NCBI GenBank assembly: GCA_018712135.1 | Contig: DVHK01000093.1 | Coordinates: 8,834-72,833, forward strand | Origin: Candidatus Coproplasma avicola | Lineage (GTDB): Bacteria; Bacillota; Clostridia; Christensenellales; Borkfalkiaceae | Direction of reading: 5' to 3' | Length of the DNA: 64,000 bases | Part shown: positions 1 through 64,000 of the stretch, piece by piece | How the letters are laid out: each line of letters starts with the position of its first letter | Numbering within the stretch: position 1 is the first letter of the stretch | Notes under the pieces: generated by a model | Database searches by the model: none | What the model was told of the DNA's origin: nothing | Seen by the model: only the letters and a program-made list of their open reading frames with translations | Made by a program: the position numbers and the translations under genes

Positions 1-468
1 TCGCGATAATTCATCACACCATTCCTCATCTTTTGCCCGCGCGTTTGCGGGGCTGGTTGAAGGCAATTTTATGTACGGCGCGGCGATATTTTTATAATAT
101 TTTAAAAATATCTTATACGCCGTGCCGCCGTTTAAAATAATTTTTTCTATCGGACTTATATCCATAACTTTTTTAAGGTCGGCTACGCTGTAATTTTTGA
201 TGGTGCTGTCGGCGCTGCCTACAATTTCACAGGAAGTGACGATGTCCCACAGCGCGATTTTATTGCGGCGCAGGAAAAGCTTTTTCTCCTCCACACTGAC
301 CGGCAGGGGCTGTTTGAAGAAAGCTGATAGAATACGCCAGAAGGCGTTTTGCGGGTTGCCGTAATAAAAGCTCTGCGCACGGCTCTTTACCGAAGGAAAG
401 CTGCCGAGAATAAGTAACCTGCTGTCGACATCGCAGAAAGGCTCAAAGCCGTAAACGAGGTCGCTCAC
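1..468 (-). CDS. DNA-deoxyinosine (hypoxanthine)/uracil-DNA glycosylase superfamily protein; C-terminus runs off the window edge
   Basis: Hand translation of the minus strand from GTG at 468 gives VSDLVYGFEPFCDVDSRLLILGSFPSVKSRAQSFYYGNPQNAFWRIL... The GSFPS...YYxNPxNxFW pattern is what I associate with hypoxanthine-DNA glycosylases of the UDG superfamily. The GTG overlaps the TGA of the upstream M16 gene (GTGA). Absent from the ORF track because no stop lies inside the window. Confidence 0.6.
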   Translation of the reverse strand, partial: MSDLVYGFEPFCDVDSRLLILGSFPSVKSRAQSFYYGNPQNAFWRILSAFFKQPLPVSVEEKKLFLRRNKIALWDIVTSCEIVGSADSTIKNYSVADLKKVMDISPIEKIILNGGTAYKIFLKYYKNIAAPYIKLPSTSPANARAKDEEWCDELSR

Positions 469-1697
469 AGGTGCTTGTTCACCCTTCCGACGAGTGCGGT
501 AGCCTTGTACGTTTCGTCGAAATTATATTCGATAGCCTGCATAACGTCGGCAAAAGTGACGGCATTGATCTTTTTTACGCGCTCTTCAAAGTTGTAGATG
601 TTGCCGCTGTAAATGAGTTCCTTGCCGTATAGAAGCATTTGCGAGCTCGTGCTCTCCTGCGCGAAAATCTGGGAGGAAAGCAACTGTTCCTTGCCGCGGC
701 GGAATTCGTATTCGGTGATGTTTTTATTTTTAATGTCTTTTATGCAGGCGTCGATCGCTTCTACCGACTGCATGTAATTGTCAGCGTTGACACCCGCATA
801 GATGACGAGCGAACCCGTGTCCTTGTAAGACGTGAGGTAGGAATAGACGGTGTAAGCCAGTCCCCTCTTTTCCCTGACCTCCTGAAAGAGACGGGACGAC
901 ATGCTTCCGCCGAGCACGGCGTTGACGATCATGGTGGCGTCGGCGAGCGGTTCATACCTCTTCATGGAAGGATATGCGATGCCGATGTGCACCTGTTCGA
1001 TGTCCTTCTTTTTGGAAAGGTTTTTGCTTTGCAGGCGCACGTCTACGGAGCGCCGGACGCCGTTGCCACGGGGGACGTCGGCAAAATATTTTTCGACAAG
1101 CCCCTGCGCTTCTTCGACGGAGATGTTGCCCGCCATAGAGATGACGATGTTATCCGCCGTGTAACGTTCGGACATGTAAGCGAGAACATCAGACTTTTTA
1201 AATCCCCGCACGTTTTTGCGGGGGCCGAGGATATTTCTGCCGTAGTTTTTTTCACCGAAGAACGCTTTGGAGAGCAAATCGAGGCACAAATCGTCGGGCG
1301 TATCCTCATTCATGGAAATTTCCTCGATTATTACCCCCTTTTCCCTCTTCATTTCATCTGCGGGGAAGGTTGAATTGAGGAATATATCCGAAAGTATTTC
1401 AAAGGCTTCGGCGGCGTGGTCGGAAGTTGATTTTGCGTAGTAGCAGGTAATGTCTTTACCCGTGAACGCGTTGACCTGCGCGCCGATTGCGTCCATTTCA
1501 TCCGAAATTTTAAACGCCGTGCGCTTTTTAGTGCCCTTGAACATCATGTGTTCGATAAAGTGCGAAATGCCGTCCTCATCGTCGGTTTCGATGCACGCAC
1601 CAGTGCCGACGATTATGCCCATTGTGACGGACAGCAGTCCGCTCATCTGCTTTACGATAAGTCTTATTCCGTTGTCTAACTGTTTGTAATGTACCAT
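465..1697 (-). CDS. M16 family (pitrilysin/insulinase-like) zinc metallopeptidase
   Basis: 410-aa ORF with the inverted zinc motif HxxEH (HFIEHMMFKGT) near the N-terminus. Its ATG overlaps the stop of the upstream deacetylase gene (TAATG). The pairing with a polysaccharide deacetylase resembles the B. subtilis ylxY-mlpA arrangement. Confidence 0.9.
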   Translation of the reverse strand: MVHYKQLDNGIRLIVKQMSGLLSVTMGIIVGTGACIETDDEDGISHFIEHMMFKGTKKRTAFKISDEMDAIGAQVNAFTGKDITCYYAKSTSDHAAEAFEILSDIFLNSTFPADEMKREKGVIIEEISMNEDTPDDLCLDLLSKAFFGEKNYGRNILGPRKNVRGFKKSDVLAYMSERYTADNIVISMAGNISVEEAQGLVEKYFADVPRGNGVRRSVDVRLQSKNLSKKKDIEQVHIGIAYPSMKRYEPLADATMIVNAVLGGSMSSRLFQEVREKRGLAYTVYSYLTSYKDTGSLVIYAGVNADNYMQSVEAIDACIKDIKNKNITEYEFRRGKEQLLSSQIFAQESTSSQMLLYGKELIYSGNIYNFEERVKKINAVTFADVMQAIEYNFDETYKATALVGRVNKHL

Positions 1698-2401
1698 TAT
1701 TCTCCTAAATTTTCAGATACGGTGACGAGCGCCAGACCGTTTGAAATTATGTAAGATAGTATGTCGGGCAGCGCCGCAACCGTCACGTCCATGGGATGCA
1801 TGAGGACGAACTCGCCCGAAGATATGTTGTTTGTCGCGCGGCTGTAAATGAGGTTTACGTCGCTGTCGCGCCAGTCGATGGTGTCGCGCGACCACATAAT
1901 AGTCTTTAACCCGAGCGATGATGCCGCAGATAGGGTCGCATCGCAGAATGCGCCCGAGGGCGGCGCAAACAGCTTTATTTCGTCCCCTAAAACGGCGTTT
2001 AAAAGCTTGACGCTTGGGCTGATTTCTTCAAGGTTCTGGCGATAATTCATAGCCGACTGGTCTTTGTGGAAATAGCCGTGCGAACCTATTTCGTGTCCGC
2101 GCGCGGCGATTTCACGGGTGCAGTCGACATTGTCGTCCGCCCAGCTCCCACCGAGAAAAAAGGTGGCTTTTGCATCGTATTCGTCGAGAATGTCGAGAAT
2201 TTTATACACATTCGACGTGTTCTGATATACGTTGAACATGAGCGACACGCCACAGGCGGTTTCCCCGGCAGAATAATATGGCTCGTCGTGCTCGCCCGAA
2301 ACCTGCACCGCCCCGCCGTCGGCAAAGCCGACTATACAGGTGGCTACGATTATCGCACACAAAATTGCATTTACAACTATTGCGGCTAATTTGCTTTTCA
2401 A
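1697..2401 (-). CDS. Polysaccharide deacetylase (NodB homology domain) family protein with N-terminal membrane anchor
   Basis: 234-aa ORF. N-terminal hydrophobic helix, then FFLGG..., HEIGSHGYFH and DTIDWRD motifs typical of CE4/NodB deacetylases. TTG start preceded by AGGGG. Confidence 0.85.
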   Translation of the reverse strand: MKSKLAAIVVNAILCAIIVATCIVGFADGGAVQVSGEHDEPYYSAGETACGVSLMFNVYQNTSNVYKILDILDEYDAKATFFLGGSWADDNVDCTREIAARGHEIGSHGYFHKDQSAMNYRQNLEEISPSVKLLNAVLGDEIKLFAPPSGAFCDATLSAASSLGLKTIMWSRDTIDWRDSDVNLIYSRATNNISSGEFVLMHPMDVTVAALPDILSYIISNGLALVTVSENLGE

Positions 2402-2468
2402 AATAAGTTTACCCCTAAATTAAAATAACTATTAATATTTTATTTAGGAGACAGCTAAATTTTGCTTA

Positions 2469-4850
2469 TTATTTGAGCGTAATTATCGTGACGCCCGTTT
2501 CTCCCTCGCCATACTTGCCGAGGCGGAAACTTTTTACGTTTTTATGCCCCTTCAGGTGGCGGGCGATGGCTTCGCGCAACTTGCCCGTACCCACGCCGTG
2601 AATGACCTTTATCTCTTCGAGATTGCTCATAACCGCCCTGTCGATAAAATTATCGACCTCGTACAGCGCCTCGGAAACGGTCATGCCGAGAAGGTTGATT
2701 TCAAGCTGCGGCTGCGTAGGTGTCGACGGATTAGCGTTTCGTACCCTGACTTCACCCTTGTGGGGCAATTTTGCGCTCTTTTTTGGCGAATTTATCTTTT
2801 GCAAGTCGGAAATTTTGCACCGCGTCTTTATGCTGCCGCAGACAATTTCGACCTCGCCCCTGGCGGCATTTATGGAGAGCACCTGTCCGGCAGATTGAAG
2901 TTTTACAAAGAAAATATCGTCTCCGACGTGAAGATTTTCAGCCGTAGCCTCAATGTAATTTGTTACGGGCCGCTGGCTTTCATCGTTTGAATAAGCCGAA
3001 TTTTTGAGTTTGTTTTTGAGCGTGCGCGCCTTTATCAGGTCGCCTTGGCTGAGCTCTTCCTTTTTGAACAGCTGCTCAATCTCGTCGAGCAACTCCTCAG
3101 CCTGCGCGGTGCGTTCGTTTATTATCCTGCGGCTTTCGGCGCGGGCATTTGCCGTCAGCCTTTCGCGCTGTTTGTTTAGCTCGTCAATCCTGCGATTGAC
3201 CTCGGCGAGCTTTTCTTTTAAACTGCGTTCGAGCGACGCCGCTTCGGCGAGCTTTTTATCGGCCTCTACCCTGCTCTCCTCTGCTCTGCGCACGATGTTT
3301 TCAAACGCCTTGCCGCCCTCGGAGAGGTAACCTACGGCGCGGTCCAAAATTTCCTCGTCCATTCCGAACCGTCGGCAGATAGCAAGCGCGTTGCTCGCGC
3401 CGGGCAGGCCTATTTTTATCGAATAGAGCGGCTTTAAAGTCGATGCGTCGAACTCCATCGATGCATTTTCTATGCCGTCTACGGTGTAAGCAAACTCCTT
3501 TAAGGGAGTAAAGTGCGTGGTGACTATGCCGCGACAACCTATTTTGAGGAAATGTTCGACGACGGCTTTGGCGAGCGCCTGACCTTCGTCGGGGTTGGTG
3601 CCGCCGCCGAGTTCGTCGATTAAAACGAGCGATCCGGCCGTAGCCCTTTTGCACATGTCGATAACCGTTGTAATGTGGCTGGAAAATGTTGAAAGGCTGT
3701 CTTCAATGCTCTGGCTGTCGCCGACGTCGCAGAAAATATCGTCGAACGCGCAGACAGCCGTTCCCTCCGCCGCGGGCACGAAGATGCCGCACGCCGCCAT
3801 GAGGCAGAACAGTCCGCACATTTTAAGTGTAACCGTCTTGCCGCCCGTATTTGCGCCGCTTATGAGAAGAAAATTGTAGCTGCCGCCCAGTTCCAACGAG
3901 ACGGGCACAACCTTCCGGGGATCTATCAATGGGTGTCTGCCCTTGATTATGTTTATATAGCCGCGCTTGTTGACCTGCGGCATGACGCATTTTTTTGCGT
4001 AAGAATACTGCGCGCGGGCGTAATAACTTTCAATTTCGGCTAAAACCGCCATATCGGTTTTTAACCTTTCGGACATGTCGCCCACTCGCCCCGAAAGCGC
4101 CTTTAAAATGCGCTCAACCTCTTCCTTTTCGTCGATTTGCAGGGCGACGAGCTCGTTGTTGAGTTCAAGCACGTATTCGGGCTCAATAAAAAATGTCGCA
4201 CCCGACTGCGAACGGTCATGAACCAAGCCTTTTACGCGCGAACGGTACTCCGCTTTGACGGGAATGACGTACCTGTCGCCGCGCATGGTGACGATGCCGT
4301 CCTGCAAATATCGCGAGGTGTCGCCCGTGACGTATTCGGAGAGCTTTGAGCGGATGCGCTCGTTGAGGCTCTTTATCTTTGAACGTATCGAAAAGAGCGC
4401 GGCGCTTGCGTGGTCGGAGACTTCGTCGTCCGAAATTATCTTTTCTGTGATGTCGTCCTCCAAATTTTTGTCGTAATAAATGCGTGCGCTGTCGCCCTTT
4501 ATTGCGATGATTTCGCCGTCGTCGACGCCGTTTATCGAAGTGTAAGCAATGCGCGCGGAGCGTAGCAAAAGGTTGACCTGCCTGAGTTCTGCGCACGAAA
4601 GAGTCGAGCGTTTTGATGCGCGGACGAGCAGATCTTCGACATCGGGGAAATACTCTATGCCGATTATTCCATACCTGAAAAGCAGCTTTACACACTCCGC
4701 AGTGCGCGCGAGCTTGTCCCTAACCTCGGCGAGGTCGGTCGATGGCGAAAGCCCGGCAAAGATTGCCTTTGTGCCGTCAAGGCAAGCGTAATCCGCGCAG
4801 GCGGAGAGCACTTTATTAAGTTCGAGGCGTGAAAGACTTTTTTCGTCCAT
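2469..4850 (-). CDS. mutS2: Endonuclease MutS2 (MutS-family ATPase with C-terminal Smr domain)
   Basis: 793 aa. Walker A GANTGGKT, MutS ATPase core (LIDELGGGTNPDEG), long coiled-coil, and a C-terminal Smr domain (IKVIHGVGTGKLREAIARHLK). Confidence 0.95.
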   Translation of the reverse strand: MDEKSLSRLELNKVLSACADYACLDGTKAIFAGLSPSTDLAEVRDKLARTAECVKLLFRYGIIGIEYFPDVEDLLVRASKRSTLSCAELRQVNLLLRSARIAYTSINGVDDGEIIAIKGDSARIYYDKNLEDDITEKIISDDEVSDHASAALFSIRSKIKSLNERIRSKLSEYVTGDTSRYLQDGIVTMRGDRYVIPVKAEYRSRVKGLVHDRSQSGATFFIEPEYVLELNNELVALQIDEKEEVERILKALSGRVGDMSERLKTDMAVLAEIESYYARAQYSYAKKCVMPQVNKRGYINIIKGRHPLIDPRKVVPVSLELGGSYNFLLISGANTGGKTVTLKMCGLFCLMAACGIFVPAAEGTAVCAFDDIFCDVGDSQSIEDSLSTFSSHITTVIDMCKRATAGSLVLIDELGGGTNPDEGQALAKAVVEHFLKIGCRGIVTTHFTPLKEFAYTVDGIENASMEFDASTLKPLYSIKIGLPGASNALAICRRFGMDEEILDRAVGYLSEGGKAFENIVRRAEESRVEADKKLAEAASLERSLKEKLAEVNRRIDELNKQRERLTANARAESRRIINERTAQAEELLDEIEQLFKKEELSQGDLIKARTLKNKLKNSAYSNDESQRPVTNYIEATAENLHVGDDIFFVKLQSAGQVLSINAARGEVEIVCGSIKTRCKISDLQKINSPKKSAKLPHKGEVRVRNANPSTPTQPQLEINLLGMTVSEALYEVDNFIDRAVMSNLEEIKVIHGVGTGKLREAIARHLKGHKNVKSFRLGKYGEGETGVTIITLK

Positions 4851-4894
4851 TTTAAATAAATGATTCTGAGTATCGAAATCCGGAAACGGAATTT

Positions 4895-7093
4895 TTATAA
4901 CACGGGGTTTTTAGCGTGCCCCGAGGTGTAGTTTTTAAATAATTTTTTGAGTTTTTCGCCGTCGTTGAGAGCGGAAAGCACTTTCTCGGGGTCGCACAGA
5001 GTGCAATCTGCGAGAGCGCCCGTAAAATTCTGGGGCGAGATGAGATTTGCGCAGTTGAAAAGCTCAAAGCGGCATTCTCCCGCCTTATAGCGGCGCAGAG
5101 GAAATGTTCTGCCGTCCTCGTCGGTGAGCGAGTAGCAATCCCGCCTGTCGCACGTCTTACACGTCTTGCCGAACGGGCAGTAAATTATGTCCATGACCTT
5201 TATGTCGCCCGCGGTGAGGTAAAACGTGTTCTCCCCTGAAAGAGGGCGCGCTTCGGCGAGCGTGATTTCCTTGGAAAGAGCAATGAAATCGGCTTTAACC
5301 TGCGAAAGCGAGAGACTGTTTGCAATGTTGAACCCCGTGCCTGCGAACAATTTAATGCCCAGCTCGCGGCAGAACTGCTCTGCCCAGTAGCCGTCGCAAT
5401 AAATGCCGTCGAAAAATTTAAGGGCAGGCTTTATGCTTTCAAGCGCTTGCCCGTTGATGAACGGCGGCAAAAATAAATATTTCTGTCCGTCGAACTGCTT
5501 TATTTTTTTGATATCGATCTGCGAAAAGTCGTCGGGCTTCAAAATACCTATGTCCGCCTTTACGACGCGCAGGTCGCGGGCGATAACCGCTGTGCGACTG
5601 TTCATGCCAACATTTGCGTGCGGACTGACCTTTTCAACTCCCTCTATCGGGCGGTTGCACGACGAGGAAATGTGCGCAAAATATGCAGTATATGCCTCCC
5701 TTCTGAACTGGTTGAGCGCAGACGCGGGGACGAAAGGATTGCCTGAAATATTTATAACGCAATAGTCGATTTCAAAGGGGTAAGTATCGACCTTGTCGAA
5801 ACATCTTATAACGTCGTCGCGCGATACGGCGCGGCTGAGCGCAGCGGACGGGACGAACGAACTTTCAAAAACCATGCCGTCTATCTCTGCGCGCATATTG
5901 TCGCCCTCGGAAATATACACCGAAAGGGTTACGGGGCGCAACTTTTTGCGGGATAACAGTTCGGCGTTGAGACGGGCGTCGGTGGTGATAAAGGCCTTGT
6001 CACCGCTTTTAAGGCGGATGCGGCTGTTAAGACAAAATCCGCCCTTTGTGCTACCGGCAAACGTAGCCCCGCACACCTCTTTGCCGTTGCGAAGTATTTT
6101 AAATGCGTCGCCTTGCGCACATTGCATAGTACTATGACAGACATAATTGCCGTTTTTAACTTCAATTACGCCGCAAAATTCACCGATATGCCCCTGCACC
6201 GCCGATGATATGAAACTTTTATCCTGACCGAACGCCAGCCCTCTTGTATAATTGCCGCGGTTGTACGTGCGCTTTAACGCGGATAAATCTCCCTTATTTT
6301 CCTCACCGCCGAGTATGGCGCGGTAGTAAGATACTGCCGCCGCAACATATTCGGGGCGGCGCATCCTGCCTTCGATTTTGAAAGAGTACACGCCCGCGTC
6401 GCTCAGCTTTAATATGTCCTCCCCCACCGACAGGTCGGAGAGCGAAATTGCGTACGATTGCTGTCCGAACCCTTCGCGGTCGACCGAATACATCTTGCGG
6501 CAGGGCTGTTTGCACCTGCCCCTGTTGCCGCTGTTGCCGCCCGCAAAGGACGAAAGATAGCATTGTCCCGAAAAGCATGTGCAGAGAGCGCCCTGCACAA
6601 AGACTTCGGTCTGAATTATCTTGGCAATCTTTTCTATCTCTTCAAACGGCGTCTCCCGCGCGAGAATTACGCGGTCGAATCCGTATTCCTTTGCCTGTCT
6701 TGCGCCGTATACGTTATTTACTCCCGCTTGCGTTGAAAGATGCAGACACATCTGCGGATATATGTTCTTTAAATATTTGCCGAGGTAGATGTCCTGAATT
6801 ATAAGAGCGTCGGCGCCCGCGTTGTGAGCAGCGACAGCACATGAAATAAAATTTTCAACTTCGCTCTGTTTGACGAACGTGTTTAATGCGACATGTACCC
6901 TCACATCAAGCGCGTGGGCATATTCGCACAGCACCCGCAAGTCGTTAACATTGAAATTATCTGCCGAGGCGCGCGCCGAAAAGCTTTTAAGCCCCGTATA
7001 GATTGCGTCCGCACCGCTGTTTATTGCGGCGTACGCCGAGGAAATGTCGCCTGCGGGAGCTAAAAGCTCGGTTTCAGCTCTTTTTTCAGTCAT
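4895..7093 (-). CDS. U32 family peptidase-like protein, long 732-aa form
   Basis: Contains the U32 signature E-x-F-x2-G-[SA]-[LIVM]-C-x4-G-x-C-x-[LIVM]-S as EVFVQGALCTCFSGQCYLSS, followed by GRCKQPCR. Overlaps the upstream HAD gene by 8 nt, so probably one operon with uvrC. Confidence 0.9.
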   Translation of the reverse strand: MTEKRAETELLAPAGDISSAYAAINSGADAIYTGLKSFSARASADNFNVNDLRVLCEYAHALDVRVHVALNTFVKQSEVENFISCAVAAHNAGADALIIQDIYLGKYLKNIYPQMCLHLSTQAGVNNVYGARQAKEYGFDRVILARETPFEEIEKIAKIIQTEVFVQGALCTCFSGQCYLSSFAGGNSGNRGRCKQPCRKMYSVDREGFGQQSYAISLSDLSVGEDILKLSDAGVYSFKIEGRMRRPEYVAAAVSYYRAILGGEENKGDLSALKRTYNRGNYTRGLAFGQDKSFISSAVQGHIGEFCGVIEVKNGNYVCHSTMQCAQGDAFKILRNGKEVCGATFAGSTKGGFCLNSRIRLKSGDKAFITTDARLNAELLSRKKLRPVTLSVYISEGDNMRAEIDGMVFESSFVPSAALSRAVSRDDVIRCFDKVDTYPFEIDYCVINISGNPFVPASALNQFRREAYTAYFAHISSSCNRPIEGVEKVSPHANVGMNSRTAVIARDLRVVKADIGILKPDDFSQIDIKKIKQFDGQKYLFLPPFINGQALESIKPALKFFDGIYCDGYWAEQFCRELGIKLFAGTGFNIANSLSLSQVKADFIALSKEITLAEARPLSGENTFYLTAGDIKVMDIIYCPFGKTCKTCDRRDCYSLTDEDGRTFPLRRYKAGECRFELFNCANLISPQNFTGALADCTLCDPEKVLSALNDGEKLKKLFKNYTSGHAKNPVL

Positions 7094-7916
7094 GGCGATA
7101 TCCGAACAGCTTTATTACCTGCGCCACAGCGCCCTGGTCGTTGGTTACGGCAACGTAGTCGGCTTTCTTTTTGAGCTCCCTCACCGCGTTGCCTACGGCG
7201 ACGCCAATTCCCGCTGCTTCAATCATAGATAGATCATTTAAATTGTCGCCCATGGCGACCGTTTCGGACATGTTTATGCCGTAGCGTTGCGCGAGAAAGC
7301 GCACAGCCGCCCCCTTCGTATCGTTGAGCGGCGAAACTTCAACGAGCACATTTGCGCTGCAAGTGACGTCGTATTTGCCGTCGAACCTTTCTTTGAGGAA
7401 TTTATATAATCTTTTACGGGCGCGCGGCATACATAGACTTGCCACCTTCTGACACTTAATACCGTTGCGCGCAATGTAATCCGAAAGTCGTTCGCCTACG
7501 TTCTGCGACGTGACACCCGTTATTTCTTCGTACATTTTTAAATATTTATTGTCTTTGGGAATGTCCGTGTAAAAATGATCGTCACTGTAAGCATTTACCG
7601 ACTGCCCCGCGCTTTCGATGGCGGCGCAGATTTCCGAGGTCTGCACGGGGCTAAGCCCGCCGCGCTTTATATATTCGCCCGTTTCGATATCGGCGATTAC
7701 GCTGCCCTGGCAGGCGATTACAAGACCTTTAAGTCCCAATTCGCGCACTCTCGGAAGAATGGAAGCGAGAATCCTGCCCGTACATACGGCAAAAATGCCG
7801 CCGTCGGCTATATACTGTGTTATTGCCTCCCTGACCTCGGGCAGAATGCGCTGGTCGGAAGTTATTAATGTGCCGTCAAAATCTGAAACTATTAATTTTG
7901 CGTTAAGCTGTGTCAT
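7086..7916 (-). CDS. Cof-type HAD-IIB family sugar-phosphate phosphatase
   Basis: 276 aa. N-terminal DFDGTL nucleophile motif, C-terminal GDNLNDLSM motif, and a cap domain between them. Confidence 0.85.
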   Translation of the reverse strand: MTQLNAKLIVSDFDGTLITSDQRILPEVREAITQYIADGGIFAVCTGRILASILPRVRELGLKGLVIACQGSVIADIETGEYIKRGGLSPVQTSEICAAIESAGQSVNAYSDDHFYTDIPKDNKYLKMYEEITGVTSQNVGERLSDYIARNGIKCQKVASLCMPRARKRLYKFLKERFDGKYDVTCSANVLVEVSPLNDTKGAAVRFLAQRYGINMSETVAMGDNLNDLSMIEAAGIGVAVGNAVRELKKKADYVAVTNDQGAVAQVIKLFGYRHD

Positions 7917-7917
7917 A

Positions 7918-9723
7918 TCAGTTTGAAAAATAATCTTTAATGGCGCGCGCCACCTTTAAACTTATACCCGGAGTTTTGGCGATGTCATCGACGTCGGCGG
8001 ACATGATTTTGTCTATCGTAGAATAGCGCTCCATTAAGGCTATGCGGCGCTGTTTGCCCACGCCTTCAATCTTTTCAAGCTCGCTTTTGAGCATATTTTT
8101 AGAATGAAGATTGCGGAAATATGTTATCGCGAAGCGGTGCGCCTCGTCCCTTATGCGCTGAACCATGCGGAGGGAATAATCGCGGCGGGGTATTTTTATG
8201 CTTTCGGGCGAATTGAGAGTAAAAATTTCCTCGTCCTGTTTCGCAATGGAAATGAGCTCGATGTCACTCACGCCGAGTTTTTCAAAAATTTCCGCAACGG
8301 CCGAAAGCTGACCCTTGCCGCCGTCGATGACGACGAGGTCGGGCTTAGGGAACCTATCCTCCTCTTCCGTACCCAGCTTTGAAAGGCGGCGCAGAAGGAC
8401 TTCCTGCAACGACGCAAAGTCGTTGGCACCCTCTACCGTCTTTATTTTAAAGCGGCGGTACTGGTTTCTGTCCGCCTCGCCGTCGATGAATACGACCATG
8501 GAGGCGACCTTATCCACGCCAGAAACGTTGGAGATGTCGTAACACTCCATGCGGCGGGGATAGCGTTTGAGGGACAGAAGCTCCTGCAAGCGCTTGCAGG
8601 CGTTTACAGTCATGTCATCGCGGTGCTTTATTTTATCTACCGACTTTTCGAGATAATCATGTGCATTGCGTTCAGCCATTTTTAAAAGTTCGGCTTTTAC
8701 GCCCTGTTTTGCCGCCGTAATTTCGACCGACTTACCGAGCTTTTCCTTAAAAAAGTTGGAAACGAGCTCCTTTTCGCAATAGTCGGGCACGATAATTTCG
8801 GACGGCGCCTCGTGGGCAGAATAATACTGCGTAATAAACGACGTGAGCGCTTCGGCATCGGTCATATGGGCTTCGTCGAGTGCGAAGGAACTCGCGCCCT
8901 GCATTATGCCCTTGCGCGTGACGAGCACGTTTATCGCCGAATAGAGGTTGTTGGTTGCGTAAGTTATTATGTCGGCGTCGATAGCCTTGTTTATCGAAGT
9001 TATACGCTTGGCTTCGAGCTTTGACAGCATGGATATTTTATTTTTATAGTCCATAGCGAGCTCGAAAGCTTCCGACTCTGCGGCTGCCAGCATTTTGCTC
9101 TGCAAAACTGTCTGCGCGCCCTTGTAATCGCCGTCGAGAAAGGCTATCGCCTGCTTTACGCGCACGGCGTAGTCCTCTTTGGAGATTTTATGCGCGCACG
9201 GCGCGGCGCACCTGCCTATATGGTAATTCAGACACTCGCGCTTTGGCTTCGACGTTATTGCCGTGCGGCACAGCCTCACGCCGTATAAAAGCTGAACGAC
9301 ATCGAGGATATCGCGGTAGTTTATGCCGCCCATAAAAGGGCCAAAATACCTGCCCCCGTCCTTTCTGATCTTTCTCGTGACATAAAACGAGGGAAACTCT
9401 TCGCGCATGTCGACCTTTATATAGGGATAAGTTTTGTCGTCTTTTAACAGAATATTATATTTTGGTTTGTATTTCTTTATTAAATTGTTTTCGAGCGCGA
9501 GCGCGTCGATTTCGGTGTTTGTGATGACGTAATTGAAGTCGGCGATATTTGCCACCATCTGCATAACTTTCTGCGGCTTGGGGGTATTGTGAAAATACTG
9601 CCTTACGCGGTTTTTGAGTACACGCGCCTTACCTACATAGATGACGTTGCCGTAGTTGTCGAGCATTATATAAACGCCCGGAGAGTCAGGAAGAAGTTTA
9701 AGTTTTTCCTTTATTACGTCCAT
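7918..9723 (-). CDS. uvrC: Excinuclease ABC subunit C
   Basis: 601 aa. GIY-YIG nuclease start (PGVYIMLDNYGNVIYVGKA...), UVR domain, RNase H-like endonuclease domain and C-terminal (HhH)2. Confidence 0.95.
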   Translation of the reverse strand: MDVIKEKLKLLPDSPGVYIMLDNYGNVIYVGKARVLKNRVRQYFHNTPKPQKVMQMVANIADFNYVITNTEIDALALENNLIKKYKPKYNILLKDDKTYPYIKVDMREEFPSFYVTRKIRKDGGRYFGPFMGGINYRDILDVVQLLYGVRLCRTAITSKPKRECLNYHIGRCAAPCAHKISKEDYAVRVKQAIAFLDGDYKGAQTVLQSKMLAAAESEAFELAMDYKNKISMLSKLEAKRITSINKAIDADIITYATNNLYSAINVLVTRKGIMQGASSFALDEAHMTDAEALTSFITQYYSAHEAPSEIIVPDYCEKELVSNFFKEKLGKSVEITAAKQGVKAELLKMAERNAHDYLEKSVDKIKHRDDMTVNACKRLQELLSLKRYPRRMECYDISNVSGVDKVASMVVFIDGEADRNQYRRFKIKTVEGANDFASLQEVLLRRLSKLGTEEEDRFPKPDLVVIDGGKGQLSAVAEIFEKLGVSDIELISIAKQDEEIFTLNSPESIKIPRRDYSLRMVQRIRDEAHRFAITYFRNLHSKNMLKSELEKIEGVGKQRRIALMERYSTIDKIMSADVDDIAKTPGISLKVARAIKDYFSN

Positions 9724-9738
9724 ATTACACCATGCTAT

Positions 9739-9767
9739 ATTGTAACATACCCTTATTTTTTTTGCAA
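9739..9767 (-). promoter_or_regulatory. Sigma-A type promoter for uvrC: TTGCAA-17 nt-TACAAT
   Basis: On the minus strand, -35 TTGCAA (9762-9767), a 17-nt spacer, and -10 TACAAT (9739-9744). The -10 ends 15 nt before the uvrC ATG, so the leader would be about 8 nt. Confidence 0.5.
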
Positions 9768-9792
9768 TATTAATCGATATAATTTTTTATAA

Positions 9793-9837
9793 AAAAGTAT
9801 AACCGACGGGCAAAAAACACGCGTCGGTTATACTTTT
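9793..9837 (-). terminator. Rho-independent terminator after the ABC exporter operon
   Basis: Perfect 16-bp stem AAAAGTATAACCGACG/CGTCGGTTATACTTTT, followed on the minus strand by TTTTTTAT. Lies 11 nt after the stop at 9848. Confidence 0.8.
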
Positions 9838-9847
9838 CAAAGTTATT

Positions 9848-11782
9848 TTATTCAAGCTCAAACGCGCCGGTATAGAGCTGATAATACTTGCCCTTCTGCG
9901 CAATAAGCTGTTCATGGTTGCCGCGTTCGATAATTTCGCCGTGGTCGAGAACCATGATAGCCTGACTGTTTCTGACGGTAGACAGCCTGTGCGCAATTAC
10001 AAACACAGTTCTGCCCTCCATAAGTTTATCCATGCCCTGTTCGATGAGCTTTTCGGTTCTGGTATCGATGGACGACGTAGCTTCGTCGAGAATGAGCACG
10101 GGACACTCTGAAACCATCGCGCGGGCGATTGCAAGAAGCTGCCTTTGCCCCTGTGAAAGATTGGCGCCGTCGCCCTTTATCATCGTCTGATAGCCTTCGG
10201 GAAGGTGCGTGATAAAGCTGTCGGCATTTGCCAGCTTGGCTGCCTTGATGCACTCCTCGTCGGTAGCGTCGAGTCTGCCGTAGCGGATATTGTCCATAAC
10301 CGTACCTGTGAACAGGTGCGTATCCTGTAATACAATGCCGAGCGAACGGCGCAGATCGGACTTTTTAATATCCTTTATGTCTATTCCGTCATAAGTAATC
10401 TTACCCGACTGAATGTCGTAGAACCTGTTGATGAGGTTGGTAATCGTCGTTTTACCCGCACCGGTAGCGCCGACGAAAGCAATCTTTTGTCCGGGCTTTG
10501 CGTAAAGGCTGATATGTTTTAAAATTACCTTTTCGGGAGTGTAGCCGAACACGACGTCATAGAAACGGATATCGCCTTTCAGAGGAATATATTCGGGCTT
10601 GCCGCCGGGAACGGGCTTTTTCCATGCCCATACACCCTCTGCCATTTCGCCTTTCGTAAGCGTGATGTCGCCGCCCTCATCTTCGGGCTGGGTATCAGTC
10701 ATTTCAAATACGCGCTCCGCGCCTGCAAGCGCCATTACAATGGCATTAAATTGCTGGGACACCTGCTGGATAGGCATATTGAACGAACGAGAATAACCGA
10801 GGAAAGAAACAAGAATACCTGCACACACGCCTATGGTGAGACCGGTACCGCTGAAAGTTCCATAAGCCGAGAGGAGCCCGACCTGATTGCCCGAAAGAAC
10901 GAGCGCAAGTCCCACCAGGGCAACCATGATATATTGAATATAACCGAGGTTGTTTGTGATGGGCCCCATCACAAATGCATATGCATTAGCCCTGCTGCCT
11001 GTTTCGTTGAGTTTGTCGTTGACGATTTTGAACTGCTCGCGGGCTTTTTGTTCGTGACAGAAGACCTTTATGACCTTCTGACCTTCGGTCATCTCCTCGA
11101 CGTAACCGTTGAGCGCGCCGAGCGCCTGCTGTTGAACGAGGAAATTTTTAGCCGATTTTGTTCCTATCGACTTGATGCACAAAATCATAATGGCGAGCAT
11201 TATGAGCATTACAATCGTAAGAGTAAAGCTGTAATAAATCATGAGCACGAGCAGAGCTATGATTGTTACAACCGACGACACAAGCTGGGGTATTGTCTGC
11301 GAAAGCATCTGGCGCATAGTATCTACGTCGTTGGTATACATACTCATGAGGTCGCCGTGGGTGTGCGTGTCGAAATACTGTAAGGGAAGTTTGTGCATCT
11401 TGTAGAACATTTCGTCGCGCAGCTTTTTCAGCGTACCCTGCGCTATGTACATCATTATGCGGTTGTACATAAACGAACATGCCGCACCTAAAAGATATAC
11501 ACAGCCGATAGCCACAATATATGGAACTATGTCTGACATAGTAGCCATTATCTGCCCGGTTGATTCATCAGGTGTGAGCATTGCAATGATGGGCGCTAGC
11601 AAAGCCGAACCGATTGCGCTGGCGGATGCAGAAATAATGACGCCGATAATAACAAAGACAGTAGCTACTTTATAGTTTGAAAAAGTATATTTGAGCAACC
11701 TTTTTAAAGTAACCATGGGGTTTTTTGCCCCCCTCTTGGTCTTAATAAGGTCGCCGCCGTAATCGTTGACCTTTTTGGGCAT
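9848..11782 (-). CDS. ABC transporter ATP-binding/permease protein (type I exporter half-transporter)
   Basis: 644 aa. Six-helix N-terminal membrane domain, then an NBD with Walker A GATGAGKTT, signature LSQGQRQ and Walker B LILDEATS. Confidence 0.9.
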   Translation of the reverse strand: MPKKVNDYGGDLIKTKRGAKNPMVTLKRLLKYTFSNYKVATVFVIIGVIISASASAIGSALLAPIIAMLTPDESTGQIMATMSDIVPYIVAIGCVYLLGAACSFMYNRIMMYIAQGTLKKLRDEMFYKMHKLPLQYFDTHTHGDLMSMYTNDVDTMRQMLSQTIPQLVSSVVTIIALLVLMIYYSFTLTIVMLIMLAIMILCIKSIGTKSAKNFLVQQQALGALNGYVEEMTEGQKVIKVFCHEQKAREQFKIVNDKLNETGSRANAYAFVMGPITNNLGYIQYIMVALVGLALVLSGNQVGLLSAYGTFSGTGLTIGVCAGILVSFLGYSRSFNMPIQQVSQQFNAIVMALAGAERVFEMTDTQPEDEGGDITLTKGEMAEGVWAWKKPVPGGKPEYIPLKGDIRFYDVVFGYTPEKVILKHISLYAKPGQKIAFVGATGAGKTTITNLINRFYDIQSGKITYDGIDIKDIKKSDLRRSLGIVLQDTHLFTGTVMDNIRYGRLDATDEECIKAAKLANADSFITHLPEGYQTMIKGDGANLSQGQRQLLAIARAMVSECPVLILDEATSSIDTRTEKLIEQGMDKLMEGRTVFVIAHRLSTVRNSQAIMVLDHGEIIERGNHEQLIAQKGKYYQLYTGAFELE

Positions 11783-13530
11783 TATTCCTCACCCCCTTTT
11801 ACCTGCGATTCGTAAACTTCTCTGTAAATTTCATTGGTGGCAAGCAGTTCCTCATGAGTGCCTATACCGTCTATCCTGCCCTCGTCGAGCACGATTATTC
11901 TGTCGGCATCCTGAATGGAATTGATGCGCTGAGCAATAATTATTTTGGTTGTTTCGGGGGCGTACTTTCTGAGATTTTCACGGATTATGGCGTCGGTCTT
12001 CGTATCCACGGCGGATGTTGAGTCGTCGAAGATAATGACCTTGGGATGCTTCAACATAGCGCGGGCAATACACAGTCGCTGTTTCTGTCCGCCGGAGACG
12101 TTAACGCCGCCCTGACCGAGGTCATAGTCGTACTTTCCAGGTAAATTCTGAATGAATTCGTCGGCACACGCCTGAATGGCGGCTTCGCGCACTTCCTCGT
12201 CCGTTGCATTTTCATCGCCCCAGCGCAGGTTTTCAGAAATAGTACCCGAAAACAGAACGTTCTTCTGCAAAACCATAGCTACGTTATTGCGGAGAGCGTC
12301 AAGGTTGTATTTGCGCACATCAACGCCGCCGACCTTGACAGTGCCCTTTGTTGCATCGTAAAGGCGAGGAATGAGAGATACGAGCGAACTCTTGCCCGAG
12401 CCCGTTGCGCCGATTATGCCGATGGTTTCGCCCGAAGCGATATGAAGATTGATCTGCTTCAATACGGCGACATCCGCCTTTTGCGAATAGCAGAAATCTA
12501 CGCCGTCGAAATCAATCGAACCGTCCTTTACTTCGGCAATTTGTTCTTTTGCCTTGGGAAGAGTAGTCGTTTCTTCGAGAACCTGAACGATACGTTCGGC
12601 AGAGCCCTTTGACATTGCGATGAAGTTGAGGCACATTGCCACCATCATTACGCCCGAGAGAACCTGCATTGCGTATGTAATGAGCGCCTGCATGTTGGAC
12701 ATGTCGACATTGCCCCATCCGGAAATAGCCATGTCCGAACCCATGAGAAGCAGTATGATAATTGTTGCATACATTACAAACTGCACGGCGGGCATGAGTA
12801 TTGTGAAAATCTTTTCGGCCTTGATGGAGTAATTGTAAACTTCCTGCGTCGCATTTTTCATCTTTTCCATCTGATAATCTTCGCGGACATAGGATTTTAC
12901 AACTCTTATTGCGGTCAGGTCTTCCTGCACTACGGCGTTGAGAGCGTCGTATTTTTTAAACATCATGCGGAAATAAGGCGTTACCTTAATCATGCAGAAC
13001 GCGACGATTGCGCCGAGGATTATTGCGGCGATTACAAACGTCATACCCATGATTGGTTCGAGTATGCACGACATTATTGTCGCCGAAATAAAGAGCACGG
13101 GCGCGCGAACGAGCATACGGATTGACATTTGGTATGCATTCTGCACGTTAGTTACGTCGGTGGTAATGCGGGTTATCAAGCTCGCGGTAGAATAGTTGTC
13201 GATATTTGCGAACGAGAAGGACTGTAAATTATTATACATATCCTCCCTTAAATTATGAGCAAATCCGGAAGAAGCCTTCGCAGATAACTTGGCTCCAAAA
13301 ATGCCGCACAACAGAGCAAATACCGCAGCTGCAAGCATGAGTCCGCCCCACAGAACGATCTGACCTATATCGGCTTGATTGCCGATGGAAATCTCGCGAA
13401 TTTCAGCAATTAGGAATTGCATGAAAAACGGAATGACAATTTCCATGGCTGCTTCGCCGACCATCAGGATGGGCGTAAGTATAGAAGGAACTTTATATTC
13501 CCTCACACTTTTCAGCAATTTTTTGATCAT
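11782..13530 (-). CDS. ABC transporter ATP-binding/permease protein, partner half of a heterodimeric exporter
   Basis: TMD plus NBD with Walker A GATGSGKSS, signature VSGGQKQR and Walker B IIFDDSTS. The ATG at 13530 follows GGAGAT by 4 nt (spacer AAAT); the ORF-track start at 13542 is a GTG inside that SD. 1-nt overlap with the downstream partner gene. Confidence 0.9.
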   Translation of the reverse strand: MIKKLLKSVREYKVPSILTPILMVGEAAMEIVIPFFMQFLIAEIREISIGNQADIGQIVLWGGLMLAAAVFALLCGIFGAKLSAKASSGFAHNLREDMYNNLQSFSFANIDNYSTASLITRITTDVTNVQNAYQMSIRMLVRAPVLFISATIMSCILEPIMGMTFVIAAIILGAIVAFCMIKVTPYFRMMFKKYDALNAVVQEDLTAIRVVKSYVREDYQMEKMKNATQEVYNYSIKAEKIFTILMPAVQFVMYATIIILLLMGSDMAISGWGNVDMSNMQALITYAMQVLSGVMMVAMCLNFIAMSKGSAERIVQVLEETTTLPKAKEQIAEVKDGSIDFDGVDFCYSQKADVAVLKQINLHIASGETIGIIGATGSGKSSLVSLIPRLYDATKGTVKVGGVDVRKYNLDALRNNVAMVLQKNVLFSGTISENLRWGDENATDEEVREAAIQACADEFIQNLPGKYDYDLGQGGVNVSGGQKQRLCIARAMLKHPKVIIFDDSTSAVDTKTDAIIRENLRKYAPETTKIIIAQRINSIQDADRIIVLDEGRIDGIGTHEELLATNEIYREVYESQVKGGEE

Positions 13531-13559
13531 ATTTATCTCCACTAAAAATTTTTAACAAA

Positions 13560-14003
13560 TCAATCGACGAGGCTGTTCTGAACTTTGGCAAGAAGATTTT
13601 TCAGCGTAACCTGCTCCTCTTCGGTCAATGCAGCACACACCTGACTATCACATTTATCCATAAGTTCCTTATTCTTTTTGCAAATTTCAAGCCCCAGCGG
13701 CGTGAGAGTTATATACTTCGTCCTCGCGTCATCGGCAGAAGAAACGCGTTCGATAAAAGCCGAACGCTCTAAATTGGCAAGCATTGACGAAACGGACGAC
13801 GGACGCAACCCGGTTTCCCTTTCTACGTCGCGCTGACAGACTTTTTCGCCACGCGTACTCTTTATATGAACAAACACCAAAGTATGAAACTGTACCGCGG
13901 AAATGCCGTGCGCAGCTAAATTGAGATCATTTTTGCGAACAAGCGCCCTGTGCACGCTGCATATCGCTCCGAAAAGCCTTTGGTTTTCCAAACAAGTCAC
14001 CAC
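13560..14003 (-). CDS. MarR family transcriptional regulator
   Basis: 147 aa with a winged-HTH pattern (QFHTLVFV...QRDVERETGLRPSSVSSMLANLERSAFIER). First gene of the MarR-ABC-ABC unit. Confidence 0.85.
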   Translation of the reverse strand: MVTCLENQRLFGAICSVHRALVRKNDLNLAAHGISAVQFHTLVFVHIKSTRGEKVCQRDVERETGLRPSSVSSMLANLERSAFIERVSSADDARTKYITLTPLGLEICKKNKELMDKCDSQVCAALTEEEQVTLKNLLAKVQNSLVD

Positions 14004-14026
14004 CTACCGCGAGAACGGCAAAAAAT

Positions 14027-14057
14027 ATTTCGATTCCTAACAGTTAGAAATCGAAAT
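14027..14057. promoter_or_regulatory. Near-perfect 15-bp inverted repeat, candidate MarR operator
   Basis: ATTTCGATTCCTAAC-A-GTTAGAAATCGAAAT, 14 of 15 positions complementary, located 24-54 nt upstream of the marR start. Confidence 0.5.
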
Positions 14058-14302
14058 AATTATATTGGTTTATATAAATTTTGTCAACAGAATTGAAGGT
14101 TTACAGAGTGAAAAAAATGTGAAATTATTTACATTATGAAAATAATTAACATTATATTATATATGCGCACAAAACAACAAATGACACACAATATATTGCG
14201 CTTTTACAGTGTATCGCCTGATATAAAAATGACATAAGACTGTATTTGTTTTTTAATAACGGCACGTAGTTATAGCGCAAATCGCAATGTGGCGTTGCCA
14301 AA

Positions 14303-14668
14303 TCAATCGTCATCGCCCTTATACGTTCCTGTAATCTCCTCCATGCCCTCGTCGTCTACTTTACCGAATAGCGCATCTTCGGAGGAGAGTACGGCGTCAG
14401 ACGCCCGTTCCTTTTCATCAGGTACAATCTCATCCATAGTTACTTGCGACTCGCTTTTTTCGTGAGTGAGCAGTTTACGCGTTTCTTCATCATAGACTGC
14501 AACATCATATTCCATTTTGGCGAGATTTTTATCCGAATACGCTTTTTTAAGTTCTTCGGCTTTGGTTTCGTTTATTTTTTTCATTTTATCGGCATACATA
14601 AAATACGCTGCGACGAGAATAACGAAAAGCACTGCGGCTAAAATCATAACAATGTGTATCGGTTGCAT
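14303..14668 (-). CDS. Hypothetical single-pass membrane protein with acidic C-terminal tail
   Basis: 121 aa. N-terminal helix IVMILAAVLFVILVAAYFMY, then a charged/acidic region. A consensus promoter sits immediately upstream (next feature). Confidence 0.6.
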   Translation of the reverse strand: MQPIHIVMILAAVLFVILVAAYFMYADKMKKINETKAEELKKAYSDKNLAKMEYDVAVYDEETRKLLTHEKSESQVTMDEIVPDEKERASDAVLSSEDALFGKVDDEGMEEITGTYKGDDD

Positions 14669-14674
14669 ATCATT

Positions 14675-14703
14675 ATTTTATCAACAATTTTTGCGCATGT
14701 CAA
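14675..14703 (-). promoter_or_regulatory. Consensus sigma-A promoter TTGACA-17-TAAAAT, predicts a leaderless mRNA
   Basis: Minus strand: -35 TTGACA (14698-14703), 17-nt spacer, -10 TAAAAT (14675-14680), then only 6 nt before the ATG at 14668. No SD is present. Confidence 0.6.
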
Positions 14704-14711
14704 CAATTAAT

Positions 14712-14740
14712 TTGATTTGTTAGTCATAATGTAGTATAAT
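14712..14740 (+). promoter_or_regulatory. Sigma-A promoter TTGATT-17-TATAAT for the TetR operon
   Basis: -35 TTGATT (14712-14717), 17-nt spacer, -10 TATAAT (14735-14740). GAGGA SD at 14760-14764 and ATG at 14772. Back-to-back with the divergent promoter at 14675-14703. Confidence 0.65.
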
Positions 14741-14771
14741 AAACACAAATATTGAGTATGAGGATAAACAA

Positions 14772-15341
14772 ATGACGACCGACAAAAGAGTGTTAAAGAC
14801 AAGAAAGGCAATAACGACTGCATTTATGGAACTGACGCTTGAAAAAGATATGCAGAAAATTACCGTATCGGATATTGCCGAAAGGGCTGTGATTAACCGT
14901 TCCACATTCTACCTTCACTATGCCGACGCAAAAGAAGTTCTCGATGATATCGAAAATAATATTTCTGAAATAGTGCACAATTGTTTTTCCAAATTTGACA
15001 CATCTGATATTTATAACAGTACTTATAATATGTTCATAGCAATGACCGGCATTCTTGACGAAACGCCCGCTTTTAAAAATTTCATGCTTCATTCGTCCTC
15101 CTCCGGTTATATAACAATTAACCTTAAAAAAACGCTGACAGATATGGCATTGCATACAGTCCTGAAAAAAACATCGACATACGATGCAGAAAAAATGCGC
15201 ATAGCCATATCGTATATGGTTTCGGGTATCGTTGATACATATATTCTGTGGGCAAAAGATGACAAGCCAAAGTGTTCTCTTGAAGAATTTTGCAGATATA
15301 TTACAGTACTGACAGAGGCGGTAATCGGTGCGATACACTGA
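14772..15341 (+). CDS. TetR/AcrR family transcriptional regulator
   Basis: 189 aa. N-terminal HTH (KTRKAITTAFMELTLEKDMQKITVSDIAERAVINRSTFYLHY) typical of the TetR_N domain. Confidence 0.85.
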   Translation: MTTDKRVLKTRKAITTAFMELTLEKDMQKITVSDIAERAVINRSTFYLHYADAKEVLDDIENNISEIVHNCFSKFDTSDIYNSTYNMFIAMTGILDETPAFKNFMLHSSSSGYITINLKKTLTDMALHTVLKKTSTYDAEKMRIAISYMVSGIVDTYILWAKDDKPKCSLEEFCRYITVLTEAVIGAIH

Positions 15342-15371
15342 TTCTCTTTAATTTGATATGGGGGAGAGCAT

Positions 15372-16247
15372 GTGAAAAATATTATTTATCTCAGCGTTTC
15401 GCTGGTAATATATCTTGCCGGCATTATTTTGCTTTTAGTTAAATTAAAACACATCATAGACAATCCCGAAAGATACGACGAGCCCTCCCTCGTCGCCGAA
15501 GCCGATGCCGTTGAAGCGCATAAAACGCATTTAAATATCTTCAAATCGCTCAGTCATCAATACAGTTTCGTCGGCTTTATATTAACACTTGTAATCACGG
15601 CGCTTGATTTCGGCATCTTGATGCTTGCACAAAAGCTGCTGATAGGCGCAAACGAGCAGATATTTCTCGGAACGACTCTGATAGGCGTTATCGCGCTGTT
15701 TTTTCTGAATATAATCGTAGGCATGGCGGTGATACCGCTCATGATAAAGACCCCGTTTTTTGAGATATCAGCCCGCGATACTTTCAACTCAGACAGCCGC
15801 AGGCGCACTTATAAAAAAACATATACCGCCGCACTCGCCATGTTTGTTCTCACCGTGCCCTTTGCCATATTTTCGACAAACAACTACTGTTATTACAATG
15901 CCGACGGCATAGGTTGGTCGGATTATTGGGAGCTTACTGAATACTATGTCGGTTATGAGGATATAGATAGCGTGAACATTTACGCCCACCACAGCAACAA
16001 CGGAAACTTCGACACTTTTTGCTATGAAATTTCAGCAGGCGGGCGGACGATAAACGTAAACACTCCGAATATGGGGATAAAATATATAACTGAGGACGCC
16101 TTTGCAATACACAATTGCATTGAGAAAAGCGGCGGCTGTGAAACGACAATTGTGCCGCTTAACGATGTAGACAGGCAACATATTTCTGAACTTACAGAAA
16201 GGCAGCAGTACATTATAGAATATATATTTGAAGGCTTTCATCTTTGA
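15372..16247 (+). CDS. Hypothetical multi-pass membrane protein, co-transcribed with the TetR gene
   Basis: 291 aa. GTG start preceded by GGGGGAGAG. About four hydrophobic helices followed by a soluble C-terminal part. No motif recognised. Confidence 0.6.
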   Translation: MKNIIYLSVSLVIYLAGIILLLVKLKHIIDNPERYDEPSLVAEADAVEAHKTHLNIFKSLSHQYSFVGFILTLVITALDFGILMLAQKLLIGANEQIFLGTTLIGVIALFFLNIIVGMAVIPLMIKTPFFEISARDTFNSDSRRRTYKKTYTAALAMFVLTVPFAIFSTNNYCYYNADGIGWSDYWELTEYYVGYEDIDSVNIYAHHSNNGNFDTFCYEISAGGRTINVNTPNMGIKYITEDAFAIHNCIEKSGGCETTIVPLNDVDRQHISELTERQQYIIEYIFEGFHL

Positions 16248-16253
16248 ATAAAT

Positions 16254-16289
16254 GCGCGGGGCGGCAACTTTGAGATTGCCGCCCCGCGC
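16254..16289 (+). terminator. Rho-independent terminator
   Basis: 14-bp GC-rich stem GCGCGGGGCGGCAA/TTGCCGCCCCGCGC with an 8-nt loop, followed by ATTTATCGCCTTTTT. Confidence 0.8.
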
Positions 16290-16338
16290 ATTTATCGCCT
16301 TTTTCATAATACGGACACAAATAAAATATAATAATGTT

Positions 16339-17388
16339 ATGAAAAAGATTATGTTCTGCGGCGGAGGTAGCGCCGGGCACGTTATTCCCAACATTGCATT
16401 GTGTGAGCAACTCAAAAATGAGTTTGACTTATGTTATATAGGCACAGACGGCATAGAACGGGACTTATGCCGCGACAGCGGCGTGCCGTTTTATACATTT
16501 GACGGAGTTAAACTTGTGCGAGGCAAAGTACTTTGCAACCTTTCGATACCGGTCAAACTGCACAAAAGCGTCAAAGAATGTATGGAGATCTTAAACCAGA
16601 CCAAACCCGACCTTTTATTCTGCAAAGGCGGTTATGTTTCATATCCTCCTGCCGTTGCTGCGGCAAAAATGGGGATACCTGTTCTTACCCATGAATCTGA
16701 CGTAAGCCTGGGGCTTGCAAACAAACTCATAGCGGGTAAATGCAGACGCGTGCTGACTGCCTTCCCCAATACTGCCGTAAAGATTAAAAACGGTATTTAT
16801 ACGGGTACGCCCATACGGCGCGAGCTGTTCGGGCGTGACAGAATAATGGCAAAGCGTGCATTCGGATGCGATTTGCGCCCTACGGTGCTTGTATTCGGCG
16901 GCGGAAGCGGCTCAAAAGCAATCAATGACTGTCTGCGAGGATGTATTACCGAGCTTTGCAGAAAATACAATATTCTGCATGTATGCGGCAAGGGTAATGT
17001 AGTATATTCAAGTCTGTACGGCTATAAGCAGCTTGAATTTTCCGACGATATGGGCGAAGTTTATGCCTGCGCCGATTATGCGGTGTCACGTTGCGGAGCA
17101 AACGCCGCAAACGAACTGATTGCTTTGAAAATACCCACACTATTTATTCCGCTTGAAAACGGCGCCAGCCGCGGCGACCAAATAGACAATGCACTTTATT
17201 TTTATGAGCGCGGGTTATGCAAAATTCTGCGCGAGTGTGATATGACGCCTGCTTCGCTTCAAGGAGCGATAGACGAACTTATTTCGGATAAAAAATTAAA
17301 AACCGCGCTCAAAGAGAATACCTTCAAACGCGGCAACGAGAGAATTATTCAGGAAATTAAATGTGCGCTAAATGAGTCCTTCAATTAA
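16339..17388 (+). CDS. murG: MurG-type (GT28) UDP-N-acetylglucosamine--N-acetylmuramyl-(pentapeptide) pyrophosphoryl-undecaprenol GlcNAc transferase
   Basis: Starts MKKIMFCGGGSAGHVIPNIAL (glycine-rich G-loop of MurG) and has a C-terminal GT-B nucleotide-binding half (VSRCGANAANELIALKIPTLFIP). The ORF-track start at 16252 would run through the terminator hairpin, so the ATG at 16339 is preferred. Confidence 0.8.
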   Translation: MKKIMFCGGGSAGHVIPNIALCEQLKNEFDLCYIGTDGIERDLCRDSGVPFYTFDGVKLVRGKVLCNLSIPVKLHKSVKECMEILNQTKPDLLFCKGGYVSYPPAVAAAKMGIPVLTHESDVSLGLANKLIAGKCRRVLTAFPNTAVKIKNGIYTGTPIRRELFGRDRIMAKRAFGCDLRPTVLVFGGGSGSKAINDCLRGCITELCRKYNILHVCGKGNVVYSSLYGYKQLEFSDDMGEVYACADYAVSRCGANAANELIALKIPTLFIPLENGASRGDQIDNALYFYERGLCKILRECDMTPASLQGAIDELISDKKLKTALKENTFKRGNERIIQEIKCALNESFN

Positions 17389-17988
17389 AATTTTGAGTCC
17401 TATTGCAAGCAAAACAATTCCGCCGAGGATCTGAGCGATACCTGTTTTACGCTCAAACAGTTTGCCGACGCGCGAGCCGATGAGCACGCCAGCCGCCACT
17501 ATCAATACGGTAGTGGCGCCTATTATGCCTGTATAGCCCCAGATTGTAACCTCGGTTATACCCTCACTATACATGGCAATAAAGCTCACTCCGACGGCTA
17601 GGGCGTCGATACTTGTTGCAATGCCTTGCACAAGTACTTCGGCGATATTAAATTTCTTTGGCGTGAGCTGCTCCCCGGGTTTTCGCATTTCAAGCACGGC
17701 ATCCACTATCATTTTTCCGCCGATGAACAGCAATAATATAAAAGCAACCCAATGGTCAAACCTGTCGATTATAGACGTATCTATCGCCTGTGAAAGAGCA
17801 AACGCAATAAAAAATCCGACAAGCGGCATAGCCATCTGAAATGCGCCGAAAAGAAGGGCTATTGTGCCGCCCTTCTTTTTGTTGAGATCCCTGTAACACA
17901 TGCCGTCGCAAATTGATACGGCAAAGGCATCCATGGCGAGGGATACGCCGATTAAGAACACCTGTAAAACCAATTGCCAACTCCACAT
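17368..17988 (-). CDS. mntP: Manganese efflux pump MntP family protein
   Basis: Polytopic membrane protein with duplicated DAFAVS/DALAVG motifs (SLAMDAFAVSI ... ATSIDALAVGVSF). The ATG at 17988 is preferred because a TTTACA-17-TATAAT promoter lies directly upstream. Confidence 0.8.
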   Translation of the reverse strand: MWSWQLVLQVFLIGVSLAMDAFAVSICDGMCYRDLNKKKGGTIALLFGAFQMAMPLVGFFIAFALSQAIDTSIIDRFDHWVAFILLLFIGGKMIVDAVLEMRKPGEQLTPKKFNIAEVLVQGIATSIDALAVGVSFIAMYSEGITEVTIWGYTGIIGATTVLIVAAGVLIGSRVGKLFERKTGIAQILGGIVLLAIGLKILIEGLI

Positions 17989-17994
17989 AAAACT

Positions 17995-18023
17995 ATTATA
18001 AAATACAAGCTGTCGTTTGTAAA
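17995..18023 (-). promoter_or_regulatory. Sigma-A promoter TTTACA-17-TATAAT, predicts leaderless mntP
   Basis: Minus strand: -35 TTTACA (18018-18023), 17-nt spacer, -10 TATAAT (17995-18000), then 6 nt before the ATG at 17988. No SD. Confidence 0.55.
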
Positions 18024-18128
18024 TATTAAAGCATATATAATTATACAAAAAAATAAAAAATTTTTGCGAAACACCCCAAAAATAGTTTGCTTTTTTTTTA
18101 AATTAAAGTATAATAATAAAGCTGTTGA

Positions 18129-18205
18129 TGAGGTGTAGCGCAGTTTGGTAGCGCGTCTGGTTAGGGACCAGAAGGTCGTGGGTTCAAGTCCCGTCACCTC
18201 AACCA
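18129..18205 (+). tRNA. tRNA-Pro-like gene; anticodon reads AGG by standard numbering (unusual A34)
   Basis: Manual cloverleaf: acceptor TGAGGTG/CACCTCA, U8, D arm GCGC-AGTTTGGTA-GCGC, anticodon stem TCTGG/CCAGA with loop TTAGGGA, variable AGGTC, T arm GTGGG-TTCAAGT-CCCGT, discriminator A, encoded CCA. The D arm and the xGGGA half of the anticodon loop (G37, A38) resemble bacterial tRNA-Pro, where the UGG isoacceptor loop is UUUGGGA. Confidence 0.75.
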
Positions 18206-18245
18206 CAAAAGAAGGGAAGTCATTTTGGCTTCCCTTCTTTTGTGG
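18203..18245 (+). terminator. Rho-independent terminator whose 5' arm starts in the tRNA CCA end
   Basis: Perfect 17-bp stem CCACAAAAGAAGGGAAG/CTTCCCTTCTTTTGTGG with a 9-nt loop, followed by TTTG. Confidence 0.75.
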
Positions 18246-18378
18246 TTTGAATTCTTGAATACTGGACTTGAGGGGAGGCAAGAAAATAAATTTTATTTAT
18301 TTTCGCAGGTCGGAGGGCTCTATCGACGACTTGACAGCCCTCGACTTGGGCTGTCAACCGTGCGCCGCGCACAAGCGG

Positions 18379-18404
18379 CAAGTCCCGTCACCTCAACCAC
18401 AAAA
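18379..18404 (+). repeat. 26-nt direct repeat of the tRNA 3' end (att-like duplicate)
   Basis: CAAGTCCCGTCACCTCAACCACAAAA occurs at 18185-18210 (T-loop through CCA plus 5 nt) and again, identically, at 18379-18404. The second copy has no upstream tRNA body. Confidence 0.8.
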
Positions 18405-18438
18405 AGGGCACAGAAGTAAATTCTGTGCCCTTTTTGTG
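18398..18438. terminator. Bidirectional terminator hairpin
   Basis: Perfect 18-bp stem CACAAAAAGGGCACAGAA/TTCTGTGCCCTTTTTGTG with a 5-nt loop. Lies 21 nt downstream of the minus-strand gene ending at 18459 and directly after the duplicated tRNA 3' end. Confidence 0.75.
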
Positions 18439-18458
18439 TGTCGTTTCAATCCCTTAAT

Positions 18459-18974
18459 TTAATTTTTTTTGCGCCTTAGCTCACCGTCGCGCTCGATAAC
18501 TCCGTTTAGAATCTCAACAGCCGAAGCAATTATTTTTTCAGCTGTTTTTATTCCCTCATCGTCGGACTGCTCTCTTTTGCCGTACTTATAAGGCGAAAGT
18601 TCCGCACGCGCACCCTGTATGAGCGATGAAATCTTGCCAAAGTCGGAATAGCGCTCTTTTTCCGAGAGCATTGTCGCCGTATATGCAAGACTATCCGCTT
18701 TATATATTGCACGTGTAACGCTCTTTATAAAATCCATACGCTTTGCATTAGTATCGATATCTGCCATATCTGTTTGCAAAGCACTAAGTTTCTTTTTAAA
18801 TTCGCTGTGTTTAGGCAGACGGGTGTATTTATGCAATAGCGCCAACAAAATAATGCTGACGATAATTATTGCGCCATAAACACAGTACTGTATTATAATA
18901 TTTAGAGTTTGAGAATTTATCTGCACTGATCCTGCTTGCGAAGATGCGATTGCTGCCAACAGAAAGCTATTCAT
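18459..18974 (-). CDS. Hypothetical membrane protein, translationally coupled to the MscS gene
   Basis: The ATG at 18974 overlaps the MscS TGA (TGATG) and is preceded by AAGGAGGGGG. One or two N-terminal helices, then a helical soluble part. No motif recognised. Confidence 0.6.
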   Translation of the reverse strand: MNSFLLAAIASSQAGSVQINSQTLNIIIQYCVYGAIIIVSIILLALLHKYTRLPKHSEFKKKLSALQTDMADIDTNAKRMDFIKSVTRAIYKADSLAYTATMLSEKERYSDFGKISSLIQGARAELSPYKYGKREQSDDEGIKTAEKIIASAVEILNGVIERDGELRRKKN

Positions 18975-19801
18975 CAGTCCCCCTCCTTTTTGCAAGAATC
19001 GATTTTTACCTTGCGCGAAGACGGTTCACCGCCGCAATTGCGCACAGCCTTATAAATAATCTGCCTGACATCATTTTTAGCGTTGCCGTAATTTTCGGTA
19101 GATGCCCATGCATAAGCCGTACACTTAATTGTATCTTCGCCGAAAGTATCTATTGAAACAGAGGGTTCCGGCGTATTGATAATATTTTCGCTGGCATACA
19201 ATTCCTTGACAATACTCTGCGAAATCAGACCGGCATCGGCACTATAAGAGATATAGAAAGGCAGTTCAACGCGCCTTAACGGCATATTGCTTTCATTGAC
19301 AAGCGTTTGCGAAAGAACATCGCTGTTTGGAATGATGACTTCCTCGTTATTGAACGTTAAAATTTTCGTGTTGAACAGCCTGATGTCCTGCACGGTTCCT
19401 TCCCGACCGTTTATCATAATCACATCGCCTTTTTTAAAAGGCTTTGTAAAAATGATTATAACTCCGTTTGCGAGACTTGCAAGACTGTCCTGCAATGCAA
19501 GAGCAATTGCGAGAGCGATAGCAGAAAAGGCTGCAATTATGCCCGCAGTAGATATTCCCAATGAGCTTGCCACAACTATTACAAGAACAACATATAAAAT
19601 TACAGTAATAACAGAGATAACGAACGTAGCCGCAGCATTGTCTAACCTGCTTTTGAGTGCGACGCGCCTGACAATCATACGCACTATTTTTAAAATAACC
19701 AACCCGAGCAGAGCAAATGCTATCGTGCGTACTATCGTAAGTCCGCCGTCGCTTGCAAAGCGTGAGAAAAAGGCGACTATTTCATTCCATAAATTTTCCA
19801 C
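18974..19801 (-). CDS. Mechanosensitive ion channel (MscS) family protein
   Basis: 275 aa. Three N-terminal TM helices, then the MscS beta-domain pattern (PFKKGDVIMINGREGTVQDIRLFNTKILTFNNEEVIIPNS). Confidence 0.85.
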   Translation of the reverse strand: MENLWNEIVAFFSRFASDGGLTIVRTIAFALLGLVILKIVRMIVRRVALKSRLDNAAATFVISVITVILYVVLVIVVASSLGISTAGIIAAFSAIALAIALALQDSLASLANGVIIIFTKPFKKGDVIMINGREGTVQDIRLFNTKILTFNNEEVIIPNSDVLSQTLVNESNMPLRRVELPFYISYSADAGLISQSIVKELYASENIINTPEPSVSIDTFGEDTIKCTAYAWASTENYGNAKNDVRQIIYKAVRNCGGEPSSRKVKIDSCKKEGD

Positions 19802-19825
19802 ACATGGTCTCCTTATAAATTGTTT

Positions 19826-19858
19826 TTAAGGCAGCCGTCCGTCGGGCGGCTGCCTTAA
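19826..19858 (-). terminator. GC-rich hairpin after the 971-aa lipoprotein gene, putative terminator
   Basis: 12-bp stem TTAAGGCAGCCG/CGGCTGCCTTAA, 20 nt downstream of the stop at 19878. No clear U-tract follows. Confidence 0.45.
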
Positions 19859-19877
19859 ATATAATTATTGACTTTTG

Positions 19878-22793
19878 TTAAGCAACCGAAACGCTGCCAT
19901 TGTTGTTTGTAATTACAACATCTGTGCCATTAAAATCAAGTGTGAGCGTTTTTACGTTGCCGTTTATTGAAACTTCATATCCGTCGCACATTACACCGTT
20001 GAGAAGATACAGCGGCGCACCTTCTTTTACGACACAGCTGAGAGTGCCTTGACCTATCTGAGTTTCTTCTATGTTAAAATCACTGTAATCCCAATCGGAA
20101 ACGTCATAAACTTCGGTATTGCCCGAACTGCCAACCGTTACATTTACAGAAACACGATCGCCGTCGAGGGTAAGCGTACATCTTACCGTGCCTCCTGCGG
20201 CAAAATCGAAAGCCGTAAAGTAAATCTGCAACTTACCGTCCTCACTGAGCTGAACGGAAGGCGTTCTTATTACACCGTTGATTGTAGTTGTAAGCGAAAC
20301 CTGCTCATTTACGCCTCCAACGGTAGCGGACACGCCGATTGTGATGTCTGTATTGTCATCGACAGCAACAATGTATGTGCCCACAAATGAGGATAAATCA
20401 GTATCTATTTTATTGCTGTATATCGTCTGCGAATCTCCGGATGCAACGGTAACCTGTCCGCCCGTGAAGGTTGCGGTGTGAACAGCATTTGACCGCATAA
20501 ACGTGACGACAACCTCGCCGGGGTTTGAAACAATGCCGGTGACATTTACATCTACGCCGTTATAGTTGACAGATCCATCGGAGCCGAGAATAATATATTC
20601 GCTTCCGTTGCTGTACATGCCTATAACTTCGGCAAGGTCGGGAATGCAGTAAACGAGCGAGTCATACGTTGCATAAAGTCTGTTAACTATTTCAACAATA
20701 TAGTTCTGACCGTCGACCGCATATACAAGCGTGATAGTCTCCGTTCCTCCGCTTATGCCTATGTGAATCGAATAATCATTCCTGTCAACTTTGAGCAAAT
20801 TTGTATTGCCTGTTGACGCGTCATAGGATGAAAGGTTAAGTCCGCCCTCTTCATCTATGCTTATCGAAGACTGAACATATCGACCATCGTAGACAAACGT
20901 TGTACCAAACAACTCTTCGAAAGTATTTTGCGCAACATAGAATCTGCTTTGCTCGTCGGAAGTGGAAATATTGCCCGAGCTGTCGATATCTACAGCCTCC
21001 AATACAGCATCGAGACCTGTTGACGACGGGAACAGAGTATAACGATTGTAATGTGAATCGGGAACCATTTCCCCCTCATTGATCGTTACATAGAGCTCCG
21101 GGGTATCGGTTGTGCGCACGGCACCATAACCCCACGAGAAGTAATAGCTGTCTGCACCGTCGACAGTAACTATTCCCGTTTCAAAATTGAAACGAAGCGT
21201 TTCGGGAGTCAACCCTCCGGTAGTAAAATAGTCGTCGCCTTCGTTTAAAGCCTGTGTCATGGTTTCTATCGCCGTGGGCAGATAATCTTCGGTGAGATAA
21301 GTTGAATACGCAGCGTAGCTGCCGCCGGTACCAACGATAGTCCAATAAATGCCTTGGGTATTGACGAGAGCCAAATTAAACGTAACACTGCCCGAAGTGC
21401 CGAGACCTGAGTCTGTATAGGAATATGCAATCGTCCCGAGGTCTTCAAGATAGGTGAACCTGCTGCCTGTACCCGGGCGGACATCATCGCCGTCTACATC
21501 TTTTGTAGTTATAGTAAGGGCATAGTCTTCGTCAATAGTAAGAATTTCAGAATTGGATGTAAAAGTCTGCACAAACTGGCGCTTGGCATTTTCACGGAAA
21601 TAATAACCGCTGCGCTGCGATCTGTTGGATTCCATATAAAAAACATCTTCGGAACCTTCGACCGCGCGGATTACATAAGTGTAATCGTTTGCTGTGCCTG
21701 GAACGGTAAAGGAATATACAAGCTCTCCGTCATCAATGTAGTGAGAAAGCTGATATGAAGTGCCTTCAAAAATTATATTCTGGTCATCATTGAATACAAT
21801 ATCGCCGCCATTTGCAAGGTTGGTGCCTATTGACCACTCACCTTCTCCGTCTTCATCGCCGGGCAACCACTCAGGATTGTATGCGGCATAAACTTCCGAA
21901 CCTTCAAGCGAAACGAGCTTGGTTTCTTCGTTTGTATATATAAGCGCACGTTCAACCGAGGTATCCTCGTCGCGGAACCAAATGCCCGCGCCGAAAGCGC
22001 CAAATCCCGCAGTTGCCGTCATTTCCTGCCCCTGATAGGTTACGGTACTGTTGACGAGGTCAATGCTCAGCTCTTCTCCTTCTGCATTTAAATACGTCGA
22101 GGAAAATACAGGGGTGTAAGCTTCAACTTCAAGCGTACCCATGGATGTACCGTCATTCATATAGACTGCTTCACCGCTGTAATAGAAGAAATAATTTGTT
22201 TCAGGCACATAGAACGTTATGCCGTAATTTTCGCCCTGGCTTTCAAAAATGGTTACAGCCTGATAAGGTTCAGCGGTAGTTACACCCGAACGGTTGCACA
22301 CTCTCCAACTGAAATAACCTTCGTTATCTACGGTATCGGAAATAACGTAATAATACGAAGTTTCATCGGCGCTATACCATGCGCCGGCATACCTTGATGC
22401 TTCGACAAGGAAAGTGCTGTAAAGCTGATTGTCGGCTACGGAAATCATTTCTAACGCCCCGGCATCGTTAAGGGAAATAGTGTAATCTACTCCGTCTGCG
22501 GTACATGAAATTACGATTTCAGCATCTGCGCCTGTAACATCTGTAATTTCAAAAGACTGAGTTCCCTCCAACGTACCTTCGGCAAGATTTAAAACGCCGG
22601 TTTCGCTTACCCAATCGAAAAGCGCATAAGCGCCGAGTGCCTCGGTAAAATCCGTGTCATTATCGTCCGGCGGATCTACAATGCCGGGATCGTCGGGGTC
22701 AGGCGGATTGTTTACTTCACCGTTCGTGCAAGCACATATTACGCCTGCGCCGAGAGAGAGTACCCCTGCCAAAAGCAGTGCAAATTTTTTCAT
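19878..22793 (-). CDS. Large secreted protein / probable lipoprotein of unknown function (971 aa)
   Basis: Signal peptide MKKFALLLAGVLSLGAGVICAC with a Cys-containing lipobox-like end. Acidic, Thr/Gly/Tyr-rich, beta-rich composition. GGAGGA SD upstream. No catalytic or repeat motif recognised. Confidence 0.7.
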   Translation of the reverse strand: MKKFALLLAGVLSLGAGVICACTNGEVNNPPDPDDPGIVDPPDDNDTDFTEALGAYALFDWVSETGVLNLAEGTLEGTQSFEITDVTGADAEIVISCTADGVDYTISLNDAGALEMISVADNQLYSTFLVEASRYAGAWYSADETSYYYVISDTVDNEGYFSWRVCNRSGVTTAEPYQAVTIFESQGENYGITFYVPETNYFFYYSGEAVYMNDGTSMGTLEVEAYTPVFSSTYLNAEGEELSIDLVNSTVTYQGQEMTATAGFGAFGAGIWFRDEDTSVERALIYTNEETKLVSLEGSEVYAAYNPEWLPGDEDGEGEWSIGTNLANGGDIVFNDDQNIIFEGTSYQLSHYIDDGELVYSFTVPGTANDYTYVIRAVEGSEDVFYMESNRSQRSGYYFRENAKRQFVQTFTSNSEILTIDEDYALTITTKDVDGDDVRPGTGSRFTYLEDLGTIAYSYTDSGLGTSGSVTFNLALVNTQGIYWTIVGTGGSYAAYSTYLTEDYLPTAIETMTQALNEGDDYFTTGGLTPETLRFNFETGIVTVDGADSYYFSWGYGAVRTTDTPELYVTINEGEMVPDSHYNRYTLFPSSTGLDAVLEAVDIDSSGNISTSDEQSRFYVAQNTFEELFGTTFVYDGRYVQSSISIDEEGGLNLSSYDASTGNTNLLKVDRNDYSIHIGISGGTETITLVYAVDGQNYIVEIVNRLYATYDSLVYCIPDLAEVIGMYSNGSEYIILGSDGSVNYNGVDVNVTGIVSNPGEVVVTFMRSNAVHTATFTGGQVTVASGDSQTIYSNKIDTDLSSFVGTYIVAVDDNTDITIGVSATVGGVNEQVSLTTTINGVIRTPSVQLSEDGKLQIYFTAFDFAAGGTVRCTLTLDGDRVSVNVTVGSSGNTEVYDVSDWDYSDFNIEETQIGQGTLSCVVKEGAPLYLLNGVMCDGYEVSINGNVKTLTLDFNGTDVVITNNNGSVSVA

Positions 22794-22957
22794 CGTATGT
22801 CAAATCCTCCAAAAAAGATAAACGTAACTAGATCTTACATTTATAAATTTTTCATGAATTATTATACAAAATACAGCCTTGATTTGTCAATCGTTTGGAG
22901 CACGGCTGAGCAAATCAGCTATCGTATGTACTTAAATAAAGTATCAGTTTTGCTTAA

Positions 22958-24238
22958 TTATCTGATATTTTTTATCATCATGCGGATTATCTCCTCGTCA
23001 GTCTCGCGCATACCGTTACGGGCGAGATCACCGACGTTGCGTATGGTGTTCTCGACTCCCTTTTCAAGTATGCCGTCGCCGCCGAGAAACTCGCTGCCAC
23101 GCGCATTCATCTCCATAGCGACAAGCCCGGCCTCTACCGCCGATGCAACTTTCGCCGCACAGCTTGATTTAGCGCCGTCGCATATGACGCCCGACTCTAT
23201 CGCCAGCGCATTCACCACAGTATGAGCAATCTGGTCATAGCCACCGCCGCGCAGATAGCACACTCCCGCACCCGCTCCGCAGCCGGCGCTTACCGCCCCG
23301 CAATACGCCGAAAGGCAGCCTATGCCCGCCTTTAAATGTATAGTTACAAGATCGGAAACGACGAGGGCGCGCAAAAGCTTTTCACGCGGGGAGTTGAAAT
23401 GTTTTGCGTAGACGACAACGGGCAAAGACGCCGTCATGCCTTGGTTGCCGCTGCCAGAAACGATAACGACGGGCAGTTCGCATCCGTTCATGCGCGCATC
23501 GGATCCAGCAGCCGCAGTAGCTTTGGCTCGATTGTGTACGTCGTCGCCGAAAGCGTCGATTAAAATTTTTCCGACGCGGGCACCGTAATCGTTTTTCAGC
23601 CCCTCTTCGGCTATCGCGCTGTTGTATTCGATCTGTCTTTCAAGCATGTCCTCAACATCGGCAAGGTCAACGCAATCAGCAAAGTCGACAATATCCTGCA
23701 CTGTAAGGTCGCTTTTAAATTGAGCGAGCGCACCGATACGTTCTTCGGAAGCGTCTTTATCAAACAGGACTTCACCGTTTCTCTCTATGCGCACGACGTT
23801 AGTGTGACTGCCTGTAATGCGCACGAAGGAATATTCATGACCGCTGTAACAGGTTATGCCTATATCAAATACACACCCTGTGTCTGATTGCTCTACGGAA
23901 ATAACGCCGCGTGAGAGATAATTGCTTATGTTTACCCTGTCGTTTTGTGTTATGCCGGCAAGGACTTCAAGTTTAGCCTCCTCGTTGCCTGCAACAATTC
24001 CCGCGGCAACCGCGGCAGGTATTCCGCGCATACCGTCGGTGTTGGGCACGATAACGCTCTTTACATTCTTTAAAATATTTCCGCTGACGGCGACGTCCAC
24101 CTTGTCAGGGATTGCGCCCAATGTTTTGCGGGCGAGAGCTGCGGCATATGCCACGGCGACAGGTTCGGTGCAGCCCATTGCAGGGACGAGTTCGTCCCTT
24201 AAAACGGCAAGACATCCTTGGTAAATCTCTTTTTTCAT
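22958..24238 (-). CDS. UPF0597/YhaM(CyuA)-like L-cysteine desulfidase family protein (serine dehydratase alpha-like)
   Basis: The N-terminal MGCTEPVAVAYAAA motif and overall glycine/alanine-rich pattern match my memory of the UPF0597 family. The ATG at 24238 (MKKEIYQG) is preferred over the TTG at 24274. Confidence 0.7.
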   Translation of the reverse strand: MKKEIYQGCLAVLRDELVPAMGCTEPVAVAYAAALARKTLGAIPDKVDVAVSGNILKNVKSVIVPNTDGMRGIPAAVAAGIVAGNEEAKLEVLAGITQNDRVNISNYLSRGVISVEQSDTGCVFDIGITCYSGHEYSFVRITGSHTNVVRIERNGEVLFDKDASEERIGALAQFKSDLTVQDIVDFADCVDLADVEDMLERQIEYNSAIAEEGLKNDYGARVGKILIDAFGDDVHNRAKATAAAGSDARMNGCELPVVIVSGSGNQGMTASLPVVVYAKHFNSPREKLLRALVVSDLVTIHLKAGIGCLSAYCGAVSAGCGAGAGVCYLRGGGYDQIAHTVVNALAIESGVICDGAKSSCAAKVASAVEAGLVAMEMNARGSEFLGGDGILEKGVENTIRNVGDLARNGMRETDEEIIRMMIKNIR

Positions 24239-24355
24239 ACAATCAGCATACTGCCAAAAGCAGTCAAATGTCAAGCAAAACGGGGGTATAACAATCGCAT
24301 ATGCTAAACATTAATATAATATATGTCACGCACGCGCGCGACATATCATAATAAC

Positions 24356-24384
24356 TTGACAGCGGGCGCATCGTTGCGTATAAT
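24356..24384 (+). promoter_or_regulatory. Perfect consensus sigma-A promoter TTGACA-17-TATAAT
   Basis: -35 TTGACA (24356-24361), 17-nt spacer, -10 TATAAT (24379-24384). GGAGG at 24415-24419 and ATG at 24428. Confidence 0.75.
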
Positions 24385-24427
24385 TTATTAATAAATGCAT
24401 AAATGCACAAATACGGAGGCAAAGATT

Positions 24428-25222
24428 ATGACACCGACAGTCAGACGGCTGCACATGTGGTATGGCATATTTCTTGCAGTATTCACGATTATTGTAGGAA
24501 TATTGTTCATATCACAGGCTGCCGACATTTATTACAGCGGCGTCGGATACTCGCGTGAGCTCGTGGTCGAGCGATGCACGGCGATAGCCGCTCCGTTCTG
24601 GATATGGGTTGCGGCGGTAATCGCAGGCGGAATTATCTGGACGGTCTTCCCAGAAGACGAGAAAAAGTTAAAGCGATTGCCTGACGCGCGCGGCGATGCC
24701 GAAAGATTTTATAAGCTTGCGGCGAAAGAGAGCGACAAGCCAGGCTTCGATGAGGCGGCTCAGGCAGTTGCCCGCGACGCAAAGATAAGAAAGATTTTAT
24801 GGCTGAGCTGCATGGGCGTGTGCCTTGTGTGCGCAGCCGTGGGAATGGCGTTTTTGTTCAACCTCCCCTCCTATCCTTCCGACCCCAACGATGCTATTTT
24901 AGGGCTCGTGCGCAGCGTATTGCCCTGCGTTCTCGTTGCTTTTGCCGCATGTATCGGCGCGACGATTTACGACGGCATAGCCGCAAAAAAGGTTCTTCCC
25001 CACGTAAAAAAGATGCTTGCCCTCGGGGGGCGCTCGCAGGAGCAGGCACAACCGGGAAAGATTGCGCTCGTGCTGCAATCGCCAGTCACCCTTCTTATTG
25101 TAAGAATAGCCATTATTCTAGTTGCTATTGTATTTATTGTTTTAGGCGTATTCAACGGCGGAATGAACGATGTTCTTATTAAGGCAATCAATATCTGTAC
25201 AGAGTGTATCGGAATGGGGTGA
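24428..25222 (+). CDS. Polytopic membrane protein ending in a C-terminal CxxC tail (…KAINICTECIGMG)
   Basis: About five hydrophobic helices. The last 25 aa (GVFNGGMNDVLIKAINICTECIGMG) resemble what I recall as the CD1871A-family CXXC peptides, which sit next to 4Fe-4S membrane proteins. CTEC is at 25196-25207. The ATG at 24428 was chosen because the promoter and SD lie upstream of it and downstream of the ORF-track start. Confidence 0.65.
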   Translation: MTPTVRRLHMWYGIFLAVFTIIVGILFISQAADIYYSGVGYSRELVVERCTAIAAPFWIWVAAVIAGGIIWTVFPEDEKKLKRLPDARGDAERFYKLAAKESDKPGFDEAAQAVARDAKIRKILWLSCMGVCLVCAAVGMAFLFNLPSYPSDPNDAILGLVRSVLPCVLVAFAACIGATIYDGIAAKKVLPHVKKMLALGGRSQEQAQPGKIALVLQSPVTLLIVRIAIILVAIVFIVLGVFNGGMNDVLIKAINICTECIGMG

Positions 25223-25227
25223 GGCTA

Positions 25228-26922
25228 ATGAAAAATTTTTTGATTAAAACAGGCGGATTTTTTAAAAAAATCGGTCTTTGGATAAAAAACCATGCGCCGA
25301 CGAGGCGGAGAATTATTCAACTCTATGCAGCATTACTCACAAATGCAAATATAAAAGGTCTTTTTTCGGGTATGCTCTATGGCGGAGGAACAAAAAATGT
25401 GTGTGTTCCCGGACTAAATTGTTATTCATGCCCAAGCACCGTTGCTTCTTGCCCCCTCGGAGCCTTGCAAAATGCGTTAGCCGGTTCTGGGACAAAAACA
25501 CCGGTTTATATTTTAGGCATACTTGCACTACTCGGAATAATGTTGGGAAGAGTTATATGTGGTTTTCTTTGTCCTACCGGGCTTATACAAGACTTACTCT
25601 ATAAAATAAAGACACCAAAGTTAAAGAAAAATAAAATAACGCGTATACTTTCTTATTTCAAGTATGTGCTTCTTGTCGGCCTTGTAGTTGCAATTCCCCT
25701 TGCGTATATGTTGCAGAATACTCCTGTTCCCGGGTTCTGTAAATATATCTGCCCGTCAGGGACACTTGGTGGAGCGATACTCCTGCTTTTAAACCCTGCA
25801 AACGCTTCGTACTTCGATATGCTGGGAGGGTTATTTACATGGAAGTTTGCTGTTCTGATCGTCATTCTAGTGGCGAGCGTGTTCATTTACCGCCCCTTCT
25901 GCCGCTTTATATGCCCCCTCGGCGCAATTTACGGCTTCTTCAATAAAATTGCGCTACTCGGCGTTAAAGTCGATAAAGATAAATGTACCGACTGCGGACT
26001 GTGCGTTGCACACTGCAAAATGGACATAAAGCACGTAGGCGATCATGAATGCATAAATTGTGGTGAATGTATTAAGGTTTGCCCCACGAAAGCAATTGTT
26101 TGGAAGGGCTCTTCGATATTTGTAAAGCCCAACGATATTGAAAACGATTTAGCTGTAAAAGTTCCCCTGACAAACTTTGTTCAGCCTGTTGCGGCAGGTG
26201 CAGGCGGCGAGGGCGACAGCGTTGTCCTTTCGCAGGCGGCTGAATTACGAACGCCAGTCACGTCTACGGCAGGCGCACCAGCCGCGCCTATGCGCAAAAT
26301 CTACCGCAAAAGACCTTACATAGGGCCCAAAGGACAGCAGATATTAAAAATTGTTGCAGTTGTACTTGCTTCCTTATTGCTTGTTGGAGCAATTGTATAT
26401 TACAATTTCTTTGATTCAAGCGCAAGGGAAAGAATTGTAATAGCCGTCGGCGAAGATTGTCCCGAATTTTCAATACCTATATTAAATGGCGAAGAAGGCG
26501 ACACTTACGAACTTGAAGATTCCCGAGGAAGAATTACAATCTTAAACTTCTGGGGAACATGGTGCGGCCCGTGCGTGCGCGAATTACCGGAATTTGAAGA
26601 GATTGCAAATAACTATGCTGACGACGTAACGGTTATTGCCATTGGAGATTATTACGAGTCACGCGAAACCGTACTGAATTTCATTCCGAGCGAAATAGGT
26701 TCACAAGGCAAAACAGACTGGTCTGATTGGACGCTTACATTTGCTCACGATGTGGAACAACAAGACGGCTCTTCCGTATATGAACTTCTTGGCGGCGTAA
26801 ACGCTTATCCGATGACATTGATTCTCGATGAAAACGGGGTAATATCGTTTATCCGTGAAGGCAGTTTATCATATGAAGAACTTGAAAGTCAGGTACTTAC
26901 TATTTTAAATAATGCTGAATAA
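25228..26922 (+). CDS. Fusion protein: NapH/MauN-like membrane polyferredoxin (4 CxxCP motifs plus 2 [4Fe-4S] motifs) - TM helix - TlpA/ResA-type thioredoxin domain
   Basis: CYSCPSTVASCPLG, CGFLCPTG, CKYICPSG and CRFICPLG lie within TM segments. Ferredoxin motifs are CTDCGLCVAHC (25984-26016) and CINCGECIKVCP. An Ala/Pro-rich linker and a TM helix (ILKIVAVVLASLLLVGAIVYY) follow, then a thioredoxin fold with WGTWCGPCVRELPEF (CGPC at 26563-26574). SD GGGGTGAGG is upstream of the ATG at 25228. Only 5 nt separate it from the upstream gene. Confidence 0.8.
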   Translation: MKNFLIKTGGFFKKIGLWIKNHAPTRRRIIQLYAALLTNANIKGLFSGMLYGGGTKNVCVPGLNCYSCPSTVASCPLGALQNALAGSGTKTPVYILGILALLGIMLGRVICGFLCPTGLIQDLLYKIKTPKLKKNKITRILSYFKYVLLVGLVVAIPLAYMLQNTPVPGFCKYICPSGTLGGAILLLLNPANASYFDMLGGLFTWKFAVLIVILVASVFIYRPFCRFICPLGAIYGFFNKIALLGVKVDKDKCTDCGLCVAHCKMDIKHVGDHECINCGECIKVCPTKAIVWKGSSIFVKPNDIENDLAVKVPLTNFVQPVAAGAGGEGDSVVLSQAAELRTPVTSTAGAPAAPMRKIYRKRPYIGPKGQQILKIVAVVLASLLLVGAIVYYNFFDSSARERIVIAVGEDCPEFSIPILNGEEGDTYELEDSRGRITILNFWGTWCGPCVRELPEFEEIANNYADDVTVIAIGDYYESRETVLNFIPSEIGSQGKTDWSDWTLTFAHDVEQQDGSSVYELLGGVNAYPMTLILDENGVISFIREGSLSYEELESQVLTILNNAE

Positions 26923-27079
26923 ACTTTTAAATCGCTTTTTCATTTAATATTTTTGTGCCACTACAATAATTTATTTCATCCCGCCGCAGATAAATTCACT
27001 TTATATTTAATTTTCTTTCTTCTCCCTACCCCCATTTTGATTTTGAGCTATTTTTATTATATCTTTATAGGATATAATC

Positions 27080-27114
27080 AAAAAAGTCCCGTTGCAAAGC
27101 AACGGGACTTTTTT
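27080..27114. terminator. Bidirectional rho-independent terminator between convergent units
   Basis: Perfect 16-bp stem AAAAAAGTCCCGTTGC/GCAACGGGACTTTTTT with a 3-nt loop. A/T runs on both sides. Confidence 0.8.
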
Positions 27115-27125
27115 GATTATGAAAC

Positions 27126-27518
27126 TTAAGCTGCAACTACCTGAACCGTATAGCTGTATACTCCGAGTTGCGTATCGTACTGCGTATTGTCGAAAGAGTA
27201 TCCTTCAGGAACATTTTCAAGATGAATCTGATAATACTTATTTTCTTCAATGCCGCTTATTACAGCTGTACCGTTCTCGTCTACAAGAACACCTCTGAGA
27301 CAGGTTCCAAGTATACCCGCTTCATAGTCATCATATATGCAGAGCTGTACACCCACACCTTCAACAGGACTTCCGTCTTCGTAGGTAACGGTAACAGAAA
27401 TTGTTCCATCAAAAGCTTCATTAGTATCGCCATTTCCGCAAGCGGCAAGAGCGAATGCAAAAACCGCAAGGCAGGCTGTGAGGCAAAGTAAAATCGCCGC
27501 TTTAATTTTTTTCGCCAT
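27126..27518 (-). CDS. Small lipoprotein with a carboxypeptidase-regulatory-like / Cna-B-like beta-sandwich domain
   Basis: 130 aa. Lipoprotein signal (AFALAAC|GNG). ISVTVTYEDGSPVEGVGVQL...VDENGTAVISG...LENVPEGY resembles the N-terminal domain of the upstream 971-aa protein. AAGGAG SD. Confidence 0.65.
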   Translation of the reverse strand: MAKKIKAAILLCLTACLAVFAFALAACGNGDTNEAFDGTISVTVTYEDGSPVEGVGVQLCIYDDYEAGILGTCLRGVLVDENGTAVISGIEENKYYQIHLENVPEGYSFDNTQYDTQLGVYSYTVQVVAA

Positions 27519-27559
27519 ATTATTATATCTCCTTAAAAATTTTGATTCTTTTTAATATT

Positions 27560-27589
27560 CTTTTGCGGCGGATTGCTCCGCCGCAAAAG
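27560..27589 (-). terminator. Intergenic hairpin, possible partial terminator or attenuator
   Basis: 13-bp stem CTTTTGCGGCGGA/TCCGCCGCAAAAG with a 4-nt loop, between the stop at 27613 and the start at 27518. No strong U-tract on the minus strand. Confidence 0.4.
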
Positions 27590-27612
27590 TTTAAATTAGA
27601 TTGTTATTGCCA

Positions 27613-30528
27613 TTAATCGAAAGTTTCGATGTAGTAGCAAAGCTGCATCCAGGCGTTATCGGTAAGACGGTCTTCAAGTTCCATGAGAATTTGAAGAATT
27701 TCAACAATGCGGTCATTAGCAACTACAAATCCATACGAATTCGGGTTTGCAAGAAGTTCGGTCATTTCAGCGGTGAAATCTTGTTTCTGTTCATCGGTGA
27801 GAAGATCGTACCTGTTTACGAATTCGCCGCCGTTCTGCTGAATGAACCCTTCCCTCGTGCCGCCTTCGGCAATATACGCGGCAAGCGCCTCATTCCAGCG
27901 GGCTTCAAGATAATCGTAATACTTCTTATAATAACCGTTTTCTGTGAAGTCAAAACCGTAGCCTTCGATAACGGTATCAACGCCGTCAATAGTAACTTCA
28001 AGTTTCTGGTTTTGCAACCAATTCGTAAGGGGCATTGTGCTGAATGTTGTGCCGTTTGCGACATCGAGATACAGAAGACCATAATCGGTGCCGTCGTCGC
28101 CTACAGCATAGTAATTGCCGTCGCTACGAAGCTCAGCTTTTACATACGTATTCAAGAAGATCTCACCGGTTGTTTCGTCATACGAGTATGCATCCGAAGC
28201 AGCGGGTCTGATAATAAAATCTTCGTCGTAGAAGGCTATATTTAAATCAAAGCTTCCTGTAATATTGTTATCGGTAAGAGCACATGCAATATAATACGTT
28301 TCGCCTGCCGTCAACTGATATACGAGAGAGAAGTTTCCGCCCGTTCCGTTTGAATCAGCTTCCGCAATGTATCGGGGATTGCTTGAATCGCCATAGTTTT
28401 CGTCAAACAACCATGCAACTGTACCTACACCGCCTTCACTTACATTGTCGGCGGCAATATTGGATGAAGTAAAGACATAAGCTGACGAAGTTGTAGGCGT
28501 AAATGAGAATACTATGCCGCGCGGCGCCTTGGGGAAAGTTTCGATATTTTCATAAGTTCCCATTCCCACTTCGATCGCCGTATCGATAAGCAGACCTGCA
28601 ATAGGATCGGTTATTTCTTCAGCCGCATTGCCGTACTGACGATAATAACGGCAGATCTCTAACCATTCCTGTTCATTGTCATTCGCATTGGAATTTCCGA
28701 GTGCGGCTACAATTTCAACAAGCAAATCTTTAAGTTCCTGCGTTACCGGCGTAAGAGCAACTCCTCCTGAAGAAAGCGAATTCGCCATAGTCGTTACACG
28801 CGAATAACGCGCATACCATGCATAATCCTCTATGGTGTCGAAATTTTCATATACAGGCTCGTCATCTACGGTACCGAGGTACTCACCGACAAGGACATAC
28901 TGAGGAGAATTTTCATCGATATATCCGCCGGCATAGGAATTTCTTGCCGTAATTGCCTGTGTATACAGTCCCGAACCCCAAAGAGTATCATTTATCATTT
29001 CGGCAAGGAGATAAGGGCCGTCTGCCGTACCAACATGGTAATAACCATCTTCTTCATTATATACGGGAGTGATATAATCTTCATAATATGCATTGTCAGG
29101 ATCGGTATCGTTAAGGTTAGTCGCCGCCTGACGAAGCATATTGAGACCTATGTTATTCTCGTTAAGTTCATTGACATCGGTGACGCGCAGATTTGAAATA
29201 TATGCCGTATCGTCGCCTACGTCACTGCCCGTATCCTTTTGATAGGTAAACGAAAGCGTGTGTTCGGTTCCGTCACCTACAAAAGCATAGCATGTCTCCC
29301 AATCGGTTTCCTGAATACCGGAGAACGAACCCATTATCATATTGTCGACAATGGCATATAAAATATCGCTTGTCTCTGTGCTCGTGTTATAATCAAATGC
29401 CAGAACTTCACCTTCGGCAAGGTTAAACCTTACGGATACAAGCGACCAGCTTCCGGCATAGCCGGAGTTGGAACTATAAATGCTGTTGCCGTCTTCGCTG
29501 ACGAGCCAAGGCCAGTTATATTCGCTTGTGTAGTCCCATTCAAAAGTTATGTCTTTGCCTTCAAGGGAATCGGAAGAAATTGCTGCTGCAATATCTTCAA
29601 TATCCGGGTTTTCTACCGTGGGAGGAGTAAGCTCCCAATCATTGCCTATTTGAGAATTATCATAATCATCTCCGGTGTATCTTTCGAACCAGTTTCTGAA
29701 TGTGTTTGCATCCGTTATAGACCCTGTTTCGATCATGCAGATCACACCATAACGGTCAATTATGAAATTAGTAGGATAAGCCTGTACGTTAAAAGGAATC
29801 GAATATGAGGCCGTATTGCGATCAGATGCGACATCCCATGTCATTTCATACTGTTCTTTAAAGTTAACAACACCTTCTTCTGTATCGCCGGGCAAGTAAT
29901 AATCGTCGATTGAAATAATTTCTACCACATCATCGAAATCGCTGTAAGCCTGACCCATGGGGCCAACTTCATTTATGCAAGGCTGACATGTAGTATAGAA
30001 GAAGTTTATCATTACCATCTCTTTACCTTCGTTAAATGCATCGGCAAGAGTTTTTTCTTCACGAACAATATTTCCTTCTTCATCACGGCTGAGCGCTTCG
30101 TAGGTAAAGTTATAAATAACGTCACCCTCTTCATAAACTGTTCCTGCCGGGGCATCCTCCATAATTATGGAACTTGAAAGAGTAATTACGATAGGCGTTC
30201 CCGTGAGATCGGTTACATATTCGCTCTGCGTAGGTCTGAAACCTGCGGGGAGAGAATCAGAATCAAGCTCCACATTATATTCCGCAGGGTTAACGTCCTC
30301 AAAAACGACCTGACCGTTATCGCCTGTTACGAGAGACCTGACAGTCGTTCCATTCTGAACAAGGCTGACTGCTGCCCTGCTTACGGGATTTTCTGCCGTA
30401 TCCTGGACAGTTACAGTGTAGTCTATGGGGCCTGTCGGCGTATCTGCTCCGTTATCGCCACAGGCCGCGGCAAAAACGAGAGAAACTGCCAGAAGCACAC
30501 CCATAAACACGCTTAGAAGCTTCTTCAT
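27613..30528 (-). CDS. 971-aa lipoprotein: carboxypeptidase-regulatory-like domain + TlpA-like thioredoxin domain (CQPC) + large C-terminal region with a PPC-like beta domain
   Basis: Signal/lipobox LVFAAAC|GDNG. TVTVQDTAENPV...GDNGQVVFEDVNPAEY is a prealbumin-like fold pattern. MVMINFFYTTCQPCINEVGPM has its CQPC at 29977-29988, and AYPTNFIIDRYG supplies the cis-Pro loop region of thioredoxin-like proteins. GGAGGA SD. Confidence 0.7.
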   Translation of the reverse strand: MKKLLSVFMGVLLAVSLVFAAACGDNGADTPTGPIDYTVTVQDTAENPVSRAAVSLVQNGTTVRSLVTGDNGQVVFEDVNPAEYNVELDSDSLPAGFRPTQSEYVTDLTGTPIVITLSSSIIMEDAPAGTVYEEGDVIYNFTYEALSRDEEGNIVREEKTLADAFNEGKEMVMINFFYTTCQPCINEVGPMGQAYSDFDDVVEIISIDDYYLPGDTEEGVVNFKEQYEMTWDVASDRNTASYSIPFNVQAYPTNFIIDRYGVICMIETGSITDANTFRNWFERYTGDDYDNSQIGNDWELTPPTVENPDIEDIAAAISSDSLEGKDITFEWDYTSEYNWPWLVSEDGNSIYSSNSGYAGSWSLVSVRFNLAEGEVLAFDYNTSTETSDILYAIVDNMIMGSFSGIQETDWETCYAFVGDGTEHTLSFTYQKDTGSDVGDDTAYISNLRVTDVNELNENNIGLNMLRQAATNLNDTDPDNAYYEDYITPVYNEEDGYYHVGTADGPYLLAEMINDTLWGSGLYTQAITARNSYAGGYIDENSPQYVLVGEYLGTVDDEPVYENFDTIEDYAWYARYSRVTTMANSLSSGGVALTPVTQELKDLLVEIVAALGNSNANDNEQEWLEICRYYRQYGNAAEEITDPIAGLLIDTAIEVGMGTYENIETFPKAPRGIVFSFTPTTSSAYVFTSSNIAADNVSEGGVGTVAWLFDENYGDSSNPRYIAEADSNGTGGNFSLVYQLTAGETYYIACALTDNNITGSFDLNIAFYDEDFIIRPAASDAYSYDETTGEIFLNTYVKAELRSDGNYYAVGDDGTDYGLLYLDVANGTTFSTMPLTNWLQNQKLEVTIDGVDTVIEGYGFDFTENGYYKKYYDYLEARWNEALAAYIAEGGTREGFIQQNGGEFVNRYDLLTDEQKQDFTAEMTELLANPNSYGFVVANDRIVEILQILMELEDRLTDNAWMQLCYYIETFD

Positions 30529-30731
30529 AAAGTCCTCCGAAAATGTATTATTTCACGCCGGGTATATAAACGGCGTTCCGCCTTTCAAGAATATCGGCGG
30601 GATAAAATGAAACCAAATTTTTTGTGATTATTTTATCACAATGAAAGTGTAAGCACAACAAAATAAAGTTATTTTATTTATTGTATTTAATTATAACAAG
30701 CAAAATTATAACTTATTGTTAGAAAGCAAAA

Positions 30732-30989
30732 TCAGCCGCGCATGCCAAAATACATTAATACAAGAACGCATACAAAAACGACGATAAAACATAAAAAATA
30801 CGGCATAAAGTGCATGAATACACCGCGATAAATGGCGCGCCTCTCTTTTTTACTGAGATTAAGCGCGTTGATTTCGTCGCGCCGCTTGCGATCCTGTTTA
30901 GTTTCGTAAGGGCCTACGCCGTCCATGTCGGCAATAACTCTGCCATCGTCGACGAAAACAGATTTTTCTTTCTTTTGCTTATCTTTCAC
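30732..30989 (-). CDS. Small hypothetical membrane protein (85 aa) at the tail of the Opp-like operon
   Basis: Basic N-terminal half and a single C-terminal TM helix (FMPYFLCFIVVFVCVLVLMYF). 9 nt after the ABC ATPase stop. Confidence 0.5.
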   Translation of the reverse strand: MKDKQKKEKSVFVDDGRVIADMDGVGPYETKQDRKRRDEINALNLSKKERRAIYRGVFMHFMPYFLCFIVVFVCVLVLMYFGMRG

Positions 30990-30998
30990 ATTTTCACC

Positions 30999-32096
30999 TT
31001 AATCTTGGGGATAGAGATGACATGCAACCATATGCCCGTTGCCGTAGTCCTTGAATTTAGGTGCAACTTCTTTGCAGATGTCCATGCAATGATTGCAACG
31101 GGTATGGAATTTGCAACCCTTGGGCGCATTGATGGGACTGGGAATGTCGCCGCTGAGAATTATGCGGTTGCTGTGCCTGTCCGGGTCGGGAATGGGCACA
31201 GCCGAGAACAACGCCTCCGTGTAGGGATGCATGGGATTATCGAAAATATCCACGGTCGACGCATACTCAACAAGACTGCCGAGGTACATAACTCCAACCT
31301 TATTGGAGATGTGTTCGACAACCGAAAGGTCGTGCGAAATGAATATATAGGTGAGCCCCATCTTCTCCTGCATGTCTTTGAGAAGATTGATAATCTGCGC
31401 CTGAATTGACACGTCGAGCGCAGATACCGGTTCGTCGCAGACGACGAAACGAGGCTGCAATGCAAGCGCTGTTGCAATGCATATACGCTGACGCTGACCG
31501 CCCGAAAACTCGTGAGGATAACGCTCGTAATAGTGGTAAGGCAAACCACAGCTTTTCATCACTTCGAGAACATACTCTTTAAGCTGTGATTTTGGCACGA
31601 GCTTATGCTGTGCCACAGCTTCGCCTATTATATCGCCCACGGGCATACGGGGCGACAGACTTGAATAGGGATCCTGGAATATAATCTGCATCTGGGGGCG
31701 AAGTGCATTCATTTCAGCTGTTTTAAGCTTGTTTATATCTTTTCCGTCGAAATAAATTTCACCACCCGTCGCAGTTTGTAAACGAAGAATTGTTCTTCCG
31801 AGAGTTGTCTTGCCGCAACCGGATTCGCCGACTATACCGAGAGTCGTTCCTTTTTCTATTTTAAACGATAGATCGTCGACCGCTTTTAAATATGAAATGG
31901 TTCTTCCGAAAAAATCCTTTTTTGCGGGAAAGTATTTTTTTAGGTTGCGGACTTCGAGGAGAGCATTGGGATCGAGAGGTTCAGATATCTGAGTTGACAC
32001 CTCTTCTTCTTTGATGTTTTCATCGGACATTTGTGAGGCAATGACGTCTTCCGAAGCCGTGCCGCCGATGTTTTCTTCCATGAGATTATCACTCAT
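30999..32096 (-). CDS. Oligopeptide/dipeptide ABC transporter ATP-binding protein (OppF/DppF-like)
   Basis: Walker A GESGCGKTT, signature FSGGQRQR, Walker B VVCDEPVSALD, and the C-terminal oligopeptide-type extension (HPYTEALFSAVP). The ATG at 32096 sits 8 nt after AAAGGAGG. Acidic N-terminal extension of about 45 aa. Confidence 0.9.
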   Translation of the reverse strand: MSDNLMEENIGGTASEDVIASQMSDENIKEEEVSTQISEPLDPNALLEVRNLKKYFPAKKDFFGRTISYLKAVDDLSFKIEKGTTLGIVGESGCGKTTLGRTILRLQTATGGEIYFDGKDINKLKTAEMNALRPQMQIIFQDPYSSLSPRMPVGDIIGEAVAQHKLVPKSQLKEYVLEVMKSCGLPYHYYERYPHEFSGGQRQRICIATALALQPRFVVCDEPVSALDVSIQAQIINLLKDMQEKMGLTYIFISHDLSVVEHISNKVGVMYLGSLVEYASTVDIFDNPMHPYTEALFSAVPIPDPDRHSNRIILSGDIPSPINAPKGCKFHTRCNHCMDICKEVAPKFKDYGNGHMVACHLYPQD

Positions 32097-33309
32097 CAGC
32101 ATTACCTCCTTTGTTCTCCTGCCCCTCGTAAAGATAGCACGACACGCGGTGCGTAGGCGAAACCTGAATGAAATGAGGATATTCGCCGTTGCACTTTTCT
32201 ATGCATCGGTCACACCTCTCTTTGAAGTAACAATAGTCGGGCATATCTATGGGGTTAGGCACCTGACCGGGAATGTTGTAAAGCCTTTCAACTTTACGCT
32301 TTACAACCGGCTTGCTCTTTTGCAGACCTATCGTGTAGGGATGCAGAGGATTGTGGAAAATTTCTTCGGTCGTGCCCGCCTCGATGACTCTGCCCGCATA
32401 CATGACGACTACATAATCGGCCATTTCGGCGATGACACCGAGATCGTGTGTAATGAGCATGATCGAACCGTCGATCTTATCCTTTATTTCGCGCAGAAGA
32501 TCGAGAATTTGCGCTTGAATGGTAACGTCGAGAGCCGTCGTTGGCTCGTCGGCAATTATAAGGCGGGGATTACATGAAAGTGCGATAGCAATCATTACGC
32601 GCTGACGCATACCGCCCGAAAGCTCGTGCGGGTAGCAACGATATACACGCTCGGGCGCGGCAATGCCTACGAGTTTAAGCATCTCAATGCTGCGCGCCTT
32701 TGCCTCTTCCTTTGTGCATCCCGTGTGAAGCAAAATCATCTCGTCAATCTGATAGCCGATGCGGAAAACCGGGTTGAGGCTTGTCATGGGCTCCTGGAAA
32801 ATCATGGCAATCTGCTTGCCGCGAATTTTCTGCATTTCGCTCATGGGCATTTTTGTTATGTCGTAAGCCTTATCGCCGAGATTGAAGCGGATAGAACCGC
32901 CGACAATCTGACCTTGGGGCGCCTGAACGAGCTGCATGAGCGAAAGGCTTGTTACAGACTTTCCGCAGCCCGACTCGCCGACGACGCCGACAGTAGCGCC
33001 CTTGGGAATAGAGAAGGTTACGCCGTCAACCGCCTTGGAAACGCCTGCGTCGGTAAAGAAATATGTATGAAGGTCGTCAAACTCAACAATGTTATTTTCG
33101 TCCTGCATCTGGCAGGTATAAACGCTTTCGTCGACGTTCTTGACCCTCTTCTTCTTTTCATACTCGCGCATGGCGCGCGCATTGCTCTTTGCAATCTCAC
33201 GCGATTCTTTTGCGGTGAGGTAGTGCGCATTGCCCTTACGCGAAGGCTTTTTTACATTGCTCCCGTCGGAGCTTTCGGATTGAGTTGTATTGCTTTTTTT
33301 GAATAACAT
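32089..33309 (-). CDS. Oligopeptide/dipeptide ABC transporter ATP-binding protein (OppD/DppD-like)
   Basis: Walker A GESGCGKSV, signature LSGGMRQR, Walker B IIADEPTTALD, and a C-terminal HPYTIGL motif with a Cys-rich tail. Basic N-terminal extension of about 75 aa. Confidence 0.9.
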   Translation of the reverse strand: MLFKKSNTTQSESSDGSNVKKPSRKGNAHYLTAKESREIAKSNARAMREYEKKKRVKNVDESVYTCQMQDENNIVEFDDLHTYFFTDAGVSKAVDGVTFSIPKGATVGVVGESGCGKSVTSLSLMQLVQAPQGQIVGGSIRFNLGDKAYDITKMPMSEMQKIRGKQIAMIFQEPMTSLNPVFRIGYQIDEMILLHTGCTKEEAKARSIEMLKLVGIAAPERVYRCYPHELSGGMRQRVMIAIALSCNPRLIIADEPTTALDVTIQAQILDLLREIKDKIDGSIMLITHDLGVIAEMADYVVVMYAGRVIEAGTTEEIFHNPLHPYTIGLQKSKPVVKRKVERLYNIPGQVPNPIDMPDYCYFKERCDRCIEKCNGEYPHFIQVSPTHRVSCYLYEGQENKGGNADE

Positions 33310-33317
33310 TTTTACTC

Positions 33318-34430
33318 TTACCTTTTTGCTTTAGGGTCGAACGCGTCGCGCAGACCGTCACCGATAAAGTTGAAACCGAGGACTGCAAGAACAATGCAGA
33401 AGCCGGAGGGAATCCAAATCTGTGCATAGCTTGCGTTTGCAAGGTTGGAAACGTTTGTGGTTACGTCGTTTATCATACCGCCCCACGATGCACTCGTCAA
33501 AGGCACGCCGAGACCCATATACGAGAGCGATGCTTCGGTCAGTATTACCGAGCCGAGACCGAGGGTCATCGAAACTATAAGCTGAGGTATGACGTTGGGA
33601 ACGAGGTGTTTAAAAATCTTACGGGGAGTAGAAAGTCCCCTCGCCGTGGCGGAAACCATGAATTCCTGCTCGCGCAGGGTCAAAATCTGTCCGCGGACTA
33701 TTCGGGCAACGCCCGTCCAGCCTAGTAGTATCAGAACAGCCATCATAAAATATATCTGGAAGTCTGCATCCACTCCCGCGCCGTTTAAGACCGAACCGAT
33801 AATAAGCATTATCGGCAGCGACGGTATACAACTGAAAATATCGATAAGTCGCATTATGAGCGTATCGACCCATTTGCCGAAATAACCGGCAATTCCGCCG
33901 AACACGACGCCTATTATCGTCTCCAAGATGACGACCATAAGGCTTAAAGTCAGCGAAGTTCTGCCGCCGTACATAATGCGCGTTAAAACGTCGCGCCCGT
34001 ACTGGTCGGTGCCCAGCCAATGTTCAGCCGAAGGAGAAGCCAAGCCGTCAATGCCCATAGGGCTTCTGTCGATCTTCCATACGGAGAAAGACTCTCCCGT
34101 CGTTTCATCTACGACGACAATTTCGCTGACCGTTATGTTCATGCGGTCGGTAACGTTATCGACAGTAGATTCGGTGTAGGGCGAAAAAAGCGGGCCAATC
34201 CAGCAGAACGCAAAGAGGAAAATAATTATAGCCAGACCGATAACCGACAATCTTGAACGGAAAAATCTTTTTAATACCAGCCTTGTGGGACTGAGCGTTT
34301 TTACACTGTCGGCAAGGGACATCTCCTCTTCGGGTTCGGGAGAGGGCTCGGGGGGTAAATTCTCTTCGGCAGCTTCGGCTTCAAACTGATATACTTCGCC
34401 GATTTTGCTTTGATTGTTGATATCTTCCAT
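33318..34430 (-). CDS. ABC transporter permease (OppC/DppC-like)
   Basis: BPD_transp_1 pattern with EAA-like loop (TARGLSTPRKIFKHLVPN). The ATG at 34430 follows AGGAGAAGG. N-terminal acidic extension of about 55 aa (EPSPEPEEE). Confidence 0.85.
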   Translation of the reverse strand: MEDINNQSKIGEVYQFEAEAAEENLPPEPSPEPEEEMSLADSVKTLSPTRLVLKRFFRSRLSVIGLAIIIFLFAFCWIGPLFSPYTESTVDNVTDRMNITVSEIVVVDETTGESFSVWKIDRSPMGIDGLASPSAEHWLGTDQYGRDVLTRIMYGGRTSLTLSLMVVILETIIGVVFGGIAGYFGKWVDTLIMRLIDIFSCIPSLPIMLIIGSVLNGAGVDADFQIYFMMAVLILLGWTGVARIVRGQILTLREQEFMVSATARGLSTPRKIFKHLVPNVIPQLIVSMTLGLGSVILTEASLSYMGLGVPLTSASWGGMINDVTTNVSNLANASYAQIWIPSGFCIVLAVLGFNFIGDGLRDAFDPKAKR

Positions 34431-34440
34431 CAGCCTTCTC

Positions 34441-35448
34441 CTATTTTGTGATTTTGACGCGAGGGTCAACTACTACATACATAATATCCGTGAGCAACAT
34501 GCTTATTACCGTGAGGAATGCAATAAATACATTGTAACCCATGACGAAAGGAATATCGCCTGCGTTCATGGCATCGTAAGCAATTTTACCTATACCGGGT
34601 ATACCGAAGAAATCTTCGAGTATCATAGACCCTCCGAAAAGTCCGGGCAAAATGCCAGCGAGCACGGTCACCATGGGAATCATGGTATTTTTGAACGCAT
34701 GCTTATACACTACCGCATTTTCGGAAAGACCCTTTGCGCGTGCAGTGCGGATATAGTCGGCATTGAGCACTTCGAGCATGTTAGTACGCGTGTAGCGCAT
34801 TACAGAGCCGATGCTGAGAACCACCACGACAAATATCGGCAGAACGAGGTGCCATGCCTGGTCGATGAACAGCTCCCACCACGTCGGGTTGATAAGACCG
34901 CTCGATTGCAGACCGAGAGACGTATCGAACCACCCGAGACCGAATGCAAAAACACGCACTACGATAGCCGAGAAGAAGAACGTGGGGAAAGAGATGCCTA
35001 TCATCGTAAGGACGGTGGTTGCATAGTCGAACGCACCGTACTGTTTGACCGCTGCACGTATGCCGAGAAACACAGCCAGAGGGAAATACAATATCAGGCT
35101 GAACAACGTCAGCGCAAACGAAATCCACATGTGATCGGCTATGACGGAGGTAACCTCATCACCATAGACAAATGATGTGCCAAAGTCAAAAAGTATTGCG
35201 CCGTGCGAACCCGTTTCGGCACTGCCGAACAGCCACTTGAAGTAGCCGACAACGGGGGTATCGCTCAGACCATAGATTTCCATGAGCTGAGCGATCCTCT
35301 CCTCCGTCAGTTCAGAGTTGGGATTTGCGGTAAATGTTCTGGTTACATAGTCGCCGGGCATCATTCTGAGCAGCATGTAAATTATAAAAGATACACAGAA
35401 CAGAATGAGTACGCCGAGCAACAATCTTTTTATTACATATTTAACCAT
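34441..35448 (-). CDS. ABC transporter permease (OppB/DppB-like)
   Basis: 335 aa. Starts MVKYVIKRLLLGVLILF and has the EAA loop YIRTARAKGLSENAVVYKHAFKN. Confidence 0.9.
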   Translation of the reverse strand: MVKYVIKRLLLGVLILFCVSFIIYMLLRMMPGDYVTRTFTANPNSELTEERIAQLMEIYGLSDTPVVGYFKWLFGSAETGSHGAILFDFGTSFVYGDEVTSVIADHMWISFALTLFSLILYFPLAVFLGIRAAVKQYGAFDYATTVLTMIGISFPTFFFSAIVVRVFAFGLGWFDTSLGLQSSGLINPTWWELFIDQAWHLVLPIFVVVVLSIGSVMRYTRTNMLEVLNADYIRTARAKGLSENAVVYKHAFKNTMIPMVTVLAGILPGLFGGSMILEDFFGIPGIGKIAYDAMNAGDIPFVMGYNVFIAFLTVISMLLTDIMYVVVDPRVKITK

Positions 35449-35469
35449 TGTTGCTCCGTTTGTACATTA

Positions 35470-38139
35470 TTAACCTTCGATAAAGCTTACCTTCCAGATT
35501 TCGGAAAGAGGGCTTGCATAAGGCGTAGGTTGTCCATAAAGAGTGCTGCCGTCAATTTTTGTATTGTTGTAGACATACATGTCGCTGCGCTGATAGATGG
35601 GAAGTTCTACGGCAAGCTCCATAACCAAATCGGATGCTTCGCGATAGATTCCGCGGCGGCTTGACTGTGCTGTATATTCACGGCCTTCTTCGATGAGAGC
35701 ATCAAGCTGGCTCATAATGTTTGTTTCTATGGGATACTCTGCGGGTGCTTCAAGTATAGCGTCATAGCCCCAGTTGAGAACGGAGGTTGCACGGCTTTCG
35801 CTGTGGTAAACCTGATACATATCGGGGTCTACAGAGGACGACCACGCAGCCGCCCAGATTGCAAGACCGCCGCTGGCGAGCTTGTAGAGCGCGCGAGCAT
35901 CAGTTACAAGCGTAGCCGATATTCCGTTTGCTTCAAGGATATTAATTGCATTAAGGAATGTATTAGTTGCAGGGTGATCCCTTGTGTCACCTGCAATGGT
36001 GAAGGTAAATTCGAGGGGCTGACCATCTTCATCGTACCAACGGTTATTTTGATAGGTGCATCCTCCATCATAGAGCAATTCGCGCGCCGTTTCAAAAGTT
36101 CCGTCATACCCGTAATAACTTTCAGGGTTCCATTCGCGCACACCTTGATCATTGTTATATACCCAGCTTGTAGTTGAGAAGCAACGATAAACGGGTTCCG
36201 AGAATCTCTCGGGATAATAGCTCTGAACAAGATCAATATTCATAACCGTCATTAAAGCGCGGCGGATATAAATGTTGGGAATGAAGCTTGCATTGAAACC
36301 TATATAACCATAGCCTGCGGACTGCACGGTGACTTCGGAAAGCGAAGGTGTGCTTGCAACGGTATTACTGTTATCTGTAGTTGCCTGAGGATCGGCAAAG
36401 TCGACAGAGCCGCCCTGCAAAGAGGTCATGATCTGTGCAGAAGAGATAACCTTATACTGAACGTGCTTTATTCTGGCGTTGTAAACTTCCTGTTGGTTGC
36501 CGCCGGTAGTTACATAGTTGTCGTTGCGGATAAGGTAAACAATGTTGTTGCTGTTGAATCCATCAGAAACCGTTTGCCAGCTGTCCTGCGACGCCTGCGT
36601 CTGGTTGCCGTTTTCATCTACTTCCCAAAGCAAGGTCTGGTCGTTTATAGTCGATGCCTGATATACTCCCGCTCCCACGGGAACACTGTTGCGGCTCCTT
36701 ACATAATCCATAAAGGACTGCGAAGAATATTCTACGCCAAAGTTTGCCTCGTAATTTTCATCAGCCATTGCTGCGGCGTTGAGTTCGGGCGTGGTGTAGT
36801 AATGCATGGGTGCAACGGTGAATGCAAAGTTCCATTTTGCGCGGGGGTCAACACCGTTGATGGTTATCTGCAACATGTCGTATTCACCTTCGGCATACTG
36901 CGTTTCACCGTCAAATTCCGACGCATCGAGAATTTTTATGCCGGAAATGCTTTCGACCATGTTTCTGCCACCGTTATACTCGCGCACGGCGCCATAGTAA
37001 TATTCCCTGTCCTCTGCGGCAAAAGTTGTCTGCATATTGTCGCCGGTGGATGTATACGCATTAGAGAGAATATTGCTTACGCTTGAATCGTCAGCGCAGA
37101 GCGCCTCATAAGCAAATTCTATAGCGGCAGATCTGCCGGCAGCGTCATTTGTAAAGCTCAGGTTTTCGTTGCCCATCCAGTCGATGATATATTTGCCGTT
37201 TTCATCCCTGTCGTAAATGATAACGCCGCCGACAGTACGATACTGACGCTGAATGAGACCTATCTCATAGAAGAAACCCTGCCAGGTCTGCGAGGAATCG
37301 AAGGGATAATCTTCCTGATAAGTAGTCATATCGATTCCATTGTAGACCGTGCCGAGATCCTCGCGGAACTGATCTTTAACAGCCTGAATGTCTTCCTGAA
37401 TGTCCTCTTCGCCGTATTCAACATACTGTGAAGCAAGGTCGGCGCCTTCGTTTTCCTCATCGAAGGTTTGAAAAAGATTGAGTCTGTTGGTGTTATAAGT
37501 ACTTACGTAATTTCGCCATACACTGCCGCTCAAATTAGGATTGACGTAAGCGCTTACAGCATTTGCGCGCAATCCTGCGAGCGTTGAATAAGTTGAATTG
37601 ATTGAATCAAGGGAATCGTCAGTAGCATTCGGATCCTGAGCCTGATAAGCGGCGAGCCCCTGAATATCGGTTGAATAAAGCGTTGAAGAACCCGTATAGT
37701 TGGGGTCGAGATACATGTAGAGATTGAACAACACGTCGTGTGCGGTGAGAGGCTGTCCGTCGGAGAAAAGTATATCATTTTTGAGAACCAACTGATATAC
37801 CGTGTAACCGTTAGACGAACCATCGGGAGTAGGCGTACCATCCGCACGATACGATGTTTCATTGTAGTCGAGTGTTACCACGGGCTCGTTTACACCGTAA
37901 GTGACATTTTCGCCAGCATCGTCAGAGCCGAGCATGGATATCTGCGTCTGACCGACGATTGCGCTGTCGTATGCGGATGTTGCAAAGAAAGGATTGAACA
38001 CCCCGTCAAGGTCGCCCGTACTCAGATTGAGAACGGTGTCCTCATTGCTGATTGTGCTGCCGCCGCATGCAGGGACAAAGGGCAGAGCTAATGCAACCAC
38101 CATTCCTGCACAGGCAACTTTCAGCCATTTTGATTTCAT
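35470..38139 (-). CDS. Family-5 (OppA/DppA-type) ABC substrate-binding lipoprotein, unusually large (889 aa)
   Basis: Lipoprotein signal ALALPFVPAC|GG. SBP_bac_5-like segments (YTVYQLVLKNDILFSDGQPLTAHDVLFNL; AGYGYIGFN) are interrupted by long insertions. Position is first in the Opp-like operon. GGAGGA SD. Confidence 0.8.
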   Translation of the reverse strand: MKSKWLKVACAGMVVALALPFVPACGGSTISNEDTVLNLSTGDLDGVFNPFFATSAYDSAIVGQTQISMLGSDDAGENVTYGVNEPVVTLDYNETSYRADGTPTPDGSSNGYTVYQLVLKNDILFSDGQPLTAHDVLFNLYMYLDPNYTGSSTLYSTDIQGLAAYQAQDPNATDDSLDSINSTYSTLAGLRANAVSAYVNPNLSGSVWRNYVSTYNTNRLNLFQTFDEENEGADLASQYVEYGEEDIQEDIQAVKDQFREDLGTVYNGIDMTTYQEDYPFDSSQTWQGFFYEIGLIQRQYRTVGGVIIYDRDENGKYIIDWMGNENLSFTNDAAGRSAAIEFAYEALCADDSSVSNILSNAYTSTGDNMQTTFAAEDREYYYGAVREYNGGRNMVESISGIKILDASEFDGETQYAEGEYDMLQITINGVDPRAKWNFAFTVAPMHYYTTPELNAAAMADENYEANFGVEYSSQSFMDYVRSRNSVPVGAGVYQASTINDQTLLWEVDENGNQTQASQDSWQTVSDGFNSNNIVYLIRNDNYVTTGGNQQEVYNARIKHVQYKVISSAQIMTSLQGGSVDFADPQATTDNSNTVASTPSLSEVTVQSAGYGYIGFNASFIPNIYIRRALMTVMNIDLVQSYYPERFSEPVYRCFSTTSWVYNNDQGVREWNPESYYGYDGTFETARELLYDGGCTYQNNRWYDEDGQPLEFTFTIAGDTRDHPATNTFLNAINILEANGISATLVTDARALYKLASGGLAIWAAAWSSSVDPDMYQVYHSESRATSVLNWGYDAILEAPAEYPIETNIMSQLDALIEEGREYTAQSSRRGIYREASDLVMELAVELPIYQRSDMYVYNNTKIDGSTLYGQPTPYASPLSEIWKVSFIEG

Positions 38140-38197
38140 AATATGTCCTCCTGTTTGTTTTGTATAAATAGGATAAACTTTTAAAAGTTAAACTTTT

Positions 38198-39541
38198 TTA
38201 AACCAAGTATATTAAGTCGTCCTCAGTTTCGCCGTTGAAAGTAACATCACCCGTAACCGTCTGATTTTCAGCCTGCTCTATCCAATAAAGATTATTGTCT
38301 TCTGCAAGCTGATATGCGAATTTATCTACGCCTTCAAAAGAACTGTTAATGACAGTTATAGAGCACCCTTCAAGCACGACATCCGTGAACGTTCCGTCAC
38401 CGAATGTGCTTGCAAGCAACGCAATATTTTTAACCTGAGTTGCGTCGATTGATGATGTTGGATTGCAATAGACTGTAAGTTCAACGTTTTCAAACGTAAT
38501 ATCGTCGACAATACCGTTCATAACGCCAAACATAGAATAATTGCTGGCTTCAACCCCGTTTCTTACTTCGTCGACAACCCAAACATTGGAAATAGTATAA
38601 CCATTACCGTAAATTATTCCGTTGAACTCATCGAGGGCGTGCCACTTATAAGAGCTTGTATAATCGGATATAATGTCCGACTCAACATATTGCTGACCGA
38701 GGTCGATATCTTCTAGCAGATACCAATTGCTGTCCGATTGAAGAGTGAACGACCGCCCGACAGTTTCCTGCGTTACAAAGGTGAACTGACCTTCGAGAAC
38801 GTCGGCATATAATGTAAGGTCGGTCACGTTTTCGGGATAAACTGCGTTGTCGACAGAAAATTCGACGCGTTGCCCATCTTCGCCAAGCCAGTAGAAGCCC
38901 GTCGGAGTATAGGTTGTTGTGACCTCGGTATCTCCCACCACTTCGGTGTGGGTCAATCTCAACAAGCTACGGTTTATCGTATCGGCGCGCAGAGAATACA
39001 CGCCTTCGTCGTTAGTATTATAAAACCTTGAAAGAATCGAACCGGGTTGCGTTATATCCCAGGTCTGGAAATTTACTTCTTCGCCGTCGATAATCGCATT
39101 AAGATATAGGAGGTCGTACCTTTCCCATATGGCGCGAAGAGTAATATCCTCGGTTACTCTGTCTGTCGAAAAGTTCCAGGGCCGTGTCTGTTCACTGCCG
39201 TCCTCTCCCTCTTCCACCAGTTCCCAGCCGGTAAGCTGATAATGTATGCGGGTGGGGCGGCTGACGATATTGAGCTCACCCATTCCGCTGGGCCAATAGC
39301 CGGGTTCAACAGTCAAAGAATTGTACTGCACCAGAACATACTGCGTCGTTGCCGAAGAGTTTGTGGCAAAAGTGCCGCCGTTGGCGTCGTAAGTTACCTG
39401 ATAATCGAACCCCTGTTCTCTGAGCTGGTCTTCCATATCAGAGGATGAACAAGCCGAAAGCGTGCCCGCGCAAACTGCGGTGACTATCAGCAGAAAGAGC
39501 ACGATTAAAATGTTGCGCTTTTGTGCCTTATTGATTTTCAA
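38198..39541 (-). CDS. Lipoprotein with Listeria-Bacteroides (Flg_new/InlB B-repeat) type repeat
   Basis: TTG start 8 nt after GGGAGG. Signal/lipobox AGTLSAC|SSS. YQVTYDANGGTF...YQLTGWEL... matches the Flg_new repeat pattern. Confidence 0.7.
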   Translation of the reverse strand: MKINKAQKRNILIVLFLLIVTAVCAGTLSACSSSDMEDQLREQGFDYQVTYDANGGTFATNSSATTQYVLVQYNSLTVEPGYWPSGMGELNIVSRPTRIHYQLTGWELVEEGEDGSEQTRPWNFSTDRVTEDITLRAIWERYDLLYLNAIIDGEEVNFQTWDITQPGSILSRFYNTNDEGVYSLRADTINRSLLRLTHTEVVGDTEVTTTYTPTGFYWLGEDGQRVEFSVDNAVYPENVTDLTLYADVLEGQFTFVTQETVGRSFTLQSDSNWYLLEDIDLGQQYVESDIISDYTSSYKWHALDEFNGIIYGNGYTISNVWVVDEVRNGVEASNYSMFGVMNGIVDDITFENVELTVYCNPTSSIDATQVKNIALLASTFGDGTFTDVVLEGCSITVINSSFEGVDKFAYQLAEDNNLYWIEQAENQTVTGDVTFNGETEDDLIYLV

Positions 39542-39700
39542 GGCTTAAACCTCCCGTTATTCTGCGGCGGGTCGCCGCGCTGATTTATTGCACTGCATCA
39601 ATAAAATTAGTTGTATTTATTATAAGGTATAAAAGGCTTATAGTCAAGCAATAGCCCCGCCGTCTGCAATTTTTCACTTACAGACGGCAGCTTGTTTGCC

Positions 39701-42454
39701 TTAAACAACTATTGCAATTTTAATTGTTTCAAAATCCGAATTGCCGAAACGATCGGTCGCGCGGATAATTATATTATAAACTCCGCAGATCGTCATGTCG
39801 TAAATTCCGTTTTCACCCTCAACAACAGTTCCTACCTGAGAGGAACTGTCTGACGTCTCGCCGTCCTCGGGAGTAATGCGCCTTACGGAATCGATTGAAA
39901 ATACTATATCCTCCGCTGCCGTCGCATTGTCGGTTGCGGTTACGCCGCACGACAAAACAAATTCGAGAAGATTTGTCTGCGCAGACATCTGCGACGAGCT
40001 GAATTTGAGCGCGCTTTGAGAAATTTCAATAACAGGCGCCCTCATATCCGCGGCAAGGAAGGAAAGCGAAGAATACGTTTGCGAGTAAATATCGACATAT
40101 GTCGGCATTGCGTCATTTTCTTCGTCGTACCATTTACTTGTCACATCATAAGAAGGAGTTCCGTCGGCGACAAATATTACCAGGTCGCTCGCACAACCGT
40201 CGAATGCGCCCTCACCTATTTGTGCGGCATCATCCCCGGAAAGACCCGCAAACAGAATGACAGTACGGAGAGACGTGCAATCTGAGAATGCATTTGCACC
40301 GATTTGATTTATGCGCGAATTTTCGGGGGCATTGACCGTAACAGTTACGAGGGACACGCAAGCTTCAAACGCATTTGCACCTATCGATGACGTTACCGAG
40401 GGAAGGACAATACTTTCAAGCGATGCGCAACCGCTGAATGCGCCCTCCGGAATAACCGAAAGAGACAAACCTGTAAGGTCAAGCGTAGTGAACGCGCAAT
40501 TTTCAAATGCATATTGACCAAGAGTTCTGACCCCGGCAACTGAAACCTCTTCAAGCGAGGTGCAGCCGCTGAACGCATACGCACCGACTTCGGTTACTGA
40601 TGAAGGAAGCGAAGCGGACGATAAAGCCGTACAACCCTCAAATGCGCTTTCTCCTACCGAATTAAGCGGCGCAGCAGAGAAGTTTATGTCTGCAAGATTG
40701 ACGCAACCGGCAAACGCTTGCGCGGGAATAGCCGAAAGCCTGCTGCCGTTGGCAAACGTTACCGAAGTTATCGTTAAGTTGTCTGCAAAGACCCCCTCTG
40801 CCATCGTCGTCACCGACGAAGGGATGGTTATGCTCGCAGAACTTCCTCTATATCCTATCAGAACGCGATTTTCACCGTCGAAGTAAACAAGACCGTTTTC
40901 AGCGACCGTTCCGACAGAACTGCCTGCAAATGCGCCCTCTCCTACAAATTTAACATACTTGCCGCCCGCAAAACCGGAAAGAGCCGTACAACCGCCGAAT
41001 GCGTTTGCGCCGATATATGTCACGTTGTCGGGCAAAGTAACCGATGTGATTTCAGTATTGCCGCTGAATGCACTTTCAGCGACAGCCGTAACAGGCATTC
41101 CGTTGTAAGTTGAGGGTATAATTAACTGCGTTTCTGAACCGGAAAAACCGGTAACCATATATCCGGGCGTAACCGAACTAAGAACAAACTCAAAGTTTTG
41201 AGTATTGCCCGCAGGCGCCAAGGATAAATCGCGATTGAATGTCGCATCAGTCAAATCATAAACAGTGCCGTCTGCCGAAACAAACGAAGTAACATCATAC
41301 CCGTAGAATTCAGAGATCTCAGCAAGCTGCCCGTCGGAAACTCCCTGCATTTTGGGCACGAAGATTACGAGCTGATTTTCATCATCAGCAAAAGTCAAGG
41401 CAACATAGCCTGCCGCTCTCGTCCATTGCGCATATAATGTCAACGCGCTGTCGCTGTGAGGCAAATACTCGCCGACAGGCTGCATACCCACAGCATCGAG
41501 CGACCAGCCGCCAAAGATATAAACGGGCGACTCCCCTTCCTCCACGAAAGCAGAGTTTACCGTACTTTGGAAATTTTCGACTATACCGTCGTCGGGGATT
41601 TCAGCCCCTTCATTGCCTGTCCCGGTTGCCGTGTCTTGCTGACCTGATACAGGGCTGTTGAGGTCGAACGTAATTTGAACATTCTGTGAAAGCGCGTGCC
41701 ATGCAGCATAGATTGTAGCGTCACTGTCAAGCACCCCGAAAGTATACGGCTGTGTTAAACTTTCGTCTGCAAACCAACCGTCGAATACATAATTTTCTCT
41801 TACAGGGTCTGCGGGTGCAGATACGTCAGTACCTTCTTCAACGACAATGCTCTCTATCGCATCGCCGCCGTTGGTTTCAAACGTAAGCGTATAAAGCTTT
41901 ACCCATTTTGCATAGACGGTGATATCCGAAGCCAGCATTGTGTTGGCTTTAAAGATAAATTCTTTGGAATACTGAGCATCCCAATACCAGCCGTCAAAGC
42001 GATATCCATCCCTCTGAGGATCGGCGGGGCGGGAAAGATACTCGTACGCAGTATACTGCTGGGCCTCTACCGCCGAGCCTCCGCAGCTGTCGAACGACAG
42101 AGTGTACAGTTCGACCGCGCCCCATGCGGCGTATAGAGTTACGTCTGAAGAGGGCGAAAACTGCGCGGGCGCGCGTTGGTTGAGTTCGGCATCGAGATAC
42201 CAGCCGTAAAAATAGCTTTCACCATTATTATCGGTTATATAGTCGTCGAGATTAATCGACTGTCCTGCGGCGACGTCAACAGACGCCACTGCAGAACCGC
42301 CGTTTGAATTGAATGTTACAGTATAAACACTATCGCCATCGCTGCCCGTGCCGGGAGTATCGCCGCCGGAATCATTTCCGCAGGCAGCAAGAGCAGCTGC
42401 CGAAAGGGACATTCCGATTGCCAATGCAGATATCAGAAAAAATCTCTTATTCAC
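39701..42454 (-). CDS. Surface lipoprotein with about 4-5 Flg_new repeats, a BspA-type leucine-rich-repeat block and a C-terminal Ig-like domain
   Basis: Repeats of the form YTVTFNSNGGSAV...YFYGWYLD, YTLSFDSCGGSAV...FDGWYWD and YTLTFETNGGDAI...FDGWFAD, then LRR_5-like units (IPSSVTTMAEGVFADN..., LPSSVTEVGAYAFSGC...). Preferred start is the GTG at 42454 (MNKRFFLISALAIGMSLSAAALAAC|GND), 9 nt after AAAGGAGG and overlapping the stop of the giant gene by 8 nt. ORF-track alternatives are 42541, 42490 and 42463. Confidence 0.75.
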   Translation of the reverse strand: MNKRFFLISALAIGMSLSAAALAACGNDSGGDTPGTGSDGDSVYTVTFNSNGGSAVASVDVAAGQSINLDDYITDNNGESYFYGWYLDAELNQRAPAQFSPSSDVTLYAAWGAVELYTLSFDSCGGSAVEAQQYTAYEYLSRPADPQRDGYRFDGWYWDAQYSKEFIFKANTMLASDITVYAKWVKLYTLTFETNGGDAIESIVVEEGTDVSAPADPVRENYVFDGWFADESLTQPYTFGVLDSDATIYAAWHALSQNVQITFDLNSPVSGQQDTATGTGNEGAEIPDDGIVENFQSTVNSAFVEEGESPVYIFGGWSLDAVGMQPVGEYLPHSDSALTLYAQWTRAAGYVALTFADDENQLVIFVPKMQGVSDGQLAEISEFYGYDVTSFVSADGTVYDLTDATFNRDLSLAPAGNTQNFEFVLSSVTPGYMVTGFSGSETQLIIPSTYNGMPVTAVAESAFSGNTEITSVTLPDNVTYIGANAFGGCTALSGFAGGKYVKFVGEGAFAGSSVGTVAENGLVYFDGENRVLIGYRGSSASITIPSSVTTMAEGVFADNLTITSVTFANGSRLSAIPAQAFAGCVNLADINFSAAPLNSVGESAFEGCTALSSASLPSSVTEVGAYAFSGCTSLEEVSVAGVRTLGQYAFENCAFTTLDLTGLSLSVIPEGAFSGCASLESIVLPSVTSSIGANAFEACVSLVTVTVNAPENSRINQIGANAFSDCTSLRTVILFAGLSGDDAAQIGEGAFDGCASDLVIFVADGTPSYDVTSKWYDEENDAMPTYVDIYSQTYSSLSFLAADMRAPVIEISQSALKFSSSQMSAQTNLLEFVLSCGVTATDNATAAEDIVFSIDSVRRITPEDGETSDSSSQVGTVVEGENGIYDMTICGVYNIIIRATDRFGNSDFETIKIAIVV

Positions 42455-45400
42455 GGTTCTCATCCTCCTTTTCACGGATCTCGTCTTCATTGTGCAACGA
42501 ATTGTTAACTGTATTTTTCTTGCGCAGTCTGAGAACGACAATTACAGCTGCAATTATTATCAGAGCACCAACGCCGCCGCAGATACCGCCTATAAGTCCG
42601 CCGTTTGCACACGACTGACCGTCGGAAGGCGTTTCAGGTTCGGGCTGATCAGTATTACCGCTGAGCTCGTTGATTCTTTCAACTGCCGCATTGAGCTTAT
42701 CGACATAATCGGCAATAAACTCCCTCTGTCCGTTGCTCATCATTCTGTAATCGGTGTACATTTGATTGACCGTTGTCGCATCATCGAGCGTAAGAGCATC
42801 GACATCAAGAGCGATCAGCCAATCGAGCAGTGCCTGCGTGCCGCTTTCGATTCTTTCTTCTGAATATTCTATCGAATAGAAGAAATATTCATAGAGCACC
42901 GAATCAAAGCCCGTAGCGTTCTGAGGAATTATCATGTTGTTGAGCAAATAGCCAACCGCCTCGCTGAAATTGTAATACAGCGCAATGAAAGAAGCTGCAT
43001 CTTCGTCGCTGTAATTTGTTTCGAGCGTGGGAGCCGTAAGACCGTTGAAAATAAACAGAGGATAAAGCTCGGGGTCGATAGTGCCGGTTATACTGCCGTC
43101 TATTATAAGGCTTCTGCCCATATAATAGAATGCATACGCGCCGATGGAGCGCACGGAAGCAGGCAGTTCGACCGCATGAATATCATCGCAGTAAGCCATT
43201 GCCCAATCGCCTATACGGCTTGTGCCGTCGAGGACGACGAAAGGCGTCGTGTTATCGCCGGTACCGTTGAGCACAATGCCGTTGGGAACAGCAACAAGCT
43301 CATAACTGCCGTTTGCGAGAATTTTATACAGTCCGCCGTTTTCATAATCGGCAAAGAATACAGGGTTGTTGCTGTCGACATCGATTTCGACGAGGTTAGC
43401 GCAACCGGCAAATGCAGGAGTGCCGATAATTTCAAGAGATGCGGGAAGCGATATACTGGTTATAAGCGAATTATAGAACGCGCCGCCACCGAGACCGACG
43501 AGTTTATCGCCGATTTCTACCGAACGTATGCTGCCCGTCTGGCTGTCGCCGTCTTCATCCTGCGTGGGAACATAGAATGCCGAAGCATAAATCTGTTCAA
43601 CGTTAGGAAGATTGAGCGAACGAAGATTGATACAATTATAGAACGCAGAGTTGCCTATTTCTACGGCATCTGTAAAATCACCGTCGGATACAGCCGTGCC
43701 ATAGAAGCTGCGGGCATCAAAATATTCAATGCCTGAGAGCTCAATGTCGCGCACCGCACTGCCTTCAAACGCGCTGACGCCGACATAGGACATGTCCTCG
43801 TCTACCGTTACTGTTGTAAGGGCGGTTGTGCGATAGAACGAATAATCGCCTATTCTCTCGATGCCGGAAAGGTCAATCTGAGAAAGAACGGTATTACCGG
43901 CGAAAGCATAGTCGCCTATACTCTCAATCGAGGAGGCAAGACTAACTTCGGAGAGGTAGTTGTTGCTGCCTATCGTTGTGCCGTCTGTTATAGCAAATGC
44001 GTAGTTACCTACAACCTTTGCTCCGTCGCCGAAAGTAACGGATGTGAGACCGTCATTATTGGCAAAAGCATAGTCGCCCATCTCTTCAAGCGATGCCGAC
44101 ACATAAACGCTTCGAAGCAGTTCGCATCCTTTAAACGCGCTCTCGCCAAGCGAAATAAGGCTGTCGGGAAGTCTGACCTGTGAAAGGCTGATGTTGTTTT
44201 CAAATGCGCTGACACCTATTGAAGTGAGACGCGCATTCGATGCAAACGTAAGCGACGAAAGATTTTCATTGCCATAGAAAGCATAGTCGCCTATACTCTC
44301 GACATTTCTGCCGACCTCAAGCGATTGAAGAGCCGTACCATAGAAAGCATAATCGCCTATCGAAGTTACGCTGTCGGGAATCTGTATCCGTGTAAGCGAA
44401 GAGCAACCGCGGAACATTCCTTCGGGAATAGAACTTATATCGCCGAGGAAAATTACAGATTCAAGATTTTCGCAATAAGCAAAAATATCCTCACCGAAAG
44501 TAGTTACACTTGCAGGAATGACTACGCTTACAATACCCGTACCCGCAAACGCAGCCGAACCGATCTCTGTCACGCCGTCCGCAATGACGAGCGTCATGCC
44601 GTCGAGCGAAGAATTGTTTGCATAGGACTGATCGCCTATGACAGTCATTCCCTCGCCGATAGTAACCGTATTTCCCTGGGTACTTACCGGATATGCCGGG
44701 GGAACAAGTACGGCGTTGCCATTCTTGTCGGTTATCATGGAGTAACTGCCGTTAGTAACGACATTATAATATTCGCTTGCATCGGCGAGAGAAATCGAAA
44801 CAAGGCTGTTGCAGCCGCGGAACATATCCGCACCGAGGTTTGTCAGCCTTACGTCGCCGCTCAGCATAACCTCCGACAGAGCGCTGCAATTCTGGAATAC
44901 ATAATTGCCTAACGTCGTCACGCCAGAGGGGAGTTCGATTTGTTCAAGCGAAGTGCAGTTTGCAAAAGCGTAATCGCCGATGGATGAGAACGAGCGGTTA
45001 AACGTTACCGTCGTAAGCGAAGGACAATTTTCAAACGCACGCGAGCCTATTGTATTGAGCGAAGAATAATTGCCGTCCACATACTCAAATGTCACGCTTT
45101 CAAGTTCGGGCATACCGGCGAATACAGCGTTGCCGACATATGAACCATAATAGGTAACGTTGCGGATTCCCGTACCATAGAACATATACGCGCCGAGAAC
45201 CGTATTGACATCGAGCATAACGCCGGTGATGTCGGAGCAGCCATAGAACACGCTCATTCCGCTGAAACGCAAATCGCGCAAATCAATTGAACCTTCAAGC
45301 GAAACACATCCGCTGAACGCGAAATCATACAGGCCTGTCACACCCTCAAAGTCAATCGTATGAAGCCTTACGCAGTCTCTGAATGCGTCGGATCCGATGA

Positions 45401-48400
45401 CAAGGCTCTGCGATGTCATTTTTGCAGAAGCATTGGCGTAGAACGCATCCCAGTTATATGTGTTCAGATCCGCATCGTAAACAATTCCGCTGCCGCTGTT
45501 TTCGCTGGCATCATACCAGTACACCTCTTCAAGATTCTCACAGCCCGCAAACGCATTGTAAGCAATTGAAATGAGCGTGGAAGGAAGATAAATGCGGCGG
45601 AGCGATGAATTCTGGAAGCACGAAAGTCCTATCGTCGTAACGCCTTCGGGAACCACAACCGTATCTATATTCGTGTTTTCAAAGAAAGGTCCTTCACGCG
45701 TGGCAAGGACATATCCGAGATTTGTAATGCCGAGGTTTGCAGGTATGACAAGCATATTCCTCTGCTCCTGCGTCTGTTCGTCGACATAGGTTTCGGTATA
45801 TCCTGGGCCGTTATATTCATAGAAATAGGTACTTGAAAGAGTAAACTGCTCGCCGACAGATATCGTAAATGTACCTGTGCTGATGCCCGACATAAGGTAT
45901 ATATCGGCATAACCGGGCTCCTTACAAATAACTGTCGCCTGTGAATTATCGGAAGATATTATTTCAACGACATCCGAATTGCTTGAAGTCCATTGCAGAT
46001 TTGATACGCTGCTTACGTACCAGGGATTAAACTTGGGATAGAGGACAAGTTCGGTGCCGCTGTCGACTGAAACGCCACCCGAAGTTACGCCGCGCGATGT
46101 GCCGAGGGTAAGATTATCATATGAACCTACCGACAGTCCTTCAATAGTAGGCGTTCTTCCCGTACCCTCTACCACTACCTCAAATTCAAATACCCCGTAA
46201 GGATCGCCCGAATCGAGAGGATAAGGGAACCTGGCAGAATCGGGAGCATACGCCGTTATCGTTGCCGTACCGGCTGAGACGGCATAAAGTCTGCCGTTCC
46301 ATACGCGGACTATACTGTCGTCGCTGCTCTCCCAAATGACTTCTTCATACATCGGATCATTTGTGACTTTATTGAAATTGTCAGGCGAAATTTCACCGGT
46401 TCGCCTGTTATATGTGAACGTTACCTCTGTACCGCAATCGGGGCAAACAAAATGATTTGAAACATAATCTGTGCCGTTATAGGTTGCGATGATGTCGGTA
46501 AACAATGTGCCGGCGGGATATGTCGGCGTGGTGTCGTCCGCAGTTTTCTGCAACACTCTTCCGCTTGAAGCATCATAGTAATAGTCTCCGGCAGAATAAG
46601 AATAGCCGTAATGCTCGTCGTATTCAAAACCGCAGGTAGCTCCGTGCGAAAGCGTTGTCGCGCATGAATAGATTGAATAATTGTAAAGGCTTATCTCAAA
46701 TTCGGCGCCGGTAACCCTTTCGCCCGAAGCGAGAATTACCGAACCGAGATTTGCATCATCCGTAAAATCAAGTTCCGTGCCCGCGTTCATAACAACGGTG
46801 CCGCCAGCGAGAGACTGAGTTACCGAATTGCCGGTATTATCAAGATAGGTATACTCGATATCCAGACCGCTGACTTCGGGGAACTGTACAGGAACATAGT
46901 ATGCAGCCGAATTGAGAGCATAGTCGTCGACGCGCACACCTATAAATTTGCCGTCCTGTCCCTCTACGCCGAACAGATTATCGAGCCAGTCGGTTATTTC
47001 AACCGTCACCCTGTTGACCGCCCCGCGGGAACTGTCTACGGGAATTGAATACTCTGTCAACCAGTCGATTTCTCCCGACATGTCATCGGTTGCCCAATCG
47101 ACATCGTTTTCTGCTTCTGCAAGAGTAAAGAGCTGAACCGATTGAACATAATGATTGTCGTATAAATACAGATCGAGGTATGCATGACGCAAAGTGGGAT
47201 CGGAAACATCGTATTCAAAACGGACTACATAATCTGTCCTTTCTACAATGGGAGCCTCGTAGTCTACATAGAAAGTAAACTCCTGAGTCTGCTCCTCCGA
47301 CTGCCTTCCATTGTACTCCATGCGGGTGGTAAAGGTTGCAGTGTATTGGGTATTGTTCTGTAAATTAAGCTCGTAAGGCGAAATTCCTATTTCTGCATAC
47401 GAAGGCGTGGTTGAATAAGATTTACCAACCATATGCAGAGTATCGGAATAAACTTCTTCTCCCGTAACGCTGTTTGTGACCACAACGTTCATCTCATCAA
47501 CCGAACGCAGGAGACCGAAGTAAACGGCATAAAACTCGTATACGCCGTAATCGCTGTTGCCGACGGCAATTTTATCTACCATCGACTCGATGCCGCTGTC
47601 CGCACCGCCTTCGGTATCGTAAACATACTGACCGAGGGGGATATAAGTTTCGGTTCCCCTGTAATATCTGCCTATAACAACAGATTCATATACAGCGGCA
47701 ACCGCCTTGTCCTCGTCCTCAATCGCCGTATTATAGCGGTCGGAGCTTACTTCGTAAGTGGTCTTATCGAAAATAGGTGCATCCAGCCAGTTGCCGTAAT
47801 AAGCGAGATAAGGTATGGAAAGATCGACGCCGTTATTTGTATCTGCATCCGTAAGGGTGATAAAGCCCTCTACATACATGCCGTTTTCAAAATTGGAATC
47901 GAGATAATCTTTCTGCGCCGAAGTAAGCGCAATAGAAACCTTTATGGTCACATCCTCGTTGGCGCCGAGGGTTACCACGCCGCTGTCGCTGCGGACGCCG
48001 TTAATATAATAAGTCTTTTTGGCGTCGTCAAGCATATACGCCTGCTCGGCAACGGTTATGCCGTCGATAGATACGCTTTCGGTCATAACCCTTGCGCCGA
48101 GGGTGTAAGTTTTTGTGTTGGACGACATGTTTTTTACATGGAATTCCATCTCGTAGAAGCCAGTCTTGTCGGGGTCGTCGCCGAGTTCAAGTTTAGGCTT
48201 GGAAGTATTTTCCACATATAAATATGCATCTGTGGCAATTGCCTTACTTATGTCGCCAAGTCCTGCACCCTGCCTTCTTACGAAATAAGGAAGTCCGCGC
48301 TCATCGTTTATTATTGTAGCGGTGCTCATAAGAAGCTGGTCTACCCTGTCCGAAAGTTCGGTACCGGTAAGACCGTATGTCTGGCTGACATGCTGGCGAA

Positions 48401-50345
48401 GCAGTGCAACAGCGCCTGCTATATTGGGCGAAGCCATAGATGTACCGCTGTAAATACTATAACCGCCGACTACCGATGAAGTAATCTCGCCGCCGTGAGC
48501 CGTAATCTCGGGCTTAATTTTAAGATCGGACGTGGGCCCCCACGACGAGAACTCAGACATGAAAGGGCCTGCTTTGAAGTCCTCGTTCAAAATGATCGTA
48601 CCCGTACCCATATTTACGAGCGTCTGACCTATGTCTGCCGTCACCGTACAAGTCGGAATTTCCTTACCTGTGCCGAGGGATGCGTTTATGCGGCCCGACA
48701 TATTGTTGTAAATGATACATGCTACGGCGCCGTATCTGAAAGCTATCCTCTGCTTTTCCTCAAAGTCCGTTTCACCGCGCGATACAACGGCAATGGTGTT
48801 GCCTTTTGCGAGTTCGGCCCTCACCGCAGTCGTGTAGTTATAGTCGTAGCCATAACCGGGAACGACTACGAAATTAAATTGCGCTTCGTGCCTGCCGTCG
48901 AGCAATTCTGCGACAAAATCGCCCTGCTCGCCCGAGGAATTTGAAGATTCGTTAAAGTATATTGCCGTACCATCTTCAAGCTGAAGGTACGAAGAAAGCT
49001 GTCCGGAAATTGAAGCAACCGAGAGTGCGCCTGCATAAGTAGAAGGCGAGCCTACCGTGCCGCTATCGGGATTAGAGGTAAGGTTGGTAGAACCATATGC
49101 GCCGTTCTGTGCAGAACTGCCGGAGTTGGACGCAGCGACAACGAGATTTATGCCTGCCTCGTATACTTTGTCGTAAACTTCGTTAATTGCGTTGCCGTCC
49201 TCTTCCCTCGAAAAGCCTGCCGAAACGCCGAGCGACATGTTAATAACGTCTACGCCGAGCGTAATGCAGTCAGAAAGTGCGGCGAGAATATCATCTGTTT
49301 CGGCGCCGCCCTCCGTTCCATCTTCCTGGTCAGGGAAAACCTTGCAGATGACGAGCTGTGCATCGGGTGCAACACCGATGAAATAAGGATCCTCCATATT
49401 TTCAAAAGCTTCACCGTCGTCGGCCGTTACGCTGTCATCCTGACCGGCGATAATGCCCGCAACATGGAGACCGTGCGACGATGACTTAGGGAATACATCG
49501 GGATCGTCATCGGCATAGTCATAAGCAAAAGGAACTTTTGCGTTGTAATATACATCGCTGACGGAAATCGTATCACCCTGAGTGGTCGCTGCAAGATCAT
49601 TGAATTTTTCGGTTACATCTGCCCTCGTAATCTTTTCAACGTCGGGCATAATCTGGAAAGCAGAGTGACTTCTGTCGAAACCTGTATCCAGAATAGCAAC
49701 AGCCATTCCTTCACCCGAATACTCGATATCGGATGAGTCGTAAATACCCGTGCTGTAAACGCTTACTTCATTTAAAGTAGCTTCGGCCTCGGGGGCTGCA
49801 TAGCTTTCGGAATAAATGACGTTCTTTACACCATCAATCTTTTCAATGGCGGCGACGTCATCGTCGTCAACGACGAGAGAAACGCCGTTGATTATCGATG
49901 TGTAGGAATGGCGGACTTCGTAGTCAATTGAAGCCGAACTGAGAGCTTTTAAAAAGCTATTCTGTTCCGCAGATATTGTTTTAGCGTACTGTCTGCCTTC
50001 GGTTGCATTGACGTAATCGGTAAGTTCGGCATAGCGATTACCGAGCGTTTGATCAGCAAGATAAACATCAAGCATGGAATCCGATTGCAGCTGGACTATA
50101 ATACGCCTCGTGCCGTCGCTGTTGACCTTAGCCTGTGCCGACGACAAAAGGTCGCTGTCCATAAACTGAGTGCTGTCTAGCTGACTGCCGAGAGCTTCGG
50201 TTGCGTCGATAACCTCAGCTTTATTTCCCGCATTTGCAACTTTGCTCAGTTCGAGCGGCTTGCTCAGGAGAATTGAAAGCCCGAGGAAAACCGCAGTCAA
50301 CAATGCGAAGATTGTCATCAAAAGGTTTCTGACTCTTGATTTCAC
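42447..50345 (-). CDS. Giant (2632 aa) cell-envelope subtilisin-like (S8) serine protease with PA insert, Ig-like domains, a very long BspA-type LRR region and a C-terminal membrane anchor
   Basis: GTG start 9 nt after ACGGAGG, then a signal/anchor helix. Catalytic Asp in AVAILDTGFD (codon 49686-49688), His in SSSHGLHVAGIIAG (49473-49475), Ser in YSGTSMASPNIAG (48438-48440). PA-like insert (IAVVSRGETDFEEKQ...). Big_2-like segments (WESSDDSIVRV...GTATITAYAP; LQWTSSNSDVVEII...). Dozens of LRR_5-type units (…IGDYAFAGN…). C-terminal GGLIGGICGGVGALIIIAAVIVVLRLRKKN helix. No LPXTG seen. Confidence 0.85.
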   Translation of the reverse strand: MKSRVRNLLMTIFALLTAVFLGLSILLSKPLELSKVANAGNKAEVIDATEALGSQLDSTQFMDSDLLSSAQAKVNSDGTRRIIVQLQSDSMLDVYLADQTLGNRYAELTDYVNATEGRQYAKTISAEQNSFLKALSSASIDYEVRHSYTSIINGVSLVVDDDDVAAIEKIDGVKNVIYSESYAAPEAEATLNEVSVYSTGIYDSSDIEYSGEGMAVAILDTGFDRSHSAFQIMPDVEKITRADVTEKFNDLAATTQGDTISVSDVYYNAKVPFAYDYADDDPDVFPKSSSHGLHVAGIIAGQDDSVTADDGEAFENMEDPYFIGVAPDAQLVICKVFPDQEDGTEGGAETDDILAALSDCITLGVDVINMSLGVSAGFSREEDGNAINEVYDKVYEAGINLVVAASNSGSSAQNGAYGSTNLTSNPDSGTVGSPSTYAGALSVASISGQLSSYLQLEDGTAIYFNESSNSSGEQGDFVAELLDGRHEAQFNFVVVPGYGYDYNYTTAVRAELAKGNTIAVVSRGETDFEEKQRIAFRYGAVACIIYNNMSGRINASLGTGKEIPTCTVTADIGQTLVNMGTGTIILNEDFKAGPFMSEFSSWGPTSDLKIKPEITAHGGEITSSVVGGYSIYSGTSMASPNIAGAVALLRQHVSQTYGLTGTELSDRVDQLLMSTATIINDERGLPYFVRRQGAGLGDISKAIATDAYLYVENTSKPKLELGDDPDKTGFYEMEFHVKNMSSNTKTYTLGARVMTESVSIDGITVAEQAYMLDDAKKTYYINGVRSDSGVVTLGANEDVTIKVSIALTSAQKDYLDSNFENGMYVEGFITLTDADTNNGVDLSIPYLAYYGNWLDAPIFDKTTYEVSSDRYNTAIEDEDKAVAAVYESVVIGRYYRGTETYIPLGQYVYDTEGGADSGIESMVDKIAVGNSDYGVYEFYAVYFGLLRSVDEMNVVVTNSVTGEEVYSDTLHMVGKSYSTTPSYAEIGISPYELNLQNNTQYTATFTTRMEYNGRQSEEQTQEFTFYVDYEAPIVERTDYVVRFEYDVSDPTLRHAYLDLYLYDNHYVQSVQLFTLAEAENDVDWATDDMSGEIDWLTEYSIPVDSSRGAVNRVTVEITDWLDNLFGVEGQDGKFIGVRVDDYALNSAAYYVPVQFPEVSGLDIEYTYLDNTGNSVTQSLAGGTVVMNAGTELDFTDDANLGSVILASGERVTGAEFEISLYNYSIYSCATTLSHGATCGFEYDEHYGYSYSAGDYYYDASSGRVLQKTADDTTPTYPAGTLFTDIIATYNGTDYVSNHFVCPDCGTEVTFTYNRRTGEISPDNFNKVTNDPMYEEVIWESSDDSIVRVWNGRLYAVSAGTATITAYAPDSARFPYPLDSGDPYGVFEFEVVVEGTGRTPTIEGLSVGSYDNLTLGTSRGVTSGGVSVDSGTELVLYPKFNPWYVSSVSNLQWTSSNSDVVEIISSDNSQATVICKEPGYADIYLMSGISTGTFTISVGEQFTLSSTYFYEYNGPGYTETYVDEQTQEQRNMLVIPANLGITNLGYVLATREGPFFENTNIDTVVVPEGVTTIGLSCFQNSSLRRIYLPSTLISIAYNAFAGCENLEEVYWYDASENSGSGIVYDADLNTYNWDAFYANASAKMTSQSLVIGSDAFRDCVRLHTIDFEGVTGLYDFAFSGCVSLEGSIDLRDLRFSGMSVFYGCSDITGVMLDVNTVLGAYMFYGTGIRNVTYYGSYVGNAVFAGMPELESVTFEYVDGNYSSLNTIGSRAFENCPSLTTVTFNRSFSSIGDYAFANCTSLEQIELPSGVTTLGNYVFQNCSALSEVMLSGDVRLTNLGADMFRGCNSLVSISLADASEYYNVVTNGSYSMITDKNGNAVLVPPAYPVSTQGNTVTIGEGMTVIGDQSYANNSSLDGMTLVIADGVTEIGSAAFAGTGIVSVVIPASVTTFGEDIFAYCENLESVIFLGDISSIPEGMFRGCSSLTRIQIPDSVTSIGDYAFYGTALQSLEVGRNVESIGDYAFYGNENLSSLTFASNARLTSIGVSAFENNISLSQVRLPDSLISLGESAFKGCELLRSVYVSASLEEMGDYAFANNDGLTSVTFGDGAKVVGNYAFAITDGTTIGSNNYLSEVSLASSIESIGDYAFAGNTVLSQIDLSGIERIGDYSFYRTTALTTVTVDEDMSYVGVSAFEGSAVRDIELSGIEYFDARSFYGTAVSDGDFTDAVEIGNSAFYNCINLRSLNLPNVEQIYASAFYVPTQDEDGDSQTGSIRSVEIGDKLVGLGGGAFYNSLITSISLPASLEIIGTPAFAGCANLVEIDVDSNNPVFFADYENGGLYKILANGSYELVAVPNGIVLNGTGDNTTPFVVLDGTSRIGDWAMAYCDDIHAVELPASVRSIGAYAFYYMGRSLIIDGSITGTIDPELYPLFIFNGLTAPTLETNYSDEDAASFIALYYNFSEAVGYLLNNMIIPQNATGFDSVLYEYFFYSIEYSEERIESGTQALLDWLIALDVDALTLDDATTVNQMYTDYRMMSNGQREFIADYVDKLNAAVERINELSGNTDQPEPETPSDGQSCANGGLIGGICGGVGALIIIAAVIVVLRLRKKNTVNNSLHNEDEIREKEDENRE

Positions 50346-50822
50346 TAAATTTTGCCTCCGTGTTTTGTTTATACGTATGAATACCGCGCGAGCGGATTGA
50401 TAACCGGGTGAATTGCGATCCGGAAAACATCACAAAAACTCCGCTCTCCATAAAGTTTGAGCAGAATTTTGTGAATAATTTTTCATGCAGTCATTATGCA
50501 AATAACCATTCTTGTCGCATAAATACAATTCGTAGATTATTACGCTTACCTATTATATAACAAATCACTCATAAAAAAAAGTATTTTGAGGGTATATTAT
50601 TAAATTTATCGATAAAAAAAATTTATAATGTCGATTACTTTTAGTTTATTTTCCTGGGCTTTTATGCAAATATTCATTTTTAAATGAATACAAACTCGCT
50701 ATTTGACATATTTAACGGTTATGAAATAATTTTTAAACAAATATACATATTTTTGTAGTACTTTATTAATTTAAACATGTAGTGAAAAAATTTTTTGCAT
50801 ATTTTTCACATAAAAATATACT

Positions 50823-50925
50823 CCCGCAAGGCGTAATGAGAGTGCCTTACTCGGTCACCGCAAACGCGGGTCTTATGCGTTTGCTCATCTCGCAAGGCAA
50901 AACAGCGCACCGCGCTGTTTTGAGA
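50823..50925 (+). ncRNA. Candidate small structured RNA of about 100 nt, family unknown
   Basis: TTGCAT (50795-50800)-16 nt-TATACT (50817-50822) promoter on the + strand. Internal hairpins include GCAAACGC/GCGTTTGC. Ends in the terminator AAAACAGCGC-acc-GCGCTGTTTT (50899-50921) followed by G. No credible ORF. Confidence 0.3.
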
Positions 50926-50963
50926 ATACCTTGCTCGACCTCTCCTCCCGTATTATATAATCT

Positions 50964-51010
50964 GCTCCAAAAAGGGCGGGCTCCATTAAGGAACCCGCCC
51001 TTTTTGGAGC
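50964..51010 (-). terminator. Terminator hairpin whose 5' arm begins in the tRNA-Gly 3' end
   Basis: 17-bp stem GCTCCAAAAAGGGCGGG/CCCGCCCTTTTTGGAGC. On the minus strand it starts with the last acceptor-stem base G72, discriminator U73 and the encoded CCA. Confidence 0.7.
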
Positions 51011-51079
51011 AGGCGACGGGAGTCGAACCCGCCGAAATCAGCTTGGGAAGCTGACGCCATACCGATAGGCGACGCCTGC
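51005..51079 (-). tRNA. tRNA-Gly (anticodon CCC)
   Basis: Minus-strand cloverleaf: GCAGGCG-TC-GCC-TATCGGTAT-GGC-G-TCAGC-TTCCCAA-GCTGA-TTTCG-GCGGG-TTCGACT-CCCGT-CGCCTGC-T-CCA. 75 nt, U73 discriminator typical of tRNA-Gly, encoded CCA. Confidence 0.9.
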
Positions 51080-51212
51080 ATATTAAGTTGCTTCAATGCC
51101 GCATTGCGGCATCAACAATATTACTATAACACAAATAATCGAAAAAGAAAAGCGGAAATGAGCGTTTAAATAAAAAAATTATGGCAACAAATAGTTTAAA
51201 GGAGATTACACC

Positions 51213-52451
51213 ATGAACCCTTTTAACGAAAAATGCAAAACCCTTGACAAAAATTTTATACCGATGAAGAAAATGTATCCTAAAAGCTACAATAAAGAAC
51301 GCACCTCTCCATATACAAAGACCCGCGTGATACTTATGAACGGCACCGAGTTTGAAAGCGCATGGTTTATGCATCAATTCGCACGCCATTGCGATAATCC
51401 CGAAATTCTTTCGGCTCTCGCCACGGTTCGCCGACAGGAACAACAGCAGCAAAAGCGTATAAGCTGCCTTAAACCGCTGAACGAAAGTATACTTGAAACG
51501 ACGATAGGCTATGAACAGCTTGCTGTCGACTTAACTGCCACACTCGCGCGAAACGAAAAAGATGAAAACAACATAAAAGCGCTTAATTTTGCGCTTTTGG
51601 AGGATTTTGACCATCTTTACAGGTATGCTAACCTTTTGAAAATGGATAAGGGAATAGATGCGGATACTCTTGTGGGCAAAATGACCGAAATTATGCCCGG
51701 GCGCCCTACCATTGCCGAGCACAGATACCCTGCCGACGACCTTAAACCGCACATGGACGGCGATAAAGCCGACCTGTATTCCAAGCTCGTCGCTTCGACC
51801 ATCACAGCCGCCGAACAGCAAACAATGAACTACTATATGAATATTGCGCAGTGGTACAAAAACGACCTCGGACGCAAGCTGTACGCCGAAATTGCGATGA
51901 TTGAGGAAGCGCACGTCACGCAGTACGAAAGCCTTAAAGATCCCAATATGACATGGCTTGAACAATGGCTTATGCATGAATATTGTGAATGCTGGCTTTA
52001 CTATTCTGCCATGGAGGACGAGAGCGACGAAGCGATCAAGCGCATATGGAGCGAACACTTCAGAATGGAAGTATGCCACCTTAAAGTGGCGGCAAAATTG
52101 TTGAAAAAGTACGAAAACACTTCATATGAAAAATGCGTGGGCGACGGCGAATTCCCCAAACTGCTCAAACTGGGCAGCAATAAGGATTATATAAGGCGTG
52201 TTTTAGGAAGCACGGTAACCCTTACCGCCGACGATATGGACTATAAAGACATAAAACGCATATCTGACGACCACAGATACTTTATTTATCAGAGTTTTAT
52301 GGGCGACCCCGAAAGAAATCCTTCGCACCTCGTCATACAAAAGGCAATCGACAGGATGGGCAAGGACTACCGCTATCAGGACAGCGAGCACCCCGTTAAG
52401 GAACTACGCGACCGCACAAAGGACAACGTTAAAATTGCAAGGACAAAGTAA
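51213..52451 (+). CDS. Ferritin-like (di-iron carboxylate type) domain protein, function unknown
   Basis: 412 aa, AAGGAG SD, all-helical composition. Candidate metal-ligand motifs include EFESAWFMH, LLEDFDHLYRY and MIEEAHVTQYE. The assignment is a fold-level guess. Confidence 0.45.
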   Translation: MNPFNEKCKTLDKNFIPMKKMYPKSYNKERTSPYTKTRVILMNGTEFESAWFMHQFARHCDNPEILSALATVRRQEQQQQKRISCLKPLNESILETTIGYEQLAVDLTATLARNEKDENNIKALNFALLEDFDHLYRYANLLKMDKGIDADTLVGKMTEIMPGRPTIAEHRYPADDLKPHMDGDKADLYSKLVASTITAAEQQTMNYYMNIAQWYKNDLGRKLYAEIAMIEEAHVTQYESLKDPNMTWLEQWLMHEYCECWLYYSAMEDESDEAIKRIWSEHFRMEVCHLKVAAKLLKKYENTSYEKCVGDGEFPKLLKLGSNKDYIRRVLGSTVTLTADDMDYKDIKRISDDHRYFIYQSFMGDPERNPSHLVIQKAIDRMGKDYRYQDSEHPVKELRDRTKDNVKIARTK

Positions 52452-52452
52452 A

Positions 52453-52494
52453 TTAATCCCCGCCGCAGCGTTTAAAGCGCTGCGGCGGGGATTA
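52453..52494. terminator. Bidirectional terminator between convergent genes
   Basis: Perfect 18-bp stem TTAATCCCCGCCGCAGCG/CGCTGCGGCGGGGATTAA with a 6-nt loop. Confidence 0.8.
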
Positions 52495-52497
52495 AAA

Positions 52498-53031
52498 CTA
52501 TTTCCTTACAATCTTTTCAAGCCTTACTTCATCTTCGGAGCCGAAGCAGATTTTTGTTATATCGTCTATCGACACATATGTAGCCCCGTCGAACTCGCCG
52601 TTATGATTTACTTCGGCTATCGTGAGGATATCCTGGTCAAAATCAGCCACATAGCCTCTTATAAATAAATTACTTTCGTCCATAAGAACGATAGTAAGGA
52701 TTTCCTTACTATCCTTTATATGTTGCAAAACGCGGCTTACAAGCCCGCCGTATTGGGGAAGTTCAAGATCGTCATAAATGCGGTTACCGTCTGAGATAAG
52801 AATTGCAAGCTTATTGAGATAAATATCGCCGCGGCTGACTGATATTACAGAATCGGTCATTTCACACGTATAACCGTCGAATGCGCCGTAGGGATTGACG
52901 TGCGCCATTACATACCAGTCGTCGACGACGTACTTTATTATCCCGGCTGAAAAACGTCCGAAATCTTCTGCATCGGAGTATACTGAGCAGAGCGATTGTT
53001 CGCTTTGCAATTTTCTGAGCACCTTTTTCAT
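52498..53031 (-). CDS. Hypothetical protein with an internal domain duplication
   Basis: The ATG at 53031 lies 6 nt after AGGTG. The two halves share a pattern (YVMAHVNPYGAFDGYTCEMTDSVISVSRGDIYLNKL versus LTIAEVNHNGEFDGATYVSIDDITKICFGSEDEVRLEKI). No family recognised. Confidence 0.55.
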   Translation of the reverse strand: MKKVLRKLQSEQSLCSVYSDAEDFGRFSAGIIKYVVDDWYVMAHVNPYGAFDGYTCEMTDSVISVSRGDIYLNKLAILISDGNRIYDDLELPQYGGLVSRVLQHIKDSKEILTIVLMDESNLFIRGYVADFDQDILTIAEVNHNGEFDGATYVSIDDITKICFGSEDEVRLEKIVRK

Positions 53032-53045
53032 GACATACACCTATT

Positions 53046-53573
53046 TCACTTATTATCTTTAATAAATTTTTTGAGTTCAGAGAACATATAGTCCTCCCCG
53101 CGCTCGGAAAGCATGGTCAGAAAATATTTAAGATCGGCGCAGGTCTGTTCGTTCATGCCACTCTTGTGTGTGCGGTTATTAAAGTATTCGAGCGGCTTGG
53201 AATCGTTATAGTCTTTGCCCATGTATATTTTGCTGGCGGCGATGCGGTCGCAGACCATTTCGCCAAAATACTTTGCAGGCATCTTTACGAACACGAAATT
53301 ATTGTTCGCGCCCGAGTCTACCCAATATTCAAAGTGATGCTTATTTCTGCCCTTATGATGCAGCCATGCCGCCGAGTAGCCGAAAAGCTCCCTCTCCTTT
53401 GCCTGCGGACTGCGGTTGCCTTGAAAATATTTTACGCCGGGGATAAATTCCGAAGGAGTATATTTTGAAAGGTCGTGCAAAAGCCCTTGTTTATACAGCC
53501 CGACCTTAAAACACAGGCGCATGACCTTGTGCCTGTGCCTCGTTATTGTAATGAAATGTTTTATAAGTTTCAT
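53046..53573 (-). CDS. Conserved hypothetical protein (DUF5662-like by recollection; HDxxK and HHKGRNKHH motifs)
   Basis: 175 aa. MKLIKHFITITRHRHKVMRLCFKVGLYKQGLLHDLSKYTPSEF...AWLHHKGRNKHHFEYW. 4-nt overlap with the upstream MBL gene. Confidence 0.55.
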   Translation of the reverse strand: MKLIKHFITITRHRHKVMRLCFKVGLYKQGLLHDLSKYTPSEFIPGVKYFQGNRSPQAKERELFGYSAAWLHHKGRNKHHFEYWVDSGANNNFVFVKMPAKYFGEMVCDRIAASKIYMGKDYNDSKPLEYFNNRTHKSGMNEQTCADLKYFLTMLSERGEDYMFSELKKFIKDNK

Positions 53574-54427
53574 ATGTAAATCGTAAACCCGTCATATGCT
53601 GCCGTCATACCCTCACTCTCGGCAAGTTTTTGCATATTTTCACGCGAAGGGTGGCAGTTGTGCGAAAAATGGGTTATTATGTTGCGCGTATCAGCATCAA
53701 TTATTCCCGCTTGCATAAGCTTATCCCTGACGATGACTACATCGGGCATGCCCATGTGACGCGCGGACAGATTTCCCGCTCCGCAACCGAAAGTGCAATC
53801 GTAAGCCACTGCACCCGCTTTTGCCCCGTTTGCGGCGAGGTATTCTATCGCCCCGTCGCCGAGGTTGCCCGTGTCGTGCAGATGAAGATAGCCTTTGCCG
53901 CCCTTTTCAACGTAGTACAACAGTGCATCTTCGGTTTTGGTGTGCTCGGCGGGGACGGCGATGACTTTATAACCGCCCGCATTGAACGTACTGAACGGCA
54001 AAACTTCTGTATAGCGGATATGCGGGGAAACTTCGGGCTTCATCTCGCGCGCGGTGCACTCGCCAAAAACTTTTTTCACTTCGGCATTGCCGTAGATGTC
54101 GAGCACGTCCATTTCGAGCTGCGCATACTTATAGCCGCGCAGAATAAAATCGTGCGCGTAAAAATGATCCATGTGCGAATGAGTGACGAGAAGCGTATTT
54201 ACCGCGGAGAGATCGACGCCAAACGCAAAAGAATGATAATAGGCTTCGGGCGGGAAGTCTATCAGGAGACCGTCGTCTATCATGACCTGCGAGCGCGTGC
54301 GCACTTCGCTCATGCCCGATTTGCGAACCATATTACAGAAAATACAGTTGCAGAACATTGCGGGCACGCCTTCCGCCGCGCCCGTGCCGAGAAAGGTAAT
54401 TTTCATATACATATTGCCGCAACACAC
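53570..54427 (-). CDS. MBL-fold metallo-hydrolase
   Basis: MKITFLGTGAA... and the HxHxDH motif (VTHSHMDHF). Start is uncertain: GTG 54427, ATG 54412 or ATG 54406. Confidence 0.8.
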   Translation of the reverse strand: MCCGNMYMKITFLGTGAAEGVPAMFCNCIFCNMVRKSGMSEVRTRSQVMIDDGLLIDFPPEAYYHSFAFGVDLSAVNTLLVTHSHMDHFYAHDFILRGYKYAQLEMDVLDIYGNAEVKKVFGECTAREMKPEVSPHIRYTEVLPFSTFNAGGYKVIAVPAEHTKTEDALLYYVEKGGKGYLHLHDTGNLGDGAIEYLAANGAKAGAVAYDCTFGCGAGNLSARHMGMPDVVIVRDKLMQAGIIDADTRNIITHFSHNCHPSRENMQKLAESEGMTAAYDGFTIYI

Positions 54428-54498
54428 GCTTCAACGCGGCTACTTAGCCGCGAAGGGCGGGATGCTTTTTATACACTAACTTTTTAATACAGTAATAA

Positions 54499-54520
54499 GC
54501 AGGGCGATTGCTCGCCCTGC
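54499..54520 (-). terminator. Rho-independent terminator after dtd
   Basis: 9-bp GC-rich stem GCAGGGCGA/TCGCCCTGC with a 4-nt loop, 4 nt after the dtd stop. A T-rich tract follows on the minus strand. Confidence 0.7.
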
Positions 54521-54523
54521 GTT

Positions 54524-54961
54524 TTAAATTTCATAAATTATTGTCACGGGACCGTCGTTGTATTGCTCGATCTTCATATCAGCGCCGAACACGCCCTTCT
54601 TTACCGATATGCCGAGAACAGAAAGCTCCTCAGCCGTCTTTTCGTAGAGAAAATCCGCGCGCTCGGGGCGCTCTGCAAGAATAAAACTCGGTCGGTTGCC
54701 GTGTGAGCAATCGCCGTAAAGCGTAAACTGCGAGATCAGGAGCACTTCGCCGCCGACATCGCGGACGGACAGGTTCATCTTGCCGTTCGCGTCTTCAAAT
54801 ATGCGCAGGCGCGCAATCTTGCCCGCCATCTGCGCGCAGACATCTTCGCCGTCGCCCGCCTTTATTCCAAGATATACGGCGAGCCCGAACGGAATTTCAG
54901 ATATCAGCTTTCCTTCGACGGAAAGGCTGGTTCGTCCCACGCGCTGGATTACGGCTTTCAT
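54524..54961 (-). CDS. dtd: D-aminoacyl-tRNA deacylase
   Basis: 145 aa. Starts MKAVIQRV, has SQFTLYGD and the NDGPVT C-terminal motif. Confidence 0.95.
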   Translation of the reverse strand: MKAVIQRVGRTSLSVEGKLISEIPFGLAVYLGIKAGDGEDVCAQMAGKIARLRIFEDANGKMNLSVRDVGGEVLLISQFTLYGDCSHGNRPSFILAERPERADFLYEKTAEELSVLGISVKKGVFGADMKIEQYNDGPVTIIYEI

Positions 54962-54965
54962 TAAA

Positions 54966-55541
54966 TTACTTGCCTACCCTCGACATATACTCGCCGCTGC
55001 GGGTGTCAATGCGGATAATTTCGCCCTCTTCGATGAACATGGGAACCTGGATGGTTGCGCCTGTTTCGACGGTAGCGTTCTTCATGGCGTTTGTTGCCGT
55101 GTTGCCCTTGACGCCGGGTTCGCACTCGATTATTTTGAGTTCAACAAAGTTTTCGGGCTCGACGGAGAACGCATTGCCATAGAGGAATTTAATGGTGACC
55201 ATGTCGTTTTCCTTGATGTATTTGAGCGCGTCCTCAACCTGGTCAAAATTGAGGGGAGTCATTTCAAATGTATCGGGATCCATGAAATAGTAGAATTCAC
55301 CGTCGTTGTACGAATAAGTCATCTTTCTCGTTTCAACCTGGGCGGTTTCGAGCTTTGCCGTGGGGTTGAAAGTTATATCCGAAAGAACCTGTCCGGTAAC
55401 TACATTTTTAAGCGTTGCGCGGACAAACGCGGCGCCTTTACCGGGCTTGACGTGCTGGAAATCGGTTACCGTGTAAACTCCTTTGTTATTGTATTCAAAG
55501 GTTGTTCCCTTTCTGATGTCGCCTGCTAAAATGGATGCCAT
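54966..55541 (-). CDS. efp: Elongation factor P
   Basis: 191 aa. The [10 protein letters not shown] loop carries the conserved modified Lys. Three-domain EF-P pattern. AGGAGAT SD. Confidence 0.95.
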
Positions 55542-55567
55542 ATACTTATCTCCTAAAAAAATATTTT

Positions 55568-55606
55568 ACAAAAATTGTTGCGCTGGCACCGCGCAGCAAT
55601 TTTTGT
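55568..55606 (-). terminator. Rho-independent terminator-like hairpin in the M24-efp spacer
   Basis: 16-bp stem ACAAAAATTGCTGCGC/GCGCAACAATTTTTGT (one G-U pair), followed on the minus strand by AAAATATTTTTTT. Lies only 27 nt upstream of the efp ATG. Confidence 0.65.
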
Positions 55607-55747
55607 AATTGGAGGAGCCCTGCTCCTCTTTGCGCGATGCCTAAGAGCACTTGTATATTTTAATCGCGCAAATTCACCTCAGATGCTACGGGGAAAACAA
55701 TAAACTTAAAACGTGAATATTGTTGAAGCTGCGCTTATGCTTTTTAA

Positions 55748-56797
55748 TTACAAAATTGTGAGTGACTTGTCGCTGTCCGTAAGGCTCACGACCTTTGAGT
55801 TTACAAGCGTTACGGTGTCTTCTATTCTTATGCCGAACTTACCCTCGAAATATACGCCGGGCTCGTCCGAAAATACCATACCGTTTTCAAATATGCTCTC
55901 GCTTTTAGGCGAAAGATTGGGGGCTTCGTGAATGTTTATTCCTATGCCGTGACCGAGCGAATGGGTAAAATATTGGTCGAGTCCGTACTGCTTTAAATAG
56001 TCGCGAGCGATTGCGTCGCCCTGTCTGCCCGTCATGCCCGCCGTAAACTCACTCTTTACAAGCATGTGCGCGGCGAGGACGCGTTCGTAAGCCTGTTTGA
56101 ATTCACCGTGCTTTCCGTCGTCGCCAAACAGGAAAGTGCGCGTGCAGTCGGAACAATACCCCCCTACTTTACAGCCGAAATCTATAAGAACGATATCGCC
56201 GAATTTAAGCTTCGTTTGGTCGGTTTCGTGATGGGGCACGCTTGCATTGGCGCCGAAGGCGCATATAGTTGAAAAGCTGGTGCCCGATGCGCCGTTTTTG
56301 CGCATTAGGTATTCAAGCAGCGCCGCAACCTCGTTTTCGGTCATGCCCTCCTTTATTTCAGGAAGAAGCGCGGTGAACGCGTTGTCTGCCGCAACGCAGG
56401 CGAGCTTGATTTTGTTCAGTTCTTCGGGCGATTTAACCGACATCGCCCTTTCGAATACGGGCGTGCTGTCGACAATTTCAAAGCCGTTTTCTTTAAACGC
56501 GATGTAGTCAGAGGCATAGCTCTTAGAGAGCGAAATGCCGAGCGATTTATATCCTTTCAAAAGGGACGAAAGGCTTTCTCCCTTCGGATATTCGAGAACC
56601 TCAATACCTGCCGTCTTAGCCCTGGCGGCTTCGAGATAGCGGCTGTCGGTATAAAACTTAGTGCTTTCGTCATCTACAACGACTACGCCGAAAGAACTTT
56701 CAAAACCCGTGAGATAAAACCTGTAATCGGGCTGGGTCACGACGAGCGCGTCTGCACCCGTCTGAGTATAAATTTTTTGTGCCTTTAAATTACTCAT
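55748..56797 (-). CDS. M24 family Xaa-Pro aminopeptidase/dipeptidase
   Basis: Creatinase-like N-domain plus pita-bread fold, with metal ligands in HSLGHGIGINIHE and the FSDEPG/IRIEDTV motifs. The ATG at 56797 is preferred because of the promoter in the next feature. Aminopeptidase-efp adjacency occurs as in Bacillus yqhT-efp. Confidence 0.9.
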   Translation of the reverse strand: MSNLKAQKIYTQTGADALVVTQPDYRFYLTGFESSFGVVVVDDESTKFYTDSRYLEAARAKTAGIEVLEYPKGESLSSLLKGYKSLGISLSKSYASDYIAFKENGFEIVDSTPVFERAMSVKSPEELNKIKLACVAADNAFTALLPEIKEGMTENEVAALLEYLMRKNGASGTSFSTICAFGANASVPHHETDQTKLKFGDIVLIDFGCKVGGYCSDCTRTFLFGDDGKHGEFKQAYERVLAAHMLVKSEFTAGMTGRQGDAIARDYLKQYGLDQYFTHSLGHGIGINIHEAPNLSPKSESIFENGMVFSDEPGVYFEGKFGIRIEDTVTLVNSKVVSLTDSDKSLTIL

Positions 56798-56805
56798 TTT
56801 TATAT

Positions 56806-56834
56806 ATTTTACCAAAAATATATTTATATGTCAA
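56806..56834 (-). promoter_or_regulatory. Sigma-A promoter TTGACA-17-TAAAAT, predicts a leaderless M24 peptidase mRNA
   Basis: Minus strand: -35 TTGACA (56829-56834), 17-nt spacer, -10 TAAAAT (56806-56811), then 8 nt before the ATG at 56797. No SD. Confidence 0.55.
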
Positions 56835-56874
56835 CACTATTCGCCGAGGCATATAACGCGCCAAACACAATTGA

Positions 56875-57720
56875 TCATAGCGAATAATATATGCGCTTCA
56901 TCTCCCTTGCATCCTCCGCCTGCGTTCCGTCAGATTCGCTGACTATATAAGGCTGCAAGCCGAGATCTTTGAGCGCGATTGCGAGCGGCTCGAATTCAGG
57001 GCCGTAAACATCATCGGCAAATGTGAGATGCTTGATTTCGCCCTTTCCGCCGTACATTATCTTTGAAAAATGCACGTGGAAATTTTTTACCCTGTCGTAA
57101 CCGAGTTCGCCTATCATATATTCAAGGCGGTTTCTGTAATCGTAAGTTGTCTTTAAACTGCCCTGCTCGCGCGCATTGATATGTCCGAAATCTATTGCAG
57201 GAGTATATATTTTATCTATTTTACAGAACCCGACAACCTCTTCCAGCGTGCCGATCTGGGCGAGCTTGCCCATCGTTTCGGGGCAATACATTATGTCGTC
57301 AAGCCCGCTTTCGTAAATCATGTCGCGCAAAACTTTAAGGCGATCGGCAGTTTTTTCAACGGCCGCCTCGCGCGAGACTTTGCCCTGTGCGGCGGGGTGA
57401 AAAACGAGACGGTTACCGCCAAATAATTTTAAATACTTTGCGCTGTTCAAAACATAGCCATAAGACTTTTGCGCGGCTTCGTCGTCGGGGTTAGCAAAGT
57501 TAATAAAATAGGGCGCATGAACGCTTATTTCCTTGTCGGCGGCGGCGAAAGCGGCGCCAATTTTTATGGCTTTATCGCCCGACAGGGTGATGCCCCTGCC
57601 GAACGAATATTCAAAGCAGTCGAGCCCGAATTTTTCGAGATATTCGGGCGCCTGCTCGGTATGTTTATAGCCCATTGCGTAGAAGCTTGCGCTGTTTCCG
57701 CTCGGTCCGAATTTAATCAT
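56875..57720 (-). CDS. Xylose-isomerase-like TIM barrel protein, endonuclease IV (AP endonuclease family 2)-like
   Basis: From the ATG at 57720: MIKFGPSGNS...ISVHAPYFINFANPD...RLVFHPA...AIDFGHINA...VHFSKI. The His/Asp/Glu spacing is typical of Nfo-like TIM barrels. The ATG overlaps the ribF stop by 8 nt. The ORF-track N-terminal extension (to 57885) runs out of frame through the ribF tail. Confidence 0.7.
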   Translation of the reverse strand: MIKFGPSGNSASFYAMGYKHTEQAPEYLEKFGLDCFEYSFGRGITLSGDKAIKIGAAFAAADKEISVHAPYFINFANPDDEAAQKSYGYVLNSAKYLKLFGGNRLVFHPAAQGKVSREAAVEKTADRLKVLRDMIYESGLDDIMYCPETMGKLAQIGTLEEVVGFCKIDKIYTPAIDFGHINAREQGSLKTTYDYRNRLEYMIGELGYDRVKNFHVHFSKIMYGGKGEIKHLTFADDVYGPEFEPLAIALKDLGLQPYIVSESDGTQAEDAREMKRIYYSL

Positions 57721-59698
57721 TGTCACTGCCGTTTGTATTGTCCTCTTCCTCTGCGGCTTGCTCTTCGCCGGCCTCCACGGACTGCTCTGTTTGCTCTTCG
57801 TCAGCTTGCCCTTCGGGAACATCTTCCGCAGATTCATCTTCCGCTTCGTCGGTCGTCTCCACAGATTGTTGTTCTTCTTCGACAATTTCCTCGGCGGGAA
57901 CTTCTTCGGTTATCTCTTCAACAACTTCTTCCGCGGGGACTTCCTCGGTTGCCTCCTCAACGATTTCTTCCGCGGGGATTTCCTCGGTTACCTCCTCAAC
58001 GACTTCCTCGGCGGGAACTTCTTCCGTTGTCTCCTCGACAACTTCCTCCGCGGGAACTTCTTCCGTTGTCTCCTCGACGACTTCCTCGGCGGGAACTTCC
58101 TCGGTTGTCTCTTTGACAACTTCTTCCGCGGGAATTTCTTCCGTCGTCTCTTCGACGACTTCCTCCGCAGGAACTTCTTCCGTTGTCTCTTTGACAACTT
58201 CCTCCGCAGGAATTTCTTCCATCGTCTCTTCGACGACTTCTTCGGTTATTTCCTCGGCGGGAACTTCCTCGGTTATCTCTTCGACTGCTTCCTCAGCGGG
58301 AACTTCTTCGGTTGTCTCTTCGACAACTTCTTCTGCGGGAATTTCCTCCGTCGTGTCTTCGACGACTTCCTCGGCGGGAACTTCCTCGATTATCTCTTCG
58401 ACTGCTTCTTCCGCGGGGATTTCCTCCGTCGTCTCTTCGACAAGTTCTTCCGCGGGAGTTTCTTCCGTCGTCTCCTCGACGATTTCCTCCGCAGGGATTT
58501 CCTCGGTTGTCTCTTCAACGACTTCCTCTGCAAGGGGTTCTTCTTTTACTTCCTCTGAAACGACTTCTGCGGGGATTTCTTCGGAAATTTCGACATCCGA
58601 AACTTCGGTTTCTTCGGCAGGCTGTGCGATAGCCGCTTCTACTTCTGCGGGCTCGCTGACAGTCTGTACCTCGGACTGCTGCACGGGAGCGCCCTCGAAT
58701 ACCTCTGCGGGAGGAGTGCACTCCTCTTCGAGCTGCGCTGTTGCAATCTCTTCGATTGCGGGCTGGCTCTCCTCCAAAGGATAAAGGGCGTTGAACTGCT
58801 CGTCCGTAAGGCTGAGAGCCGCCTTATCCTGTTCGAGTTGAGCGGCAAGCTCGGCAGGATCTGCAAACTTGCGTATCGAACGCATGTATCCTACAAAGCT
58901 TACTTTAACATTTTTACCGTAAAGGTCGCCATCAAAATCCTTTATATACACTTCAAGGAGTTCTTTATCGTCGTCAAAAGTGGGGCGACCGCCAAAATTA
59001 GCGATGCCGGAATAAACCTGATCTTCTGCCGCAACCTGAACTTTATATACTCCGTGCTTTACGGGATATTTCCAATCGGGATATGTAATATTTATGGTAG
59101 GAAAGCCAAGTATATCGGCGCCCCTGTGAGCACCCTCAACGACCTGCCCTTCGACGTAAAATTTTTCTCCGAGCATCGCCGCTGCCTTTGCAACGTTACC
59201 CTCGGTAAGACAGGATTTGATGAGAGTAGTAGAAATTTTCTCGCCCTCGTAGGTGACATCCTTGACAGGCATGTACCATACGCCGTTGTCTTCATCTTCG
59301 GCGTAATTTTTAAGGGTGGAAGATTTGCCCTTTGCTCCCTTACCGAAACGGAAATCTTTTCCGCTCATATACGCTTTTACGTTGACCTTATCCTCTATTG
59401 CATGAAGAAAGTCTATGGGGGAAATCTGTTTGAACTCGTGCGTATAATCAATGACAAGCACAAATTTTACGTTATAGCTTGAAAGCATTGCAACGCGCTC
59501 TTCAAATGAATAAACTTGTTTTCCGCCCTTGCCGTCCCTGAACATCATGACGCCGAGGTCGAGACCGTTGATTTTAGCCTGCAATTTAGCCTTTTTAAAG
59601 AGTTCCCTGTGTCCCGCATGAATGGCGTCGAAACAGCCGAGCACAACGAGAGAGGGAAATGCATATTCGTCTTTTCCGTATTCTATGATTTCTAACAT
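57713..59698 (-). CDS. ribF: Bifunctional riboflavin kinase/FMN adenylyltransferase with a ~350-aa polyacidic repeat tail
   Basis: The N-terminal ~310 aa carry VLGCFDAIHAGHRELF (nucleotidyltransferase) and the GFPTIN...GIANFGGRPTF riboflavin-kinase motifs. The remainder consists of degenerate 13-aa acidic units of the form EEVVEETTEEVPA. Confidence 0.9.
   Translation of the reverse strand: MLEIIEYGKDEYAFPSLVVLGCFDAIHAGHRELFKKAKLQAKINGLDLGVMMFRDGKGGKQVYSFEERVAMLSSYNVKFVLVIDYTHEFKQISPIDFLHAIEDKVNVKAYMSGKDFRFGKGAKGKSSTLKNYAEDEDNGVWYMPVKDVTYEGEKISTTLIKSCLTEGNVAKAAAMLGEKFYVEGQVVEGAHRGADILGFPTINITYPDWKYPVKHGVYKVQVAAEDQVYSGIANFGGRPTFDDDKELLEVYIKDFDGDLYGKNVKVSFVGYMRSIRKFADPAELAAQLEQDKAALSLTDEQFNALYPLEESQPAIEEIATAQLEEECTPPAEVFEGAPVQQSEVQTVSEPAEVEAAIAQPAEETEVSDVEISEEIPAEVVSEEVKEEPLAEEVVEETTEEIPAEEIVEETTEETPAEELVEETTEEIPAEEAVEEIIEEVPAEEVVEDTTEEIPAEEVVEETTEEVPAEEAVEEITEEVPAEEITEEVVEETMEEIPAEEVVKETTEEVPAEEVVEETTEEIPAEEVVKETTEEVPAEEVVEETTEEVPAEEVVEETTEEVPAEEVVEEVTEEIPAEEIVEEATEEVPAEEVVEEITEEVPAEEIVEEEQQSVETTDEAEDESAEDVPEGQADEEQTEQSVEAGEEQAAEEEDNTNGSDND
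57880..58570 (-). repeat. In-frame 39-nt tandem repeat array (about 17-18 units) encoding EEVVEETTEE[VI]PA
   Basis: On the + strand the unit CTTCCTCGGCGGGAACTTCTTCCGTTGTCTCCTCGACAA recurs head-to-tail with point variants. The period is 39 nt (13 codons). Array boundaries are approximate. Confidence 0.85.
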
Positions 59699-60540
59699 AA
59701 TTTTGTTTTAACCTTTAAACGGCAGTCGTCAGCAACTCCTAAACCGTAAAAATGGCCGTCCTCCAAATATATTTTGTACGTCCCGTCATTTAAAGATGTC
59801 GGGACAGACAATCCGTTGAGAAGTTTTTTTTGTTGGTCGCCCGACAGGTGAACTGCTTCGAATGGAAGAACGCTGTCGGTGGGAATGATGTGCGACAATA
59901 TATTGTCTTTATTGAGCGTGCTACTTTTAACAGCATCTTTAAGCTCGAATACCCCGCTCTTTTCCCTTATAAGCGCGCTCATCGCAGCGTGCGTACCGAG
60001 CAGCCCCGCCATGTCGCGGCAAACGGAGCGCACATATGTACCACCTCCGCACTCGATGCGGAAGTCATATTCATCACACGATCTGCGCGATACGAGCGTT
60101 ATGTCATATATATTGACCTTTTTGGGAGCGAGCTCAAAGTCTACCCCCGCTCGGGCGAGGGCGTATCCCCTTGCCCCGTTTATGTTTTTTGCGCTGTATT
60201 TTGGCGGAACCTGCATGACTTCACCTATCAGCAAAGGCAACGCTTTTAAAATACTTTCCTCCGACGGGATGACATCGTCGTCCGAGAGAAGCTTACCCGT
60301 TGTATCGAGAGTATCGTAGTCCACACCAAATTTAAATGTCGCAAGATAGGTTTTGCGCTTTGTAAGAAAAAAATCGAACAGTCTGCACGCGTTGCCGATA
60401 CCTATCGGCAAAACGCCGCCCGCCATGGGGTCGAGCGTGCCCATGTGTCCGCAGGGTTGGCCCGTCAATCTCTTAATGACTGCGACCTCGCGGGCAGAAC
60501 TTGCGCCGACTTCTTTATCAATATTGATAAATCCCGTCAT
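59692..60540 (-). CDS. truB: tRNA pseudouridine(55) synthase
   Basis: 282 aa. The GHMGTLDPMAGGVLPIGIG catalytic Asp motif and a C-terminal PUA-like region. Confidence 0.95.
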   Translation of the reverse strand: MTGFINIDKEVGASSAREVAVIKRLTGQPCGHMGTLDPMAGGVLPIGIGNACRLFDFFLTKRKTYLATFKFGVDYDTLDTTGKLLSDDDVIPSEESILKALPLLIGEVMQVPPKYSAKNINGARGYALARAGVDFELAPKKVNIYDITLVSRRSCDEYDFRIECGGGTYVRSVCRDMAGLLGTHAAMSALIREKSGVFELKDAVKSSTLNKDNILSHIIPTDSVLPFEAVHLSGDQQKKLLNGLSVPTSLNDGTYKIYLEDGHFYGLGVADDCRLKVKTKLC

Positions 60541-61517
60541 AACTGTTTATAAACGGCATAAGTCAGCCTTTCAATGACCTCTTCATACTCGCCGAAAAGC
60601 ATACAACCGCTGGCAAGGATGTGTCCGCCGCCGCCGAATTCCGCCGCAACGGCATTTACGTTTGCGCGTTTGCTGCGCAGCGAAGTTTTATACTGTCCTT
60701 TTTTAACTTCCATAAGTGCCACAGACACCTCCACTCCGTCAATAGAAAGCGGAAAATCAACAAAACCTTCGGTAGCGCTCTTTTCGGTATCCGTTTCTGC
60801 AAAATCCTTCTGCGTGACTGTGAGAAAAACAAGTCTGTCGTCAAGGCAGAAGCGCATTGAATTAAGCACGCGAACATATAAAAGGGCGCGGCTTTTACTC
60901 TGGCGGGAAAACATTTCGTAGCCGATGCCGGGGAAATCTGCACCCGCTCCGCGAAGTTCTGCCGCAACTTTGAAAGTGTTTTCGGTCACGTCGCGGTGGG
61001 AAAAATTGCCGCTGTCCGTGAGCAGTCCGAGCGCGGCGAGATCGGCAATATCCTTCGTAATTGGCATACCCGCCGCTTTTATGACCTCGGGTATGATTTC
61101 GCACGTAGCCGTGCATTCGCACACGAGGTTTATTTTTGCATACCTGTCGTTTGAAATATGATGATCTATATTGACCGTGTTACCCTTGAACTTTTTATAA
61201 AACGCAGCGAATACGCCCAAGCGGGAAAGATCGGCGCAGTCCACGCTGACGAGCAGATCAAAGCTGACTCCCTGCGGAAGCGAAGTGAGAACGTCTTCCA
61301 TGGCGGGCAGAATTTTAAGCCTGTCAGGCACAGCGTCCTCGCACATCATATAAGCGGCTTTGCCGCTGTTTTTGAGTGCAGTGACGAGCGCCAACCCGCT
61401 GCCGAGGGCGTCGCCGTCGGGACGGACGTGACAGAACACGCCCACAACTTTCGCGTAATTTAGCTGTTTTGCGATTTCTTTGAGTAAATTTTCAGTCATT
61501 ATTTTCTTTGCTTTCAA
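60537..61517 (-). CDS. nrnA: DHH/DHHA1 family phosphoesterase (NrnA-type oligoribonuclease/pAp phosphatase)
   Basis: 326 aa. HVRPDGDALGS, VDCAD and NIDHHISN (DHH) motifs, plus the C-terminal GGGH of DHHA1. Confidence 0.85.
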   Translation of the reverse strand: MKAKKIMTENLLKEIAKQLNYAKVVGVFCHVRPDGDALGSGLALVTALKNSGKAAYMMCEDAVPDRLKILPAMEDVLTSLPQGVSFDLLVSVDCADLSRLGVFAAFYKKFKGNTVNIDHHISNDRYAKINLVCECTATCEIIPEVIKAAGMPITKDIADLAALGLLTDSGNFSHRDVTENTFKVAAELRGAGADFPGIGYEMFSRQSKSRALLYVRVLNSMRFCLDDRLVFLTVTQKDFAETDTEKSATEGFVDFPLSIDGVEVSVALMEVKKGQYKTSLRSKRANVNAVAAEFGGGGHILASGCMLFGEYEEVIERLTYAVYKQL

Positions 61518-61860
61518 GATCTTCGATTATCTTATCTATCTTTGCGCCGTACTCCATGCTTTCATCAAGAATAAACGTAAGCTCGGGCACGGTTCTTAAA
61601 TGCAGAACCTGTGAAAGCTCATGGCGGATAAATCCCGCATTCTGCTTTAATATGTCAAAGCTCGCGTCTTTGCGCGCCTCGTCGGGATCGTATATGCTTA
61701 TATATATTTTAGCAGTCTTTAAATCGGGCGCAACGTCCGCCTGCGTTACGCTTATTATTGCACTGAGCGACGAGTACCTGTTGCGCAATTTACCCGAAAT
61801 TACCTTGTAAATTTCTTCGCGGAACTGGCTTGCAAGCCGCTCTCCTCTCAATCCTTTCAT
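61492..61860 (-). CDS. rbfA: Ribosome-binding factor A
   Basis: 122 aa. RLASQFREEI..., ISVTQADVAPDLKTAKIYIS and LRTVPELTF motifs. Located between infB and nrnA/truB. Confidence 0.9.
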   Translation of the reverse strand: MKGLRGERLASQFREEIYKVISGKLRNRYSSLSAIISVTQADVAPDLKTAKIYISIYDPDEARKDASFDILKQNAGFIRHELSQVLHLRTVPELTFILDESMEYGAKIDKIIEDLESKENND

Positions 61861-61885
61861 TGTATTGCCTTGATTATTATAAACC

Positions 61886-63999
61886 TTATTTATTGGGAAT
61901 TTGTTCTATCATATAGCATTCTATGATGTCGCCGACACGGATATCGTTGAATCCTTCAATAGCGCAGCCGCATTCGTAGCCGTAATTGACCTCTTTTACA
62001 TCATCCTTGAAGCGTTTGAGCTGCTGAACATTACCTTCGACAATGAGCACGTCGTCGCGATAAATGCGTAGCTTTCCGCCGCGTACGAGCTTACCTTCCT
62101 TTACATAGCAGCCCGCAACCGTGCCAACGCCCGTAATCTTGAAAGTCTGCCTTACTTCGCACTTGCCGAGGTAAACTTCCTGATACTTGGGAGCGAGCAT
62201 TCCCTTTAACGAAGCTTCGACGTCGTCAAGAAGGTCATAAATTATGCGATAGAGCCTAATGTCAACCTTGCTGCGCTCGGCAGTTGCCTTCGCCTTTGCG
62301 TCCGGACGGACGTTGAAACCAAGAATTATTGCATTTGAAGAATCGGCGAGCATGACGTCAGATTCGTTTATGGCACCCGCACCGCTGTGAATAACCTTGA
62401 CCTGAACTTCTTCGTTGGAAAGTTTTACAACCGACTGTTTAACCGCCTCGACAGAGCCTTGGACATCGCCCTTGACTATGAGGTTGAGCGTCTTCATATT
62501 GCCTTCGGCAATCTTGCCGAAAACATCGTCGAGGGAGATTTTGGACGCGGCTTTTACCATTGCATCCGACTCCTTTCTCTTGCGCTCTTCGATGACCGAC
62601 TTCATGAGTTCCTGCGAAACGGCAAAAATACTGTCGCCCGCGTTGGGAACCTGCTCAAAACCGAGCACGTAAACCGCCGAGGAAGGCCCTGCTTCCTTTA
62701 CCGTTCTGCCCTTGTCGTCTATCATTGCACGGACTCTGCCCGTAATCAAACCGGAAATTATGTTGTCGCCCGTGTGCAGCGTGCCGTTCTGAATGAGAAC
62801 GGTTGCAACAGGCCCCTTGCCTTTATCGAGCTGAGCCTCTATTACAGTGCCGCGCGCCTCCCTTGCAGGGTTGGCAAGAAGTTCCTTCATTTCTGCGACT
62901 ATCAGGATATTTTCAAGAAGCTCGTCTATGCCCTGACCCGTCTTGCAGGAAATGAGGCATACGGGAATATCGCCGCCCCATTCTTCGGGAACGAGGTCGT
63001 ACTTCATGAGCTCCTGCTTAACCTTATCGGGGTTTGCGCCGGCTTTATCTATTTTATTTATGGCAACTATTATAGAAACGTTTGCCGCCTTTGCATGGTT
63101 TATCGCTTCGACTGTCTGCGGCATTATGCCGTCGTCTGCCGCAACGACAAGGATAACTATATCGGTAACTTGTGCGCCGCGCGCGCGCATTGCCGTGAAT
63201 GCCTCGTGTCCCGGCGTATCTATGAAAGTTATGCTTTTTCCGCTTACAGTAACCGAATACGCACCGATATGCTGGGTGATGCCGCCTGCTTCGCCTGCGG
63301 CGACGTTCTGGCGGCGGATGTAGTCCAAAAGTGAAGTCTTGCCGTGGTCGACGTGTCCCATGACTGTGACGACGGGCGCACGGGGAACGAGGCTTTCGAT
63401 TTCTTCAACCGTATCTGCCTGCTTTTCGGAGAGAATTTCCTCCGCCGTCTTTTCGGGCTTATATTCAAGCTCTATGCCCATACCCGCGGCGAGAAGCGCA
63501 GCGGTATCATAATCGATGCTTTCGTTTACCGTCTTCATTATGCCCTCTTTGAAGAGACGCTTCGTAATTTCGACGGCGGTGATGCCGAGCTTTTCAGACA
63601 ACACTTTTAAAGGTATTTCGCTTGTAGTGACGACGGCGTGGTCGATTTTTATAGTCTGCGCACTCTGCTGTTTTTTATCCTTTTTTACGCGCAGTTTTCT
63701 GTAACCGCTCTTATCCTCGTCAAAGTCCGAAACCGAAGGCCCCTGCTGTTTTGCAAGCGACCTCTTTGAAGGGGCGCGGCGCTCTTTTTCGACATAAGTC
63801 CTCTCATAGCCGCCCTTCTTTTTATCCGGTCCGAAATTTTTAGCAGCAGGCTTTGCCTGAGCAGCAGATGCAGCAGGCTTTGCCCCTACCTGGGGACGGG
63901 ACGGCTGGGGAGTGCGCACCTGTGCGCCCTGGGGACGGGCGGAACGCTCGCCGCGTGGTTTGCCGCCGTCGCTGTTTACAAATGTTTTGCCTGTATTTG
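61886..63999 (-). CDS. infB: Translation initiation factor IF-2; N-terminus lies beyond the window end
   Basis: GTPase motifs [20 protein letters not shown] and NKID. The frame stays open upstream of the ORF-track GTG at 63919, through the basic region ...[19 protein letters not shown], to the last base. Confidence 0.95.
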
Positions 64000-64000
64000 C

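Follow-up and report, generated by a model that had tools for sequence, protein, structure and literature searches.

A widely conserved two-gene membrane module from an uncultured gut Clostridia bacterium: a putative Fe-S-fed reductase of extracytoplasmic thioredoxins

NapH is reported to adopt an N-in, four-transmembrane (TM), C-in topology, and a transmembrane electron-transfer role has been proposed for NapH-like proteins fused to extracytosolic FMN-binding domains (PMC8238504). Two CX3CP motifs are given for RdhC, NapH and NosR (PMC5928378). For NosR, the reported Fe content covers the two ferredoxin clusters only, and the role of its CX3CP motifs remains unassigned (PMC5928378); both points count against the route proposed below. 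Among thioredoxin-like proteins, the WCGPC motif together with the TlpA/ResA fold is typical of reductants, and ferredoxin:thioredoxin reductase (FTR) shows that disulfide reduction by a [4Fe-4S] cluster is possible. Neither a function for CD1871A nor a polyferredoxin-TlpA fusion was described in the literature searched.

Here we analyse an uncharacterised but widely conserved two-gene membrane module from an uncultured gut Clostridia bacterium, Candidatus Coproplasma avicola. The module lies in a stretch of 64,000 nt of contig DVHK01000093.1 (assembly GCA_018712135.1), which is referred to below as the window.

Organisation and predicted topology of the two genes

The upstream part of the locus carries the following features.

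24321-24346, no strand assigned: perfect 7+7 palindrome ATATGTC-N12-GACATAT with an 11-pair hairpin, just upstream of the -35 box
24356-24384, plus strand: sigma-70-type promoter TTGACA-17 nt-TATAAT, matching the consensus at 12 of 12 positions
24415-24419, plus strand: ribosome-binding site GGAGG of gene 1, 8 nt 5' of the ATG at 24428
24428-25222, plus strand: gene 1, an open reading frame for a 264-aa, five-TM membrane protein with its N-terminus predicted inside and its C-terminus outside
25109-25219, plus strand: CD1871A-type module of gene 1 (residues 228-264; NF040920), comprising the last TM helix and the tail ...DVLIKAINICTECIGMG
25196-25207, plus strand: CTEC, the CXXC of the tail (C257, C260), invariant in 64 homologues

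The promoter places TTGACA at 24356-24361 and TATAAT at 24379-24384 around its 17-nt spacer, and two exact copies of this pattern are present in the 64-kb window, compared with 0.03 expected from shuffles. The adjacent palindrome might serve as an operator in this divergent intergenic region, a role inferred from its sequence alone. Only 5 nt separate genes 1 and 2, and GGTGAGG immediately precedes the gene 2 ATG.

The hydropathy profile of gene 1 shows five peaks, and its C-terminus reads ...KAINICTECIGMG. A Pfam profile search with this protein gave no match. Residues 228-264, however, score 39.2 bits against the NCBIfam model NF040920 (CD1871A_fam), exceeding its cut-off of 32. The gene 1 family comprises 278 homologues, and nine of its 12 invariant residues fall within the CD1871A-type module (K252, A253, I256, C257, E259, C260, I261, G262 and G264).

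Gene 2 encodes, in order, a NapH-like Cys-rich four-TM core and a ferredoxin domain with two [4Fe-4S] motifs; a linker then leads to a fifth TM helix, which is followed by a TlpA-like thioredoxin domain. These parts are itemised below.

25228-26922, plus strand: gene 2, a 564-aa fusion protein, supported by its open reading frame, Pfam and HMM matches, hydropathy and homologue alignment
25402-25455, plus strand: C59-x5-C65-x2-C68-P-x5-C75-P in the TM1-TM2 loop; four Cys invariant, predicted extracytoplasmic
25558-25575, plus strand: CX3CP-1 (C111, C115) at the predicted cytoplasmic end of TM2; invariant; Fer4_5 covers residues 96-129
25738-25755, plus strand: CX3CP-2 (C171, C175) in the TM3-TM4 loop; invariant; predicted extracytoplasmic, loop net charge -0.4
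25900-25917, plus strand: CX3CP-3 (C225, C229) at the predicted cytoplasmic end of TM4; invariant; a NapH/MauN model spans residues 197-291
25984-26085, plus strand: two CxxCxxCxxxC ferredoxin motifs (C253-C263, C275-C285) matched by Fer4, Fer4_7 and Fer4_9; predicted cytoplasmic
26125-26325, plus strand: low-complexity Ala/Pro-rich linker without predicted secondary structure (pLDDT 26-40)
26341-26397, plus strand: TM5, residues 372-390 (Kyte-Doolittle 2.83, family mean 2.35), predicted to return the chain across the membrane
26440-26919, plus strand: TlpA/ResA-like thioredoxin domain, with AhpC-TSA and Redoxin over their gathering thresholds; predicted extracytoplasmic

All Pfam matches of gene 2 exceed their gathering scores (Fer4_5, 58.8 bits; Fer4; AhpC-TSA, 52.9; Redoxin, 45.8). 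The peptide chosen as most conserved in the family is PGLNCYSC. CX3CP-2 is extra relative to the two CX3CP motifs of NapH, NosR and RdhC (PMC5928378), and we infer that C111/C115 and C225/C229 are the sole counterparts of the canonical NapH motifs; this inference rests on motif order and model ranges, without a residue-level alignment. The Ala/Pro-rich part of the linker covers approximately residues 318-352, and linker length and sequence differ between homologues. WCGPC occupies residues 445-449 (C446, C449; nt 26563-26574) of the thioredoxin domain, for which the AF2 model is mostly above pLDDT 80 (66-93 in 10-residue blocks). Foldseek matched this domain to ResA with TM-scores of 0.86-0.88, and also to Etrx1/2, CcmG, TlpA and DipZ. 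The modelled membrane core is unreliable (pLDDT 43-71, overall mean 63) and so gives no view of how the Cys residues cluster in space.

Topology was predicted by applying the positive-inside rule to 50 homologues of gene 2 and 64 of gene 1. Family net charge is +5.4 for the ferredoxin region and -21 for the approximately 170 aa of the thioredoxin domain, and TM5 is flanked by +3.7 in the 15 residues before it and -1.3 after it. The loop following CX3CP-1 has a net charge of +5.9, and the two charged loops of gene 1 carry +5.3 and +4.5 across its 64 homologues. This charge distribution predicts that the ferredoxin domain and the C111/C115 and C225/C229 motifs are inside, and that the thioredoxin domain is outside together with the CXXC tail of gene 1 and both additional Cys loops of gene 2, such that two of the four membrane Cys groups face outward. 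Two placements call for comment. The hydrophobicity of gene 2 TM1 (residues 29-50) is weak, and the C59-C75 loop was put outside because of the positive-inside rule (about 2 K+R in 42 aa, compared with strongly positive neighbouring inside loops) together with the reported NapH topology. Short stand-alone CD1871A peptides show a weak charge bias, and the tail-out orientation leans mainly on the five-TM gene 1.

A preliminary description of this locus had reported a perfect promoter driving two genes 5 nt apart, a protein of roughly five TM helices with a CxxC tail and, in gene 2, ferredoxin motifs, an Ala/Pro-rich linker, an extra TM helix and a TlpA/ResA-type domain with WCGPC; all of these were confirmed, coordinates included for the promoter and gene pair. 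Its count of four CxxCP motifs was wrong, as there are three CX3CP motifs and one CX5CX2CPX5CP motif, and these occupy loops or helix ends and are not embedded in TM segments. The NapH/MauN architecture it had assigned amounts to no more than a resemblance; NapH HMM scores are far under their cut-offs.

Conservation, unfused relatives and gene neighbourhood

Across 50 gene 2 homologues with 49-79% identity, all 18 cysteines of the membrane core (10) and ferredoxin domain (8) are invariant, and those of CGPC are at least 90% conserved. The same 564-aa open reading frame recurs on 23 or more independent contigs. Full-length homologues were identified in 80 MAGs at species level, with labels that include Christensenellaceae, Borkfalkiaceae, Oscillospiraceae and Lachnospiraceae, and the fusion architecture is shared by approximately 40 of the top 150 representatives of 50%-identity clusters. 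The fusion is real and widespread, and is not an assembly artefact. An upstream gene whose product ends in ...KAxxICTECIGLG accompanies it at 71 of 80 fusion loci.

What is new here is that unfused relatives form a recurrent three-gene operon. Stand-alone cores of approximately 290 aa carry the same 10+8 Cys as the fusion. At 74 of 80 such loci, an upstream ORF of roughly 47-83 aa (counting from its first start codon) ends in a CD1871A-type tail, and at 70 of the 80 a TlpA-like lipoprotein gene lies immediately downstream as the only downstream partner, mostly 9-30 nt from the core gene in the 45 loci where ORF calls resolved the spacing. Because this trio of CD1871A peptide, 10-Cys polyferredoxin and TlpA-like lipoprotein recurs in an order collinear with the fusion, the fusion in the window serves as a Rosetta stone for it. 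The trio is also present in a cultured organism, Peptoclostridium acidaminophilum DSM 3953, in which the CD1871A protein has 45 aa and PGAP names the products 'CD1871A family CXXC motif-containing protein', '4Fe-4S binding protein' and 'TlpA disulfide reductase family protein'. Gene 1-type upstream proteins of intermediate size (140-170 aa) exist as well. Pairing of the CD1871A tail with the 10-Cys core type is strict, and the core recurrently occurs with an extracytoplasmic TlpA-like protein, which is either fused to it or encoded by the following gene of the operon. Stand-alone operons are also adjoined by a divergent OmpR-type response regulator gene (51/80) and a histidine kinase gene (41/80).

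Downstream of gene 2 in the window are two lipoprotein genes.

27126-27518, minus strand: 130-aa lipoprotein with lipobox LAACG, apparently one Ig-like domain; convergent with gene 2
27613-30528, minus strand: 971-aa surface lipoprotein with an Ig-like domain and a TlpA-like domain (C181-Q-P-C184; AhpC-TSA, 33.7 bits)

The 130-aa protein fell among the small lipoproteins when frequently linked ORFs of other loci were clustered, but tblastn found homologues of it near the fusion at only five of 80 loci. A homologue of the 971-aa lipoprotein lies within 8 kb at 32 of 80 fusion loci, on the opposite strand in 31 of these. Its CxxC is invariant in 96 homologues, its AF2 model has a mean pLDDT of 89 with the C-terminal domains of DipZ as best Foldseek match, and the remaining ~690 aa are rich in beta-sandwiches with no known function. 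This protein could be a client or partner of the module, an assignment that we make only tentatively.

No CcdA/DsbD-like ORF turned up in the 64-kb window when it was screened for PCxxP motifs and for ORFs shorter than 330 aa that have five or more predicted TM helices. None was found within approximately 8 kb of 80 fusion loci or within 3 kb of 80 stand-alone loci; this search covered gene neighbourhoods, not whole genomes. No conserved gene for a cytoplasmic electron donor is linked to the module, and beyond TlpA-like proteins (and the two-component pair at stand-alone loci) no conserved extracytoplasmic redox partner was found nearby.

Proposed electron route and rival explanations

We favour, with moderate confidence and as an inference with no experimental evidence, the view that genes 1 and 2 constitute a transmembrane thiol-disulfide reductase for extracytoplasmic thioredoxins that is Fe-S-fed and does without a CcdA/DsbD cysteine relay. 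The two [4Fe-4S] clusters of gene 2 would be reduced by a low-potential donor in the cytoplasm, for which reduced ferredoxin is the most plausible candidate, and from these clusters electrons would pass to the cytoplasmic CX3CP pair (C111/C115 and C225/C229) and across the four-TM core to the six outward-loop cysteines (C59/C65/C68/C75 and C171/C175). The gene 1 CXXC tail (C257/C260) would dock at these cysteines, and the dithiol output would reach the fused TlpA-like domain (C446/C449), which in turn would reduce surface clients such as the often-neighbouring thioredoxin-domain lipoprotein. Ferredoxin-type clusters have potentials near -400 mV, from which transfer to thioredoxin-like disulfides at about -250 to -300 mV is downhill. 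Which way electrons flow, what the donor is and whether the membrane cysteines hold Fe-S clusters or form a disulfide relay are all matters of inference. By analogy, we lean towards an FTR-like hand-over from Fe-S to disulfide followed by thiol-disulfide exchange on the outer face, which is one possibility among others; outer-face exchange is favoured because no pathway that would build Fe-S clusters into a Sec/YidC-inserted protein outside the cell is known to us.

The preliminary description had proposed an Fe-S-based route to the cell surface, and its overall interpretation is supported, with electron direction and membrane cofactors remaining inferred only. The resemblance to CD1871A that it had noticed was borne out by the HMM match, gene neighbourhood and PGAP annotation of a cultured organism, and its observation that the window lacks ccdA and dsbD withstood the PCxxP and TM screen. 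It would have been refuted by a cytoplasmic thioredoxin domain, by unconserved CGPC or CxxCP cysteines, or by a fusion unique to this assembly. As far as could be checked none of these applies: family charge places the domain outside, the 18 core and ferredoxin cysteines and those of CGPC are conserved, and the fusion recurs across contigs and MAGs.

An oxidase resembling DsbB or VKOR-Trx, in which the outward thioredoxin oxidises exported thiols and electrons flow inward through the core to Fe-S and a cytoplasmic acceptor, would let quinone-poor anaerobes form disulfides. A four-TM core with an extra TM helix and an outside Trx domain indeed matches bacterial VKOR-Trx proteins, the CxxC dipeptide varies among homologues (CGPC, CTPC, CGGC, CSGC, CAGC), and the 971-aa lipoprotein family has near-invariant C626 and C964 beyond its CxxC that could form a structural disulfide. 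We nevertheless consider this reading unlikely: the DsbA-like CPHC is absent from all homologues examined, the fold and motif belong to the reductants TlpA, ResA and CcmG, transfer from a thiol to a ferredoxin-type cluster is thermodynamically uphill, and the carriers live in the anoxic gut. Similarly doubtful is a conventional supply, in which CcdA/DsbD encoded elsewhere reduces the TlpA domain and the Fe-S core performs some other extracytoplasmic electron transfer; the TlpA domain might then serve to maintain the core, for instance by holding its outward cysteines and the CD1871A tail in the reduced state needed to bind a cofactor or metal. This remains conceivable in that whole genomes were not searched for ccdA, TlpA-type proteins mature redox proteins such as ScoI (the TlpA mixed-disulfide complex 4txo is among the Foldseek matches), and NapH-like cores combine modularly with various partners (PMC8238504). 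However, TlpA/ResA genes commonly adjoin ccdA, and a CcdA-like gene was nearby at none of 160 loci; moreover, there is no other conserved extracytoplasmic redox partner, the TlpA lipoprotein being the sole downstream one in 70 of 80 stand-alone operons.

Two further readings appear very unlikely. In one, the core is a quinol-linked, NapH-type dehydrogenase that oxidises menaquinol and passes electrons to the thioredoxin domain or another acceptor. The NapH membrane part has been proposed to be a quinol-oxidising domain (PMC5928378), and weak NapH/MauN homology is detectable (TIGR02163, 81 bits; PRK09477, 65 bits). These scores are, however, far under the cut-offs of 213 and 234, nap, nos and quinone-related genes were not found nearby, and the invariant cytoplasmic di-cluster domain favours electron entry from the cytoplasm. 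Menaquinol, at about -75 mV, also cannot reduce a thioredoxin-type disulfide without energy input. In the other, the module is a redox sensor or regulator of envelope thiols, as first thought for NosR and NirI, rather than a catalytic conduit. The regulator and kinase genes adjoining stand-alone operons and the palindrome beside the window's promoter are compatible with such a role, but the two-component system already provides signalling, eighteen invariant Cys and a full di-cluster domain exceed what a sensor needs, and Pfam and HMM searches found no DNA-binding or signalling domains in genes 1 and 2.

Comparison with known systems

With NapH, NosR, NirI and PceC/RdhC the present module shares the Fer4_5 membrane part, CX3CP motifs and (RdhC excepted) two C-terminal [4Fe-4S] motifs. 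It also shares a role proposed for NapH-like proteins, in which electrons cross the membrane and reach an extracytosolic redox domain fused to the core (PMC8238504; PMC5928378). In those proteins the outward domain is an N-terminal flavinylated FMN-binding domain, whereas in gene 2 it is a C-terminal thioredoxin past an extra TM helix. Gene 2 differs further in its six additional invariant Cys in outward loops and its obligatory CD1871A-type partner; ApbE and respiratory reductase genes are not near the module, and NapH and NosR HMM scores are far under cut-offs.

Gene 1 matches CD1871A (NF040920) over its last 37 residues, and both are encoded directly upstream of a 10-Cys polyferredoxin. At 264 aa it nevertheless stands apart from the small CD1871A peptides, having four more TM helices and a pair of charged loops in the cytoplasm. 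Bacterial VKOR-thioredoxin fusions likewise have a four-TM core with Cys in loops and at helix ends, an extra TM helix and an outside Trx domain, but VKOR is a quinone-dependent oxidase without an Fe-S domain and is unrelated in sequence. The chemistry proposed here is that of FTR and heterodisulfide-reductase-type Fe-S enzymes, which couple one-electron Fe-S chemistry to two-electron disulfide reduction and then to thioredoxin. The module has no sequence relationship to them and lacks the CPC...CPC...CHC signature of the FTR catalytic subunit; FTR is soluble, whereas the module would act across the membrane. Etrx1 and Etrx2 of Streptococcus pneumoniae, which rank high among both the structural and the sequence matches of the thioredoxin domain, are surface lipoproteins of the TlpA-like thioredoxin type from a Gram-positive bacterium and receive electrons across the membrane, as proposed here. 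These are supplied by CcdA and act on MsrAB2, whereas no ccdA or msr is linked to the module.

A functional parallel exists with DsbD, CcdA, DipZ and ScsB, which do the job proposed here for the module, delivering cytoplasmic reducing equivalents to an outside TlpA/ResA-like thioredoxin. DipZ and DsbD are also covalent fusions of a membrane module and an outward Trx-like domain, and the C-terminal domains of DipZ match the Trx domains of both gene 2 and the 971-aa lipoprotein in structure. The membrane modules are nevertheless unrelated, as gene 2 has neither a PF02683 match nor PCxxP. In their place the present module has a NapH-like 10-Cys, four-TM core, a cytoplasmic domain with two [4Fe-4S] motifs and a separate CXXC-tailed partner, and it would be fed by a one-electron Fe-S donor, not by cytoplasmic thioredoxin.

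Layout and family membership of gene 1 and gene 2

The preliminary description had reported a perfect promoter followed by two genes 5 nt apart, and both claims held when examined in the sequence. The features of this part of the window are as follows.

22958–24274, reverse strand: divergent gene for a 438-aa SDH_alpha-family protein (PF03313, 2.3e-63; no NCBIfam model match)
24321–24346: perfect palindrome ATATGTCACGCACGCGCGCGACATAT, located between the divergently oriented SDH_alpha-family gene and gene 1, 10 nt 5' of the -35 box
24356–24361 and 24379–24384, forward strand: sigma-70-type promoter, TTGACA and TATAAT with a 17-nt spacer (12 of 12 positions matched)
24428–25222, forward strand: gene 1, a CXXC-tailed membrane protein of 264 aa; GGAGG lies 8 nt 5' of the ATG
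25228–26922, forward strand: gene 2, a NapH-like polyferredoxin of 564 aa fused to a TlpA-like thioredoxin (Trx) domain; preceded by GGTGAGG, with a 5-nt gap from the gene 1 stop
Within gene 2, forward strand: CX3CP motifs C111/C115, C171/C175 and C225/C229, from the cysteine list

The exact TTGACA-17-TATAAT pattern occurs twice in the window, compared with 0.03 occurrences expected by chance; the sole other copy lies at 14059–14087 on the reverse strand. The palindrome might be an operator for a dimeric regulator, which it resembles from sequence alone. The SDH_alpha family is said to include L-cysteine desulfidases, and the divergent gene may hint at a link to cysteine/cystine metabolism. 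A further claim of the preliminary description, that gene 2 carries four CxxCP motifs, failed; the protein carries three CX3CP motifs and C59-x5-C65-x2-C68-P-x5-C75-P instead.

Gene 2 matches four Pfam families above their gathering scores, namely Fer4_5 (PF12801; 58.8 bits versus a threshold of 22, over two stretches), Fer4, AhpC-TSA (52.9 versus 26) and Redoxin (45.8 versus 26.6). The NapH/MauN models remain far below cut-off (TIGR02163, 81.2 versus 213; PRK09477, the NapH equivalog, 64.9 versus 234), as do the equivalog models for ResA (75.9 versus 170) and StoA (40.2 versus 210) and the models for TlpA (40 versus 230) and DsbE (45 versus 123). By curated HMM cut-offs, gene 2 lies outside the NapH, ResA, StoA and TlpA families and inside Pfam Fer4_5 and Redoxin, and its Trx domain is of the TlpA/ResA/CcmG type at the superfamily level only.

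The membrane part of gene 2 (the core) has the layout of NapH, with four transmembrane (TM) helices and two CX3CP motifs predicted to be cytoplasmic, then two [4Fe-4S] motifs. Hydropathy shows clear peaks for TM2 to TM4 and a weaker one for TM1; positively charged loops come after C111/C115 and C225/C229, and then two CxxCxxCxxxC motifs. Six cysteines are present beyond the two CX3CP motifs described for NapH. The thioredoxin fold of the C-terminal domain, with its CxxC and cis-Pro loop, is supported by the active site WC446GPC449, by the invariant residues P528 and T530, by AF2 pLDDT values of 66–93 by 10-residue block (mostly >80), and by Foldseek TM-scores of 0.86–0.88 against ResA. In the AF2 model of gene 2, built from a 50-sequence alignment, the core reaches a pLDDT of only 43–71 and Foldseek matches concern the Trx domain alone; a PDB sequence search found no solved structure for the NapH-like core. 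No Pfam or NCBIfam match to the DsbD-type transmembrane domain (PF02683) was found in gene 1 or gene 2, and the PCxxP motif is absent. The catalytic subunit of ferredoxin:thioredoxin reductase (FTR) has the signature CPC-x16-CPC-x8-CHC, and no such signature appears in the cysteine list of gene 2.

Gene 1 has no match in Pfam. The NCBIfam model NF040920 (CD1871A family CXXC motif-containing protein) scores 39.2 bits against a cut-off of 32, with model positions 2–38 of 38 aligned to residues 228–264, the last 37 of the protein. Gene 1 also lies directly 5' of a 4Fe-4S membrane protein gene, as expected for CD1871A. It contains a CD1871A domain, yet it is not a typical member of this family of small single-TM proteins, given its 264 aa and five TM segments compared with a model of 38 positions. 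Among 64 gene 1 homologues, the tail holds nine of the 12 invariant residues, and therefore the tail and the preceding helix appear to form the functional unit, the rest being variable. Natural fusions of gene 1 to gene 2 were sought by BLAST, and none of the gene 2 homologues matched gene 1. An additional N-terminal 3–4-TM domain of ~140 aa in three gene 2 homologues (P0247, P0249 and P0267) is unrelated to gene 1 (hhalign probability <1%); those of P0247 and P0249 had been considered as gene 1 homologues and were rejected on this score.

The gene 2 fusion is conserved and is not an artefact. A 99%-identical 564-aa protein is encoded on at least 23 contigs, and six places from separate metagenome samples keep the local gene order of the window around it. 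More than 100 full-length homologues share 49–76% identity with gene 2; source records give them no name beyond '4Fe-4S binding protein' or 'redoxin family protein'. A one-genome-per-species scan yielded 80 loci (fusion loci) at which almost all of gene 2 is matched, all from uncultured gut Clostridia labelled as Christensenellaceae, Borkfalkiaceae, Scatosoma, Oscillospiraceae/Faecousia, Lachnospiraceae and others. Directly upstream, the neighbouring gene ends in DVLxKAxxICTECIGLG in 71 of these 80 loci; its product is mostly 250–300 aa long, with some of 140–170 aa and one of 56 aa. Of the 150 top cluster representatives at 50% identity, ~40 combine a core, two ferredoxin motifs, a TM helix and one or more Redoxin domains. 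The ten core cysteines and eight ferredoxin cysteines are all invariant across 50 aligned homologues, and conservation of C446 and C449 is 90% or higher.

In some homologues, two to four Trx-like domains follow one another in tandem (e.g. P0101, 875 aa; P0038, 692 aa). Only one copy in each has a CxxC motif, the others reading, for example, FWDVENQMS or FWSEQSDES. Judged by their sequences, these copies look degenerate and might serve in substrate binding.

Predicted membrane topology

Topology was derived from hydropathy and the positive-inside rule averaged over families, with no dedicated predictor.

Net charge and predicted location of gene 2 and gene 1 segments
Gene 2, N-terminus: +8.2; in
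Gene 2, loop with C59–C75: +1.9 over 42 aa; out
Gene 2, loop after C111/C115: +5.9; in
Gene 2, loop with C171/C175: -0.4; out
Gene 2, ferredoxin region: +5.4; in
Gene 2, 15 residues before TM5, the extra helix preceding the Trx domain: +3.7; in
Gene 2, Trx domain: -21 (50 homologues); out
Gene 1, N-terminus: +2.1; in
Gene 1, two large loops: +5.3 and +4.5; in

The Trx domain of gene 2 is thus predicted to reside outside the cytoplasmic membrane, on the basis of charge and hydropathy only and with no experiment. The preliminary description had held that a cytoplasmic Trx domain would refute its proposal; the charge-based prediction does not place it there. The same data suggest that the canonical CX3CP motifs (C111/C115 and C225/C229) face inward and that the six other invariant core cysteines lie on the outer face. 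NapH is reported to have an N-in, four-TM, C-in topology, with which the prediction for gene 2 agrees. For gene 1, an inside N-terminus and five helices would place the CXXC tail (C257/C260) outside. Weak points are the mild hydrophobicity of gene 2 TM1 and the small charge bias of the short peptides encoded beside unfused cores.

Genomic linkage of peptide, polyferredoxin and thioredoxin

Stand-alone cores of ~290 aa carry the same 10 core and eight ferredoxin cysteines as gene 2. We sampled 80 metagenomic loci of one stand-alone core subfamily. In 74 of the 80, an upstream ORF of ~47–83 aa (called from the first start codon) ends in KAxxxCLECxGIG, and in 70 a lipoprotein of ~294 aa is encoded directly downstream, with a Redoxin/AhpC-TSA domain and a CAAC or CSAC motif. 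The gap between core and lipoprotein genes is mostly 9–30 nt (45 loci with spacing resolved by ORF calls). This order of peptide, core and TlpA-like protein is collinear with the tail, core and Trx domain in the window. A cultured carrier of the unfused trio is Peptoclostridium acidaminophilum DSM 3953 (NZ_CP007453.1), where a gene given by PGAP as 'CD1871A family CXXC motif-containing protein' overlaps one given as '4Fe-4S binding protein', and the gene of a lipoprotein named 'TlpA disulfide reductase family protein' is found 1.5 kb upstream of that pair.

The strongest argument for joint action of the polyferredoxin and an extracytoplasmic thioredoxin is that the same three elements are linked by fusion, operon and neighbourhood. 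We infer from this genomic linkage, and this is new here, that the fusion serves as the Rosetta stone of a recurrent peptide/polyferredoxin/TlpA trio. The gene 2 Trx domain shares only 22–27% identity with the operon-encoded TlpA lipoproteins, and therefore direct descent of the fusion from the operon gene is plausible from collinearity but not shown.

Of the 80 stand-alone loci, 51 have an OmpR-type response regulator gene nearby and 41 a gene for a HAMP histidine kinase, mostly on the opposite strand (e.g. L125:1883-2569 and L109:744-1901). These adjacent two-component genes raise the possibility that the trio is inducible, perhaps under envelope-stress control.

No gene other than gene 1 and those of surface lipoproteins, the latter encoded on the converging strand, recurs beside the fusion. 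Among these is a lipoprotein of ~950–1100 aa with a TlpA-like domain. The relevant features in the window are as follows.

19878–22793, reverse strand: second lipoprotein of 971 aa, for which Pfam and NCBIfam give no significant match
27560–27589: strong 13-bp GC-rich hairpin with A and T runs, between the genes for the Trx lipoprotein and a small lipoprotein
27613–30528, reverse strand: 971-aa Trx lipoprotein with C181-Q-P-C184
30999–38139, reverse strand: operon for an Opp-type peptide ABC transporter, immediately 5' of the Trx lipoprotein gene and in the same orientation
42447–50345, reverse strand: very large ORF of 2632 aa

Across 96 homologues of the Trx lipoprotein, the CxxC motif never varies. 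Of the 80 fusion loci, 32 have a homologue of its non-Trx part within 8 kb (29 downstream, 31 on the opposite strand). In a reciprocal look-up with a distant homologue from a Lachnospiraceae MAG, two such lipoproteins converge on a gene 2/gene 1 pair; a second look-up found no module within 10 kb. The AF2 model of this lipoprotein is confident (pLDDT 89), and it most closely resembles the two C-terminal domains of DipZ (Trx plus a second domain), with otherwise only Trx domains matched. Pfam, NCBIfam and PDB searches gave no catalytic domain or function for the non-Trx part, only Ig-like or weak matches, and this was also true of paralogues.

Two further cysteines of the Trx lipoprotein are nearly invariant, C626 (NEWLxxCxYY) and C964 (KLCYYY), and Trx-less paralogues carry the NEWLxxCxYY motif together with DGYYHVG. 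Going by sequence only, these motifs may represent an undescribed domain family. The second 971-aa lipoprotein had a tblastn homologue in only one of 80 related loci. The hairpin has the appearance of a bidirectional terminator, which we consider likely. At 889 aa, the substrate-binding protein of the Opp transporter is of unusual size. This transporter was dropped as a general part of the system, its synteny being confined to close relatives (4–5 loci); within that limit, the adjacency could mean that disulfide-linked peptides are reduced before they are taken up.

Proposed electron route and relation to known systems

We hypothesize that the module is an Fe-S-fed transmembrane reductase of an extracytoplasmic thioredoxin, a reading that rests on comparative inference only and that we modestly favour over its alternatives. 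In this proposal, electrons would enter the cytoplasmic di-cluster ferredoxin domain of gene 2, pass to the inner CX3CP pair and then traverse the core, reaching the outward cysteines at which the CXXC tail of gene 1 would dock. From there they would reach the TlpA-like domain, which would reduce surface clients. The membrane cysteines could hold Fe-S clusters or form a relay, either being possible; the role of CX3CP, including Fe-S cluster binding, is unassigned even for NapH, NosR and RdhC (PMC5928378).

The same route might run in the opposite direction, with the module as an oxidase. The WCGPC motif and TlpA/ResA fold are those usual in reductants, electrons pass downhill from ferredoxin-type clusters to disulfides of the thioredoxin type, and FTR is a precedent for Fe-S-to-disulfide hand-over. 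For these reasons the reductive direction, itself inferred, is favoured and the oxidase direction is unlikely. Another unlikely alternative is that CcdA supplies the Trx domain conventionally and that this domain services the core. To our knowledge, no characterised route keeps extracytoplasmic thioredoxins reduced without a CcdA/DsbD cysteine relay fed by cytoplasmic thioredoxin. No CcdA/DsbD-like ORF was found in the window or in the surroundings of either set of 80 loci (~8 kb for the fusion loci, 3 kb for the stand-alone ones), and a PCxxP screen of all flanking ORFs gave spurious matches only. Ten of 38 polytopic ORFs near fusion loci (150–420 aa) were read by eye as MntP-, DUF554- or ABC-permease-like, labels that are not database matches, and were rejected as CcdA. 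Independence of the module from CcdA/DsbD is inferred from gene neighbourhoods only, as whole genomes were not covered.

A quinol-linked, NapH-type role for the core would draw on its NapH-like layout; we judge this very unlikely, and no napA/napG or mau genes were found in the window or in 80 related loci. A role for the module as a sensor is given about as little weight.

Returning to the Fe-S-fed reductase, a bolder reading is that CD1871A peptide, 10-Cys polyferredoxin and TlpA-like thioredoxin constitute a third, hitherto unrecognised class of transmembrane thiol-redox system beside DsbD/CcdA and DsbB/VKOR, widespread in anaerobic Bacillota. Reduced ferredoxin would feed an Fe-S chain through the membrane, and FTR-like chemistry at the outer face, by a cluster-adjacent disulfide formed of outward core cysteines and the CXXC tail, would drive surface disulfide reduction. 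We hold this reading tentatively, as more apt to be wrong than right. If outward or intramembrane Fe-S clusters are real, an unknown assembly route for them is implied.

The finding is robust, widespread and directly testable. The mechanism comes wholly from comparative inference; because input and output reside on one polypeptide, the hypothesis can be tested directly in the natural fusion. If true, it would couple thiol chemistry at the surface directly to the pool of low-potential electrons in fermentative anaerobes. Two orphan families, namely CD1871A peptides and 'PGLNCYSCP' 4Fe-4S binding membrane proteins (at least 597 matching stretches in a genome scan), would gain a function. It would also offer a handle on the long-unassigned CX3CP role common to NapH, NosR and RdhC. 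The giant thioredoxin lipoproteins linked to the fusion suggest that abundant gut Clostridia reduce disulfides outside the cell, an activity so far unexplored.

In the literature searched, no publication was found on CD1871A, the core subfamily or the fusion, and databases give generic names only; coverage of CD1871/CD1872, PF12801, NosR structures and polyferredoxin-thioredoxin systems likewise yielded none on this system. Among known systems, DsbD/CcdA/DipZ would share the proposed function, but its membrane module is unrelated to that of gene 2. VKOR-Trx fusions are similar in architecture, but are quinone-dependent oxidases, and the resemblance to FTR is mechanistic only. The membrane module is common to gene 2 and the NapH-like proteins of NosR/PceC type (PMC8238504). 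In gene 2, however, a thioredoxin replaces the FMN-binding domain, six extra outward cysteines are predicted, and a CD1871A partner would be needed. These comparisons suggest that the NapH-like core is a modular transmembrane electron conduit, here coupled to thiol-disulfide chemistry.

What the first reader, a model, noticed from the sequence alone, without database searches (positions are those of the whole stretch)
27126..50345. About 23 kb of same-strand genes linking a giant surface protease, LRR/Flg_new lipoproteins, an Opp-type importer and a thioredoxin lipoprotein
Twelve consecutive minus-strand genes run from the 2632-aa S8 protease to the small lipoprotein. Spacers are short, two gene junctions overlap (42447-42454 and 32089-32096), and only weak hairpins lie inside.

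Functionally the order reads as follows: surface protease, then binding or adhesion modules, then an oligopeptide-binding protein, two permeases, two ATPases and finally a redox lipoprotein.

This is analogous in logic to the lactococcal PrtP/Opp proteolytic system. Here, however, the components are physically linked and the protease is fused to a BspA-like LRR targeting region. That suggests a dedicated capture, reduction, cleavage and import pathway for a specific extracellular, possibly host-derived, protein substrate.
Basis: inference. Interest (0 to 1): 0.65.

Follow-up and report, generated by a model that had tools for sequence, protein, structure and literature searches.

The report
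Conserved surface-protease plus peptide-importer gene cluster
A small-genome chicken-gut bacterium (Candidatus Coproplasma, Christensenellales) keeps its only subtilisin-type surface protease next to its only Opp-type importer, a pairing found across many related gut species that probably serves protein feeding, while the neighbouring thioredoxin lipoprotein belongs to a separate redox module.

Summary
The gene run is real.

Comparative genomics splits the run into two parts.

(1) A conserved unit: a giant CEP-like S8 protease, a Flg_new/GLUG lipoprotein ("g3"), an 889-aa family-5 binding protein, OppBCDF and an 85-aa membrane protein.
- In an even sample of 151 Christensenellales genomes, protease and binding protein co-occur: 21 both, 1 and 2 alone, 127 neither.
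- They lie on one contig and strand in nearly every genome that has both, in two gene orders and with unrelated flanks.
- 53 of 58 species loci with enough flank show the pairing.
- Two species fuse protease and g3 into one frame.
- This assembly has only one S8 locus and only one family-5 binding-protein locus, both here.

(2) The 971-aa thioredoxin lipoprotein and the 130-aa lipoprotein. Strong matches are limited to this genus and two close relatives. They travel with the convergent polyferredoxin-TlpA genes and are often inverted or on another contig.

Chicken-gut metatranscriptome contigs cover the whole run, with depth steps at 39.6 kb and 30.7 kb. One transcript is therefore not shown.

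The function (cleave outside, import peptides, as in the lactic-acid-bacterial PrtP/Opp system) is inferred. I found no published description.

The parts
42447..50345 (-). Giant surface protease (2632 aa). Order of parts: signal peptide, I9 propeptide, S8 catalytic domain with inserted PA domain, fn3_5, about 500 aa unassigned, Big_2, about 1000 aa of BspA-type LRR_5, then a C-terminal TM helix with a basic/acidic tail.
   Evidence: Pfam. Closest solved relatives are C5a peptidase, SpyCEP and cell-envelope proteinase. D220/H291/N407/S636 are invariant in 55 orthologs. It is the only PF00082 locus in the assembly. It is covered by metatranscriptome contigs.
39701..42454 (-). g2: lipoprotein (lipobox LAAC) with 3 Flg_new repeats and LRR_5. 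Its start overlaps the protease stop by 8 nt.
   Evidence: Pfam and lipobox. A separate gene of this kind occurs only in close relatives and in family f20 (G044).
39619..39690 (-). Intergenic signals between g2 and g3: a 13-bp stem-loop (39655-39690, no U-tract), then a sigma-70-like TTGACT-17-TATAAT site (39647-39619).
   Evidence: In run X5 the contigs break here and the depth rises from 4.2 to 15.8.
38198..39541 (-). g3: 447-aa lipoprotein (lipobox LSAC) built of beta-grasp Flg_new/B-repeat domains plus a GLUG-like beta-helix C-terminal part. It is the conserved partner placed directly upstream of the binding protein.
   Evidence: Pfam. A lipoprotein-type ORF lies directly upstream of the SBP in 75 of 77 loci. 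The lipobox Cys is invariant. The AF2 model has pLDDT 88.7 with no whole-protein PDB match. g3 is fused in frame to the protease in L052 and L069.
35470..38139 (-). Oversized family-5 (cluster C) substrate-binding lipoprotein of 889 aa, with a mostly helical insert of about 220 aa (roughly residues 170-390).
   Evidence: Pfam. The AF2 model has pLDDT 90.8. The best Foldseek match is B. subtilis AppA with a bound nonapeptide, TM 0.81 on the target. It is the only PF00496 locus in the assembly.
30999..35448 (-). OppB (34441-35448), OppC (33318-34469), OppD (32089-33309) and OppF (30999-32096): two permeases and two ATPases with oligo_HPY C-terminal regions.
   Evidence: Pfam. The nearest NCBIfam models are Opp4B/Opp4C/OppD/DppF, all below their cut-offs. 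There are no paralogs of OppB or OppC in the assembly.
30732..30989 (-). s85: 85-aa protein with a charged N-terminus and one TM helix. It is the conserved last gene of the importer unit.
   Evidence: Homologs lie directly after OppF in at least 21 of 80 loci at 25-62% identity. Unannotated 79-89-aa genes sit at the same place in L031-L033. It has no Pfam or NCBIfam match.
27613..30528 (-). 971-aa lipoprotein: prealbumin-like beta-sandwich, ResA/TlpA-like thioredoxin fold (CQPC) and about 690 aa unassigned. It is a neighbouring redox module, not part of the conserved protease-importer unit.
   Evidence: Pfam, ResA matches. Strong hits occur only in the genus and lie next to the polyferredoxin gene. 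The only other clear matches are in L043 and L045.
27126..27518 (-). 130-aa lipoprotein that is paralogous to the N-terminal beta-sandwich of the 971-aa protein. A canonical terminator follows at about 27075-27120.
   Evidence: BLASTP gives 27% identity over 119 aa, E 7e-6. The terminator has -32.6 kcal/mol, z -10.6. The X1 RNA contig ends in adapter sequence at 27106.
24395..26922 (+). Convergent two-gene membrane redox module: a 275-aa Cys-rich membrane protein and a 572-aa polyferredoxin fused to a TlpA-like thioredoxin. It is the usual neighbour of the 971-aa lipoprotein.
   Evidence: Pfam Fer4_5/Fer4 plus AhpC-TSA/Redoxin. Adjacency in genus genomes. RNA depth is 6-28 times lower than in the cluster.
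50346..50563 (-). Leader and promoter-like region of the protease gene (TTGTTA-16-AATAAT at 50563-50536), inside a 435-nt AT-rich spacer.
   Evidence: RNA contigs stop matching at 50483-50513 in X1 and X5, and depth drops beyond 50538.

Best explanation
The 23-kb run holds two things.

(A) Positions 30732-50345 are a conserved 'outside digestion plus import' unit.
- A membrane-tethered subtilisin of the cell-envelope-proteinase type carries a long LRR arm. It is inferred to cleave extracellular protein at the cell surface.
- The oversized family-5 lipoprotein is inferred to capture the resulting oligopeptides and hand them to OppBCDF for ATP-driven uptake.
- The Flg_new/GLUG lipoprotein g3 and the 85-aa membrane protein are conserved accessory parts of unknown role. 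g3 probably works physically with the protease, because the two are fused in two species.
- g2 is a lineage-specific extra LRR/Flg_new surface protein, translationally coupled to the protease.

(B) Positions 27126-30528 (the thioredoxin lipoprotein and its small paralog) form a surface thiol-redox module together with the convergent polyferredoxin-TlpA genes at 24395-26922. In this genus that module merely lies next to (A).

Shown: gene content, domain identities, catalytic residues, conservation of linkage, co-occurrence, the fusion, and expression in vivo.

Inferred: peptide as the ligand, a nutritional purpose, any physical complex, and the transcript structure.
For: Domains.

Protease:
- The catalytic part is closest to C5a peptidase, SpyCEP and cell-envelope proteinases (7edd E 7e-66).
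- The triad and the oxyanion Asn are invariant in 55 orthologs.

Binding protein:
- The AF2 model has pLDDT 90.8.
- The best structural match is the AppA-nonapeptide complex 1xoc (E 1e-20, TMt 0.81).
- The best sequence match in the PDB is also AppA.
- The nearest NCBIfam models are Opp4A/B/C and OppD/F.

Linkage:
- Within the genus, protease and SBP share contig and strand in about 18 of the 20 genomes that have both. Protease identity falls as low as 40%.
- In the order-wide sample of 151 genomes: 21 have both, 1 has the SBP only (a distant SBP subtype), 2 have the protease only, 127 have neither. Fisher p is 2e-22, or 9e-14 when collapsed to genera.
- In that sample the two genes are co-located in 18 of the 19 other genomes with both. 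These span 7 families (f1, f20, f25, f34, f36, f40, f42).
- Two gene orders exist: the protease is upstream in 45 loci and downstream of Opp in 8. Together that is 53 of the 58 species loci with adequate flanks.
- Flanking genes are unrelated: his operon, IMPDH, SpoIIE/ArgRS. The window's own flanking genes are not conserved with the cluster.
- Genomes lacking one gene usually lack both, for example G004 and G070 at 95-99% completeness.
- One genome outside the order (G321) has the same arrangement.

Accessory parts and uniqueness:
- g3 lies directly upstream of the SBP in 75 of 77 loci, and is fused to the protease in L052 and L069.
- The assembly has a single PF00082 locus and a single PF00496 locus, both in this cluster.

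Expression:
- Four chicken or other gut metatranscriptome runs give contigs at 95-99% identity over the whole cluster.
- Their depth is 6-28 times that of the convergent neighbour gene.

Thioredoxin module as separate.
Against: - No ligand or substrate has been measured. Cluster-C binding proteins also bind nickel, glutathione, opines, EDTA complexes, sialic acid and murein peptides, and such proteins are among the next-best structural matches.
- No NCBIfam equivalog cut-off is reached.
- The closest solved protease relatives (ScpA, SpyCEP) are specific host-factor-cleaving enzymes, not nutritional ones.
- About 9% of species loci have the importer core without a protease within 10 kb. The protease is then elsewhere in the genome.
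- The RNA evidence consists of unstranded assembled contigs. It gives no transcript ends and cannot show co-regulation beyond organism abundance.
- The assembly is only 77% complete, so 'only one S8 and only one Opp' could change.
- The polyferredoxin module does sit next to the cluster in several non-genus MAGs (L067, L071, L077, L079, L084, L108, G169). A looser functional tie to surface thiol chemistry is therefore not excluded.
Confidence: 0.68

Rival explanations
1. All 11 genes form one dedicated capture, reduction, cleavage and import pathway. The 971-aa thioredoxin lipoprotein reduces disulfide-rich (host) substrates so that the protease can cut them.
For: - Same strand and proximity in this window.
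- RNA contigs in X1 and X2 run across the 203-nt gap at 30.6 kb.
- The lipoprotein lies within 10-20 kb of the cluster in about ten genomes of the genus.
- A polyferredoxin-TlpA module follows Opp on the same strand in several distant MAGs.
Against: - Strong homologs of the 971-aa protein occur only in the genus and in two close relatives.
- In many genus genomes the gene is inverted relative to Opp (G003, G005, G010, G011, G012, G015, G016, G024). In others it is on a different contig, while still adjacent to the polyferredoxin gene (G007, G009, G013, G020).
- 14 of 27 cluster-bearing genomes have no polyferredoxin-TlpA gene at all.
- Families f20 and f34 have housekeeping or other genes after Opp.
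Confidence: 0.12
2. The unit is not nutritional.
- The protease would be an adhesin or host-factor-cleaving or surface-maturation enzyme, like C5a peptidase or SpyCEP.
- Alternatively it would process a secreted pro-peptide.
- The Opp system would import signalling peptides or cell-wall peptides, as Opp does for RNPP pheromones or MppA does for murein tripeptide.
For: - The closest solved relatives are ScpA and SpyCEP.
- The long BspA-type LRR arm and the Flg_new domains are typical of adhesins and internalins.
- MppA and other non-nutritional binding proteins are among the structural matches.
Against: - No regulator, pheromone precursor or two-component genes lie in or beside the cluster in any locus inspected.
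- This is the only Opp-type importer and the only S8 protease of a 1.5-Mb genome.
- The pairing is kept across at least 7 families with different flanks. That is easier to explain by metabolic coupling.
Confidence: 0.15
3. The adjacency is inherited gene order without functional meaning, and the co-directional packing is coincidental.
For: - Genomes within a genus share much synteny.
- The serine-dehydratase-like gene near the redox module also recurs near the cluster in some loci.
Against: - Linkage persists at 33-40% SBP identity and 40-47% protease identity across at least 7 families, and in one genome outside the order.
- It survives a permutation of gene order and complete turnover of the flanks.
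- It shows near-perfect phyletic co-occurrence and co-loss, and includes a gene fusion.
Confidence: 0.03

Closest known systems
Proteolytic system of lactic acid bacteria (cell-envelope proteinase PrtP/PrtS/PrtH, Opp importer, intracellular peptidases)
   Same: - The logic is the same: a surface-bound S8 subtilase with a PA insert and an Fn3-like domain degrades external protein, and an Opp-type ABC importer with a lipoprotein binding protein takes up the oligopeptides.
- The catalytic region matches solved cell-envelope proteinases.
   Different: - Here the protease and importer genes are adjacent and co-directional, and this is conserved across many species. In lactic acid bacteria they are, as far as I know, separate loci (my own knowledge, not checked here).
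- No PrtM-type maturase gene lies in the cluster.
- The anchor is a C-terminal TM helix, not LPXTG.
- The C-terminal half is BspA-type LRR_5 instead of the B/H/W domains.
- The binding protein is about 350 aa larger.
- There are two extra conserved components, g3 and s85.
Streptococcal C5a peptidase (ScpA/ScpB) and SpyCEP
   Same: Best sequence matches among solved structures over residues of about 206-900: S8 with PA insert followed by Fn3 domains.
   Different: - Those are sortase-anchored virulence proteases with single host targets and no linked importer.
- The protein here adds about 1700 aa (Big_2, LRR_5, TM anchor) and comes from a gut commensal lineage.
Bacillus subtilis AppA / Lactococcus OppA oligopeptide-binding proteins (cluster C, family 5)
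   Same: Same fold. AppA with a bound nonapeptide is the top structural and sequence match.
   Different: - Identity is only 11-13%.
- The protein carries a helical insert of about 220 aa.
- The ligand is untested.
Staphylococcus aureus aureolysin/Opp3-dependent growth on host protein (PMC6495380)
   Same: An experimentally shown case in which protease-released peptides feed a Firmicute through one particular Opp system (abstract read).
   Different: - The protease there is a secreted metalloprotease.
- That paper's abstract does not describe the protease and opp3 genes as one cluster. Whether they are linked in the genome was not checked here.
ResA/TlpA-type extracytoplasmic thiol-disulfide oxidoreductases (for the 971-aa lipoprotein only)
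   Same: Thioredoxin fold with a CxxC motif, tethered to the membrane outside the cell.
   Different: - It is embedded in a 971-aa multidomain lipoprotein.
- It sits beside a polyferredoxin-thioredoxin fusion instead of a CcdA/DsbD-type electron donor.
- No cytochrome-maturation genes are nearby.

Membership tests
Cell-envelope proteinase type S8 subtilases (lactocepin, ScpA, SpyCEP) | S8 catalytic domain with the Asp-His-Ser triad and the oxyanion Asn | tested here: met
   Peptidase_S8 E 3e-42. D220, H291, N407 and S636 are present and invariant in 55 orthologs.
Cell-envelope proteinase type S8 subtilases (lactocepin, ScpA, SpyCEP) | PA domain inserted in the catalytic domain, with an Fn3-like domain after it | tested here: met
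   PA at 512-576 lies inside S8 (211-695), and fn3_5 lies at 730-847. The alignment to ScpA/SpyCEP spans residues 206-900.
Cell-envelope proteinase type S8 subtilases (lactocepin, ScpA, SpyCEP) | Sortase (LPXTG) cell-wall anchor | tested here: not met
   The C-terminus is a hydrophobic helix followed by RLRKKN and an acidic tail, with no LPXTG. Most orthologs end the same way. The NCBIfam LPXTG-peptidase model scores 260 bits against a cut-off of 1400.
Lactococcal PrtP system | Adjacent PrtM-type (PrsA-like) maturase lipoprotein | tested here: not met
   No rotamase or PrsA domain occurs in any of the 11 products.
Opp/Dpp-type ABC importer (peptide/nickel/opine family) | Family-5 binding protein, two BPD_transp_1 permeases (one with OppC_N) and two ATPases with an oligo_HPY C-terminus, all in one cluster | tested here: met
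   The fold of the binding protein is confirmed.
Opp/Dpp-type ABC importer (peptide/nickel/opine family) | Assignable to a curated oligopeptide equivalog | tested here: not met
   Scores against cut-offs: Opp4A 72 bits vs 650; Opp4B 231 vs 450; Opp4C 314 vs 350; OppD 346 vs 575; DppF-type 403 vs 408.
Opp/Dpp-type ABC importer (peptide/nickel/opine family) | The ligand is an oligopeptide | not testable with these tools
   There is only resemblance to AppA. Binding assays are needed.
Single operon (one transcription unit, 50345-27126) | No internal promoter or terminator, and one continuous transcript | tested here: inconclusive
   - Against: strong stem-loops and an 11/12 promoter-like site lie inside the run, and depth steps occur at 39.7 kb and 30.7 kb in X5.
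- For: single RNA contigs span both gaps in X1 and X2.
- The contigs are unstranded and may merge overlapping transcripts.
ResA/TlpA-like extracytoplasmic thioredoxin (971-aa lipoprotein) | Thioredoxin fold with a CxxC motif outside the membrane | tested here: met
   AhpC-TSA at 156-263 with CQPC, plus a lipobox. ResA matches.
Conserved protease-Opp unit (membership of the thioredoxin lipoprotein) | Co-occurs and stays linked with the protease and Opp across lineages | tested here: not met
   It is restricted to the genus, is often inverted or on another contig, and follows the polyferredoxin gene instead.

The most novel reading that the evidence does not exclude
The products of the conserved unit assemble into one physical surface machine, a Gram-positive 'protein utilisome'.
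- The LRR arm of the membrane-tethered protease, the g3 lipoprotein and the helical insert of the oversized binding protein would dock on each other.
- s85 would tie them to the OppBCDF translocator.
- Peptides would then pass from the active site to the importer without diffusing away.

The conserved g3 position, the protease-g3 fusion in two species and the family-wide SBP insert are compatible with this. None of them proves it.
Probability: 0.22. Interest if true: 0.8.

Novelty: new variant of a known kind. Interest (0 to 1): 0.55.

Why it matters
Christensenellales (Borkfalkiaceae, Christensenellaceae-like and allied families) are common but mostly uncultured gut bacteria with small genomes, and their physiology is largely unknown.

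A conserved, expressed unit that joins the only surface protease to the only oligopeptide-type importer suggests that many of them live on extracellular protein. The source could be dietary, host-derived or microbial.

This would matter in three ways:
- It gives a concrete handle for cultivation, for example protein or peptide media.
- It helps in interpreting gut proteolysis and faecal serine-protease activity.
- It offers a model for how Gram-positive cells couple polymer breakdown to uptake.

The unit also defines three uncharacterised conserved components that can now be tested: the g3 lipoprotein, the SBP insert and the 85-aa membrane protein.

For this window specifically, the result separates the thioredoxin lipoprotein from that unit and assigns it to the neighbouring iron-sulfur/thioredoxin redox module.

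Tried and rejected
- Literature: three full-text searches on CEP/Opp clusters in Clostridia or Christensenellales found no description of this linkage. A fourth search on the genus name found only taxonomic papers.
- CodY-box scan (AATTTTCWGAAAATT, up to 3 mismatches): 9 hits against 4.8 +/- 2.3 expected. One hit lies at 50465-50479, upstream of the protease. This is not above chance, so no conclusion.
- Rfam scan of 26800-51300 at E <= 0.1: only the tRNA-Gly and a sub-threshold 'Thr_leader' hit that is simply the terminator hairpin. No riboswitch or T-box lies in the leaders.
- Twelfth gene: only 23-61-aa ORFs lie in or overlap the 203-nt gap (37 aa the longest on the coding strand), and none is credible.
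- Polyferredoxin-TlpA module as an obligate part of the cluster: rejected. It is absent from 14 of 27 cluster-bearing genomes and is mostly on other contigs outside the genus.
- Foldseek of the g3 model against the PDB: no whole-protein match. Only the InlB B-repeat/ubiquitin-like beta-grasp and weak beta-helix similarities appear, and no catalytic hint.
- Expression ratios across the four RNA runs scale with organism abundance, so they say nothing about co-regulation.
- The adapter-terminated contig end at 30734 in X5 might mark a 5' end for the thioredoxin-gene transcript. It is a single low-depth contig, so I did not rely on it.

Full report
**1. What is in the sequence**

ORF listing and Pfam confirm a run of minus-strand genes from 50345 to 27126:
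- 42447-50345: a 2632-aa protein. It has a signal peptide, an I9 propeptide, Peptidase_S8 (211-695) with an inserted PA domain (512-576), fn3_5, Big_2, eight LRR_5 stretches and a C-terminal TM helix.
- 39701-42454, "g2": a lipoprotein with three Flg_new repeats plus LRR_5.
- 38198-39541, "g3": a 447-aa lipoprotein with one sub-threshold Flg_new match.
- 35470-38139: an 889-aa SBP_bac_5 lipoprotein.
- OppB, OppC (with OppC_N), OppD and OppF (both with oligo_HPY).
- 30732-30989, "s85": an 85-aa single-TM ORF.
- 27613-30528: a 971-aa lipoprotein with a prealbumin-like domain and an AhpC-TSA/thioredoxin fold (CQPC).
- 27126-27518: a 130-aa lipoprotein.

Further points on the layout:
- Five products carry lipoboxes.
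The other spacers are 8-58 nt, except 159 nt (g2/g3), 203 nt (s85/thioredoxin gene) and 94 nt.
- I count eleven genes. Nothing credible fills the gaps.
- The 130-aa protein is a paralog of the N-terminal beta-sandwich of the 971-aa protein.

**2. Signals inside the run**

The statement that only weak hairpins lie inside is not right.
- A 13-bp stem (-27.4 kcal/mol, z -5.5) follows g2. It is followed by TTGACT-17-TATAAT (11 of 12 matches) ahead of g3.
- Another 13-bp stem (-24.2 kcal/mol, z -6.9) separates the thioredoxin gene from the small lipoprotein.
- Neither stem has a U-tract.
- A canonical bidirectional terminator (-32.6 kcal/mol) closes the run.
- No Rfam element lies in the leaders.
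- A CodY-box scan was not above chance.

**3. Organism**

- The assembly is a 1.49-Mb MAG, 77% complete.
- A same-genus genome (G003, contig length 155,618) is the record titled 'Candidatus Coproplasma sp.' (L118).
- That genus is GTDB UBA11940, Borkfalkiaceae, Christensenellales. It was described from chicken faeces with genomes of 1.4-1.7 Mb (PMC8035907).
- The sequence is present at 95-99% identity in chicken-gut metatranscriptomes.

**4. Do the genes travel together? Within the genus**

- Protease and binding protein lie on the same contig and strand, 8-10 kb apart, in about 18 of the 20 genomes that have both. Protease identity falls as low as 40%.
- In G017 the Opp operon precedes the protease.
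- Four genus genomes lack both genes.

**5. Do the genes travel together? Across the order**

In an even sample of 151 genomes of the order:
- 22 have the large binding protein and 23 have the protease.
- 21 have both and 127 have neither. Fisher p is 2e-22, or 9e-14 when collapsed to genera. These p-values ignore phylogeny, but the positives span 14 genera.
- The one 'SBP-only' genome (G114) carries a distant SBP subtype of about 835 aa. That subtype also occurs, without a protease, in other orders.
- Of the 19 other genomes with both genes, 18 have them co-located on one strand. These span 7 families (f1, f20, f25, f34, f36, f40, f42).
- One genome from another order (G321) has the same arrangement.

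**6. Do the genes travel together? Species-representative genomes**

- A pattern scan with an SBP alignment found at least 582 species genomes encoding a relative.
- Among the best 80 loci, 58 have adequate flanks. Of these, 45 have the protease upstream and 8 have it downstream of Opp, always on the same strand. Five have none within 10 kb.
- In eight genomes whose locus showed no protease S8 hit (five of them among the loci scored above as adequately flanked; one, L046, turned out to have the protease just beyond the flank), the giant protease exists elsewhere in the genome, often in 2-3 copies.
- The flanks differ completely between lineages: his operon, IMPDH/GMP synthase, SpoIIE/ArgRS/HAD.
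- The window's own flanking genes do not accompany the cluster.
- The linkage is therefore not residual synteny.

**7. The conserved core**

- Distant loci (37-39% SBP identity) show this order: [about 430-aa g3-like protein] - SBP - OppB - OppC - OppD - OppF - [79-89-aa protein].
- A 360-510-aa ORF with a lipoprotein or TM signal sits directly upstream of the SBP in 75 of 77 loci.
- Its alignment keeps the lipobox Cys, an N-terminal 'VTYxxNGG' Flg_new domain and a C-terminal 'GNGxTISN...TFENV' region. Pfam calls this region GLUG in the G044 ortholog.
- The AF2 model (pLDDT 88.7) shows beta-grasp domains plus a beta-helix-like domain. It has no whole-protein match in the PDB.
- In two species (L052, L069) the protease frame runs without a stop through its TM helix, a short basic loop and a second TM helix into the g3 domain. 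This is a topologically sensible fusion, conserved at 51% identity between the two. It is independent evidence that g3 works with the protease.
- s85 homologs follow OppF in at least 21 loci.
- A separate g2-type LRR/Flg_new gene is seen only in the close relatives and in family f20. Elsewhere the g3 gene follows the protease directly.

**8. The individual parts**

Protease:
- The closest solved relatives of residues 206-900 are C5a peptidase (7edd, 7e-66), SpyCEP and cell-envelope proteinases.
- D220/H291/N407/S636 are invariant in 55 orthologs. Most orthologs end in a TM helix plus a basic tail, and a few lack it.

Binding protein:
- The AF2 model has pLDDT 90.8 and pTM 0.87. It is a cluster-C fold with a helical insert of about 220 aa.
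- The top Foldseek match is B. subtilis AppA with a nonapeptide (E 1e-20, TM 0.81 on the target). Next come a mix of nickel-, EDTA-, glutathione-, sialic-acid- and peptide-binding relatives.
- Sequence search gives AppA as well.
- The NCBIfam nearest models are Opp4A/B/C and OppD/DppF, all below their cut-offs.
- A peptide is thus the best guess for the ligand, but it is not established.

Uniqueness: the assembly contains one PF00082 locus and one PF00496 locus, both here. It has no OppB or OppC paralog.

**9. The thioredoxin lipoprotein**

- Strong homologs occur only in the genus. In nearly every case they lie within a few kb of the polyferredoxin-TlpA gene, which in the window is the convergent neighbour at 25204-26922.
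- Relative to Opp the gene is inverted in G003, G005, G010, G011, G012, G015, G016 and G024.
- In G007, G009, G013 and G020 the thioredoxin/polyferredoxin pair is on a different contig from the protease-Opp cluster.
- The polyferredoxin gene is absent from 14 of 27 cluster-bearing genomes. Outside the genus it is adjacent to the cluster only in G169 and in a handful of mouse or other MAG loci.
- A looser connection is conceivable but untested. One idea is keeping the many cysteines of the LRR_5 surface proteins reduced. There are 16 Cys in the protease LRR region and 13 in g2.

**10. Expression**

- Four metatranscriptome runs (two studies) yield contigs covering the whole cluster.
- Depth drops 6-28-fold at the 3' boundary. 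In X1 it is 479 at 27106-29217 against 17 at 26500-22. This argues for RNA rather than contaminating DNA.
- In X5 the depths are 32.7 (27139-30734), 13-16 (30948-39725) and 4-10 (39698-50513). The contig breaks fall at the two long spacers.
- In X1 and X2 single contigs cross both spacers.
- On the upstream side, depth falls beyond about 50.5 kb, consistent with the promoter-like site at 50563-50536.
- All genes are therefore expressed in vivo, and there are at least three expression levels. Read-through is possible. The transcript structure remains open, because these are unstranded assembled contigs.

**11. Comparison with what is known, and novelty**

- Functionally the unit parallels the lactic-acid-bacterial proteolytic system and the aureolysin/Opp3 route of S. 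aureus (PMC6495380).
- It differs in several ways: conserved physical linkage, a TM rather than LPXTG anchor, the LRR_5 arm, no PrtM, the enlarged binding protein, and the extra conserved g3 and s85.
- Four full-text searches found no description of it.
- Earlier notes of this scan report the same unit in at least eight other genomes, with the same reading. I treated them as leads and re-derived the linkage here independently.
- I rate it a new variant of a known kind.

Noticed in passing
L052:1261-9948 and L069:1133-9778: In two chicken-gut MAG species the giant protease and the g3 protein are one stop-free frame (2895 and 2881 aa). The order is protease, TM helix, short basic loop, second TM helix, g3 ectodomain. 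This is a natural fusion of two cluster components.
   Followed up: partly
window 22958-24274 (-): A 438-aa SDH_alpha (serine dehydratase alpha / cysteine-desulfidase-like) gene lies divergent from the membrane redox pair. It recurs next to the Cys-rich membrane protein and polyferredoxin genes in L071, L077 and L118. It may belong to a cysteine/thiol-related neighbourhood.
   Followed up: partly
window 19878-22793 (-): A second ORF of exactly 971 aa with no Pfam match. It is not a paralog of the thioredoxin lipoprotein, since there was no cross-hit in the own-genome search.
   Followed up: no
window 42635: All four metatranscriptome runs carry a 9-nt in-frame insertion (AGGTTCGGG) relative to the window. 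It lies in the part of the protease gene that encodes the low-complexity linker just before the TM anchor. This is strain-level length variation.
   Followed up: no
window 50483-50810: In run X1 the expressed strain's contig stops matching at 50483 and continues in unlike sequence. Another contig replaces 50810-50850 with 636 other letters. The AT-rich region upstream of the protease gene therefore varies between strains.
   Followed up: no
G024, G112, G127, G174-G176, G181 (relatives): Several relatives carry two or three copies of the giant protease. G024, G112 and G127 also have two copies of the large binding protein. Some copies are linked and some are on separate contigs, suggesting paralogous expansion of the unit.
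   Followed up: partly
L032 and L104 (relatives): The protease orthologs in these loci end without a hydrophobic C-terminal helix.
   Followed up: no
window 32089-33309 and 30999-32096: OppD and OppF each end in a Cys-rich stretch (CYFKERCDRCIEKC...C and CKFHTRCNHCMDIC...C). They have 10 and 9 Cys in total. From my own knowledge this resembles the Fe-S-binding C-termini reported for some OppD/F proteins. OppC, OppD and OppF also carry charged N-terminal extensions of about 45-75 aa.
   Followed up: no
window 27040-27117 (+): A sub-threshold Rfam 'Thr_leader' hit (33.9 bits against a gathering score of 55) coincides with the bidirectional terminator hairpin. It is almost certainly spurious.
   Followed up: yes
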